Shown here: positions 1 to 64,000 of the stretch, piece by piece
Numbering within the stretch: the first letter of the stretch is position 1
How the letters are laid out: each line of letters starts with the position of its first letter
Assembly: GCF_006345805.1 (NCBI RefSeq)
Contig: NW_021832124.1
Coordinates: 62,001-126,000, forward strand
DNA: 64,000 nt
Direction of reading: 5' to 3'
Source of the DNA: Octopus sinensis
Taxonomy: Eukaryota
Program-made: the position numbers and the translations under genes
Notes under the pieces: generated by a model
Seen by the model: only the letters and a program-made list of their open reading frames with translations
The model's database searches: none
Told to the model about the DNA's origin: nothing

Positions 1-3000
1 TGTTCGGTTTTTTTTAATTTTTCATAACATTTTTAGACGAAAATATTCGCTTCCTGAGGAGACTGGTATTCCAGTAAGTCCGTTCTGTCAGTTTTAGGAA
101 AATAAACGATGGAATAAACTCACACAGGCGTTTTCCGAACTTGATTTTACTGAAAATGAACAAAACTCAATCACGGCAGTTCTCGCTGCAGTCTACCATT
201 TGCACATTGCAATCAACAGCGACTTTTCTCTCGATTTTTTGAACAAGGTGGCTTCATGTTTTGAAACAAATACACAAGTCCTTATCGGCTTAGTCAGTCA
301 GTTTGTTTTGTTGTTTTAACGTAGAAATAATAAACGGAATGTCCCAGAATCAGAGCTATGGAAGTCTCTACTGGCAGCTCTGTATCACAACCTTGTGGAG
401 TCCGTGGTAAGTCTGATCAACAGGTGGGGTATCCGCGGTTATAAAAGGTCGATTTCACCTGTCGAGAATGTCTCCAGTTCTATCCACGTGCTCTACTCTC
501 CTGGAATCAACACATTTGATGGGCCCGTCCAGAATCTTCATTCTTTATTCCTGGCTTATTTCCATGAGAAAATAAACCAAATTCACTACAATTTGGTCTT
601 CAAGACACCTCTTGATGTATATGAAAAAGTATATACATATATATATATTTTTAGGAACAAATTGATGTGGACGGGTTCTATGTTCAGTCAACTGCTGAGG
701 AGGCTGTGAGTACTTTCGAGAATAGAAGTAATTCAGAGGAAGGAGGTGGACAAAACGGGGAAAAGGGAATCCTTCAATTGTTAGATCAGAGTCTGAGAAA
801 TAAAAATTCGGGAGAAGATTTAGTAAAGGATATTCTAAATATTAATAAATGTAATGATATTTTGATTTTGTAGTCAATCCTGTCATAAGGAGCGGATCTG
901 ATTCTCAGTCCTTCATATTCCTCCATTCGAATGGGATGCTGCCAGTGGAGTATGACTGCTCCCAGTGGCCAAATCAAGTTGTAAGTCTTGCGTTATTCAT
1001 CAAAGTCAAGACTCGTTTAATAAATTCAAATATGTGAGAATATTAATTGATTTTTTAGAGATTTATTTAATAAGAATTTATTCAAAAATTTGTCTCTTTT
1101 GATGAATACTCCCGGATATAGACTGGAGAGGACAGTCGTAAGGATATTCATATTATTGTGCAGAATAATACGATCGGGGGCATTCTGTTGACGGATGTCT
1201 CGTTTGTTTACACTGTGTGCCCTGTCATTGAATTGGATACCCCTTGGATTGCAGGACATAACCTGGCCGTATCCACATCCTCTGTGTCTTCGGGGACTAG
1301 TTTAAATGAGTTATTCGACGTTGCATTTGTCAGATTGCAGTTAAGAGCAATGTTAGTACTACAAGTGACACGATTATTCCGTTATGGTACGATTGGTATA
1401 ATAATGGAAGGATATCCTGACTATGTGAGTGTAGGTGACTTTATTCAGTCATATTCCATCCTTTTGGGGATAGAGGGGACCAACATTGAGATCATCACTG
1501 GAATAATGGAGACAGGACATGTGGAGGCTCACGATTATGCAATCGGCATTGATCGGGTCTTTATGAAGGACGGTGTCCTTAGTCGACTAAATGAATTCCG
1601 TGATCGTCTAATAACGGATTATATGATATCATTTCAAAGCAAAGTTCGGTCATATATATCAAAAATGACATTTCGGAGAATGCAGGTGAAGTTGAGACAA
1701 TTTTTAAGGACAGAATGTGTTTTCTTGTGTGCAGACAATCCAACACAACCTGAGGCTTTATCTGGGACTTAAACAGTGGCGGTGGTGGCAGCTGTATGTC
1801 GGACTGCTTCCTTTGGCTTCCGTTTCCGGCATTGACGCTCCAATTCGAGCACTTAAAGAAAAATTGGAACGAACTGAGCTGATTCTCTCAGAGAAGAATT
1901 TTGTTGTTGAACAAATGAAAGAAAAAGTTGTAAATGTGTCATATTCCCCAGATAGAAGCACTCACTAAGGAAATGATGGACGATAAAATAAATTTGAGCG
2001 AGGCGGGTGACGTAATTGAAAATGCAATTGAGGATAATGTGGCTCTAACAGAGAAACTGAGACTTTGTGAGGTTGTTTTTTGCAGGCATGTGCAGGAGAG
2101 GCTGGCGGCTGGGGGAGTGTTGGTAGAGGACGTTGACATGAGTGTGGAGATTGGGAGACTGCGGTCTCGGGTGGAAGAACTGGACAGAATGGTAGAACAG
2201 AAGAACGGGACAATCGAGTATTGGAAGAGGAAGACGAGTGCTCAGGGACTTGAAAAATTGGATTTAAAAAGACAGGCATCAATAAGGTCAGGTCCTTCAG
2301 AGTAAGGTCCCTTCTATTTATTTTGGAGTATTTCTGACCTTGTTTCTCTGAAGAATGAGCTACAAGAGTCCAAAACAGCGCGGGAAAGTCGGATTCGGGA
2401 TTTAGAAGCACAATTGGAGGATTATTCTGAAATGAGTCAGAAAATGTTGGTTTTACAACAAGTAAGCGATAAAACTGATATAAAGCACTGCCATAACCTG
2501 GAGAGGGAGCTGTCTGAGTATAAAATGAGAGAAATGAGATTGAATGATGAAATGGAGGACAAATTGAGGGCCCTTAAGAAGGAAATGACACTCAAATGTG
2601 AGGACCTTGATTATAAGTTGGAATGCGAGCAGAAAAATAACCGAAAGTTGAGTCTATCTAACAGAGAATTAAAATCAGAGTTATCAAAAACAAATGTACA
2701 TGCCAGTTCTTCCTCAAATGGTATGAAGTGCTCATAATGTGTCAAAGAGGTTGAAGAACTCAAAAGAAAGGTCTTTAAATTGCGAGTTTTGCTTAAAGAG
2801 GCACAAAAACAAAAGACGGTGACTGTCAGGGATGATTCTGCAGTTTACCGACTTGAACGTCAGGTGAAATGAAATGAGTAGATTGGCAGTTGGAGGATGT
2901 CGAGGTCACTTTGCGGGCCACTAATAGAGCAAAGGCAGATTTAGTTGGAGAACTGACAGAGTTGAGGATATTGGCGGACAACTACAAGAAAGGAAGGGAG

Positions 3001-3818
3001 GAGGTTGAAATGACAGAATGATGGTCTTAGATGGAAACAAGATTAAGACAATCACTTAGGACTGTCACAGAAAGTGAAATATTGGCTGAGGAAAGAGAAA
3101 CTCAAATTGAAACTCTTCAACGTGCTGTTAAAAATGCTCAGTTTGAGGTAATGTGTTATTTTAGTATTAAAGGGGTCAATTTTGACAGAGACATTGGCTG
3201 TTCGAGAGACGGAGATATTGGACTGCAAAAAACAAGTCACAGAACTCAAAGAAAGGGTGACTAGAGGGGTCCCTTAGTCCACAGATCGCTCAAATGGAGA
3301 CTGAGAATTCAAAGTTAGTGGAGACTCAAGTTGCTGATAATAAATCTGTGCTTCTCCAGGGAATGGAACTGAAATATGAGTTATGTGAGTCACAGAGAGC
3401 TCGTTTGCACGTTAGATGAATGTGTTATAATTCCAAGACACATTTAAAGACAGCACGTGAAGAATTGGCACGGATGAAGAAAGAATTTGAGGAGAATTCA
3501 CTCGAGAATATTCAGTTTAGAGATGACCTTCATTCGACGAAACTTGTAGTCAAGGCTGGAGAGAAGGAGAGGGAAGCATTGCAGGATGAAGTGGAAATGT
3601 TGACCAGTAAAATGATAAGACTGGTTTTTAATTATTGGACTTATTTTTAGAAAAGAGAGAATGAGTCAATTGAGAGTATATGTAAGGATTTAAGGGAGGA
3701 GAATTATGTTTTGGGGACAAGGCTGGATGACTTGCAAAAGTCTATTATTAATGAGATTGAGGACGGTGAGTCTTATTCTGATAGTCACGTTTCCGACCAA
3801 GATATTGATGAATTATAA
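1..3818 (+). CDS. MYO18: Myosin XVIII-like heavy chain (5' end outside window): divergent motor C-half, IQ motif, long coiled-coil tail; many micro-introns
   Basis: Peptides align with MYO18: LQLRAMLVLQVTRLFRYG..EGYPDY (cf. LRTQLRG..RMYRQGYPDH), IGIDRVFMKDGVLSRLNEFRD (cf. [21 protein letters not shown]), IQ-like FQSKVRSYISK, KQWRWWQLY (cf. DWPWWKLF), then Glu/Lys-rich heptad exons to TAA 3816-3818. Confidence 0.75.
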
Positions 3819-4303
3819 TGTTTACTATTTATACTATTTCATTTTATATTTTACTGTTAATTTATACGAGAATCTTAAGTAGCGTTACTAGAGGTCTAAC
3901 GATGGTAGAAGAGGTCAAGGACATGTAAATGGGTCAGAAAAAAGTTGATGTTAAAAAAGTTTTCAATACTGGTAGAGCAATTGCCGGTTACTTGAAGAAT
4001 TTTTGACAGCCAGATTGCTTTTAGGAATCTCATTCTTAGACATATATTTTTATTTGCTGGAGCATGGCTATTGTGCTCTGACAAGTACACTGAGACAAAC
4101 TCGGAAAATAAATATGCTACTAAAGTATAAGGCTCTTTTACTCACTACAATGAGGTAATACAGGAAAGTCGCCAGGTAAAAATGACCATCATTATTAATT
4201 AATAAAATTCATCATTCTTTTCAAAAATAGTTTAATAATCAAATTAATAAAGTAACCTGGATAACTTGGTTGTTATATCGAGTGATAATTTAAAAAACAG
4301 AAA

Positions 4304-5882
4304 ATGAATGAAAAATTAAAAATCTGGCTCCGTCCCCAACTTTTTGAATTTGGAGTATTGAGGACTAGACCGAATTCTAGACTTTCAATAAACGTAATTT
4401 TGCACGTTTAAACTCACAGAACGTCAATAAAATAGCTAAATATTTACGAGATAAAGAGGAAGCATATCCCCTGATGAGGTACCCCTGTCACTTACAGACT
4501 AGTTACTCCACGTGGCGATATTTAGCTTGTAAAAAACTTTCGTTGGATCAGGATTATGCCTGGATGTGAATTTTGGGTAATCAATTTTAGGTTTTTTCGA
4601 TTTTATCAACTATTTGGAGCTAAAAACCTAAAAAGAGTTCAACGCGAAGATCGACTATTCCAAAACAGTAAATTTTCAGTAAAATTTAGCCAGGAAATGA
4701 AAGTGGCAATTCGATCACAATAAACGGACTAAAATTCTGCATATTCTTATTCATTCAGAGCATCACTCTTCTCGAACACACACAAAGTATTACATTATAC
4801 AATTTTTCAGATCTGAAGGTGCCGTTCAGAATGACTCAGTCAACGTCAAACGAGTTTTTTAAATGTTTTATTAAAAAAGAATTTGACAGAAGGGTCCCAG
4901 TTGAGGTTTATTTTGAATGAAATGGACGCTTTGTTAGATATCATCTCAAAAGGTATTTTTCTAAAAGACTATTCCAGGAACTGAAATAGATTGGGGAGGC
5001 ATAGAGGCACTCTCATTTCTAATTGAAGGAGTGAATGGAAAGGAGTATATATTATATATATTTAATAGACATATAACTTTACTATCAAATATTCTGGAAA
5101 GGAATAGTGAATTCTCAGAAGAGGCCGGAAGGGAGTCAAATGGGAACTTTAATAAAAAAACATTCATCAAATTTTTGAAAAAATATTTAGTTAAATGTCC
5201 TTTTGGTTGGGGAAACTCATTTTTCAATGGTCTGGCTTCCCCCTTAAGTAAACTATACATTTCGGAAGGTTTGTTTTATTCAAAAATGACAGACACAGTC
5301 GGCGACAAAAAATATCCACGTATCGTGGAAAATGGAAATCTTTTACCTCCCGTTGACAAATTGTGTAATCGTGTGATTACTGATCATAAAGTGCTGGTTT
5401 TTTCATATTTGAAAGATGTGACCATTGCTGAGGTAAGTTTAGTTATTTAAAATGTAGGACACTGAGAATTATTTTAACATTAAAGTAATGAAATGTCAGA
5501 ATTGTATCTTTTACTTATTGGGGCCTTTAAAGTATATTTTGTGTGTACTTTGAAGATCATTTCTTGTCGATTCTTGTCGAAATTGCACTTTTATAGTCGG
5601 ACCAGTCGAACTTGTTGCGTCTTTATGGAAATGTGACAAGACAAGTCTATCTGGACTGTTCCGTCAACTTGTCGTGAGGTATTCCCTCAACTTATTCTCA
5701 GTCAGTGTAATAGGACTCATGTCTTTCTTGGAACACCTCAAAAACCTCTTCTCATTGACAGTCCTCAAACTACACTTGCTCCACTCAATATGTACTATCA
5801 AATGCTCCCAAAACAGACTAAACAAGTCCATCTTATAATTGACCATAATTTGTGGAACGTCCCACTTATTTATGGTCTTTAA
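4304..5882 (+). CDS. TBCCD1: TBCC domain-containing protein 1 (centrosomal), multi-exon
   Basis: Spliced translation MNEKLKIWLRPQLFEFGVL..KIAKYLRDKEEAYPLMSYSTWRYLACKKLSLDQDYAWMFF and C-terminal CNRTHVFLGTPQKPLLIDSPQTTLAPLNMYY..NLWNVPL match TBCCD1 (YWSTWRHIACGKLQLAKDLAWLYF; TFAPFHTHY..NYWDNPM). GT-AG introns of 22-26 nt. Confidence 0.85.
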
Positions 5883-5899
5883 TCTTTTAATGAATATTA

Positions 5900-6100
5900 G
5901 ATCCCTTTAATCGTACTCCTTCTCAAGAATTTGTGATTCTTCCTCCAACAGAATTTTACCAACATAAAATACCTTTTCTTGGATATAACACGACTAGTGT
6001 AATTGACTAGTTTGTGACTGTAGTTGCCACGAGAACTGATCCCTGAGGAATACCACCGAGAGTTGATTAGTCGGAAAAATCAAAATGAAAAGTTCAGAAT
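5900..6100 (-). mobile_element. Decayed LINE reverse-transcriptase remnant
   Basis: Minus strand reads GIPQGSVL (RT motif), then degenerates. Confidence 0.4.
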
Positions 6101-8064
6101 GATGATAAGCGATTTTAACTTGACTACAGCACAGAACGAACGGTTCAATCAGCTCATGTCGTCTGAATTTGATGTTTTGTTATTAACGTCATGATTGGCA
6201 GGAATGGCTGGCTTTTTCATATAATGAACGACAGGTCACGCAATTAAAGCAAATCCCAGCAACTAATGTGTCTTAATAGTCCACATTAAGGCATTTGATT
6301 GCTTTTATTATGACTTTTTTAAAAATGTTAAAGTGCTAAATCAACAATGTATGAATGATCCATAGCCTGTGGTTTTATTGGCATTAATATATATACCAAG
6401 TCCTTTAAGATAATAGAGTGCTTTATGTCGACGTGAAACTATTTATCACCACACTTATCAATGTCAAGACCAAGTACGAATATACTATAAGACTATTCTT
6501 ATCACTTACCTAGAACAATGCTTATAAATTAACCAGTCATTCTAAACAGTTCAGTTCCTAACAATATTAAGTACCTCTTAAGTACTTCTTTAATCAAAGT
6601 ATTTATCGACAATATATTTTTAAACTACTTACACCGCGTTTATATGTTGAAACAAATCAAAAAATCATATTCCTAATGGACTCAAAAAGAATGTGATGGA
6701 TCTGACTAATAGAGTGTCAGCTGGATTAATAATTGCCTCATTTTTCACAATTAAGAGTTGGCGCATGTGTTTATAATTTTACATAATTTTGAGAATTGGA
6801 TAATATTTACTCAATAATTAAAATGAGTAAACAAATAGATCCTGTTGACATTGTTAGCGATAAATCGCGAAAGATAACGTTAATTAGATCAAGGGCCTGA
6901 TAAATGCTCTAATTGCTTTAAATAAGCCCATTTATTGTAGACAGATGTAATTTTCAAGTTATGAAAATTATCATAATCTGAAGCAGTTGTAATAGCAGAC
7001 ATTTCGTGATAATCCGATTCAAATGAGAATTTTGTATCAAAGGAATTTTGCACTTTTATTATTCCATTACAATAAATGTACAGAATAATCTAATTAATTT
7101 AATTCGGCACACACTTCAAGGTTTCGAAATTTAGATTAATTATGGCAATTGAAAATTAAGCTTGCCAGATGGCTACTTTCAAGTTTTAATTGTTTGTACT
7201 AAAAATGTGTCCTTTGTGCTTATTTTCTATTTATTGAAAAGAGAAAAATTCCATACGACGTTATATTATTATTTCGTGGGAAAAATGTCAAGAATGTATG
7301 AGAAATGCGAATATTTAGTAACATTTAATTGAAGTAAATACAGTTAATTAGAAACGGACTAAAAATAGTTTTCATTGCTATTATTTGCTAATTAAAACTC
7401 TTGGATGTACAGTTAATTAAATTACGCTATTATATTGGTTTGTTAAGCCTCCCTAGTGAATGTAATGACCTCCGCAATGTCACAATTTTATAGGTTAATA
7501 ATTTAATTATGGCATTCCGACACTCAGTCATAAGAATAAACAATAAATAAGCCGCCAAAGGCAAATTTTAGAGCAATACAAATTACGTGTTGCCGATCGC
7601 CCGCTGACACCTCTCAATATAATCATGATTTATATTGTCTGATCTAAATCTTGCATTAACAGGGCCTCATCAGCGAGAAAGAAACATATATAACATACTG
7701 TATTGCAGTTTTTAAATTCCATACAACAGCTGGTGCCTTGCTATGCTAGTGCTGCTGCAATTTGAATAGCATTCTTCAATTCACTTGACAATGCCGTCCA
7801 TACGCGCTGTTTAATTTGCTTATTAACTCCTCCCCTCCGCAACGGAATGTTATTATTGTTGTAAGTGCTCTATCTTATCGCCTTTATCTACAATTTATAT
7901 AAAGTATATGCCATTCTAATTTATATCCTATTCAATTTCAATGGCCAGACTTATTCATTCTGTGCTTTCCTGGTAGATAATTAAGTTCTCTTCACATAAG
8001 ACGATAGTTAGTTAAAAATGAAAGTTGTGCGTGTGGTTGCTAAGTGCCAGCTGAGCATAAATGA

Positions 8065-9045
8065 ATGGCATATTCTCTAGCGTATAATAATTGTATTATA
8101 CTTTGGATTACATTTAATATAGGTTGTTTTATGTCCTGTCACACCACTTCTAATGACGACAAATTTGTCCCCCCTAATAGTCGTATAACTGTAACTCGGA
8201 GTCCAGAAAATAAATTCAAGTGCCAGAATATGTATGAACGGTATGACTATTCTCCAAATTCATACAATTACTATTATTGTGAACCTGGATTTGAAACCTT
8301 TTCAACCCATCCTGAGACACCTCACGTGACTCTTCCTCCCCTTACTTCATATCTACAACAAAAAAGCAACAAGGAGGTTGAAAATTGTTACAACAATCCC
8401 CTGAGCATAACTCAAGACTATGATTATGGAAACTATGTGTCATATCCAGATCTGAATCAGTTCAATAATGAAACATTTTTAAGTAGCTATCCTGCCACAC
8501 AAGAGAATCATGTTTCTACATTTGTTCGTAGTCAACTTGGACTTAGCAAAGTTTGTAATGACGACTCAGGGTCACGGATAATCTCCCATGGTCCTCAAGG
8601 TCGTAGAGATCTAACAGTGAGGTCCCGATCTAAGCAATTTCCTTCTAATCGGAATATGGATAGTTCAAGTAGCCTGGACAAGTCATCTCCTTTGGACACT
8701 TTTGATAATTTAATAAACATGAAAATGAAGACTTTTAAGCATACAAGTAAGTTATGGCCATAATTTGTAGATAATAACTTTACTGGGGGACAATCAGCAG
8801 GTTCCCAGACCACTAAAGTCAGCTCAATACATTTAATCGAGCAATGGAAAAGAGAAAGAGAAATTTTACAAAAATTATTCCCTGAGAGCGATTCAAACAT
8901 GTCCCTCAATCCAAATCTTGAAAATTTTGCACGAGAGATACGTGGAGATGTATTATATCATTATTACGTAATATAATAGGGCGGTGTAGATGTGAGTTCA
9001 AAGAAGCGGAGATTGGAATTTGACTATGACGATGCCAATTTATGA
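8065..9045 (+). CDS. Orphan Tyr/Asn/Ser-rich protein, 3 exons, C-terminal SKKRRLEF
   Basis: 232-codon ORF continues through a 24-nt intron (8748-8771) and a 29-nt intron to TGA 9043-9045 in frame. The true start may be the second Met (MSCH..). Confidence 0.6.
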
Positions 9046-10027
9046 TATTAATATTTGTAAACTTCTGCAATACTAATATTAATTCATTGTACTAAGTTTG
9101 CGTAATAAATTCATTATTTGCTTTATTTTTTGATTATTTTAAGTTTACTTGTTTTTGTTTTATCGTTCAATTCGTGTTCGGTTGTGCTGGAGTGACAGCT
9201 GTCAGTGAATAATTAATTGTATGTTGCGCACTAATAACAAAATTTTCGAGGTAATTGAATAAAAACTAATCCAAATGAAAGAACAGAAACTGAGTTTTGT
9301 ATTTATGAAATTCATTAGAAGCAATTGGCATAATCCAATTAATTTTGTTTGTAATTAAATTTAAGGATTAATTAAATTCATAGATTAAAAGTTGTCAATA
9401 AGGTTTTTTAATATTCATTTTAAGATGGTTTAAAACATTATTATTTTAAATCTAAGGATTTTGAAAATTGTCTGAGTAATGACTTTGAACAAGATTAGAC
9501 AAAAACAAAAATTTGTATTTTGAAGATTAGATTTGTTAATCCGATTTTTGTTTTCATACTTGTCTATGCTTATTATAAATTAGTCTACTCAAATTTGAAT
9601 AATAATTTTTTTGTAACTGCAGGTTCCTTGGACTCGAAATATATTTTTTGATGCGTTGTTTGTTCTTAAAAATTTATTAATTCCTTTAATAAAATTATCA
9701 TTTAAGGGCCCTAATGAGTAGTAAGTCAATGTTCTGGTTTGTACATTGAAAATATAATTATTATATGCTAATTATTTCTTAATTATTGTTTATTATTATT
9801 AAAACGAGTATTAACTAGCTTAACTATTATTAAAAGCACGTTCACCGAACCAAAGAATGTAAATTAACAAAGTTCCCTAAAAAAAACAAAGTTCCCTAAT
9901 TAAAAAAATTAATTTAAATAAAAAAGCGGTATTAAGTAAAAAAAATTAATCAAAGCAAATAGAATAACTGAATATTAAGTACGAACATAAACTACAACAC
10001 AACAAAGAATTTAAACGTATCTAAAAA

Positions 10028-11093
10028 TTATTTAAAACAAAATTTAAAGATATCCTTTAATTCAGTTTTTTTCAATTCCAGAATTGACAATTCCGACATA
10101 ATCTCAGTTTCAAATGAACTATCCATGACTCTCAAACGTTTAAAATCCTCCAAACAATCATCCACGTTACACAGCCGACAGTGAGCAGATCCCCGGTAAA
10201 ACAGTGCAGTGGAGTCATCTCGATCAAAGCCCAATATTTCCGTACACCGTTTGACCACCAAGTGAAAATTTTGTTCTTCAAAACAGCAGCGAATCGAAAT
10301 TTTCAGAAATTCAATTTTTTCTCTTTGTAGCTGACAATAATCGTAGGAATCCTTCATTTCTCTAAAATTAATAATCTTCGACACCTCAAAATTGCACTTT
10401 CAAGAGTATCGATTGAAAATTCACATTTTTCAGAAGCCTTCTTTAAATTGTTCGATAAAAGTAAATTTTTGACTTCTTTTTTGATTTCTGGAAGCAATTT
10501 AAGTCTTTCTTCAATAGAAGACAACAAAGACAGTTCAGCGAACCCGTCTTTATCATTCGGAATTATCAGATCAACGAAATCTACCCTTAAAATCACAATT
10601 TTTACCGAAAACAAAGATCAAAGATTGCGGTTCATCACGAATTCGATCAAGGTCGTCGAACCCCGTTGACTTGTGGAGAATACCAGAACAACATGTTTTT
10701 GATAAAATAGAATTTGAACTGATTTGTCGAATATTTACAGAAAAAAACGCATATTCGACAGAAATCTTTAAAAATTAGCATTTTTTGTGCATTACGGGAG
10801 AAGGGAATGTAAATTCTGCAATTTCACCAATTTTCATTGATTTGATGCACGTTTCCCAATGTTCAAAATTAAACTTGCGGTCAATTAAAAGTTCGAATGG
10901 TTGGTCGCTCATCTTTCTAAAGTCATCCACGACTTCTCTGTCCTCTGTAAGAGTCCTGAAATAAAATTTGGCCTGTGTAGACAGGATTTTGGGGTACTTT
11001 GCTATTTTTTGTAAAAGTTGGATGATCACCCCTACCAGGATGTATTATTCGTTTGATTATGTTATTTTTGGCCAATCTGATAATGTGTTCCAT
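10028..11093 (-). CDS. AIP: AH receptor-interacting protein (FKBP-type domain plus TPR repeats)
   Basis: MEHIIRLAKNNIIKRIIHPGRGDHPTFTKNSK|AKFYFRTL..QPFELLIDRKFNFEHWETCIKSMKIGEIAEF matches the AIP N-terminus; TPR exon with ALFYRGSAH at the C-terminus. Confidence 0.9.
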
Positions 11094-11997
11094 CCTCTGG
11101 CATTGATTTGTAATTAGTTTTTATATTGAAATTTAGTCGATTAATTAATTCATTCACTTGAGCGTAACGACCACAATTATTCTGAGAAAAATTTTTTCTT
11201 TAAGCATTTGATTGTATTTTATATTTTTGGTCGAGAATTTGTGTTATTTTTCCTTAAATATCAAGTAAATAATTTTCAAAAAGTCACAAATTAGCGACTT
11301 TCGAGAAATTTAACTTAATAAAACATTTTTATTTGATTTTTCTAAACTGGTGTACTGTCTCTTATATTATATATTCTAAATAAAATTTTGTCGAATTTAA
11401 TACAAATCGATCATACGTATCGTCTTCAAATCAATAAGTACAATTCTTAGTTCATATATTAGCTTATACTTTAGTATTTCAATTAAATCGATTTTGATCA
11501 ATTTTTACTGTCGAAAAAAGTAGTGCATTTCCATATTTAACAGTAAATATAAGAAAGATATTATTTTTCTTATTTTGTGTGTACTTTATCTAATTTATCA
11601 ATCTGTGACAACGAAATATAATAAACTAAATATATCTGTATAGACAATCGTGGCAATCTATCCATATTTTTTTATTATATAATTTTTACTTGTGTTCAGG
11701 AATACGATAAAAATTTAAACAAAATTTTGGAATTTCTAAGAGCATAAATCTCACAAGATGTTGTATATAATGAATATATGAATCGACATTCTTTACTTTG
11801 TAAACTTATTTTTGAAAGTACATTAAATTTTTTTAATAGATTTTTTTTAATTTACTTAACTTTTGGGAAATGATAGGAAATCTGCAATGATTATTGAAAT
11901 TGAGAATCATTAAATACATGAATAAATTTGATCTTATTTGTTAATATCATAATTAGTGAAAAATAATAATAAATTTTGTAACTTAATTTTTGTCGTG

Positions 11998-12529
11998 ATG
12001 TCTTATGAACCTAATTCAAAACCGGTTATTCTAACGAAAAAAGCTCCAAACATGTCTCAACTAAAAAATAAAAATGTAGACCTTAATTAATTAACATATT
12101 TTAGAACATTCGTCTGGCAGAAATGCAAGGAATCCAAGTCTCGACGGCCCTTAAAAGTCTTTTATAATTTACAACATTTTAGAGGGCAGCTCAAAAAACA
12201 AACAACGAATAAACGACTCTGAAGCTTATAAAATAGAGAACAGCGAAACCGAGAAAATCGAAGTAATTTCCACAGAAATTGGCAGAGCAGTAAAAGATGC
12301 AAGAAATGCCCGAAATTGGACCCAAAAGGACCTCGCAATGGTATTTTTGTTGTATTCGTTTTAGAAAATTAACGAAAAGGTTCAGGTCATTGCCGAAGTG
12401 GAAATGTCCAAGGCAGTTAAAAACCAGCAGCTGATATCAAAGCTTGAACGTGCTTTTGGTGTTCTTTGATGTTTGAGGAATGTAGGAATTCATCTTCAAG
12501 GAGTTAAAGCTGGGAAGCCCTTTAAATAA
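11998..12529 (+). CDS. EDF1: Multiprotein bridging factor 1 / EDF1, 5 exons
   Basis: IGRAVKDARNARNWTQKDLAM|KINEKVQVIAEVE..QQLISKLERAF|GIHLQG matches the MBF1 HTH region. Introns of 24-29 nt. Confidence 0.9.
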
Positions 12530-12576
12530 TTCTTTCATTTTTGATAGTTGTTTTAATAATTAATTTGATCTAACAA

Positions 12577-13260
12577 ATGAAAGAGTTTTTTTTAGCCGAT
12601 GGTAGGGCCAGCGTAGTACGGCGATTGAGAACTGCTAAAAAGGCCAGTTTACCTCTCGTGATTGGGCTTGGAGATTTTGACCCTGTGCTTGCGGAGGAGG
12701 TTTTCCGTCTTTGGACTAACAGCAAACGAAGTTTCTACCGCAATCGGCAGCACGAAAAACTTATGCGAAAGGCCGGAGTATTTTGACAGTTTTGTATCTT
12801 CGTTTTTCTTAGCGGAGGATTTAGCCTACAGAGCACACGAAGATAGGAGTAAGGCAAAAAATGTATATCAGCAGGTTGCGTCGTATACGAGTGCTTTTCC
12901 GCTCTCAAAAGGGAAAATGGTCATTCCGTCAGGGCGTTTTCCGTCACTGTGGAAATCGTCAGGCACTTGTACTGCACGATAAAGGATGGAGACCAAAAGA
13001 ATCAACAGAGCAGCCACAACAATACGAGTGAGGAACACATTGCCTTAACCCGAGGCACAGGGAGATTTCAAATCTGACCGATTGAACATCGAGGAGGGTG
13101 CCAGATGAGGCGTTCAGGAATACGCAGAGCCAAGTTACACTTGCCTGGGATGATGGCGAAAGTAGGCATGCGTGGCGATGTTGGTTGGACGACTCGAGTA
13201 ACAGTTTGAAAGTTTGCTTGCATCCTATTAGATCCCTGGCTCGTTGTGACATTCGATCCT
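12577..13260 (-). mobile_element. CRE-like non-LTR retrotransposon, 3' fragment (zinc knuckle plus restriction-like endonuclease)
   Basis: CGCSVDSFGLHPLSC, KRPDG region and FFVLPIAVETS motif, with stops and frameshifts. Confidence 0.85.
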
Positions 13261-13749
13261 CTGGTAAGTCAAGACCTTGTTCCCTCCAGAGTTATTTTAA
13301 TTTAGTTCAAATGGTCAAAATAAAATTATTTTTCTTTGGCTTTTAACTGTTCAAGAAATGAGGGGTGTGGCCATTCCTGTCAATACGCTCTCTTTCCGTA
13401 AGGCAAAATACATTTTCAAAACACCCCATTCTCTAGTGGAATGAATTAACTTTACTGATTTTGATCATATTTTTTGTGGTTTATTGTTTCCAGCAATATT
13501 TTATTATTCAAAAATGGTAGATTTTGTCGTGTTTGAGATTATTTATATTGTGTTGGTCTCTCAAAAATTGGGTCTTCCTGTCTTTCGTTTTGGAAATGTT
13601 CTTTCTGTTTATCCCCTATCCCTCTTTCTACTTACCCCCGACCTAATGTTGTTATGCCCACAGTCGAAATTTTCTTTTTCACTACTTTTTGATGCAATTT
13701 GTTCTCATTTTCTTTATTTTACCATCGGTTTCTCTTCGTTGCTTCCTTA

Positions 13750-14720
13750 TCATCCAAAACAAGCCAGGCAATTAGACCACATAATCCAAAGTCATTAAAC
13801 TATCACACCTTAGAGGGGATTATCTGTAATAAACTTTCTCACAGCGACATTAGGAGGGCTGTGGGCTTCATCTCTTCTTATACTCCATTCCAAAAATATC
13901 TTTCTTAAAGTAAAAACAAACATCCAGACGGTTTTCCCGATTTGACTTTAAGCTCTATTGCATTCTCAGACAAATTATTGACTTCCTCTTTCAATGTTTT
14001 TTTCGTTTTAAACTCTTTTCCTCTCAGCAACAGTGAGGAGATTGACTGGCTCAGACCAATCCATCTCAGATGACCAAACTTCCTTGGGTGAATGCTGAAT
14101 ATCCAATTGCCTTGAACACTGCCTGTTACTACCATTTTGACGATTGGCTTGGTGCTGTCCTTTTGACCTCTTACGGTAATTTCACCTTATTTCTTCAAAA
14201 TTGAGTGCGGATAGATTTCCTAGGCACTTTGCGTAAAACAACATTGTCGGAAAAGTTATGTACTTAGCAGGCCTTCATTCTGTCCTAGAATATGTGCAGG
14301 ATCCAAGTAGCTAAATCCTTGGCTCTAGCTATTGAGCGTGCACTAGCCATTTCTCCCCAAGCTGAAGAAAGACAGCCTCGCTCAAATTTGAACATTCAGA
14401 ACATCACCCGAATGGTTAGCAAAAAACTAAAGCAAGGCAACGTACGCAATGCTGTGTGTGCTATCTCCTTAAACTCAACAATCTCCTTCTGACAAATTTC
14501 TCAGCCAACTGCGCACGAAACAACCTCCTTCACCGATTGATTTATCCGAAACTTCAGAATTGATCACTGGATCCGATTATAACGCATATTCCGTATTTCA
14601 GCCGAAGTAAATAGCGCCCTCAGTTCTTTTCCCCTCAGTGGCAGCGGGGGTTATGAAACACACCCACCTGAAAAATTTGCTTTTTACGGTAACTGCTAAG
14701 GAAGGAAGGCACCGTATGGT
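13750..14720 (+). mobile_element. Degenerate CRE-like RT N-terminal region(s) mixed with other debris
   Basis: KLSHSDIRRAV and VSKKLKQGNVRNAVCAIS..HLKNLL resemble CRE KL..GDVRGAVR..HLKDLL. Confidence 0.55.
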
Positions 14721-15032
14721 GGCCATAACATGCATATGTACAATGGGGCTGAAGACTATGCTATGAATATTGGAATACGAATGTCGTGGGTTCAATTTCG
14801 AAGGAAGCAAGTTTGCAGTTGAGGCCAAGTCTTGTCATCGTTCCCTCCCGTGAGGCGACAAGTCTATCTGGCACGACATAGATGTAGAAAGGGGATCTCC
14901 TACCTTCCCTTGATCACATTACCAATGAAAAATCTCCATTATGTAAAACCTTTCTGAAATAGTTAGCAATGACTGTTTGTGCTGGGTTTGCTATGCAAGC
15001 TTGGGGGTTAATAAATAAAATTAAAAAATGTA

Positions 15033-15110
15033 CAGTGGGCAAAAAAAATCATGAAACGCTTTCATATTTTGACTAAATTTAATAATTCTCCTAGAAAATA
15101 ATATTAAATA
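15033..15110. mobile_element. Isolated Tc1 terminus related to the 23106 element
   Basis: TA-cagtgggcaaaaaaaatcatg..ttttgactaaattta resembles the end at 23106. Confidence 0.5.
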
Positions 15111-15779
15111 CTGTAGTTCAAAAAAATTAGAAATATAAGACATTTTAGCTTAATTGTTCAAAAAACTATACTAACTCAAGTTATTTGTACTGTAATAATT
15201 AAAGAGGATTATCTCGGGTGCAATTCCACTTTTCGCCTGAGATTTACTTTTTCTGCAAACGTGACGGCTTTAAAAAAATGTGATGGTGGAATACGCCAAT
15301 TTTAGACGTTTTTAGACGCCCGTTGTTCCCGAAGCGAGTTTATTTTTTAATGCGGACCCAACTGGGTGTGAATGGAGTCTACAAAGGAGCCGCTCTTTCA
15401 GCCGCTCTTACTATTTCCCTTCGGCCTTAAACTTGATGTTAAAAACGCAATCAATTATATTCGACGAGACAATGTGAGTTATCGGAATATGTTAGGTACC
15501 AATAAATGGCTTTCTCGTGGGCTTAAAATCCAAGAAATTCTTTTAGTTCAATGAAATTGGATTAATATTTATTGCTCACACATACTTGAAATTATTCGCT
15601 CACACTCCAAACAGTCTCAGTTGGCTTTATCAACTGGCTCAATGCGTTACCGATTTTGTCAGGCGGTATGTTCCTGGACAACGAATCAGTCCGAATTGGC
15701 ATCTGTATAGGCCTTTATATCGAGATTTGTCTGCCACATCGCTGCAGTTGTGGCAAACTCATCAAAAAAAGAAGATTAC

Positions 15780-16010
15780 CGCTTCAGTGCTGACAAGTTC
15801 CCAAGGCACACTTCCCTAACTGATGTTGTAAGGCTGAATTTCCTTCAGTACTGGAACCAGTTAGGCTAGACAGTGGTGACGGAAACCGTGGTGACAGGTC
15901 TATATTGACTTGCCCTCGTATGAGGTGTAATCTGTGTCGACTCATCGTTCATAGACTCTGTTTTTTGCCTTGGATCTGCCTTCTTGGTGGACACTTGTTG
16001 CTTCATTCCC
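15780..16010 (+). mobile_element. Degenerate CRE-like fragment
   Basis: PSVLEPVRLDSGDG resembles CRE P..LEP..LDRGDGKRPDG. Confidence 0.4.
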
Positions 16011-16439
16011 CTAGCTATCGAAATCAGAGGGGTAATTAGTCTAAAAAATCCTCAGAGATTAATTTAATCATCTCTTTTTTTCATATTTAAAAAAATTATA
16101 TTTTAAAAAAGTTGATAATTAACACTAAAATAATACTTCCGATTTTACTAAAAATTATTTCCACTGTATTTCCTAATTATTCGATACTATCAGCCATGCA
16201 AGAATCAATATTATTACATTTAATATGATAATTAAAAAATTATGTAATATAAAGATATACATGATTAAATAAATAAAAATAAAATACATTTTTCTAATAT
16301 AGTGTAATATTTTTTCAAAAAATACGTATTTATAAATCAAAGAATTTAATTATTATTTATTATATTTATATTAAAAAATAAATATCACATAAATTATTAA
16401 TTATAAATAAATATACACGTGAGTTACTATCGTCTTGTT

Positions 16440-17805
16440 ATGTCGTTCAATCAACTTGTTGGTCTATTTGAAGTCGAAGTAGCCATCCAGCCCAACATTT
16501 GGGTCAAGGGATATGTCAAAAGCATCACTAAGGATACCATTGTAGCCTCATTCGACAAGTAATACCGCTTCTATACCCAAATAGCGGATTATCCACCTCC
16601 AAATACAATTATTCAAGCTGCCGTATTCCAGATGAGAACACAGAGCCACCCACAATAGAAACAGGAGCAGAAATCGAGGTTACTAACCACAAACACCCCT
16701 CAGATATTGGTCGACATGACCGAAGAAAAAGTCAAAGGATGGGCCAAGACAACCGTGGAGGACATCCGCGGAGAGTTCTTCACCGTCCGTAGAATAGGCA
16801 GAGGAATCGACATGAAGCCCTCATATGTCAGAGAAGAGGCCAGAAGACCCTGTTCAAAGTAAATGTCCTTTTCTAACACCCAGTGGTCCAATGAGCCGAG
16901 AAGAGGAACCCCGATATCATTTTTTCAATACAAAAGTGCCCGAGTCACTGAGAGAGAGGTTTATGTGTGAATGATAGGAGTAGTGTAAAGAAGGATGAGT
17001 GTATGGCAGTACTGAAGGAAGGATGTACTAGTCCTGTCAGTCTCCACTACAATGATGCTGACGGATATATAAATATGATTACAAGAAATGTGGGGGATAT
17101 CAATAGAATGATATTTATAATACAAATTCATTTCCGATTTGTGCAGAAGGAGATGAGATTGGACGATCAAATTAAATCATTTCAGTCCCGTTTGTTGAAG
17201 GCTGATGAAGAAATGAGTGGAGTGGTGGTCGACAAGTTTACAGTCGATTCTCAACTACTTCGATATGTTATTGGACAGAATGGAAAGAATATTAAGAAAG
17301 TTCGATCCCTGACTGGGATTGTTGATGTGAGAGTGGAGGATGAGACTAACACTGTCTATATTTATGCTAAGGATGAGACTTTGGCCAAACAAGCAAGAGG
17401 AATGCTCGAGTTTGAGAAGACAGAGTTCAAATTTGATAGAAAATTTGCACGTGAGTGTTTGAGTGGTTATTGTGTTAGCGAGAGTGTTTGGGACTGAAAA
17501 TTCGAATATAAGGAAGGTCGTGGATCGCAGCAATGTGGTTCAGTTGAACGTTTCTGGAGGAGGAAATGTAGTTTTGTGGTGTTATTGTAGGAGCAAGTCG
17601 TGTTGACTATTATTGGAGTTAAGCAATCGGTCGATATGTCGATAGTTATGCTTAATTTTATATTGAAATCTGTTAAGGTTTTGTGTTGTGGGATGAGGCT
17701 TAGTCTATTGAGAGTCAGTTGGAAGAAATTCGATCTGCTAAAAAATTGATGTCGAACGGGAATGGACAAGCTCAGACTAATGGTCTGACAGATGATTCGA
17801 ATTAG
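16440..17805 (+). CDS. FMR1: Fragile X-related RNA-binding protein (tandem Agenet, KH0/KH1/KH2), short C-terminus
   Basis: FEVEVAIQPNIWVKGYVKSITKDTIVASFD, GWAKTTVEDIRGEFFTV, KH1 YVIGQNGKNIKKVRSLTGIVDVRVEDETNTVYIYAKD..ARGMLEF match FMR1/FXR. Introns of 23-28 nt. Confidence 0.9.
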
Positions 17806-18009
17806 TTAGTCTTATTCATTGGCTTCGTTGATTTTCTTATTTTTGTTTATTTCATATTTGTGGGTTTGTTATCTTTCTAATGCTAGTCATTTATACTGCT
17901 TTAAATGAATATTTTTTTCGAGTCTTTTTGGCTTTCTAATAACTGTGTAAGATAGAAATCGTTTATTTAAGTGGTTAATTCGGATGTAAATTGGTTTATT
18001 AAGTTACAA

Positions 18010-18280
18010 TTGACAAGTTGTTTGTCCTTTGTCGACACTCTCTGCCCGTCCAACATTGCCGGGAGCGTAGTTGACCACTGTATTCCGCGGAGAAAACGAC
18101 GAGGGCAGAGGAGAGAAAATATGAAGCGTTGCGAGACCGATTCTCGTTCTGTCCGATTGTGGTTGAGACAACTGGAGGAATAAGTGGGAAATCGCTTTGC
18201 TTCCTAAAGAAGCTTGTACGCTTAGCCACACTAAAAAGCCACGACACACGTGAGACCCGGTGGCCTAAAAGTGCTAATGA
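18010..18280 (+). mobile_element. CRE-like 3' fragment
   Basis: EERKYEALRDRFSFCPIVVETTGGISGKSLCFLKKL..HDTRETRW. Confidence 0.7.
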
Positions 18281-18289
18281 TTGAGAAAA

Positions 18290-18913
18290 CGTTGCCCCCC
18301 ATGAAGATTCTTGAATAAAGATTCTTTAAAACAGCTATTGCTTCTTCCGAGACTCTCGTCGTCTTCTGACGATAAGTTGTTCAATTCTCCTAACGAATTC
18401 CAGAGATTTGTTGGTCATTGCTCCAGACTTTTCTAAAGAGACTGGGGAAATGAACACGTTCTTTGTAAGTTAAAGTATTTCGAGGTTTTAAGTTCTTCAG
18501 CCTTTATAGCGGCTGACTCTGGGCTGATTGCCGAGTCGAGCAGATTCGTTTTCGACAAGGCGTCCGTAGACTCCCACATTGACTCCATCAGGGCGTTCTC
18601 GTCTCCACGGTCAAGCTCCACACGTTCCAGTTCGGTAGGGAATCCAGCAGGTTATAACGCAGCCGAAATGATCTCGTTGATGGAGGAGTGTTTGGATCCA
18701 CGTTTAGCACTTCTGAATGAAAGGGGGTATAATCATTTGAATCGACTTTACTGCCACATCGGAATTGGCCTCCCGATTAACCGGTCCTCTTCCAATCCGC
18801 GAGAGTCACGTAGGATTTTGGTGATGAAGGCGTGGGAATTGGCGCGTGAGGCGAGAAAGACGGGGAGTGCCATGTCCAGCGCCGAAAATAGTCCAACTCC
18901 ACCAAGGCGCTGA
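18290..18913 (-). mobile_element. CRE-like 3' fragment, tail-to-tail with the previous copy
   Basis: GGVGLFSALDMALPVFLAS, HSSINEII..AGFPTELE..LDRGD, AAIKAEELKTSKY. Confidence 0.75.
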
Positions 18914-19229
18914 GATAATTTGCAAAAAGTCCATCCATCTGCATATGTTTAGAATTTTGTGTTTGAAGTTACAATTTGTTTGATTTCTAAGAGTTTTTGT
19001 CGGTTTTGTATATCTTAATCATTTTTTAGCTTATTTGGTTAATTATAGGTTTCCGAATGTCCGTAAACGTATTAAAAAGTAGAAAAATCATTCAATAAAA
19101 TCGTGCATTTAACCCCGAATGCGAAAAAAAAATTTTCGCTCTGATGAAAATAGCAACTCACATTTCCTGATTTGTTATTTATTATGTATAAAACGTGCGT
19201 TTAAATTTACAGCTAATTAATGATACAAT

Positions 19230-19660
19230 TTCTATGAGAATTGAAAACACATCTGAAGATCTGTATCTGTTCTACTATACAACTCGTCAACATGGGGGAT
19301 CTCGGACACTGAACTGAAGACTTTAGACTCTTTTCACCGTAAACAACTACGTCTCTTACACGGAATACACTGGCCATCAAAAATTAACAATCTATCTCTG
19401 TATAAACATTACGATGCTACGCAGTTGTCTCAAGAAATCGTTGGAGGCCGGTGGAAATTATTTTGCCACATTTTGCGAATAAACCCCAAAGCTCCGGCCA
19501 ATCGGCTGGAAAGAGATCTCAAACTTCATGGCAAAAGTTTCAAAAACTGGGACGACCTAGAATCTTTGCGGAATCTCGCCCGCAACAGAGGGGCATGGAC
19601 GAGGATGGTCCAGAAGATTGTTTCGCTTCTGACACGTGTGGGGTTATAACTTTGTTTATG
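19230..19660 (+). mobile_element. RTE-like LINE 3' fragment
   Basis: LLYNSSTWG..LDSFHRKQLR..WP..I.N..LY..RWKLFCHILR..ARNRGAW. Confidence 0.7.
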
Positions 19661-19729
19661 TTCCTACGGAATGTGTTATAATAATATCTGAAGATCTGGA
19701 ATGTTAGCTATTCACTGATTCCAATTTTT

Positions 19730-20200
19730 TTTGTACACTATTTCATTGCTCTTGACAAAGCTACAGATATTACTGATATAGAGAAAATAGTTGTGTTTAT
19801 TAGGAGTGTCATCCTGACTTTAACCAAGAAGATGAATCATATGAAAAAATACCTGCGCACTAGTACATTAATCGGTGAATTAGAAACATGTTTTAATGAT
19901 TTTTAAAAAGCTCTACCTATTAAGAAAATATTTTTGACACCGATGGAAACATACGGTGCAATTGTTTCATACGTATATTAAAACAGAGCTACTTGAAATG
20001 CAATCAGATTCACAAATTACCGCAGTATTTAAATCGATTGATTTTTAAATCGAATTTCACAATGGAAATATTGCAACTTGGTCGTGAATGCTCCAAAAAT
20101 GCATCACTCTTAAGATCAACGAAGCGCTTTTCAACAAACCTATCCGAATAAAAAGTATTAATTGACTGATGAAATACTTTTACTCACATCGGCTTGAAAA
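19730..20200 (+). mobile_element. hAT (SPIN/Charlie-like) transposase remnant
   Basis: FIALDKATDITD..VVFIRSV (cf. SLALDESTD..IFIRGV) plus degenerate C-terminal pieces. Confidence 0.55.
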
Positions 20201-20554
20201 TTTACTATTTTTTCGACAAAATAATAGACGCCGAGCAAAATCAAGTCTCACATTTATTCTCCTTCTTTTCTTGAATGACATAAAATATTTTTTTGCAGCC
20301 TCCAAATAAACACTTGATTATCGATCTGGGGCTTAAAGTAACAAATTGATCAAGCCTGTTATATTTTATTGATCACGTGCTAGACATGCAAGAATAGATA
20401 ATATTAATTTTCTCAAAAAACTTGTGAATTATCTCACAAAACGAAACATTTCAATATGCCTGACAAAATCACACTTATAATTTTTATATTAAGGATATCA
20501 GTCTAATGTGCCTATATACGATTATAGACAAATATTCAACTGATTTATCTACAG

Positions 20555-21498
20555 CAGCGGTTCTCAACCGTGGTCCCCAGAAAATTTTTAGTGGTCCCCA
20601 GGAATTTTCGAAAAATAAAAATATATTAAAGTTAAAACTAATTGTACAATCTTTAAAGCTTTTAAAATATTCTGCCCTCTCGGAGAAGTTTTCCGTGGTG
20701 CCGATCGCGGCTGAGACGTCGGGTGCTCTCGGTCCAAAAACTGAAAAGTTCCTTCGCAAGCTCGGAGCCAAAATCTCAATGCGCACCCATGATCCTCGGG
20801 AGGCGAACTGGCTAATGCAACGGCTCTCGATTGCCATTATCCGGGGAAACAGTTTGGCAATCCGCCAGGCTACATATCCACCATAAACATAATTCTATCT
20901 TTTCATTGATTATTATTGATTAAATTGTACAATTAAGTATAAATCAAAAACATTGAAATTAATCAAGCGGTTCTCAATCGTGGTCCCCAGAAAATTTTTA
21001 GTGGTCCCCAGGAATTTTCGAAAAATAACAATATATTAAATTTAAAACTAATTGTACAATTAAGTATAAATCAAAAACATTGAAATTAATCTGATTTGAT
21101 TAGCGTGGTTTATCATTCTAGTTATGGTTAACAAGAATCGTCGTCTTTGGTCGGATTCTTACGTACAATTTGGATTCACTAAATTCATTGCCCCAAATAA
21201 TGAAATAAAGGCAAAATGCATGATTTGCCATAAAATTTTGGGAAACAATTCACTGAAACCTTCTCAAACAAGAACAAACAAGATCAGAAATCTTACTAAA
21301 TTACTATTAAATTTTCTGTTATTTTCATAATGTTCATGTTATTTTTATAATAAATATTCGAACATGTCTAAACCTGGCCCTGACGAGGCCAAAAATTGTG
21401 CGCTAATACCAAAAAATGTTTATTTTATTTAGGGTGGTCCTCACAAAATTTTATAGTGCAAAAGTGGTCCCCAGTCTAAAAAAGGTTGAGAACCGCTG
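20555..21498 (+). mobile_element. Non-autonomous hAT element with duplicated left end and BED-finger remnant
   Basis: 15-bp TIR cagcggttctcaacc / ggttgagaaccgctg; 8-bp TSD atctacag (20547-20554, 21499-21506); ORF RRLWSDSYVQFGF..CMICHKILGNNSLKPS. Confidence 0.9.
20651..20922 (+). mobile_element. 5'-truncated CRE-like insertion
   Basis: FSVVPIAAETSGALG..DPREANWLMQRLSIAIIRGNSLAI; 11-bp TSD aattgtacaat (20640-20650, 20923-20933). Confidence 0.9.
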
Positions 21499-21594
21499 AT
21501 CTACAGCATGATCTTAAATTATTTATGATAATAAATAAGAATCTAGTTAATTAAGTAAATTTTATTTTAAACGTTAAATATTTTATTGAAGTGA

Positions 21595-22590
21595 ATGGTA
21601 CTTATTTTTGTGGTAACATATTTTTTAGTCAGTCAGAAAAGAGTTATCTGGAACTTCCTCTCTACGCGAAATGTATAAACTTAAAACTAAAATTAGAATA
21701 CTCCGAGAATGTTCAAAATCTCCAGAAGGAGTAAGTCACACACTATTTGAGCAAATTGTGGGGACAAAAGACTTAACCTCATTTGTAAACGAAATAAACA
21801 AACTCACGATGGAAAACAAAATTGAAATTTCCATGAACGATGGAGTAATTATATATAAAACACCAAAAACCGATTCAAAATTGTATTCCACCCTCTAAAC
21901 CCATCAGAACTCCCGGAATGTCAGAAACCGACTACAAACTGCTCGATTTGCTCACAAAAGCCGAATCTGCTGGTTTTTGATAAAAATAACTTCAGGCCTG
22001 ACCCTACGAGAGATCAAGTCTCAGGCAAGAAGTTGTCGTCCACGGGAGATTCAGGCCTCCCTCAGGAACCTGACAGGCAAAAGTTTAATAAAAGCAGTTT
22101 TTTCCAACTTGGTTTGTATATTTTTGTTATTTTAAGAAAAGGGAAAAGATTTTTGTTTTGGAGGAATACGCGGATTCTCATCTCGCTGGAGGAGACTATT
22201 TTCGGAGTTCGGAAGATTGGAGTATCAATCAGGCATTGCTTGATACTGTAAAAAACCATTGCCTTGATTTTTGTGTAAGCAAAAAAGAAAATGCGGTAAT
22301 TTTGGGTTTTCAAATTTCCAAGAAAAATGAAGAAAGTTTGTTTTTTGATGCACAGGAATTGACTTTGTGGATTAACCGTCGGCATTTTATGGTTAAAAAG
22401 GGGGTTTATTGGTTAGAATATTTCCTCATTGGATGTTGCGAGGGTTTTGAACACTCTGTGCTATGAGAAGAAGGTCGGGATACGCGGATCTCTTAAAGAC
22501 AGGGATATCAAGTACTGTCCTGTTGAGGAAGGGATTCGTTTTTCTGCTGAGAATTTGCCTTACTGTGAGTGCAAGGTTGGGATGCAGTGA
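21595..22590 (+). CDS. POLR3F: RNA polymerase III subunit RPC6/C39-like, multi-exon
   Basis: Winged-helix-like YKLLDLLTKAESA|GLTLREIK..IQASLRNLTGKSLIKAV..GGDYF (cf. GIWSRDIR..INKILKNLESKKLIKAV..GGAWY); C-terminal CPV/CEC. Confidence 0.65.
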
Positions 22591-23105
22591 TCGACAGTAG
22601 AATTGTTTGAGAATTGAAACAGAGAGAGATGAAACGTGCTTGCTTGCTCGGATATTTCTTTAATGATTTTTTATTTATCACTTTTGTAAGAATTTCATTT
22701 TGGTTATCGATTTTATCACTGTCGAAAACATATAAAAGTCAATTAAGGTTTCCTTTGCACTAATCGTATTCAAAAGCCTCTCCGTTTTGCAAGATCTTTT
22801 AGTTCATTGTTTTCAGCTGGCTGCTTGTTGCTTTTAGGTCCTCATTTAGCGTGATAGGTAAGGTATTTCTAGGCTTTTTTCGGAATGATTTTGTTTTTTC
22901 ACAAAATATGCATTTATTATGCGATTTGTTGGGACCGAACAGTCACCATCTAGATCTTCTGATATTGGATCTGTTTTGCTCAACTTATATAATTGTTTGA
23001 TTTTGATTTTGTAGTGAATATCAAGGCCTTCCTAAGCATACTGCGGTCGAAACTGTCAATAAACTCCATTGCCCGTTCAGACAAACCCCATGTCCTACAG
23101 TTATA

Positions 23106-24740
23106 CAGTGGGGCAAAAAAGTCATGGCACCTTTGCAAATTTTGACTAAATTTAACAATTCTTTGCAAAAAAATTATTAAATACATTACTTTAAAAAATA
23201 AATTAGTAATATAGAACTTTTTAGATAAATTATTTAAAAAACTATCTTAAAGGGAATTATTAATATTGCACTAATTAACGATTTATTTTTAAAAGTCAAT
23301 TTTTGAGGGAAAAAAGTAATGCCACAAAATCCAATTAATATTTAGTTGCATTCCCTTTTGCTAGCAGAACTGCTTCCAATCGTTTTTTGTAAGAAAAAAT
23401 TCGTTTTTGACATTCTACTTTAGAAATATTTTTCTATTCTTCGTAGCAAATTGTTTTTAATTCCTGGATATTTTTTGGTTTTCTTAAGCCAACTTTTATT
23501 TTTAATATTTTCCATAAGTTTTCGATGGGATTCAGGTCTGGCGATTGACTTGGCCATTCCAAAACATTTATTTTGTTTTTTTCTAACCATTAACGGTTAC
23601 TTTTGACTTGTGCTTAGGATCGTTGTCATGCTGGAATGTCCAATGTTGTGTCAAATTTAAGTTCGCGACCGAAGGTAAAAGACATTTTTTCAAAATTTCG
23701 CAATATTTAAGAGAATTCATCATTCCATCAATTACAAAAGTTCACCAACACCTGTTGATGAAAAACAACCCCACAACATGATACTACCTCCCCCGTGCTT
23801 TACGGTAGGTATGGTGCATTTTGGGATATACGCCTGATTTGATTTGCGCCAAATTGAAAGCGTGTAGTTCAGTCCGAAAAGTTGTATTTTTGATTCGTCC
23901 GACCACAAAATATTGTTTATGAATTCATTTTCTTTGTTCAAAAGATTTTTTGCATATTGGATTCGCGCTGAAAGGTGTATTTTCTTTAATAACGGAACTC
24001 GACGGGGCCTTCGCTTATTGATACCTTCTTTGCGTAGTGTAGAAGTGATTGTACGAAGGGACACTCTCGTTCCTGTGATTTTTAAATTATCGGCCAATTC
24101 TTTTCGAGTTATTTTTTGGTTTGAAGTAACTAATCTTTTCATTAATGAAGAAGAACGCAGAGATATTTTTTTTGGAGCACCCGATCTTGGTTTATTAATA
24201 ACAGTTCCGCGTTGCTTCCATCGAGTAATAATATTTCGAACAGTACTTTTTGGTAATATCAACAATTTAGAATCTCTCCATAACTTTTACCGTTTTGGTG
24301 GGCAGTTACAACTCGTTGTTTTGGTCCAAAAAATGCTCTTTCCTCATCGACGAGATAATTTTAATAAAAGGCGAAAAATAAAAGTATATTTATACTAATC
24401 GGAATCTACTAATCAATTATATTAATAGAACTAAGAATCAATTATTTCAAAGAAAAAACAAGGCACCAAAAGATAATCATTTGTATCTTATTGTCAAAAA
24501 AATCCATATTTTTTGATAGTGTCATCACTTTTTTACACATCAAATTGACGTTTTTCTAAATATGAAGCAAAAACAATTATATTTATTTGAAATTCATGAA
24601 TATAATTAGCGCGAAATGGGTTCAAAAGAATGCAAGATTTTATTGTGTAGCATGATGAACTAAATCGAAAAAGTTATCATTGTAAAAATATATTGAATTA
24701 AAAAAAATGATAGGTGTGCCATGACTTATTTGCCCCACTG
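23106..24740 (-). mobile_element. Full-length Tc1 DNA transposon with frameshifted transposase
   Basis: TIR cagtggggcaaa(a/t)aagtcatggcac at both ends with TA flanks; [44 protein letters not shown]; one frameshift plus stops. Confidence 0.95.
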
Positions 24741-25374
24741 TATATCCGGATGGGCACAAAAAAGTATTTGATATTGCTATAAAAATAGTCAAAATTGGTT
24801 TACTTGAATTGTGTTGAGTTTTGAGTAGTCTTGTGAACTTATTGTAAAATATAATAAATGTCGAGTCATTTTGTCAATTTTTTTATTTGACAGAGTAAAT
24901 TATCGAATTAGTTTTCAGAGCAGTACTCGGCTTCAACAACGCGTTAAAAAGAACTATTGGAGAAAGCCCGTTTGTCTGCGGATTACCAGTCTTTATACAT
25001 GAGGACAAATTTAGCTAGGCCAGAGCTTGTGTGACTTAATAATCTCTGGAATTGGAAATATGATGATTTTTTTCAAATAAACTAATCAATTTAGTAAAGT
25101 TGACTGTGTCAAGCTCATGCGATGCGATGGCGCTGAATGCATCAAAAAAAACCGTCAGACTCTCTACCTTCCGGGGTGGCCTGACAATTTTCCCATCTTC
25201 TTTTTATAACTTATAGTTGACAATATTGAACCTTGACTCTGAACTAATTATTTTAAAACTAAATGTCAACTGAATCGGCATTAAAGTGCCAGAACTATGC
25301 TTTCTTAAACAAAGAACTGAATATTATCAAAAACGATATTATAATCACAAATGTTTCAGTATATGTATCTACTT

Positions 25375-27230
25375 CAGGTTTTCTCAACCGGGGACGAAAA
25401 TTTTGTACAGGGAGGCGATAATTAGGTCAAAGGGAGGCGATGATATATTTAATATTCGAATTTAAATATAATACAAGTATTTATACATGTTAATTTTAAT
25501 AATGTTTCAGATTTATTAATATTTCTTGTATAGTGTTTATCCTTAAATTTTATATTCAAAATAGCATTTGTTTTTACATTCTTGTTTTTTTAACATATTA
25601 CTCTTTTTATTAAAAGACAGTTAGAAAAGGGAGAAGGATTGTTTAAGACTACGTAAATTAGGGCGCCCTCCCGGCCTCACGGATTGCGAACCGGTTGCCG
25701 CGGATTACTGTAATGGAGAGGCGTCGAAGAAGCCAAAAGGATTCTCTCGGGTCGCCCCTCCTTTTGGCGATTCTTCTCCCCAAACCGCATAGGAAACAAA
25801 GCGACTTGCAGCCGAAGACCACAGAGGGTCCAACGGCGATGGGCGTGAAAACGAAGCTGGAGAGGTGACCGTATTTTAGGATTTTGAGATTTTCGACACG
25901 ATTGGAAGCAAAGCCTGGGTCGACGGCCGATATGGCTAGGTTCCCATTGGAGAATGTGTCACAGCAGGTAGAATCCCATATAAAGGATTTTCCCTGCTTA
26001 AAGGAGAATTTAGTAGTCAGGGCGTTTTCCGTCATTTCTGTCCAAATCGACAGGTTCGAGGGAACACTTCACGATGTCGTACAGTTAACTGTGGCGGCCT
26101 GCACTGCGGGCGCAGGAGAGGGGATGTAACCCGAACTCGTCTACAGTTCCGCCACAGCGACATTTGTGGGCCTGACATATTTTGAGCCCGAAACGTAAGG
26201 AGATGAGGATTCTTAGGCACTCAGAGTCCAGGAGGTTCCCAGTTAAAAGGGAGGGGGAAGGCATCAATCCAAGCACCGCTGCCTGGGTGACAGCCTGCAC
26301 GAAGGCAGGCGAGCCTGTGTTGATTAAGTTTCGGAGTGAGTTCTTCGTACAAAGACCGACATACAATCTCGTCCCACTGCCGCTGGTTGTCCTCGGACTC
26401 AGGCCGCCTCAAATCAAACCAAGCCTTACATAAGAGACCTGCCGCGACGAAATCTGGAGACACTTTTAACATTTATTTGTAGTTGTGGGTGCGCAGATCG
26501 CTTCTTATAAAATTGTTGAAATTATTGCGAAAACTTCCAGTTCTCATATTATCGCAGAAAATGTAATAATTTCATTACTGGAAGTTATAATATCGGATGT
26601 AATCCATCAAGATGCTTCTAAAATTATTCAAAGTCTACCTCTTGGCAATGATTCGATTCGTCGAAGAATTGATGAATTGATGAAATGGATGATATTGAAA
26701 GACTGAAGCGAAGTAAATTTTCTTTACAAATTGATGAAAGCGTCATTGTAGATAGTAAAGGTGTTTTAATTGGATTTGTGAGGTTATTTTCGAATTTTTA
26801 ATACAATTTAGATATTTTGAAAATGAATGTGTATTAAATGAGAATTTATGTTTGTCGAATTATTGGAAACCTTTACAACTGGAATGTCAATATATTCCGT
26901 AGTCCAAGAAGAGATAATTGAAATATAATGAAGAATATATTCACAGATTTCAACAGGATGGTATCTCTAAATTTTGGTAATCAAAAGATCTACAAATTAA
27001 ATTTCCAAATTTATGGAAGAAAATGAGAAATGTACTATTGGCATTCCATACCACTTATTTAGTTGATCATAATTTTTAATAAAAATTCAATTTTTACATT
27101 TGATTTATTGTTTTATATTTTGATTTTTGAGTTATATACAAAAAAAACAACCAATTAAGATGCACAAAAATTTTTAAATTGTATGTGAACAAGGGGGCGA
27201 TAAAATATCTAAGGGGGCAAAGTGAATTTT
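25375..27230 (+). mobile_element. hAT (Buster/Charlie-like) remnant; right end not recognisable
   Basis: Left TIR-like caggttttctcaacc; ASYKIVEIIAK..LPLGNDSIRRRIDEL; FSLQIDES. Confidence 0.7.
25597..26463 (-). mobile_element. 5'-truncated CRE-like insertion inside hAT remnant
   Basis: GAWIDAFP, CRCGGTVDEFGLHPLSCARSAGRHS, WDSTCCDT, GDPRESFWLLRRLSITVIRGN; probable TSD ttttaacat. Confidence 0.9.
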
Positions 27231-27338
27231 ACTTTGTGGGAGGAAGATTCTTTTTTGAAACAAATTTTTAATTAATTACGTTATATGAAACGTTTTGATT
27301 TATACATTCTTCGTTTTGATTTATGTAAAGTATATTTG

Positions 27339-27505
27339 ATGGTTGACATGGCCCACATTTCCGGACTGGTGGCTGCCAATGTCATTCCCAGTCCATTCCC
27401 ACACGAAAATGTCACTACGTCCACCACTCGCAAGACTCTTTGCGGTCCTCAATTGTGCTTAAATGTTTCATGACAGATCCGGCATTATTTTTACCCGCAA
27501 AAATA
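27339..27505 (+). pseudogene. SHMT: Serine hydroxymethyltransferase fragment, copy 1
   Basis: [32 protein letters not shown]|SGIIFTRK (cf. [28 protein letters not shown]); PLP-site His replaced by Arg; intron remnant. Confidence 0.85.
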
Positions 27506-27925
27506 AGCCATTTTTAGCCCAAATTTAGTAAAGTTGACTGTGGCGAGCTCATGCGAATTACCCTTTGATGCGATGGCGCCGAATACATCAAAAAGAACCG
27601 TCAAACTCTCTACCTTCAGGGGTGGCCTGCTAATTTTCCCATCTTCTCTTTGTTACTTATAGTTGACAATATTGAACCTTGATTCTGAACTAATTATTTT
27701 AAAACTAAATGTCGACTGAATCGGCATTAAAGTGGCAGAACTATCAAAAACGCAGAGGAGGGGTTACTGAATATTATCAAAAACGATGTTATAATCACAA
27801 ATGTTTCAGCATATGTATCTACTTTGTGGGAGGAAGATTCCTTTTTTATTTAATTACCTTTTATGAAACGTTTTGCTTTATGTAAAGTATACATTCTTCG
27901 TTTTGATTTATGTAAAGTATCTTTA

Positions 27926-28080
27926 ATGGTCGACATGCCCACATTTCCAGACTGGTGCCTGCCAATGTCATTCCCAGTCCATTCTCCCACGTCCACCACT
28001 CACAAGACTCTCCTTCTTCCTCGGTTGTGCTTGAATAGTTCATGACAGATCCGGCATTACTTTCACCCGCAAGAATAAGA
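27926..28080 (+). pseudogene. SHMT: Serine hydroxymethyltransferase fragment, copy 2
   Basis: Frameshifted copy retaining STTHKT and an intact 25-nt GT-AG intron (gttgtgcttgaatagttcatgacag). Confidence 0.8.
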
Positions 28081-28271
28081 ATTTGCCATTCCAAGTCGAC
28101 TCCTCTGTGTTCCACTTTTCCAAGGGTCAGGGCTCCATATTGACTGGGGGGATCGACAACCACCTCATGTGTCTGGAAAGATTCCGTCGTTTTCCCCCGA
28201 GAGTGTGCTTTGACAAGACCTGTCTGTCTATTCCATGTGATTAATAAACACTCCTTTTGTTGGGAAAAGAA

Positions 28272-28945
28272 TTAGAGAGAACAATTAATAACCCGACTGA
28301 GTTTTTGTATTCGACTGAGCAATTTATTGTCAAGTCGGATAATATTTTGATATTGGACACTCCGGTCGTCCTTCCTGGTGGTCTCGACTATTCCCTTCAC
28401 TTTATTGATACTGCATTGGAGTTTGCCACACCCCACATACATGGTCAGTTCTCTGTCAATGTACTCCTCGGTCATCTCATACAAGTCGGCCATGTACTTG
28501 ATGGACAGACTGGAGTATGCCTCCAACAACTGTTTGTACGCCCTCAACATGACGTGATTCTCCGTCTCCGCCAACAACACAAAAAACTGTTTATAGTGGC
28601 ACTGGTAGAAGGAATTGAACAACTCCCGCGGCAAAGGCAGTTCGAACAGGGCTTCCTGGATATCCGAGGACTTGATCACCTCCTTCTTCATTTCCCGACG
28701 GTCGTAGGCAAACACGTACGAGAATATTGTGTATGTCGCAAACTCCCCATAGTCCATCAACTCCGTGCTCGTGTATGTCGATACTCCGTCACGGAATGAG
28801 TCAGCAGCTCCACGGAAATCGCAGATTGTGAGTAAATAAATTCCGTGGTAAATCTTGAGACGATTTCTCTGTTCCCAGTCCTCCACAAACCTACAAATGA
28901 AGACATCGAAGTATATTCGCATCATCAGGAAGTGGTACTACAAGT
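28272..28945 (-). pseudogene. PSMD6: 26S proteasome subunit RPN7 C-terminal half with internal in-frame deletions
   Basis: DWEQRNRLKIYHGIY..STELMDY..LRAYKQLLEAYSSL..IDREL..IQKLSRVIN. N-terminus absent; about 17 residues missing before MLRAY compared with the canonical protein. Confidence 0.75.
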
Positions 28946-29158
28946 TCTGTCCCTCCAAACAGCTCGACTGGATTAATTAAGTTGCAGGTAACTCTCTCCA
29001 AACAGCTCGACTGGATTAATTGAAATACACTCTAAAATCGACTTGAGTAAAATATTTCATATAATAATTATCAGTTTCTTATCATATTTATACATTAATC
29101 AATCATGGTTAACCCAAATAAATAAAATACCGCACAGATTAACTCGAATGTTCTCAGC

Positions 29159-30579
<1,421 letters not shown>

Positions 30580-30779
30580 TTTTTTTTCATTACTTTTTTG
30601 GTTTGGTTTTTTTATAAAAATTCAATAAGTTATGCGTGTTTTTTTATTGTTGAATTTATTACTCAATCACATAATGGTTATCAATTTTTTTTTATTCTAT
30701 AAGTTAAGACTTTTTATTGTTTAAATTACAAAGGTTATACATTTTTATTGTTTCGTTTCTTGAATCGATCATATTATTA

Positions 30780-32020
30780 CACTCAATCCTCTCAAATTGG
30801 CCACAAATTTTGATGTTTTTAATAAATTTGAATTTTATTAATAAAATTTGTCCCACATGTCTTGTCGTAATAATTATACTCGTCTAAATTTTAATCAGAA
30901 AATGGTAATTTTATCTTATAAAGAGGAGAATCCTCATTTTTCTCGTCAACATTTGGTCGAAAGATTTTCTTTTTTGATTAATAAAAAAATTTCTCGAAAA
31001 ACAATCAACAACATTGGTATACTGGGGAGGGAATGGACGAAAGTTCGGCAAGATTAGATTTGTAGTTTTACTTTAGATCCAATCTGGTTTCCGCAATCTG
31101 GTTTCCAATCTGGTTTCCGCACCGTTTGAGTTCGGCAAGTCTCTGTTATGGGATGCGACGTGTTCAGACACTTTCTCGGAGCTCAACCTTCCTTCTTCAG
31201 CTGTCGAGCCTGGCTCAGTCTCTCGCAAAACCGAGAAGATGAAGATTGGAAAGTACAAGGAGCTCTCTGAACGGTATCTGTTCACTCCCATCGCCGTCGA
31301 GACTTCCGGCGTCATCGGCGAAAAGTCTCTTTCCTTTCTAAAAAAGCTTGGCCGCATGATCTCCCATAAACGGGGAGACCCACGCGAGTCCAAGTGGCTT
31401 TTCGAAAGGATTTCCTTGGCCATAGTACGTGGAAACTGTGTTTCCATTTACGATGCCGGGAATTTAGTTAGTTAATAACTATTTGTTAATTACATATAAA
31501 AAAAAAATAAAAATAAAAAAAAAAAAAAAAAAAAAAAAAATCAACAACATTCTTTTGAAAAAAATTCTCCTCTCAAAGATAGCAAAATACAAAATCTAGC
31601 CTCAAAAAAGTATCTAATCTTAAGTTTCCTGAACTTGATGCAAAATTGGTTGAATGGATAAATTTGATTGAGTCTAGAGGTATCTTATTTAGGGAAGAGA
31701 TGGAAAAATGCGGAAACATTGAAGATGAAAATGATGAAAATATAAATGTTGGGGAAGAAATTAACAAAAATGACATTGTGGTCAGGTTAACGACAATTGA
31801 AAAAGATTTATTAAAAACATTTAAAACGAGCATGATGTCTTACTAATCTCATCTATAAGACGTTACAAAAAATATACCGATAGCTAAAAAAACAAATGGG
31901 AATTGAATTTTACTTTAGTTTCTTTGAAACATTATCGATTTTATTATCTAATTGGCCATTTCTCAAATTGGCTAACAAAATTGAAGGAACCAAAAATGGC
32001 CAATTTGAGAGGGTTAAGTG
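30780..32020 (+). mobile_element. Non-autonomous pogo/Tigger-like element (CENP-B-type HTH remnant)
   Basis: TIR cactcaatcctctcaaattggcca / tggccaatttgagagggttaagtg with TA flanks; RLNFNQKMVIL..ISRKTINNI and PELDAKLVEWI. Confidence 0.8.
31016..31538 (+). mobile_element. Young 5'-truncated CRE-like insertion with poly(A) tail and templated 5' filler
   Basis: LWDATCSDT..FTPIAVETSG..GDPRESKWLFERISLAIVRGN; A-tail of about 40 nt; 13-bp TSD aatcaacaacatt (31003-31015, 31539-31551). Confidence 0.92.
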
Positions 32021-32687
32021 TACTTAACATTTGTAACTAATTTAGATCAATAAACCTCTGGACTAAAAAAAATTCCTGATGACCTTGATTTTGTGACTTT
32101 CGTCTGAAACGATTTAAGTCGGTAGTATCTCTTCCCGTCAGCCGACTAGTATTAACAATGCCTATGAAATTTTTCTTATGAAAGTAGATGTATTGCTTAT
32201 TTGAGTCTAGTCATTTATGTTGAAATGTCAATTTATGTGGCCTTTGTTATATGTGTTGCTAGCATACTTGCTAGGACGTTTACTAGCATATAGCACTCAT
32301 TTTTTTGATGTGGAGTTGGCATGTAGCAGAATACACACGGATGGCATTATAATTTTTTACTGCTAACGCGAAAAGTGGCTTGTCTCTTGAATGCGAGAGA
32401 AAAACATAAACTTTATGAAAAGTTCATTTTTGTAGAAACCAGGAAAACGAAAACTTTGACTTTTATTTATTCCAAAAGTTTATGAAAAAGTGAGAAGCAA
32501 TCCCCTTGTGGGTGGTGTCCTCAATTCTTAGTTTTTATAAATAAATACAAATTTAAAATTCAACGAATGAAACAAAATGGAATTAAAATACAATTTTATT
32601 AATTTTTTATCAAAAAAATGAAACCAGAAACTTGAACACAAAATATGAGTATAAATAACAAAATAATAATTATTATAAAATATTTTT

Positions 32688-34300
32688 TTATGACTTTACT
32701 CTAAAATAACATAGTCGTAAAAAACTTGATTTTATTATAATTGAAGCTCTATAAATAAATCCATCTATTGAAAGGGCACTGAATGTATACTTTCCATAAT
32801 TTTCTTCACTTGCATTTAAGATTGAAGCCACCGCCAAATTATTAGAAATAGACTTTGCATGTATAAATGATTTTGAGTTGTAATGCTCGATTATTAGTTC
32901 ACTAACGTGTATTTCTGGAGATATTTTGCAATACACATAAAGACTGTTGTCGTTATTATTATATGACTCCTCCTCGTATGATAAAAAACAACTTGAATTA
33001 GACTTACATTTCCTTATATGTAAACTTGATGTGCTACTTATTATGAAGAAAAGAATCCACTTAATAATTAGATAAAGCGTACGGTAATTGCCATTCTTCT
33101 CAATTGACAAATTGGTAACCATCAATCAGTACAAAATAGTATTTTACAGTTAATATCTATATTTAATTAGATTTTTGTCTCTACACGGTGTTTTAGATTT
33201 GTATTTGAAAGACAAGAAACAGAGCTTCGACGGGTTTCTAGATCTTTGTTGCCTTTTTAGTGGAGATATTGTAATCAACATAACATTAATTCCAGTACAT
33301 AAAAACTTGTTAAGTAAAATACTTAACAACTCATTTGATGGATTGGATGACTTATACAGAATGTAAATTTGAATATTTTAAATCATTAGATGTCATTGTG
33401 GCTGTAGTAACTTTCGTTAAGTGAATACGGACGCATTTGCAAGTTTAAGATATTTTTTACAATCTAAATTTATCATTACAGTTCCATCTCAAAAAATACG
33501 ATTTTTCAGTTCGCAAAGGTCAGCCGTAAGTTACCTATTATGTATTTTAAATTACTTACTGTATAGGTTTTTTTCAAAACAGAAATGTCCAGATTTACTA
33601 ACAGGTCCCAGTCAATAATGTATACTTAGATATTCTCATAGTAAGCTTGAAAATAAAGGACTTGAGTGTTTAAAAAAATTCCCCATTTTGACAAAAGGAT
33701 GGAAATAGACACAATTTGAAATAATACTGCAATATTAGAAACGAATAAGCATACTGTACGTTAGTTTACTTACAGTAGGTTGCAATCTCTGTCAGTGTCC
33801 AGCATCAATCAATATGATATGCAAAGAGCATTCCGGCTAATCAAATATTCGACGTCGCTAATTTAATAACATGATATTCATTTTAATATTTCCTTGTTTT
33901 GCTTTTTATCTTGACTTAGTTTCAATTGCTACATACAGTAGTTACAATGAAATATATGATCACTAACAAAACATGTAATTGACTCTATAAAATGATTGTT
34001 AATTCCATAAATGGTGTTAGTTTAGTTTTCTTGTATTTAAATAACTTAATTTAATAACTTTTAAAGAACAGTTTAGTATTGAATCTACGTAGCATTCATT
34101 GTATAAGTAACATCCCAATGAATACAGTTTTTATGCTAATTAATATCATTCAACTAAACCAATATTTCTCAACTATTATTGTATACAAATGTATTCTCAT
34201 AGAAAATCTAGATGAGAGCAAAATTCCAATTTTTAATCATAAAAAATATGTATCAACATTCGGACATGTAATATTAAAAACATTGAAAGCATTTGGTATG
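32688..34300 (-). CDS. Probable multi-exon gene, structure unresolved; last exon Ig-like
   Basis: 145-codon ORF with Ig-like pattern (VYCKIS..LNASEENYGKYTFSA); upstream GT-AG micro-intron-like segments could not be joined reliably. Confidence 0.3.
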
Positions 34301-34389
34301 TGATCAATTACTTATCATAAAAAACCAATAATTTGGTGAGTGATTGAAATCGCAATTAATTAAATATTTAGATACTACTAATTAATTAA

Positions 34390-34640
34390 CATGGTTATTG
34401 ATAAAATACTTTATCCACTTTGACGGATTCTGTTATTTCAGCTTTTCTAGGCATAGGAATGATTGGAGGAAGGCTTTGATTGTGGTAGAACATTAGTCAC
34501 TTCAGTTTTCTCAGTCCGAATGCTACTACTGGGATATATGTTTATCGATTCCGACTTTGATGGAGAAAGAGACAACAAATTGTCTAATAGCCATTCACAG
34601 GTACGATTGATGTTTGACTAAACCCTCAACGAAAGAAGAT
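34390..34640 (-). mobile_element. LINE RT remnant
   Basis: CEWLLDNLLSLSPSKSE resembles ESWLSLNRLSTSPEKS of the 40629 element. Confidence 0.4.
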
Positions 34641-34779
34641 CCTATAATAATTAATTATTTTCTAAAAATTTCGAAGTTATGAAAACAAGACTTTTTATAA
34701 TCTCAAGAAAACCTTCAAATTATTTTCATCAGATTTTTTTACTATTTTTTTAATAAACAGTCGTTAATTCTTTGATTAA

Positions 34780-34920
34780 GAGGACGAGCGAAAACAGGCC
34801 AGCTAAGCTCACGTCTCTCGTGACTCTTCCTCGAGATCATCAAACCAATCTCCGAAAGGAACTCCACTCGTCTCGAAAGCCAGAGGGATGAAAAGGCAGG
34901 TGTTCTCCAATGAGAAATGT
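34780..34920 (-). mobile_element. CRE-like 3' fragment (same subfamily as 62781)
   Basis: Near-identical to the ..gactccttctcgagatgattaaaccaatctc..ctcgaaagccagggg segment at about 62930-63020. Confidence 0.6.
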
Positions 34921-35239
34921 TTCGATCTGAAGTTTATGATCATCTTCTACTTTAAAAATGAAAGGATTTACAATCCAATCAGGAACAGAATTTTGTGCAT
35001 AAAAATAATTTTAAAATTTCTCAACAAAATTTTCGAGATGTTCATCGAATAATTTTCAATAACGAATTATCGTGATTTGTATTTCGATAAAACGTTTCAA
35101 CGAGAGGAAACTATATTTAATTTCAAGATTATTTTTTCAAAAATATAATTTATTTTTGAATTCAAAGATTTTTTCATTTAATTTAATTGAAGAAATGTAT
35201 TTTCCTAAAAATTCATAAATATAGTTAACTTTGCAAAGA

Positions 35240-36270
35240 TAAATTAAAATCAATTCAAAATAGAAAAAATGTCAGAAAGATAAAATATTTTTTTTGAATT
35301 CAATGGATTCTATCAATTCAAATAAATCAAAAAGATTGAAATAGCATCAGACAACTCAAAAACTCTTGTCAAAGCCCGTCCCCTGGTAATTATTTGTATT
35401 ATTTGATCGAGGACAATCGTCATCTCTGATGGTAAAGCTTTTGATGCAAGAGAATATTTTTGTATTGGACAATGGAATGATAGGATATTTAGATTCTTTT
35501 TTTACATTTGCAATAAATCCTGACCGTCAGTGAAAATTGATCCGACTTAATTCCAGTCAATAAAATTAAGTTCCATAAATTTGTCAACAACAACAAAAAT
35601 AGCCTGATCTTGTTTTCTTTCATCAAGTTCGATACAAAAAAGAAAATCCTCAACGATCTTGTTTGCATCGACAATACGTACAAAAGAAACCAACTGATAA
35701 ATCAAAGTTATATCAGTCGATTCATCGATCTGGATGCTTATCGGTAAAGAACTACAGTTAATACGATGAACAAGATATCACCAGACATATCTTGAATTCT
35801 TCGAGAAATTGTATTATTTGACAAAGGAACCTCTTTGAATCTGGATACAGAATCGCAGCCAAGTAAAATTTCGGCCATTGAAATAATAGAAGTTTTATTA
35901 AAAGTTCGTCAGAAGAATGAGGTGCCTTATTTTTTGCAATAATATAAGCTACTAAAAAAGAAAAAACCTCGTATGATGCGCGAAAAGTAGATTAGGTTTA
36001 AAAAAGAGGAAAAAGGTTATTTTTAGCGTGAAATAATAACTTTTTGGCTTAGCGGAGAACTTCTCAAAGCTAAGTTTTGAATATGGATGAACAGACTACA
36101 GATGTCTTTTTAACTTTGCTGGTTTATGTGATTATTGTTAAGAATGGTATAGCAAATCATGCATGCATTGAGCCATTGAAATTGTTATCAGAAGATAGAT
36201 ATTTTGAGAATCCATATTGAATATAAGATTCACGCCAGAATCGTTTCTTATTCAACATTAAAAACGTGAT
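35240..36270 (-). mobile_element. hAT (Buster-like) transposase remnant
   Basis: KRFWRESYIQYGF, EVPLSNNTISRRIQDM, IQIDESTD, EDFLFC, RGRALTRVFEL, YLSDIF. Confidence 0.75.
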
Positions 36271-36302
36271 TACAGTGTACAGAAAATTTAAAATAAAGAA
36301 TA

Positions 36303-36884
36303 GAATAGTGTTTATTGAGCGAAAAGAAAAAGAAAAACAAGAAAGAAAATCATCAGCGGGGAGATAAAAACAAGGCACCGAAGTGTCTCTTTCCATGCAT
36401 ATCCCCAATACTAGTCATGTTTGACGACAATTCTCCAAGACCATCCGGATCGTGGGCACAGAGAATTCTTGTGAGTCTTTTAACCTTCCGTCAAGTTGTA
36501 CTCCGTAAGCCAATTTCATAGCGAAACGTCTTGTCTTTTCCAACTGTTCGATCAGGTAGTCACTCTCCTCCGTACCGTACCAGCCCTCGTAGCCATATGT
36601 GAGGACTGGCTGCACACACGTTTTGTATACGTAGATGTACGTTTTCGGATCCAGATGAAACCTGGTTAAGCTTTTGAGGATCCTCACACTCCTCTTTCTC
36701 GGATTTGCTATATGATCTGCGTACGAGCCACGACATTTGATGGTTTGCTCCCAGGTAATAAAGATTTTTGCTTTTCGAGAGATCCATCACATAACTACTC
36801 ATCGCATATGCACACGACTCCGCATAGCGACTCCCTCTCCGCAACCATGAAGTGGTGCTCTTCTCCGGTGCTAGGGTCAAACCC
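36303..36884 (-). mobile_element. 5'-truncated I/Jockey-like LINE
   Basis: YKTCVQPVLTYGYEGW; aataaa near the 3' end; 15-bp TSD ttaaaataaagaata (36288-36302, 36885-36899). Confidence 0.8.
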
Positions 36885-36899
36885 TTAAAATAAAGAATA

Positions 36900-37570
36900 T
36901 TCAATTTTGACAATGCGATAAGCAATATCGACATTTTTGAATCAATTATGTCAATGCTATATTCAATTTTGACATTTTTTATGTTAATTTTGACTTTTGA
37001 CGATTCGTAATTTATTTTATATTTTCCGATTCGCCGTTCTTGTACAAATTTTATGTCAAGAAAAAATTCAAGAATATCAGAAGCTACGAGAAGAGCACTT
37101 ATAAACAAAAATGAAGAGGGTGGCGATTATATACAGCTTGCTCGGGATCTTGGTGTCAAGAGGACAACAGCTATAGCCATTGTGAAAAGTGGAAATCCGT
37201 ATGTTTGTAAACGTGGAGGTAGAAGAGATGCTACGATTAAACTTACGGATGATGATATGAAGTTGATATTTGAAAAAATTGCGAATAATCCATCGATAAC
37301 ATTAAAAGAAATACGAACATTGTTAAATAATAAAGTTTGTATTGCGACGATATATAAACGACTTGGTGGTCCCCTGTGGAATGTTCTGAAGACGATTTTG
37401 ATTACCAACAAAATGCTGCAAAGAAAACCAATTTCCAGCAATAGTCTGGAAAATTAGAAAAAAGATTCCATTGACTTAATTAATAAAATTATCTTTTTGA
37501 ACTCTCATCTTGATATAGACGATTAGAAAAAATTCCTTATGTGTGTCTGTTATAAAAATATTTGTCAAAA
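36900..37570 (+). mobile_element. Internally deleted IS630/Tc1-like element (HTH region only)
   Basis: LARDLGVKRTTAIAIV..GGRR..KLT..NPSITLKEI; no DDE domain; ends approximate. Confidence 0.6.
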
Positions 37571-38479
37571 TATTCACAGTAAAATAATTATAATATTTTA
37601 CATATGAAATGAGACAAAGTCTCTAATTAATCGAACATCAGATAAATTCCCTGGGAACTTTGGAACGAAGGGTCTGCAAACGGCCAATTGATATAAGAAT
37701 GTCAAAATTGAATATGTTTCGATCCATTGATGGACATTCATTTTTTTATTCACCCATTTAAAATACGATGAATTTAAATTCGGAGGATTAAAATTTAATA
37801 CCAAATCAGTATCATCCAAGTTTTCTAGCATACTTTATCTAGCATACTTTATACAAAATGTACCTGAAACATCCAAAATATTTTTTACATCCAAATCCTG
37901 GGGCTGGCAGGCTCAGTTCAAGGAAGCTAGCTGCATCTGATTGGCTTGCGAGCGAAGACTCTCCAATAAATGTGAACATCTGATGACATTCCAACTCTTC
38001 TGCATAATAGGATTCTCTGGAAGGTAAGTCCGAGCGATCTCCAGGCATGAACAGCAACATAATATTTCGCAAACTTGCCGAATTTGGGTGAATTTATAAG
38101 AACAGAGGGAATAAAATTTCTAGAAAGGACAACGAGGAAAGATGGGAAGGCAAAATCGGCACAAAACAAACCCCAATACCCCCAAAGCGGAGTGGGGGCG
38201 CAGCACGAGAACGTCCCACCTTAGAAAACAAGGTGTTCAAAGGAAGTGTAACGACAAAGCAACAGAGTCATGCAAGGGGAGGCAATAACCCTCAAGAATC
38301 ACAAGATCTTCATGGGCAGTTAAGCGGAGACCGTCAATCCTCTCAAAAGGACCATAAAAGCATTACTCTGATATGTTACTGACTCCGAAAGTCTTATTAC
38401 TTGACATTTATCACCGTTTAACAAAAGCCCAATTTTTGAAATTCAAATTTTATCGTCGCGAAGTCTTCCATAATCACTT

Positions 38480-39200
38480 CTAAAGGACCACCGAGAGTGA
38501 CGTCGTCTAAATACCAAAAATTGACCTACGAGAATGTGCTGCGTGGCATATGATCAACATAAGAGCGAATAACAGAGGGCTGAGGGGATCACCTTGTTGG
38601 ATTCCACATTCCGACCTGATGACTTTCCCGGAAAACAACAAGCTGCTTAGCATAGAATATGCAAAAAAACTATTGGAAATAACTCGGATAGGGTTCGGTG
38701 ACTGCCTCGAGCACATGGTTTGTGACGCTATTGACACCGACGCCGAATTGATAAATCAAAAACTTCTTTCTCAATTGCGGGACAAAACGATGAGATATTA
38801 TTTTGGAATCCAGGCGTCTTAATAGGTTCCCATCACACTTGCGGAGAGCCGTAAGATTGCAGAAAAGAGGAGATTCCTTGCTACAGCAGGTAAAGAGCCA
38901 GTAATGATCCAAGTACAAAACCGATTGATTGAACATAATAGAACACGGTCTAAATCGGCCGTCAGAGGAGACATGAGGTCCCTCAAATCGATTGGCTTAA
39001 TCCCATCAATCCTACCACTGCTGCTGAGTGTGAAGGATGCCAAGGCAGCCGCGACCTCAGTATAAATCAGAATGAACAAAACAGGCACAGACGTCTTTAA
39101 TCCGCTGGGCAGGAGGAACTGTTTGGGCATCAAATGATCGGACAGGACTGGACCCAAATAATAGGAAGCAAAATAGAAAAGCTTAAACCTAGCCTCGCCA
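38480..39200 (-). mobile_element. CRE-like RT domain fragment
   Basis: SSSGRIDGIKP..RRLDSKI..QFGVGV..GIQQGDPLSPLLFAL. Confidence 0.8.
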
Positions 39201-39599
39201 GAATCGAACGACAGAGCCTGGTCAATAATAAAGGAAAGGGACTTTGTGACTAATAGTCACCCTGATAATGATTTGGTCTTTCATAAATATGTTTGATTTT
39301 GTTTTTAAGGCATAAAGAATCAAGATAAATATTATTAAACTCCGTTTCATTATCTGTTTGTAGAATCTCGAAAAGGTCAATTTCAAAACAAATTTCTTCA
39401 AATGCAATATAAGATTTAAAAATACTCATTGCAGATTTATTTTTAACTTCTTTACAGATAACATACTTACTGTAAATTTATATTTTATATGCTTTAAGGA
39501 TATTTGTAGAAGTTCGCCGTCTAAGATAGTCACTATTGATCAATATTCTGCAATATTTTTCACAAAACATATTATATATAGAAAGAAACCTGCTAAGAT

Positions 39600-39885
39600 A
39601 CATTTCCTGTCTCACACATAATTTCGTGTGCTCTGGAAGCTAAATCCGCCGCTAAGAATGCTGAAAATACAAAACTGACAAAATATTCCGGCCTTTCGCA
39701 TAAGTTCTTCGTGCTGCTGATTGCGGTGGAGATGTCGGGTGCTCATTGTCTGAAGACGGAAAACTTTCTCCGCAAGCTCTGGGTCAAAATCTCAATGCGC
39801 ATTCACAAGAGGTGGACTGGTTTTTCCAGTGGTTCTCGATCGCCGTTCTCAGGAGGAACAGGCTGCTGGCGGCTAAAAAAACACA
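39600..39885 (+). mobile_element. CRE-like 3' fragment (same subfamily as 12577)
   Basis: AKNAENTKLTKYSGLSHKFFVLLIAVEMSG..FLRKL. Confidence 0.75.
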
Positions 39886-40628
39886 AATTTTAATAAATAT
39901 TGTCAAAACTGAATAGTGCTTTGTAAAATTTGATATAAAAAATGTTAAAATAGAATATCACAGTCAAAATAGTTATAAAAATTTTCAGAATTGAACTGAA
40001 AATGGCATATATTTCACCAACATACATATCTAAGAATTTTGTAATCACCTCCATTCTCAAGCCCGGAAAACCAAAAGGTGATTTTTTTCCTACAGACCAG
40101 TATTTATATTCTAGGTCTTGTCAAAAGTACGTAAAAAACTGGTATCTGTTCTAAAATTGTCGGATTTCCACATGGCTTTAGGTTCGGCCGTTCTACAACG
40201 ACACATTTTGGATCTATCCCGAGAACACGTACTGTCTTGATGTCTATTGATATACATAAAGCCTTTAATTCTTTTTTTAGAAAACTCTTAACAGGCAAGA
40301 TTTTTCAGATTTTTATGAAAATGTCTTAACTGGTAGTCGTGGAAAATTTCGGATAGGAAGAACTCCGTAAAAATAAAGACTGCTTTCGAACAGAGTCCCC
40401 TAATCTATTTAAAAAAATCATCTAATTTGTCGGCTGTATATCCATCAAAATCCCAGCTTACTTTATATTTAAAAAAAACTTGAAATATTTATTGGAGACA
40501 TCCCTATTCCATATACAACACCTAGAAAAATTTTCAAGTCATTTTCGACTACGTTCTTCAGTTATGTAAAAAAAGTACTAACCAAGAGACTGTGGATGTT
40601 CTGAAGATGATTTTCATACTATTGTTAT

Positions 40629-41367
40629 TATTATTATTAGAACCATCATTTTATCATACGCTGACGATATCGTAATTGCTACCCGGAGCCGTGAGGTGAA
40701 CACGGCGAGTACAAAACTGCAGAACCACCTTAACAATCTCGAAAGTTGGCTCTCGCTAAACCGACTATCAACGAGTCCGGAAAAATCGGTCACCACGCTT
40801 ATGACCTCAGCAAGGAAGCTTGGTAAAACGGTGATGAACCTGTACCTAAATAACATGGAAATCCCGTTTCAAAAATCTCAGAAAATCCTCGGGGTGACTT
40901 ACGACAGTCATATGTGTTTCTCTCAACAAGTCGATAATATTACTACGAGGTGCATGAAGAAACTGAACATCTTGAAAGTGTTTCTTCGTAAATGCAGACA
41001 GTGTATCAGCTTCCCCGCACGACAAGCCTTATACCGGCAATTCATCGAACCCTCCCTTAGCTATGCTTGTGAGGCGTGGGGAGGGTTTATCAGTGGAACG
41101 AACCGCACTAAAATCGAGAAAACTCAAGATCGCTTCCGAAAAGCACTGCAGGGACCGAACGAACATCTACTCATCGCCCCATTTAATGAAATCTTGAGAA
41201 GAAACCTCGGGGCTACAGGGCCTAAAACACCACCACCGCGCCCTCACAGAAATTGTGCCGGGACAAGGGAGGAGCACCGGGCATAGCTGAGGACCCTCCT
41301 CAGAGAAGCCGGGATCACCTGATTAATTAGTTTTATGTTTTGGACGGTGATCTTGGTTCTAATAATA
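40629..41367 (+). mobile_element. 5'-truncated I/Jockey-like LINE with (TAA)n tail and inverted 3'-end copy at the 5' junction
   Basis: YADDIVIA, SPEKS, ILGVTYD, YACEAWG; 13-bp TSD atactattgttat (40616-40628, 41368-41380). Confidence 0.9.
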
Positions 41368-41641
41368 ATACTATTGTTATGTAGGTAACCAGTTAAAAAT
41401 GCTTAATTAATTAAAATATAAATTATTAAAATAATAAAACAAAAAAATTAGGTGATAATTAAAGAATTATTAATTCGTTCGTTCTGTCTTCCATTGCCAA
41501 CTTTTAAATGTAGTTCCACAAATCATTATTTAATAAAAAAATTAATTATATTTAAAATTCAAATAAATTTACGTGCAATGTGAGTCATTTTTTATAACAA
41601 ATTTTAAACATTGATTTAATAAATAAATTTAAAGTGATTTT

Positions 41642-43546
41642 ATGAAAAATGCATACTCCTTCGCTCTCCGACCTGATTCGGTTTATATTCCCCAATCTGA
41701 CCCCCAGGATACCATCGAACGCCTAAAACTACTCCCCGACTTCCCACTAGACACCAACCTCAAAATAGCCGACGTCCTCCAGGAAGAATTCCTCAACCAA
41801 ATGATCGAACAAAATAACCAATTCCTCCAAAATTACTCCACAGTAGTCCAAGTAAACCACAAATAACACCAAAGAATGTAAACTACTGCTATTCTGTCAT
41901 CTCCCACATGACAGAGCAGTGCAGTCACGTGCAATCACACATCCAAGTCTGCAAAGACAGCACCCACGAAATGATCAGCAAAGATAAATATCTTCACAAC
42001 AGAAGGTGTGTTTTCTAGTTATTTCAGATCATCAATTCTAACACAATCCGCCGACATTGCTCAGGCACTCACTCTGTATTTGTTGTCCGCGGAAGAAGAG
42101 GCTCATATTTATTCCACCAGTCTGGAAAGTCACGTTTTTTCCGTGGTTGAGAAATTGGAGACTATTCTTGGGAAGGTTACGGAATTGGACTCCTCTTCTT
42201 TAAAAACAGAATTGGAGGACCTGGCCAAGTCCCAACTGAAGACTGTGTGTGGAGGAATCAACCAAGGAGTGGAAGGTTTGGAGGATTTGATCACACAGAT
42301 GTTCTACGACTCCCCCAACTGAGTGAAGAGACTGGCCTGAGGACTGCTTTGAATATTCTGAGACGAAATGGAGAGGAAAGGAATTGTGAGAAAATAGTCC
42401 AAATAAGAAGAGAACAAGTTCTGGCAGACTTTGTGAGGACATCCGAGAGGGGAATCGAGGACCTTCTCCACTGGGTGGTGACTATGGTGAAGAACGAGGT
42501 CTCCTTGGCTGGAATATATGCCAAATGTTGTCCGGATGTGCTCAATCGAGTGGTGGAGAGTGTAGTCCAGCCAGTCAAGGTGGCTGAGTTGGATATTTGT
42601 AGGATAAAGTCGAACAAGTCATTTTTTCGGCTGATATGACTCGATTGAGGGGAATGTACTCTCGTTTGAAGGATGTGGTGACTCAAATTGACGTTGATTT
42701 GTCCGCGGAGAACGGTCGGGTTTTTATATTCGTCCTCGTTTTCCGTGAATTGGTGGAAACAACGAGAAACGTAGTCTACAATTGTCTGATTCACAAATGC
42801 AACATGTTTATGACCTCCGTGTAGTTAAATTGGTCATATTCAGTCCACGGGAACCAGTTCTTCCTCCAGAACTTGAAAATATTGTCGCGGTTTTCCGTGA
42901 AATTACCGACGGGGAGGTTTGTGGTGGTGGGGAGTCTCCAATGTCGCGGAAATTGTTGGAGACTGCCCTCAATGTGTGTTCCGTGATCAGTTCTCGACAG
43001 AATGAAGTGGTGAGTGCTGTTTATTCCGTTAATTTCCACTCCGCGATATTACCAGTGTCGCGGAATTGTCCTTCCATGACGGAGAAAATGTCAGAATTGG
43101 TATAATTGGTTGGTTAACCCTCTGATTGCACGTGGGGTGGATAAATTGGCTGCCATTCAGGCAGTTCTGGTCTTGGATTCGTCTAAACTGAACATTTTGC
43201 GGAGAATTATGCAGGGAGAGAGTTCGGATTGGTCAGAGAATGTTATTTCTGACTGTTATGTATTGTCTTCTGTTGATTTGGGTAGAAAAACATGCAAAAT
43301 ATACTCAAAAAATACTCCAATTTTACTCATCCTGAGTTTTGCTTGATAAATGACAGAGGAATATGGTTGGGTAGAAGACATGCAGTTTGTAGGTTAAAAT
43401 GTATGAGACTATCGTTGGAGATTGTTTGGGGAGTGTATGACGAGGTTTATCGCGGTCTTTCTTCCGTTGAACATTCTACCGCGGAATTTCTTCCCCTCAC
43501 TCTCACAGAAATGGAGAAAATGGCTGGCTATTTTGTTGATGTTTAA
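41642..43546 (+). CDS. COG6: Conserved oligomeric Golgi complex subunit 6-like, multi-exon
   Basis: IVQIRREQVLADF..IEDLLHWV..VESVVQPVK|DKVEQVI (cf. TARRSTVVRGF..VGDMLAWL..TEGVCRPLKVRIEQVI); introns of 22-27 nt. Confidence 0.7.
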
Positions 43547-44354
43547 TAAAATTATGTTTTCTTGACTAAGTATAGTTTTCAATATTTTAGTTTTGTTAGT
43601 TTTATTATTTTAATAAATATAATAGGATAAAAATTCAGATCGTTGTTGTGTGGATTATGTCTTCTAGTACTCAGAGATGTAGTTTTGTGTGTAGTAATCA
43701 TAGTTGTGCAGTTTATTAAGAATGGTCTGTATGACTACCCTGTACTAGGACTGACTGCTTTTCTAACATTAAGTGGTAGTTATGCTTGTTAGGACAACAT
43801 TTGTAGGCCTTACTGGACTGCTGGCTGACCAATATAGATTGAACAGTCGTCCAGGCAGGAAAGGTCGTTACAGCAATCGCTACAGAGGTCTTTGATCATA
43901 TTCATTCTTCAGTCATCAGAGAGGAGGATCTACCTCCAAACTACGACCCACATGACTATAACTAACATTTAATTTATATAAATAAAATCACGTTCAACAC
44001 TCGTATGACAATTTTGTTTTTGAGGTTAGTCAGGTAATGTGGCATGCCGAGTCAATAAAATTGTCATATTATTCGAAAGGGGTTTAAAGAAGAGTGTTCT
44101 TTTGGACTTTTGATTTAAATATTGGTGTTCAATTTATAAAAATATTTTTTTAGAAAAGATCCAAATAAAAGCTATTAGTAAAAATAGTAAATAGAAAGTG
44201 GCTGGCTAGCTGATGGTTTGAGACGCTGTGAATTGAGTTTGCGATGTTTCGGACTGACGGCAGGCTGGCCCTGCCCGTAGGGTTTTATACCCGCTTCAAA
44301 TAAGGAAAATGGGGAGGGCGGATTTTTTTAATAAACTATTCAAATTAAACTCGC

Positions 44355-44690
44355 TTATCTGGGACGCAACTTGCATGCACACATTCTCCGCGGGAAACAT
44401 CTTTACGTCAGCCGCAAAGTCAATAAATATCATTATATCTTTGTCCCGATCGGAGTGAGACGTCGTGACTCCTCGGTCCCAGAACTAAAAAATTCCTTAT
44501 TAAATTTGGGAACCTGGCAAGCAGAAGGAGAAACGATCATCGAGAACGGACATGACTTTTCCACGCATATCAATAGCCATCTTGCGTGGGAATTCCGATT
44601 AAATTCCTTACGAAAACTGTTCCCCGTCCGTTCCGAGCTTGCGTTGGGTCCAAAGTCCAACATCGTGAAAAGCTGAGAAAAATTTTGAGG
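44355..44690 (+). mobile_element. Degenerate CRE-like 3' fragment
   Basis: WDA.CTH, YIFVPIG.ETS, KKFLIKFG..DHRER, with frameshifts. Confidence 0.6.
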
Positions 44691-44880
44691 ATTGTTGGAA
44701 TCGCCTAATTAATTACTCTAATTAACTGTTGGTGATTCTTGGGTTAAATCAAAAAAATTGCCACTCTGCTGCTAATTAAATATTTATCAACACTTTTTGA
44801 TTAACCAACATTAAGTAACACCCTAGCAGTAAATTAAATAACTTGTATGTCTGAATAAAAATAAGACGCAAAGTAAAAAA

Positions 44881-45991
44881 TCATTTGATAGACTTATCGA
44901 GAGCATCACTGCAGAACGAATCACCCGCCCATGATTTTTTTTTGGAGTAAGGCCCACGTCTTTTAGGAATCGGAACATCAGTCTCCCCCGGAATAAGAAA
45001 AGGCCTCGGCGGATTCCCCGAAATAGAACAAGTCATCTTTCTCCGTTTACACAAAACCTGTCTTTTAGGCGAAGGCGTGCATTTCGACAAAGCCACTCGC
45101 CTAGGAGTCACCGGCGACGACCTCGGAGACGAAAATGGAGGCTCACTAACAACATCCTCCACGGAATCTACCCCTAACCACACCACACTACCCTTGTCCC
45201 TTATTCCAAGAATATCGTTGAGGATCCTCTCGTTCCCAATAGCATCCATTATATCCTGCATGCAGTAGTCCGGACGAAAACTCTCATCCACCACCGTGGT
45301 AAAACGGGAATTCGACAACTCCTCTCCGCGGACCACCGATTTCCGAGGTCGTAGATTCCTGTCACTCACTTATATGTAAAATCACTTTCTTCTAGACTCA
45401 ACAACCTTCGGCTGTACATCAAATGTGTCCGTGTCGACGAAAAACGGAGAAGACTGATTTAAACTGACTTTTTCCCGTTGTTTAAAAATCCTTCCGTCAA
45501 TTCCAAACCCAAACCCGAATGGAGTCGGACTGACAGGCTTTTCTGGTTTATCTTCAGTCTTCTTTATAGGAATATCAGTTTGTATTTTTCTCGAAATGAC
45601 TTCCATTCCATCTGTCTGTACTTCCCGTGAAAAAACACGAAGATTCTCGCCATTTTGTGTTTCTCGGGATATTTTCTGTGGCTGAGAAATATTGCTGTCG
45701 TCTGTGTTTAGTCGGGCTGGGTTTATGTGGAGTATTACTTATATGATGTTGGCAATATGTGTCCATCACTTGACGTAGTGTTAGTCCCAGCATTTGTGAG
45801 CCTGATTGTCTTCGGGAACTTCCATAAAGACGGTATTCTGAGAGGGAGGCTGATTCGTGTAGGAGAGAATCTGCGGTCTCCAACAGGCCGTGGTCGTAGA
45901 GGTAGCCTGGTGGTGACATTTGGGGGATACCCAGGATTAGTCGGGCTTCTTCTGAGGGTAAGAAGTGGATTTGGGATTCGTCGTTGGACAT
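44881..45991 (-). CDS. NPAT: NPAT/Mxc-like protein (N-terminal LisH), 4 exons, about 345 aa
   Basis: After removing a 24-nt intron: LPSEEARLILGYLYDHGLLETADSLLHESASLSEY (cf. NPAT LPSDVARLVLGYLQQENLISTCQTFILESSDLKEY). Introns of 22 and 27 nt join the remaining ORFs; S/T-P clusters. Confidence 0.65.
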
Positions 45992-46156
45992 TATTTATAT
46001 TCGCCCACAAGAAAGTAAGAATTCGTTGGGTAAATTTATATAAAATTGACTTAATTTATTTATAATTTAATTGATGTAAATTTAATTAAAAATAATTGAA
46101 TAAATATGATTTATAAAAGCGGGAAATATATATTGTTATAGTGTGGACACAATAAA

Positions 46157-46831
46157 ATGATTTCAAACAAGCAAAAATACTGTTTTTCATCTCCAAAGAA
46201 GGAGATACCAGCAAATCCCCAGCCTTCCGTGGACATCTTCCACCCATCAACAGTCCCACCCAACAATTCTTCCTTCAAAGTGAAACGAAGCCCTTATCCT
46301 CCCAGATTTATAAATTAGAACAAATTTTGAATCAAAGGAAAATAGAATTGGCCAATCTGATATCCTCCAATAACATTTTAGAAGAAGAACTAAACATTCT
46401 AGCCAGATCACATCATATTCTCGACCAAAGTGAATCACATCCATCCCATTTTAGAGTTAGAACGACTAACCAAGCAAAAAATAGACACAAAAATCAATTT
46501 AGAGAACGAAAAAGCAAATTTCAATTTAATAAAACAGTCTATTTAATCATAAACTCTCAGACAAGCCAATTATACCCCACAAAACACAGAAAAACTCAAA
46601 AAACAAGCCAAAATAAGTCAAAAAAATGACCAAAACAAGCTGAGGATAGCAGTCCAAGAATCTGAGAGAGAACTACAGCAATCCAGACAGAGAGTAATGC
46701 CTCTAATCTCACTGGCAGTTGAGGATAGCCAGAGAAATGTTAAGAAAAGAACAAATTGGGTTGGAAATTGATAAGGTTTTTTTATTTCTATTTTTTGGCA
46801 GTGTGCTGTTGTTTCAGTTATGTTTAAATAA
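46157..46831 (+). CDS. Hypothetical coiled-coil protein, 6 exons
   Basis: Frame stays open across five GT-AG introns of 24-26 nt; heptad-rich sequence (LNQRKIELANL.., LQQSRQRLRIAREML). Confidence 0.6.
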
Positions 46832-46927
46832 TGTTTAAAAATATAAAAGTTGTTATAAAAATATTTATTTTATTAATAAAAATTATTTTTATTAATAATT
46901 CAAATAACAGAACGTGGTGGTGTCATA

Positions 46928-47997
46928 ATGACAATAATAAACATTTCCTCCGAGTCTGAATTGGATAAAATAATAAACGACAACTGCATGTATTCCACCA
47001 ATCAACCTCAATCCCAGTCATTTAACCCTCCTCTATTTCTCCTCCCCAATAACTCCACAATGCCAGCAAATGCGAGAAATTCTCGTAGAACTCAGTTCAG
47101 ACCCTGTTATGTACAACCGGGCAATTGTGGAGATCCCCTCAGAAAAACTGCTTTCTCTGTCCCTTAAATACAAAATCCGAGTGGTCCCCACTATTATTTT
47201 CACCACGGTGATTTTCCGTGATTATTCCGTAGAGCGGAGTGGTTATTCACCGCATTGAGGGCTTCGAGACGTTCAAATTGGCACAGAAATTGGCAGATTT
47301 GACTAGTGTTGCTGATATTGACCTACATGTGGAAAAATCCGTAAAAAACGTACTCAATCAAACGGAAATTGTCATCGTCCTTGATTCCGGTGAAATGGAA
47401 GGTAAATTTCTCCGTGAATTCGCCATAGAAGTCCTTCGCGGAGAACTATCCCGACTAGAATTGCCGTGTTCCCAGTCGATAGTGGAATTGACCCCATTTC
47501 AGATCGCCTGTACTAAATTCCGTGATTTTGCCAGTATTTCAGACCAAAGGCCACCTCAGGGGGACATTTCCGCAAATATTCCGCGGAGGAGTCCGTCTTT
47601 GTTCTTTGGAAGGTGAAGGACTGAGAGATCAGCTGAGAAAGGCGTTGGTCCTCAGTATTGACGAACGTCTGGAGTTGTTGGTTGGAAGGGCAAAGGTCAT
47701 GCTCTTCATGAAGGGGACCCCGGATGTTCCGCGGTGTGGGTTTTCGCGGAAAACCGTGGAGTTGTTGAGATCACGGAAGTTAGATGTGTGTTGTATTGGA
47801 GGATTGATTTTGATTATTTTGATATTTTGAGTGATGAGGAAGTGAGACAGGAGTTGAAGAGATACTCCAATTGGATGACCTACCCACAGTTGTATGTGCA
47901 GTCTAAACTGGTGGGAGGACTTGACGTTATTCAGGTTGTTGGTTTTGTCCGTTATTTTTAGGAGTTGATTGACAACGACGAGTTTTTGGTTGATTGA
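46928..47997 (+). CDS. GLRX3: Glutaredoxin-3 (Trx plus two Grx domains, first degenerate)
   Basis: Trx-like PQCQQM..VPTI..RIEG; Grx [50 protein letters not shown]. Confidence 0.9.
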
Positions 47998-48796
47998 TTT
48001 GCTTTTTTTGTTTCTTTTCCCTGAGAGGGCCTGTTTTAAGACACACTGGTCTTTAAGGGCAGGCACATTTCTTTTTTCTTTTTAGGGTCTTTTTATAAGA
48101 TGTTATAAAAGTGTTTATTTATTGGCTAAAAAGTACTTAAAAGAACGTATTGTTACTTAAACGAAGGACCCGTCGTGTTCCGTTAATGAAGAAAATACAC
48201 ATTTCTGGATAAACTAGATGTGTTATTTAAATAAAGAAAATGAATCTATAAAAAATATTTTATGGTTGGAATAGAAGAGATCCGATATATTGAAGATTAA
48301 TTAGCAATGATAGTCTATTAGATGAATCGGGACCAGAAGTTTAGTCCGGTTTCAAAGGAATTCCTGTATAGCGAATAGTCGATTTAAAGGGATTTGACTG
48401 TATGTGGTAAAAACCACAGATATGTTTTACATTTGAATTAAAGACTACTTTAAAACATTCTCAATTTTGACCTACGTGTGATCATCCCACTATGTATGTC
48501 GATCATAATAGAAATAGTCCGGGAATTCTTCTAATATACATTTTTATTACTAATTCAAATCTCATCAATGTTTTTAATAAGACTTTCAAATTTAGTCCAG
48601 CAGTCGTCTCCGGGAGGGAATTTGCGAAAATGTCGGGGTATTTAAGATCCCATACAAAAGACCTGCCTCCATGGAAAAAAATGTAGTCATTCCATCTTGG
48701 TGTTGATGGAAAACAGAGAGACCTTTAAGAGACATCGTTAAAGGACAAGTGTCGAGGCATTCTGTCGTTGTTCACCGAATAGAAAATTAATTCGGA

Positions 48797-49283
48797 ATGT
48801 CAGATAGATCGGAAAAATCAGGATTAACTCGCGAATCTTTTGAGAAAGTAAATCCATGAAACAAAAATTCAGGAAAAACAAAAATTCAACTGTAAAAAAG
48901 CCCACGAACTCCTCGAATGGATCAAGAATTTAATAGACGGTCAATTCTCTACTTGGAAAAAGTCCATTTAATCTGACAACTGGCGAACAATTTCAAATTG
49001 TAGATGTCTTCGAGCAACAAGGACTTTGAAGTGTTTTGAATACCATAAAAACCATTGGGAGAAAAGTCAGTCCAAATAAATTATGTTTCAGGCTCATGCA
49101 GTCAATAAAGGATTTGGTCCCAAAGAATCGCGCAAAAATACTCGAAATTTCACAGAGCAGCAGCTGAAGGAGGCCGAAAATACCCCTGGCTTGATGAGTG
49201 GTCATTATAATACTCCCTGCACACCTCAAACCCATAAAAGACGTGATATTGGAACATATACCCAAAAACCAGGAAATAATTGA
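48797..49283 (+). pseudogene. Myophilin/transgelin copy with most of the CH domain deleted and an internal TGA
   Basis: MSDRSEKSGL..LLEWIK, FQIVDVFE, LGRK-like IGRK, GPKESRKNTRNFTEQQL; two micro-introns retained. Confidence 0.7.
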
Positions 49284-49363
49284 CATTAATTTGATTTTAA
49301 CTAATTGAAGTGGATTTATTTAATAATTGAATCCCGTATAATCATCATCAATGTGGCTGAAGA

Positions 49364-49660
49364 ATGAAAATAACTCTCCTTGAAAAGAAGGGCTATTCTA
49401 TATTTGCAGGATATAAATTTTTTAATGGTCAACGAAAAAAGTGTAACCACTGTAAAAATAAGGGGATGACCGTTGACTATTTAGCGACTAAGTGCAAAAA
49501 TATGATGTACCATGATTACACATGGAGACACAGGTGCCACCATTTTCTGCTCTGCAATAAATATGCTTTGAGGCGGTCCAGAAAGTTGCGAACTTGTCGA
49601 GTTCAATCTGTGTGTGAGAACTCGAATGTGTGGATTAAGGTAGATAATGAGTTTTTGAAG
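49364..49660 (+). mobile_element. R4/NeSL-like C-terminal zinc knuckle fragment
   Basis: CNHC..TVDYLATKC..YTWRH..LCNKY..SVCENSNVWI. Confidence 0.6.
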
Positions 49661-50076
49661 CTCTTCAGGGGCATATTTTATGAGCTCTGCATTAACATTA
49701 TCTGGATCTGGAGCTTTTGACTTGTTTAGTCTGGTCACAGATTTTTTAACTTCCGTTAAAGTAATTTCTTGTGATAACTTTCTGGGCGCTCCATTGAAAA
49801 GATAAAGCGTTTCTTCGTTTTCAAAATTAAAATATTTTTCAAAGTGGTCGGCTATAGTGTCTGTGCGTTCCTGGTTGTTGTAAATGGTTCTTTCGAGTTC
49901 ATCATCAACTGTTAGGTTTTCAGATTTCTTCTATCGCGCTAGCATCTTTACAGATGCATACATTTGCGCTTTGTGTTTGTACTTTCTCAATTCATTTACA
50001 AGGTTTTGTAACTCTGTTTCCTAATTTTTCGGTTTTCGGTAAGCATTAAGTGCCTCCTGAACGTTTCCATATCCGA
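49650..50076 (-). mobile_element. RTE-like LINE fragment
   Basis: ITLTEVKKSVTRLNKSKAPDPDNVNAELIKY; upstream 40-nt segment shared with the SINE at 52055-52093. Confidence 0.7.
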
Positions 50077-50727
50077 TTCTTAGTTTGAGTTTCTGTTTTT
50101 CGAATTTTATATCCGATGTTTCTACATCAACCCATTCAATATCATTTTTTTGTATCCAAAGAAAGCATTCTCCTCCGCTATAATTTTTTTCCCACAATTC
50201 CAAATACAACACACAGGGGTAATAAAAAGCATTAAAATTTCTTTTCAACAATTCGCGTTGAAATTTATTTTTTCATATTATTGAGTTTTGTTTTTGCTTT
50301 TAATGGAATGAAAAACTATCTTATTGTTACTGAATATAGTAAGCTGACCTTGAACGAACAAACGAACAATTTTTATAATTCTATAGTTGATCACAATCCT
50401 ACATAATTCACACAAATGACACGTCCACTTACCTAACGCGGAGAATAATTTATTATAATTATCAATCCACATTAGACTTAATTAATTTGTGATATTTATT
50501 CATTTAAAAAAGGGAGATTGTTCCCAATCCATTTAATTCCCTATCAGGGTCAGTCACCATACCTCCCTTAGTTGTCTTTATAGCATGGTCAGTAGCAGAT
50601 GGTAGTACAGAGCAGGGGTCGGCAAATACTTTTGGAGAAGAGCCAATTTTGAACATTTTTGGAAATTTCGAAAAATTGAAGAGCCACTTTTTACCACTTG
50701 TCAAAAATTTAAATTCATAAAATTAAA

Positions 50728-52337
50728 TGTCACCGTCCAGACCGGCCGGGGCGCCAGATCGGTCAGGTCAATTATCTAAATACAAAACAAATATTTTTCC
50801 TACAAAACATTTCATTGCAAAAAAATATTGATAATAAAAAAATAAAATCTTATTAATAAAAAAGTTCTAAAAAGTTGAAAAGATTATCATTAATCAATGG
50901 TTTTAGTTGAATTAACTCGAGACACCCTCGAAAAAATTAGGGAGTATTTGGAATCAGGTCACCTTGATGATTCCTTGAGTTCGGAAGAAAGGGCACGAAT
51001 ACGGAGATATGCCAAAAAATTTAGTTTCAAGGAGAACAACACCTACATTTCTAAAAATGGCTCAAAATTGCGTTTTTTTGTATTGAAGACACTGAACTTA
51101 AGTTAAAATTTATTGAAGTAGTGTATTTGTTTATTTAAATTAGGCTCCACGAGTGCATCAAATGGAAATTTTGGATGCTATGCGTGAAGAAAATAGCAAT
51201 GACGAAGTTGAAAATGGCGATGAAATTTTAATACGCCATGATGGGATGCAAACCCGGGTTATAGAAAATACCCATTATACGACGAGATATCTGCCACAAA
51301 AAATATATTGTGAAAAATAGGGATCGAGAACTCGTAACGATAATTAATGAAGAGGATGAAAAAGATCAAAGGATACATATTAACAGAGTAAAATAACTTT
51401 AACTGCAAATATTCATGGGATTCGTTCTGTTTTTTTTCTCGTGTCATATTTACTTAATTGTGAAATAATTGTGCCATTGTTACACAATTCGACGCGGCCG
51501 AAGGCCGCATAGGGAAAAATATTCACATTGAATCATCCGGCCGTAGGCCGGATTGTATTTTAGAGTTTTAATGATAAAATAGAAATTTACAACATTTGTA
51601 AAAATTAAAAATGGATTTTTCTAATAAACTTTATTGTTGAGAATTGTTTGGCTAACCTTGGTTAAAGCGTTTTTAAATAAAATGCAAAATCAATACGGTA
51701 ATTATCCGGAAATGACTGGATGTTGGTTTTTTATGAACTCAGTAACTTCAATATTTTGACAAAAATAATAAAATCAACAAAAGAATGAACAGAAAAAGAA
51801 AATAACTTCCGAAAGGTAGTTTTTATTAAAAATTTTATACATAACCGATCTGGCGCCCCGACCTATCTGGACGGTTATTATTATTATTATTATTTAAAGA
51901 CCAATACGGGCAAGCCAGTTAATTATAGTTAATCCCGTGATCGCCGATCCAAACGAGGGAGATCCTTCTGAAAGGTTCAAATCCTCCCGCAAGATCGGCC
52001 TGAGACGACGATGTCCCAGGGTCTGAGAAGCTAAGGTTGCCAAGGTTCCATATCCGGTAGGCATTAAGTGCCTCTGAGCGTTGCCATATCCGAAGGAATT
52101 TAACTGACATGACCCGTCGCTCGTAAGAGGCCACGCGTGCGAGTAACTGAAAGTGACCCCGTTAAGCCACGCTATGCCCGAAGTATAGGCACAGAGCAGT
52201 GCCGGCTGAAATCGGCCAGGGTTGTCACGGAGGGGACGATCGAAATTGCCCCAGGATGAAAAACGGCCTCCTTCGGAATCGAACTCACGACCGTCCAAAT
52301 CCATTATCCATAGCTTAGTCTTCAGCCAAGGGTGACA
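50728..52337 (+). mobile_element. Ginger2/TDD-like non-autonomous DNA transposon
   Basis: TGT..ACA ends; ~37-bp TIR tgtcaccgtccag..ggggcgccagatcggt; 5-bp TSD ttaaa; ORF EYLESG..EERARIRRYAKKF like the pre-integrase region. Confidence 0.75.
51876..52330 (-). mobile_element. tRNA-headed SINE with RTE-related segment and (TAA)n tail
   Basis: A-box-like tggctgaag, B-box gagttcgattcc, 3' (taa)n; splits the Ginger right TIR at ggt. Confidence 0.75.
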
Positions 52338-53399
52338 TTAAATAAACATTAATTTAAAAAATAATTAAGAATTCATTTTAAAAAATTAAATTAATTAACG
52401 CATTAATGAGAAATGTGATTCCTCATTTCTTTGGAGACTTCTTATGCAATTTTTTTAATTCATAATAAGAATCTGGAAGAGAATTCCAAGTTTCGAGAAT
52501 CACATCTTCAAGTTTCTTTTGTATAACATTAATATCATTTTTAATTTTACCAGACAATGTTTCTGTTTCAAGGTTTCAAGTAATTCTGAAAGACGAATAA
52601 ATTTTGATGCCCATAATTCCTTACATGTCAAGTCCAATAGCTGCATTTCGAACTCAGCTGCGTTGATTTCAAATGGCAATAAATTTAAATTGCTGACTTT
52701 AGCACGTAGAGGGTTATAACGAACCATAGTTTGCTTTTTCTTTCCTAAAATCCTTAAACCTTTTTATATTTAAACATTCATTTTTAACCTGTCATTGAAA
52801 GATTCCTTCATATACAAAAGAGCATTTTTAAAATAAGTTTTATTTATAGTTCGATCATTTTCTTTCAAATATTGGCGTAATTTAGGAAGATGTAAAATAT
52901 TTTGTTCTATATCCTCTTTAAACAGAATTAATTTTTTTCAAATAATATCACTTCCTCATACATGAAAAATGCAATATTTCCACTCCTTTGCAATTTTGAA
53001 TTAAGTTTGTTTAATTCTGATGTTATGTCAACCATAAAATAGAATTTCTGCAGCCATTGGTCATCACTTAATTCGTCATAATGAATTTTTTTCTCATAGT
53101 TAAAAATTGAAATCATTTATTAAAAAAATAGTTAAAAATTGAAAGAGCCTACCGTAAGAGTTAAAGAGCCTTCAAAGGCTCGCGAGCCTGCTTTTGCCGA
53201 CCCCTGGTACAGAGGACAGTATAATGCTTGGAGGAGTACAGAATGTTGTGATTTACAATTATTTTGCAAATAGTTCTTTTTAATGTTCTCTGTCTAGAAT
53301 TGCTATTTAGAGGCAACACATCTGCGATTTTAATGCCACTTGTTCTTTATTATACACCGTATCCCCAACCTCCATAAACATTCGGCCAACTGCTTTCCA

Positions 53400-54110
53400 A
53401 CCTTTTGAAAGTTAGTTAGTAAGTGCCTAAGGTTTCGCTCATGCCGTACTCTCAACTATCCTTCCAGTCAGTCTTTTCCATCCAGCCTTGTTTGGAAATG
53501 TCCTCAAGATCGTCATCAGTTTTAAGTCGGTCGTCAATTCTCGCGTAATCATCCCTCAGGCAGAGGGAAGCGTGCGTCTTTGCCGACCAAGAAATCCAAT
53601 TCCGTGATTAAAGAAGTATTCTTCCATAATTTGATTACAAATAATCATATCGTTCATTCTCAGGACATTTCCGAAAAGTCTCCAACGTGAAAAGTAACTT
53701 CCTTGCTAATCGGCTTGCATTTACATAATTTGTAGAGAGTGTTGTTTTTGATAGTTCAACCAGCAGAAAAAGCACAATCCTCAAGGAGTCTTCTTTACAA
53801 TATCCTCGAGAACCCGCAGTAGTTTATCTCAAAGATACTGTCGAACGCTTTTGATAGGTCAACTCCCAAAATGTGCATTGCTTTCCTGTACTTCTGACAT
53901 AGAATGAGTAAATAATAAGCCACGATTACTCCATACTATATCAGCGGTTGATCTTCCCGGTCTGAATCCGCTTTGATTTGGCGACAAGTATTGATCAATT
54001 GATTTTGATATACGATTCAATGTTGTAATCGACAGAGTTTTTTGCAACGTGGTCAAAATTGGACTGATTGCTAAAGTTTCGGGCTATGAGTTCAGCCGAG
54101 CGTCTGGCGT
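53400..54110 (-). mobile_element. Internally deleted RTE-like LINE
   Basis: LSPNQSGFRPGRSTAD, ILGVDLSKAFD. Confidence 0.75.
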
Positions 54111-54869
54111 CCAATACAAAATGACCAAACTTGTTTTAAAATTAACTAAGAAATTCGATTATTAACTAAGAAATTGTATTTCTAAATAAACCTCATCTAG
54201 AAACTTTGACTATTTTTGATTGTTTCAAAAAATAAATGCACGGCATGTCAATGTTCAATTTACAACATGAATGACCGGATTCAATTTACAACTTGATTTG
54301 CAGACTTACTTGTCTGTAGATGTACGCTCCAATGAACCAATCCTACTCTATAACGCGGAGATCTGGTCTGACTGCCAAAGCTCAACTCTTTCCACAGAAA
54401 GAAATTAAGACTAAGAATTTGCTGGCAGCAATGAAGAACTATACAGAATTACTCATACATCGAGATTGCAAAAACAGGCTCTCCAGGAAGTGACTCCTTT
54501 TTGGACATGTCTTAGGAGCCTCCCAAAACTTATTCATTAATATTTATTAACTGGAGAGCACTCAAACCAAGGAATCGTACTTCTGCCTATCAAACAAAAC
54601 AACATATCGGGGTCGACAAAGAATAACATTACCGACCACGCTCAACCATGAACTCAAGTCGATTTGAAGAAAACTGAAGCCGATAGATGATCGGAACTTA
54701 GATGAGACTCGTCAGAGTCAACTGCCATGCCAGACTTTACTTAAATGCAGATATTTGGTAAGCATTTCTATGTGATCAAAACATGTCTCCGGACGCACTG
54801 ACATATGACAGAACAATAATCCGAACAGTTAATAGAGAATACATGTCTGATAATTAGTTTTACACTGCA

Positions 54870-55060
54870 ATAACTTACTTGATTTCTAAAAAAGATGATA
54901 GTGCGACCTTGAAGGATTTACATCTTGTAACGTGTATGCCAACATTTATGGACTTGTCACCTAGAATACTCCAAGGGAATAAATTGTCTCGTTTGCTATT
55001 TATGATGGCGATAGATCTTCTAAACAGGATACTTAACTTAACTTTCTCGTGCCAGAAGGA
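54870..55060 (+). mobile_element. R4/NeSL-like RT remnant
   Basis: VTCMPTF and ILQGNKLSRLLFMMAID juxtaposed by deletion. Confidence 0.4.
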
Positions 55061-55160
55061 CTCGTTGCCTCGCGGGCAGGGGAACGATAACGAGAATTAA
55101 CCCAGCTGAAAACTGGCCTCCTTCAGATTCGAACCCAGGACTGTCCAGATCCATTATCCT
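55060..55160 (-). mobile_element. Second, divergent SINE head
   Basis: ggataatggatctggacagtcctgggttcgaatctgaaggaggcc resembles the 52330 SINE head. Confidence 0.55.
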
Positions 55161-56060
55161 TCGTAGAGTAAAATGAGTGTTCTCCAGTTAATAAATATTA
55201 ATTAATAATTTAATTTTATAGCATAAAAAATGTTAATGTAAACCAACTGATTAATTCTTTTAAATTATTAGGAGATGACTATTTTACTGTTTTTAATCGT
55301 ATTTATATACCAATCTCAAGTAATATAATTTTCTACTTTCAGAGTACATACGAATCTCGATGTCACTGCGTTTGCAAAGTCAGGAAAGCCGACCGTATGT
55401 CCTTAGTCTATTTTACAGACTCGGAAAGCACCTTCAGTGAGTGGTGAGCACATTTGCGGTTATTGGTTAGTTATTGCAAAAATGTACTTAAATATACAAC
55501 TGATGAATTTTGTTCGAATTGTCGATGTACTTTTCAAATTCGTAACAAACGATTCGTCCAAGTGACTTTATTTTAATAATTTGTAGACTGCAAGTCTTAT
55601 TCTTCTGATCGGACTGAGCTTGATTGGATTCTACATGATCTTTCTCTATATTCGTATGAAATATATGACTGGACACGGCTTGATTGAGACTGAGGAGTCC
55701 ATCGAAGTATGAATGTTGATTTTAAGGGCTTTTACAGAGAACGTGTTCAAAAATTAGTCTTCCGGCTGTGATTGATGCTCTTGGAAAACAAGAACGAATT
55801 TGGCGGGATAAATTGGGTCACCAACAAAAAACAATTTATAACAATTAAAACTGTTTTTCTACTAATAAATTATTAGTTATATTTTTGTAAAATTCAATAT
55901 TATTGAATGATACCGATTATTGGTTATCCTCTTCAATTAATGATGAGCCAAGATGAAGAGGATTATTTATTATTTTTTAGTTTTAATAAATATTGATAAC
56001 TTTAATTTATTTGATGGTAGACCACATTAAATAAAAATCATTTGCTAAGATACACTTTAA

Positions 56061-57502
56061 ATGACGGATAAACAAATCCTTTCACTTTTCAGAACATGGG
56101 ACGAAGGCAGTGCAATAAAGAGAACAACTATTCTTAAAAAATTTATTTTGGAATGTTTCGACAAGAACGGCTCTGAGTTAGAAAACTATTTTAAAATGGG
56201 CGATTTACTTTTTTTCAACCGCATCACTTCCTGGTTGCGACTAAAGTGACTTTTATATTCTAATAGTAGTTATATAATCGGGTCCGATTTGAGGACTCAA
56301 CTTGAAGCCCTAAAAATATTCATAACTGCGTCATGTGGGTTGCTTTTCTCAAATTAGATCCAGACATAAATATATGTCAGAATTCGTCCAAGTTGGCGGA
56401 ATTCCGATTCTCCTGGAAATCCTGTCTTTGAATCATCTTCCGGAATTAGTCAAAACAATCTCACTGCAAATATTGGAGGGCATTGGACTGTACGGAAATG
56501 AATACAAAAACATGATTTGTGAATCACACGGTGAGTCCCCCGACTTATACAGGAATCCGAATCATCTCCGAATGTCTCAATTGGGCAAACAGAACTAAAT
56601 CCTGTCATACGTGTGCTCGTCTTCTCCTCAGTCTTTCAAACACAAACGAACAAAACCTTATCAATGTCTACAAGTCACTCATCGCTCTTCTCAACTCATC
56701 CCACGCCCTCACAGTTCAGTTATCAGCAAATGCACTACAACAACTTGTGGTTGGTCCCCTGTTGTGTCCCAGCCTTCTATATTTTTTATTCCCAGTCAGA
56801 TTGTCTCCAATGCGATCGCTGCTCTCAAATCTCTTCATTTGGAGATTCAATTTGAAGGTTTTTTACGACGGAATTTTGGCAGTGTCACAACTGTTGAAAC
56901 AGTTGGCAGATTACGAAAATTACAGAAACGAGATTTTCGATTCGATTATCGAATTGTTGGTCAAAGAAAGCAACATAAAAAAGATTTTCCAAACCGGTAT
57001 TCCACAAAAAAGTCATCATCGTAGAACACGTGTCAGAAAACGAGTCGGTCCCTGTCTACATTCAAATGTCTGCCATTTGCAAGTTGCTGAGGTGATTAGT
57101 CGTTTTGAGACTTGAGGGCATTTATGGAACAAGACCCAAACAGAGTGGATTTGTTTGTAAAGGTTGATATGAAATATTGAGTTGAAATAGAACGGCCTTC
57201 TATATGGCCTTATGAATTCGATTGGCAACTGTGATTGCTGGAAACTGCAGAAAGAGGCTGCTTACTGCATTCGAGTAAGAAATTGTGTATAAATTTAGTT
57301 TTTATGTGAACAATCAGAGCAGATCGAAACAATTGTAGAAAAATGTATTGGGGAAATATTATATTCTATGATTATTGTATTTTGAATTGCACATTTATAG
57401 AACGAAACGGACAACTTTTATGCACATTTGACTGAAGTACATCTGGAAGTGTTTAGATCGTCAGGAATGAAGCTTATGACCCAACAAAAAATAATTATTT
57501 AG
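56061..57502 (+). CDS. ARMH1: Armadillo-like helical domain-containing protein 1
   Basis: WDEGSAIKRTTILKKFI..ELE..LFFNRITSWLRL, EFVQVGGIPILLEIL, YKNMICESHG, VYKSLIALL match ARMH1. Confidence 0.9.
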
Positions 57503-57620
57503 AAAATACATTTTTAACATAACACTTTGTACAAAAAATGCTTTAAAATAACCAAAAATTAAAAATCCAATTTTATAAACACAAGAAAAAACACATTTAT
57601 AAATAGAATTAGAAATAAAA

Positions 57621-58510
57621 TCAGCGTCTAAACCCACACAAATGACACGTCCACTTACCTAGAGAATGAAATACATCAAAAACCATCAGGAGGTTGGAGG
57701 AGTGCCGGTCTAAGACAATACATGTGATACCCCCGGTCACAATCATCACAAAACAACAACTTATCCTGCACATTCACACCCCCAACATACATCATTGTCC
57801 GACGTCCCACACACAGTACACGACTTACACTCAATGCACTGCCAGGAATACGTTTTTATGACCCCCACCATGTGATCCGCAAAATTGAGACAACTCGGAT
57901 GACCTACCTTCATTACTCACCCTAACCAGATCTCCTGCAATTACAACACGTCAAAAGTTCCTCGGCCTTCCCAGAACGGCTGGTCGTCGTCCCGAGACAA
58001 AAATCGCAGTAAAGTCCCCCTTCTTCCTCAGTTCGGTATTTGGTCCTCACAGGGACTACTCTTTTCGGTCTCTTTCTGCTTGAGAACTCCTCCGAGTCGT
58101 CCGAGTCTAAAGAAGGACTTTCCTCCTCACTCGACGACTCCTTCAAGGGACGTGACTCCTTTTCTACCCCGGTGGCTGGAGATGACTGATGTGGGGTACC
58201 ATCCACGTGCACGAAGGTTTCAGTTTGGAGAGTAGGAGGTAGTCGGCTGTATTTGGAGGGTTTATATTGGATGGTTCCGTCTTGTTCGGAACTGAGGACG
58301 TCCTTTTTGGTTTTCCAGATAGCACTGTCATATTGGTATACGCAGGTAAGTCGGTCAAAAAAGGGCAGGCGGGATTCACGGTCCTCAAGCAATTTTGAAT
58401 TGAAGTGACTGACGGATTTTATGCCTTCTTTGTATAATTTGTTGTCCTGAAAGGTCAATTGGAAAGGCAGGATTTCCTACAAAAAATCAACACACAACAA
58501 CGTCCTCCAT
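57621..58510 (-). CDS. DPF2: d4/DPF family BAF subunit (Requiem domain plus double PHD)
   Basis: [17 protein letters not shown]; [45 protein letters not shown]. Confidence 0.9.
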
Positions 58511-60464
58511 TCTTAAAATAATTTATTTAGTTTTATTTAATTAAAAGTTTGATTTATTAAAAGTTTAACTAAATGTTTTTATATTTATAAACGGAAATAT
58601 AATGAAATTTATAAACGGAAATATAATGAAATTGTGATTGTAAAGGCTTGTAGTTTTTTTAGAGATGTTTTATATAATAATGAGGAAAAATATTTTTTAT
58701 GTTAAAAGAAAAATTAAATAAATTAATATTTTTAGTTTCTAATTGGGAAACCAGATTAAATACATAATTTTAATTATCTCATCAAGATTGCTATGAGTGA
58801 AAAACAAGAAAAAGATGATCCACTAGTTGGCTGTGAAGTCCAACAAACGGAACATCAAATCCTTATTAATAAAGAATTTCTTCATTCGCAAAAATTCAAA
58901 TTTCAGTGTTTAATATTTGTATGTCAAATAATATCATTTTTTACTAGTTACTCAACTTGCTGATTATCATCTTTTCTGCAATTAGTACACCACTCAGCAT
59001 AAAGGGAGGTGAATTTATACTTTTTTCCACATTTTTTTCCATGTTCTTCCAAATTGCTCATTTTCTATTTTTTCTTTTTTGTTTCGACAAACTATTTAAA
59101 CCAACAACGATAAATATTACCGAATTTGGCTCATATTTGTTTTTCTCCCTTATTTTTCTAATTTGTCTCATACTCGGAGCCAGTGCATCGTATTCTAATT
59201 CTTCCGCATCCGGAATTCTTGTCATCATTGATGTTTGTAATCTTTTTGTCACAATTTAGATTTACTGCGCAATTTTGAGTGGCGTTCACGGATTGCTTGG
59301 ATATTTCACTAAACGTGGTACCCTCAATTAGATAATTGGCTATTTTGTTTTTTTTGAATCTAAATTACTGGACGTTTAGTTTTTTGCAGTTATCCGAAAT
59401 CAAATATATTTGAAATCTTACTAATTGGATTATCCTTTTCTTTCAAAAATAGCTTAAGTATGTGTAGCAGACCACTGTGATTTATTGCAGATTATAAAAC
59501 CAGGTTGATAATTCAAATTTATCATTCAGAATTTGACCTTATAATTTGAATTAATTAGTTATCATTCCAAGCAAAGTTTATAATAGGGGTTCTGCTTTTT
59601 CGAGTCGATGAGAAAATAATGAAAGTATTAAGTTAGACTTTTTCCAATCCATCAACAAAAAAAATTACATATTTTACTCTGATAAACCTTGAAAAATTAA
59701 CAAATCCAAATTAGTAAATTTATTTAAGTGGAAAAAATATCTTATCATGAGAATTTTGGTTCTAGCTTCCTTCTCTTTGCTATCGATCCGTTTCTTTCCG
59801 CCAGATTCATCGCCCGGAAACAACGTCTGTATCCTCGAACGTTCCACTGGTGTCTCGTGATGGCTGCTTCCTTCACTTAGTCGTTCATTGATCGCATTCT
59901 TTGCCGTTTTAGATAAGAGTTTGACTCTCTCCAGTGTTTATTTGATTACAATTGTCTGAACATATGCAAATGTTGAGTCATGGACTTGTTTTGGTAGTGC
60001 TTGTAAAATTTTTGGACCACCATCTGAAATAGGCCTAATAAGAACAACCAGTGCCAGCTCTGACTGTAAGAAACAACTGTCCATCTCGTATACTGCTATT
60101 ATATTAACTACTTGTAACTTACACACGTTCAAATTATCCACAGATAAACTATAGGTCATATAGAGTAACATGGTCGCCTATGGAAAAAAAGAAAAAAGAC
60201 TGAATTTTCAAAGCAGTTGACGGAACCCAGGTTCGTTGGATTCCAACCAGAATAAGCTAGCAACTTTCAAATACAAGCCTAAATCCCGCTAAATAGAAAG
60301 CGGAATTATTTGTAGAAAATGTATTTGAAGATAAGGTTGAGAAGAAAGTAAATAGGAATGAATAAATGAATTCATACTTGCGAAAATTACAGTGATCAGT
60401 TAAAGTGAATTAGACCAATTGATTTTCAATCAATTTTGATTAAATAATTTAAGAATGTCTCGCC

Positions 60465-60887
60465 ATTTTAAAGAACATGCACAAAGCCAACAAAAAAGTA
60501 TTATTCTCCCTTAATTGGTTGGTGGTGGCAGTCCCCGATAAGCCCAAGAAAGTGGTCATGGACATTACCAAACTCTTCATTCGCGAATCAGTCCTCCTCG
60601 TCGAGGAGTTGTCCAAGGGGCAGTCCGCCATTCTAATCAAAATCCGTCTTGCCAATGTCCGAGAGAAAATCACCAACCTCAAAGCTACAAAACTTGTCCC
60701 CAAGTTGGTAGATTGGCTCGAGTCGGGCAAAGTCAACTTGGAGACCGTCGAATTAATTTGAATTTCCGCACAAGTCTCTGAGGAAGTGCGCCAGGAGAGT
60801 GAGAACATTTGTCGACGCCAGAATGATCTGGATGCCACCGTCCGCTATTACTCACACGGAAATTCTTTGTTCTCAAACATTTTGTGA
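60465..60887 (+). pseudogene. Intronless, GC-richer coding-like island with internal stop; identity unknown
   Basis: 94-codon ORF plus about 35 in-frame codons after TGA; codon-like composition within AT-rich flanks. Confidence 0.3.
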
Positions 60888-60989
60888 TGATATGTTGAAT
60901 TAGAAGAATTAGAAAAAATATTTTTCAATAATTGAAATAAGAATTAAATAAAAATAATCGTGCAGAAACACGAAATATAAAGACAAGAT

Positions 60990-61385
60990 TTTTTAATATT
61001 TGATGTATGGAATAGCCTTCCTAAGTCATTCTATTTATTAAAAAAATTCGTATTTAAAATTATAATAATATTTAGATCAATATATATTTGCGAAAAGTCA
61101 TTCTCAGAAATGAATTCAATAAAATCAAAATTGAGAAGTTAGCTAACCGACGAAAGTCTTAATTCTTGTGTAAAATTAAAAATGACTAACTATATTCCCG
61201 AATTAATAACACTGTCAAATGAGATACAGGGACAATCGTCGCATTAATTATTTTATACCTTCTATGTTTAATTTTTTTTCATGTTTTCTTTACAAAATAT
61301 TTTTTATATGGTGGCTCTTTAATCATGCTTTATTGATGTTTAAGTAAAAAGTGTCTCTTTGCCACAAAAAGGTTGCCGACCCCTC
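60990..61385 (+). mobile_element. hAT 3' end (dimerisation domain plus TIR)
   Basis: SIYICEKSFSEMNSIKSKLRS.LTDESL; TIR ggttgccgacccct. Confidence 0.7.
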
Positions 61386-61697
61386 TCCATAGTTATCGTT
61401 GATTCACCATTTTTAGGTTGCCGCCAAAAATATGGCTGATTACAAAAATTAAAAAAATCCGATTTTTTAGATTTAAACAGGATTTTTTTGATTTAAATCA
61501 GATTTTTTATGAAATAGATGATTTTTATTCAAAAAAATAAATAAGAATCCTGAAGTCGAAAAAATTCGTTCAATTTCACCTGCTCCAAGAATTTTTTTGG
61601 AGAGTGGAATTGTTTCAGAAGGTAACTAACAAGAGTTCGACTCCCACCAAGTAATACTTTACTCAATAAGCTTAGAGCGATCATGTATTGCTTAAAT

Positions 61698-62363
61698 CAG
61701 TGTTTCTTAACGTGATCCTCAGAAATATGTTTAGGTCAATTAATTCTTATGATTAAAAAAATTATTTATTCATTTGAATATTTAATTAATTTTATTCCAA
61801 TGGTTTTCTTCTTTGATTATTGATTATCTCAAAAATCTTGAAAATAAAATTGGAGATTATTTCCCAGTTACTGAACCAATTGCGACTTAAGAATACACCC
61901 TTTTATTCCAGAAATCAATAAATTAATTTATAACGACCAAGAAATTGATTTCCAAGGACAGTTGATTGAATTACGAAATTCGCAGTTTCGCAAGTTGACA
62001 TTTAATTCGCATTCGATTATGGAATTCTGGATTTCTGTTATTAATGAATATCCAATCTTAAGTGATAATTTCCTTTCCAACCACTTATTTATGTAAAATG
62101 GCAATGTCTTGTCTTGTTATTCTGAAAAGTAAAGTTCGTAACCTATTTAAGGTGGAGGACGATATGAAAATGGCACTTACCAACATTACCAAAAATTGAA
62201 CAGCTAGTTTCTGAAAAGCTGGATCAAAAATCACACCAACTCTAAATACTATGATTTTTTAGTTTTGTTAGCTTTTTTATTAAATTGTTTTGTTACTGGT
62301 GGTCCTCAAAAAAATTCAACAGACTAAAGTGGTCCCCGGTCAAAAAAAAATTAAGAAACACTG
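61698..62363 (+). mobile_element. Non-autonomous hAT element
   Basis: TIR cagtgtttcttaa / ttaagaaacactg; 8-bp TSD gcttaaat; FW..EYP.L..FPTTYLC remnant. Confidence 0.85.
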
Positions 62364-62399
62364 GCTTAAATGGTTCAGTTCTTGCTCCAAAATTAATCA

Positions 62400-63770
62400 A
62401 AATTGGGGGAGCATATTTATAATGTTCAGCACAATTCTCCAAAGCGAGTTCAATATCTACAGTTGAAAGAATTTTCACAACATGCTGGGTCCATTAGATT
62501 CGCAAGTAAGTGAAAAGGTTTTAATGCTTGATCAGCTTGAGTTTTCACTTTTTCTAAATAGCCGTACATTCATATTCCATATAAGTTTGTTCAAATTCCT
62601 TCCAATTTTTCAGCATGGCAAATCTTCGTAGAATCATTTTGCATTTTGTCTAAAGCAACAGCAATTGATTTAATCAACCGCAAATATTCTTCAACACGAC
62701 ATTTTAGGCAAATATTTAGGACTTTGGAAGCAATATCTGTATCAATATCGGATCTGTGTTTTTCACAAATTCTCAAAATTTTTTTTTATAGAATATCGGA
62801 TAATAATCCAAAGAAAAATAGAGAAGAGAAGTTAACTAATTTAGATGAGTCGCCGAGCGGATGGACAGGCAATTTCCACGTAATATCGCGAACGATATCC
62901 GCTGAAAAAGCCAGCTCGTTTCACGACTGTCGTGACTCCTTCTCGAGATGATTAAACCAATCTCTGAGAGGAGTTTGAGGGCTTTGGGTCCAATTATCCC
63001 ACTGGTCTCGAAAGCCAGGGGAATGAAGCAGCAGGTATCGGTCAAAGAGGCATATTTTGCAGTTTTCCTGGATTCGGCAAGGACAGATGCAGATCCAGGA
63101 CGAGTAGCGGAGTCAACCAACGATGATGGAGAAAATGAGTCTACGCAGGTAACATCCCACACGAGTGCCATTCCCTTCCTGAACGGGAATAAGGTCGACC
63201 CGTCAGGGCGTTTTCCGATGTTACAACCGAAACACATTCTCAAAATTGTAGACCAAATTATCCAGAAAGATTCAAAACAATCCGATAAAGTGTTCCAGCA
63301 AACATCAATCGAAAGACAAGTTTTTTCTGTACCATGTAACTGGAAGATTGACATTTCGAAAGTATTTATTTATTTTGTTTCTTTAACGTCAGCCACTTCT
63401 ACATCTTTTGCAAAAAAGTTTAGATAATCTGCCGAGCAACCATATGTAATATTTTCACTGTCATCTTGCATCATTATCCCCCTCCTTTTAGCCATGTTGG
63501 CAGCATTGTTCGTCACAAGACTCCCGATTTTACATCGGCAGACATGGCAGAATCTAATGCAACAGATTGAAGATACTCCGCAGTGTGTCTGTGTTCAGAA
63601 ATGTCCACAGTGTCAATTAGATGGCTTTCTCCATCTGATGTTACAATCGAGTTTTAATACGTATCTAGCGAGTTTTAATATAAAAACAAAAAATATTTAA
63701 TATATTTTTATAATTTTAATCGGGCCGCACCAAAATTGTGGCGGATGGGCCGTGGTTGAGAACCGCTGGC
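62400..63770 (-). mobile_element. hAT transposase remnant interrupted by a CRE insertion
   Basis: YLRLIKSIAVALDKMQND; TIR-like ggttgagaaccgctg near 63754-63768. Confidence 0.5.
62781..63235 (-). mobile_element. 5'-truncated CRE-like insertion with A-tail
   Basis: GKRPDG..LVWDVTCVDS..FIPLAFETSG..DSRETSWLFQRISFAILRGN; 12-bp TSD attctcaaaatt (62769-62780, 63236-63247). Confidence 0.9.
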
Positions 63771-64000
63771 CTAAATAATAAAAAACAAAGTGAGTTTGAT
63801 CAGTAGGAGGGCAATTTAGCAGTTTTTCGATGAATTTAAAGTGAGTGAGGAGCATGTGCCTGCAGCAATATTTCTTGAGCAATAGAATGTCCAAAGCACC
63901 ACATCAATTGAGATGCCTATTGTACCTCTCGCTGTATCTACATGACAACAATGTTATATACTGCACCCAATTATTCCCTATCACTTTCCCACACGAAAAA

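Follow-up and report, generated by a model that had tools for sequence, protein, structure and literature searches.

Strand-composition polarity along the genes of a dicyemid-like parasite in a 64-kb genomic window

In most genes of the window, a single 64-kb stretch of dicyemid-like parasite DNA, the sense strand is C/A-rich over the first ~300–500 nt and G/T-rich thereafter. The polarity is present at neutral sites, is anchored to the 5′ end of the gene and is accompanied by flanks that follow gene orientation. A preliminary description had noticed this start-to-end skew, and the observation is confirmed here, holding for most host genes and not for all. We favor the explanation, at about an even chance of being right, that the skew is a strand-composition polarity of the transcription unit, produced by a position-dependent, strand-asymmetric bias of mutation or repair in germ-line transcribed genes.

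Results

Gene models were built by chaining open reading frames over short GT...AG introns, and contain some errors; genes were identified by Pfam match where available, and the per-gene evidence comes from 14 complete genes. The introns of the window genes are mostly 22–30 nt long, the genes are linked on one 303-kb contig, and transposon debris makes up about half of the window. The hand counts in 60-nt lines given in the preliminary description (COG6, FMR1, NPAT and DPF) were exact in 8 of 8 cases on recounting. An annotation-free scan used the keto-minus-amino skew (KM) in 400-nt half windows, with jumps kept at |z| ≥ 4 and shuffles of 20-nt blocks as the null. It returned 11 upward and 9 downward jumps, where the shuffles expect 0.66 and 0.77, respectively (maximum 4). 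The curated genes contain nine of the 11 upward jumps, at 190–800 nt from the ATG; of the other two, one is within a LINE-like fragment. Every one of the nine downward jumps coincides with a gene border or an AT-rich spacer, which supports the resets at spacers described earlier. AT-rich stretches bounded by repeats showed no reset in the scan of the window, and the transposon debris is nearly without the pattern; an example is the reverse-transcriptase ORF of a transposon fragment (40582..41283, plus strand; Pfam RVT_1), an internal control in which the scan found no skew jump.

An upward change point was significant at p<0.01 in 7 of the 14 complete genes and at p<0.05 in 11, the genes without one being TBCCD1, an unnamed gene at 8065–8990, and RPN7. 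The pooled GC skew lies between -0.15 and -0.18 in the first 300 nt and reaches +0.30 at 100–200 nt before the stop codon. The profile is a square wave in which the GC skew keeps climbing toward the stop, the neutral-site amplitude in single genes is up to -0.7 to +0.4, and the change points are often close to exon junctions.

The clearest case is the COG6 gene (41642..43545, plus strand; Pfam COG6_N), which is C/A-rich for ~360 nt, flips in a step-like manner at ~42005 and continues with 1.5 kb of G/T-rich sequence (change point at 363 nt from the ATG; KM -0.34 to +0.13, p=0.0005). Its neutral sites change from -0.70 in the first 300 nt to ~+0.2 afterwards, and its introns switch within 130 nt from a KM of -0.89 (intron 1) to +0.56 (intron 2). 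The NPAT-like gene (44884..45994, minus strand; no Pfam match), modeled as a minus-strand ORF chain and named provisionally, flips at ~45519, 475 nt from the ATG (KM -0.24 to +0.14, p=0.0005; neutral shift +0.49). It is followed by a divergent AT-rich spacer of 165 bp (45995..46158) that holds the strongest downward jump of the window (z=-6.6 at 46088, local GC 0.16). Here the plus strand passes from G/T to C/A, so that the reset described across this spacer was borne out. On its other side, an unnamed short gene of 612 nt (46159..46770, plus strand) is C/A-rich almost throughout and flips at ~480 nt (p=0.04; scan z=+5.0 at 46639). The glutaredoxin-3-like gene (46927..48000, plus strand; Pfam Glutaredoxin) flips at ~47585–47721 (KM -0.08 to +0.29, p=0.0005), with a downward reset at 48126.

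Comparable flips were found in the FMR1-like KH-domain gene (16440..17790, plus strand; Pfam KH_1), at ~16945 (change point 509 nt from the ATG, p=0.0005), and in the gene of the RNA polymerase III subunit Rpc34 (21668..22700, plus strand; Pfam RNA_pol_Rpc34), at ~22090 (KM -0.21 to +0.21, p=0.0005; neutral shift +0.71, Fisher p=1.6e-6). The two introns that the preliminary description had quoted, at 16679 (C/A-rich) and 17568 (G/T-rich), are real and belong to the FMR1-like gene. The double PHD finger gene DPF (57640..58476, minus strand; Pfam DPF1-3_N and PHD), in whose model a 31-nt intron was corrected, flips at ~57956–58020 (KM -0.17 to +0.28, p=0.0005; z=+6.4). The DUF5578 gene convergent with it (56061..57400, plus strand; Pfam DUF5578) has a weak and late flip at ~57067 (p=0.047), and a reset separates the two 3′ ends (downward z=-6.3 at 57470). 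The gene at 11998..12546 (plus strand), which we take to be EDF1/MBF1-like, flips at 12339 (p=0.0045, z=+4.7). An unnamed gene (10029..11093, minus strand) is G-rich in its sense 3′ half (p=0.017; neutral shift +0.48, p=0.001), with a downward reset at 9801 (z=-6.3). In the long first gene (2..3790, plus strand; no Pfam match), which has a coiled-coil tail and a 5′ end cut by the window edge, all 3.8 kb visible are G/T-rich at neutral sites (KM +0.14, binomial p=0.0005). TBCCD1 (4304..6290, plus strand; Pfam TBCC) had been named as an exception, and indeed has no significant flip (p=0.45) and a neutral shift of just +0.10. The RPN7/PCI gene (28272..28925, minus strand; Pfam RPN7 and PCI) is the only reversed gene of the 14 (neutral shift -0.32), in a gene model that is N-terminally short and uncertain.

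Neutral sites, defined as 4-fold positions and intron interiors, were compared between the first 400 nt and the zone beyond 600 nt from the ATG. Their shift is upward in 13 of 14 genes (sign test p=0.0009). The neutral G:C counts are 142:246 in the first zone and 304:224 in the second (Fisher p=4e-10), and the T:A counts are 307:358 and 481:341 (p=2.5e-6). In the first 400 nt, G stands at 0.135 and C at 0.234, and beyond 600 nt G is at 0.225 and C at 0.166, with T at 0.356 and A at 0.253. Bootstrapping over genes gave a neutral GC-skew shift of +0.42 (95% CI 0.16–0.65) and a TA-skew shift of +0.25 (95% CI 0.11–0.37), from -0.08 to +0.17. The purine fraction is flat (0.475 and 0.478), and the shift is purely of the keto/amino kind, with G moving together with T and C together with A. 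It is strongest at 4-fold sites, where the GC skew changes from -0.33 to +0.15 (G:C 87:173 near the start and 224:174 later, p=1.2e-8), and introns follow it (mean KM -0.07 at ≤400 nt from the ATG, n=20, versus +0.21 later, n=30; p=0.013).

Amino-acid usage shifts as well. The share of amino acids whose codon stems consist of A and C alone drops from 31.7% to 25.1%, and that of amino acids with stems of G and T alone grows from 15.5% to 22.6% (p=2e-10); beyond 600 nt there are fewer P, H, T, S, Q and N and more C, V, W and G (Fisher p=2e-10). The skew might be a by-product of protein composition, for example of disordered N-terminal regions and structured C-terminal domains, or of codon-usage ramps; the differing amino-acid usage of gene starts would fit, as would change points near exon junctions, which often separate domains. 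However, the shift is largest at 4-fold sites and extends to intron interiors and the 3′ flank. The beta-tubulin gene (29159..30579, plus strand; manual model) encodes a nearly invariant protein, and its constrained coding sequence shows just a weak flip (at 183 nt from the ATG, p=0.019), yet its first intron is C/A-rich (KM -0.67) and its second G/T-rich (+0.25). The neutral-site results refute protein composition as the sole cause, in agreement with the earlier claim that protein sequence is not the explanation, and we consider this account as a whole highly improbable. Since the flip is found at 4-fold sites and in introns, its cause acts at the level of DNA or RNA; and since silent sites and introns are affected at least as much as constrained sites, with amino-acid usage dragged along, we read it as a bias of mutation or repair.

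The flip lies at a median of 456 nt from the ATG. Its position does not scale with gene length, the slope being 0.03 ± 0.20 across the 11 genes and -0.002 ± 0.11 across the 7 strongest, where a mid-gene model predicts 0.5, and a constant-distance model fits better than a mid-gene model (RMSE 224 versus 301). The flip is at 19% of the length of COG6 and at 78% of the 612-nt gene, and this late flip argues for a fixed 5′ distance. The fixed-distance case leans largely on these two genes and the truncated long first gene. In genes of ~1 kb a flip at 460 nt is indistinguishable from one at mid-gene. The flanks, taken as 100 nt before the ATG and 100 nt after the stop, differ in composition. The downstream flank continues the G/T excess (KM +0.20, GC skew +0.17, TA skew +0.21), and the upstream flank is approximately neutral (KM +0.02, GC skew +0.11); the C/A-rich zone starts sharply at the ATG. 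A test of mirror symmetry showed that the two flanks are not mirror images (t=5.6, p=8.5e-5).

These results alter how the skew should be described. That genes of both orientations start C-rich on the plus strand is true and also uninformative, since a C/A block followed by a G/T block is its own reverse complement; one rule therefore serves both orientations, with the sense 5′ end C/A-rich and the 3′ end G/T-rich. The left part of a gene is C/A-rich and the right part G/T-rich, as had been stated, but these are not halves: the C/A part measures ~300–500 nt at any gene length. The full-gene symmetric flip that had been taken to suggest gene-sized units is not supported as stated, with the flip at ~460 nt from the ATG, the flanks unmirrored, and the slope on length predicted by a mid-gene flip absent.

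The process originally suggested would act on DNA in gene-sized units irrespective of orientation, through breaks in the spacers with 5′-to-3′ resection and deamination of 3′ overhangs, an origin in each unit, or gene-sized amplification. The polarity would suit it, as a left break would expose the minus strand and a right break the plus strand, giving C/A on the left and G/T on the right; the sign of the upward jump matches that of an origin, each of the nine downward jumps is located at an AT-rich spacer, genes of ~1 kb flip close to their middle, and single-strand exposure classically leaves its signature on the keto/amino axis (PMC10030826). Dicyemids are reported to have genome rearrangement and circular DNAs (PMC6543705), but the circles invoked as support are 600–800 bp long in Dicyema and are non-coding or mitochondrial-like, not nuclear gene units (PMC6543705). 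Against such a process stand the independence of flip position from unit length, the unmirrored flanks (p=8.5e-5), the 1.5–3.8 kb of G/T-rich sequence in COG6 and the long first gene, which exceed plausible resection tracts, and a square wave with GC skew rising toward the stop in place of the N-shape of replication origins; repeat-bounded AT-rich stretches give no reset, and the genes are linked on the 303-kb contig. We consider it quite unlikely. The absence of scaling with length, the kilobases of G/T-rich sequence and the unequal flanks instead favor a process of the transcription unit over mid-gene origins or gene-sized units.

Discussion

Under the favored explanation, G and T would have been depleted from the sense strand over the first 300–500 nt past the start codon and enriched over the remaining gene and the 3′ UTR, as a bias built up in germ-line transcribed genes. 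Past ~0.5 kb, the non-template strand would be the exposed, deamination-prone one (C to T and A to G), as in mammals and bacteria, and in the early-elongation zone the strand asymmetry would be inverted. We infer that the cause is mutational and not selective and that it is coupled to transcription; the changes are probably transitions, which in composition alone are inseparable from complementary transversions (A with T, C with G). The T-richness past stop codons may derive from 3′-end signals and not from mutation. It counts against this explanation that an inverted asymmetry over the first 0.5 kb is, to our knowledge, foreseen by none of the standard transcription-coupled models. The local 5′ effect of mammalian genes agrees in sign with their global one (PMC2927911).

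Selection on nascent or mature RNA is an unlikely alternative that would operate by other means: a G-poor, C/A-rich start would keep the 5′ transcript unstructured or free of R-loops, or C-rich starts and C-poor ends would tune the speed of RNA polymerase II under limiting CTP, as proposed for fungi. The sharp C/A onset at the ATG after 100 neutral nucleotides fits it, as do the step-like flip (COG6 introns from -0.89 to +0.56 within 130 nt) and the skew of introns, which belong to the nascent RNA; an adaptive hypothesis is already in the literature (PMC3315797). Avoidance of G or C alone, however, does not predict an A/T flip at constant purine content, and the least constrained sites are equally or more affected while protein composition is altered, which suggests pressure rather than design. 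The zone of 300–500 nt also far exceeds in length the known effects of structure on translation initiation.

Two further readings appear very unlikely. In the first, breaks on the promoter side (for example, at recombination hot spots in a nucleosome-free spacer) followed by resection would expose a few hundred bases of the template strand, and the remainder of the gene would undergo ordinary transcription-associated deamination of the non-template strand. It is the sole model among those considered that explains exposure of the template strand near the start; the polarity and the 300–500 nt scale of the 5′ zone would fit a resection tract, and the global G/T excess fits a known effect of transcription (PMC10030826, PMC2927911). 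The step-like edge of the 5′ zone is nevertheless unlike a distribution of resection lengths, the convergent DUF5578 and DPF genes have no promoter between their 3′ ends yet show strong 3′ skew and the sharp reset at 57470, and yeasts with strong promoter hot spots have just weak skews (PMC3315797). The second supposes a discrete boundary inside the gene, some three nucleosomes from its start and frequently coinciding with an intron, where the strand that is exposed or repaired in the germ line would switch; its cause might be that AT-rich spacers are programmed break or initiation sites and that the genome is handled as gene-sized units. If true, this would connect the skew with the somatic rearrangements reported for dicyemids.

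If valid genome-wide, the pattern would exceed any intragenic strand-composition polarity so far seen in animals. It is a neutral-looking bias visibly reshaping protein composition along each gene. It is relevant to the phylogenetics of the long-branch dicyemids and to gene finding, where the skew would mark gene starts and orientation-independent unit borders. Our literature search found no report of such polarity for dicyemids. As a dicyemid genome and transcriptome are published, with a heterozygosity of 1.24% (PMC6736024), the hypotheses are directly testable.

Several known systems share parts of the pattern. Vertebrate genes (Polak, Querfurth & Arndt 2010, PMC2927911; review PMC10030826) likewise carry more G and T on the non-template strand along transcripts, show a local regime of their own in the first 1–2 kb and have opposite GC skews at their two ends. 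Their polarity is the reverse, with a G-skewed 5′ end and a C-skewed 3′ end, and their skews are ~0.1 or less in long introns, whereas the window genes are C-skewed at the 5′ end, with an amplitude several times larger in genes of 1–2 kb. In plants and some fungi, as in the window genes, C outnumbers G close to gene starts on the sense strand, an effect linked to transcription (Fujimori et al. 2005, PMC555766). That skew is a start-site peak of ~±100 bp for which no G/T-rich 3′ counterpart has been reported, in contrast to an ATG-based zone covering 300–500 nt of coding sequence and introns. The skew jumps at replication origins of bacteria and in mammalian skew domains agree with those of the window in sign (C/A to G/T, read 5′ to 3′) and keto/amino axis; the window jumps differ in being gene-phased with a period of 1–2 kb, in forming a square wave and not an N-shape, and in their orientation-dependent flanks and long genes. 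A jump of the origin type would be placed without regard to gene orientation and structure, with skew falling from one origin to the next; the window does not fit this, having jumps ~460 nt from start codons, asymmetric flanks (p=8.5e-5) and a GC skew that rises toward the stop.

The closest parallel is with unicellular fungi, including yeasts, in whose genes the coding strand favors C toward the 5′ end and G toward the 3′ end (PMC3315797). The preliminary description had mentioned C-skew near starts in some plants and fungi, and missed that the whole 5′ C/3′ G pattern had been published for these organisms. Fungal and window genes are also alike in that the skew is found at 4-fold sites and reaches into the 3′ UTR side and that amino-acid usage shifts, with tryptophan enriched at the 3′ end; moreover, the ATG- and stop-aligned profiles of the window recall the several-regime picture drawn for fungi (PMC3315797). 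The dicyemid pattern is of the same kind as the opposite 5′ and 3′ GC skews of unicellular fungi, exaggerated and modified. Fungal skew usually reaches its minimum in the promoter or 5′ UTR, whereas the 100 nt upstream are neutral in the window genes, and the window pattern is hosted by an animal and carried by short introns. The window genes further differ in a larger amplitude (up to -0.7 to +0.4 in individual genes at neutral sites), a step-like change at ~460 nt and a TA skew that flips with the GC skew (+0.25). The A/T skew of fungal genes stays flat over their length, an observation used to argue against C-to-T deamination, and the mechanisms proposed were mutation regimes particular to the phases of RNA polymerase II transcription or an elongation ramp under limiting CTP (PMC3315797). 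Since the TA skew flips here and not in fungi, the dicyemid case could discriminate between the competing explanations of 2011, deamination-type mutation and nucleotide-supply selection.

Source of the DNA and gene models

The window corresponds to positions 62001–126000 of VCDQ01000438.1, a contig of 303 kb in assembly GCA_006345805.1 (labelled Octopus sinensis), and has a G+C content of 35.9%. Its genes are compact, with GT...AG introns of about 19–32 nt, and are separated by AT-rich spacers of 100–300 bp, with transposon debris interspersed. Although deposited as Octopus sinensis, it is probably dicyemid (parasite) DNA inside a host assembly, because it combines introns of 19–32 nt, 36% G+C and tiny AT-rich spacers. 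The genome of Dicyema japonicum has a G+C content of 36.7% and 49% repeats (PMC6736024). The only match in a protein search with COG6 was a chimeric 'Octopus sinensis' model encoded by this contig, a search with beta-tubulin was dominated by tubulins from other organisms, and one with the concatenated window proteins (3249 residues) returned none. The NCBI model 'glutaredoxin-3-like [Octopus sinensis]' (42797–49283) is a chimera over at least three real genes, fusing exons of COG6 and glutaredoxin-3 with downstream pieces; presumably the annotation pipeline was not prepared for introns shorter than 30 nt.

Open reading frames (ORFs) were chained over short GT...AG introns by a dynamic programme, named by Pfam and trimmed by hand, since chaining over-extends into spacers and invents some introns of 19–20 nt. 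The models hold some errors (that of the FMR1-like gene lacks the intron at 16679 even after trimming), but over long exons their strand, extent and reading frame can be relied on. The 15 genes modelled, 14 of them complete, comprise a long gene cut by the left window edge (2–3790, plus), TBCCD1 (4304–6290, plus), two unnamed genes, an EDF1-like gene, an FMR1-like KH gene (16440–17790, plus), Rpc34, RPN7, beta-tubulin, COG6 (41642–43545, plus), an NPAT-like gene (44884–45994, minus), a short unnamed gene of 612 nt (46159–46770, plus), glutaredoxin-3, DUF5578 and DPF (57640–58476, minus). The NPAT name is unconfirmed, and a Pfam scan of 20 further ORFs gave no match. One ORF family, about 130 residues long and with the conserved end '...F-T/I-P-I/L-A-V/F-E-T-S-G...R-G-N', is present in at least five copies (18109–18259, 20464–20883, 25661–26068 on the minus strand, 31077–31472, and 62839–63369 on the minus strand); it has no Pfam match and probably corresponds to the C-terminal region of an abundant mobile element. 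The spacers at 41290–41640 and 44700–44850 abound in TTAATTAA-like palindromic AT motifs.

Most genes switch from C/A-rich to G/T-rich

A scan that made no use of annotation compared the keto-minus-amino skew, (G+T-A-C)/N, between the two sides of each position (400 nt per side) and detected 11 upward and 9 downward jumps at |z|≥4, versus 0.66 and 0.77 in block shuffles. Nine of the 11 upward jumps fell inside curated genes, and all nine downward jumps lay at gene borders adjoining AT-rich stretches, among them the reset that the preliminary description had reported at the 165-bp spacer following the NPAT-like gene (z=-6.6). Among the 14 complete genes, an upward change point reached p<0.05 in 11 and p<0.01 in 7. 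The flip, originally described for genes in general, thus applies to most of them but not to all: TBCCD1, already named as an exception, the gene at 8065–8990 and RPN7 have no change point at p<0.05. The earlier hand counts were all exact on recount, and both introns quoted with them are present. Chance is ruled out by the change-point tests and by the scan against shuffles, and an assembly or sequencing artefact by reading frames that run unbroken through the flips.

The pattern is mostly absent from transposon fragments, and using AT-rich spacers alone as segment borders blurred it, because such units mix genes with transposon debris. A LINE-like reverse-transcriptase N-terminal fragment (49320–50020, minus) has its own upward jump (at 49533), which either is native composition or means that some elements have been present long enough to gain the pattern. 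DUF5578 and DPF are convergent, with 3' ends about 240 bp apart (57400–57640), and the skew resets sharply between them (z=-6.3 at 57470), where no promoter is expected.

The shift at neutral sites

In the pooled set of 14 complete genes, all three codon positions show the shift, the third most strongly. At neutral sites (4-fold sites and intron interiors), G:C counts were 142:246 in the first 400 nt and 304:224 beyond 600 nt (p=4e-10), and T:A counts were 307:358 and 481:341, respectively (p=2.5e-6). Resampling of whole genes gave shifts of +0.42 in GC skew (95% CI 0.16–0.65) and +0.25 in TA skew (0.11–0.37), and the direction was shared by 13 of 14 genes (sign test p=0.0009). RPN7, a proteasome-lid (RPN7/PCI) gene (28272–28925, minus), is the sole gene with reversed neutral-site skew; it seems to be without about 170 N-terminal residues of its family, and only about 230 bp separate its start from that of the divergent beta-tubulin gene. 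The purine fraction was unchanged (0.475 and 0.478), which makes the shift one of keto against amino bases alone. Strand-asymmetric transitions (C to T and A to G on one strand) would produce such a shift, and complementary transversions are also compatible with the composition.

Introns behave alike: their mean skew was -0.07 up to 400 nt from the ATG versus +0.21 further on (p=0.013), and the first beta-tubulin intron is C/A-rich (-0.67), the second G/T-rich (+0.25). Along the gene, the share of residues encoded by codons beginning in two A/C bases drops from 31.7% to 25.1%, and the share for codons beginning in two G/T bases grows from 15.5% to 22.6% (p=2e-10). The presence of the shift at 4-fold sites and in introns rules out protein composition as the sole cause, as had been argued initially, and makes it a highly improbable explanation; amino-acid usage trails the skew passively.

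Position of the flip and its possible causes

Genes of both orientations had been said to look alike on the plus strand. This is true but automatic, since any sequence running from C/A-rich on the left to G/T-rich on the right still does so once reverse-complemented. The observation is exactly equivalent to a single rule, by which each gene's sense strand runs from C/A-rich at the 5' end to G/T-rich at the 3' end, and gene orientation as such cannot separate a transcription-linked from an orientation-blind cause.

Other features are orientation-aware. The median distance between the ATG and the best change point is 456 nt. Among the seven strongest genes this distance is 462 ± 97 nt, and plotted against gene length it has a slope of -0.002 ± 0.11; in the 11 genes with p<0.05 the slope is 0.03 ± 0.20, whereas a mid-gene flip predicts 0.5. 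A constant distance fits better than half the gene length (RMSE 224 versus 301), and the flip falls at 19% of COG6 (1.9 kb) versus 78% of the 612-nt gene. Neutral-site skew in COG6 is -0.70 over the first 300 nt and about +0.2 over the remaining 1.5 kb, and in the long first gene neutral sites are G/T-rich along all 3.8 kb visible (+0.14, p=0.0005). Skew is +0.20 in the 100 nt past the stop versus +0.02 in the 100 nt upstream of the ATG, so that the flanks do not mirror each other (gene-level t=5.6, p=8.5e-5), and the stop-aligned GC skew climbs to +0.30 just upstream of the stop. The fixed 5' distance, the long G/T-rich genes, the flank asymmetry and the rise towards the stop argue for a feature belonging to the transcription unit, made up of a local 5' zone and a global sense-strand G/T excess, rather than for a symmetric process acting on DNA units the size of a gene. 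They come from one window with 14 complete genes, in which 460 nt is the middle of many genes of about 1 kb.

The preliminary description had envisaged a symmetric flip over the full gene, produced by orientation-blind breakage, origin or amplification units. The polarity fits such units, but the fixed distance of about 460 nt and the unlike flanks speak against them, as do the long genes and the profile shape, and the known Dicyema circles are non-coding and measure 600–800 bp (PMC6543705); we consider this origin improbable. A hybrid of promoter-side resection and transcription is quite improbable as well, and selection on nascent RNA appears unlikely. The preferred explanation, a transcription-linked, position-dependent asymmetry of mutation or repair, has, in our judgement, about an even chance of being the cause. 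Past about 0.5 kb the non-template strand would be the deamination-prone strand, as in other organisms, and in the early-elongation zone the asymmetry would be inverted.

The flip is step-like, as COG6 shows: its introns 1 and 2 lie 130 nt from each other and have skews of -0.89 and +0.56. Change points (for example 12339, 16949, 22097, 29342, 42005 and 47585) tend to lie at intron positions, and in spliced coding sequence five of eight strong ones lay within 15 nt of an exon junction, versus 1.25 expected (p=0.003, in a post hoc test on our own gene models). A k-mer search round the flip points found no common motif above shuffles.

Comparison with known systems

No account of nuclear strand skew in dicyemids turned up in a literature search. 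Vertebrate genes carry opposite GC skews at their two ends, but with polarity reversed relative to the window and an amplitude of about 0.1, and their non-template strand has an overall surplus of G+T (PMC2927911, PMC10030826). Plants and some fungi show a peak of C over G at start sites (PMC555766). McLean and Tirosh (PMC3315797) described the full pattern in most unicellular fungi, where the coding strand favours C at the 5' end and G at the 3' end, and the bias is present at 4-fold sites, alters amino-acid usage and extends into UTRs. Mutation regimes specific to phases of RNA polymerase II, or a CTP-limited elongation ramp, were proposed as causes (PMC3315797). In fungi, however, A/T skew is flat along genes, which was used as an argument against cytosine deamination, and skew is most negative in the promoter (PMC3315797), whereas in the window A/T and G/C skews flip together and the 100 nt upstream are neutral. 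Opposite 5' and 3' genic skew is thus already known from fungi, and the window shows a differing form of it.
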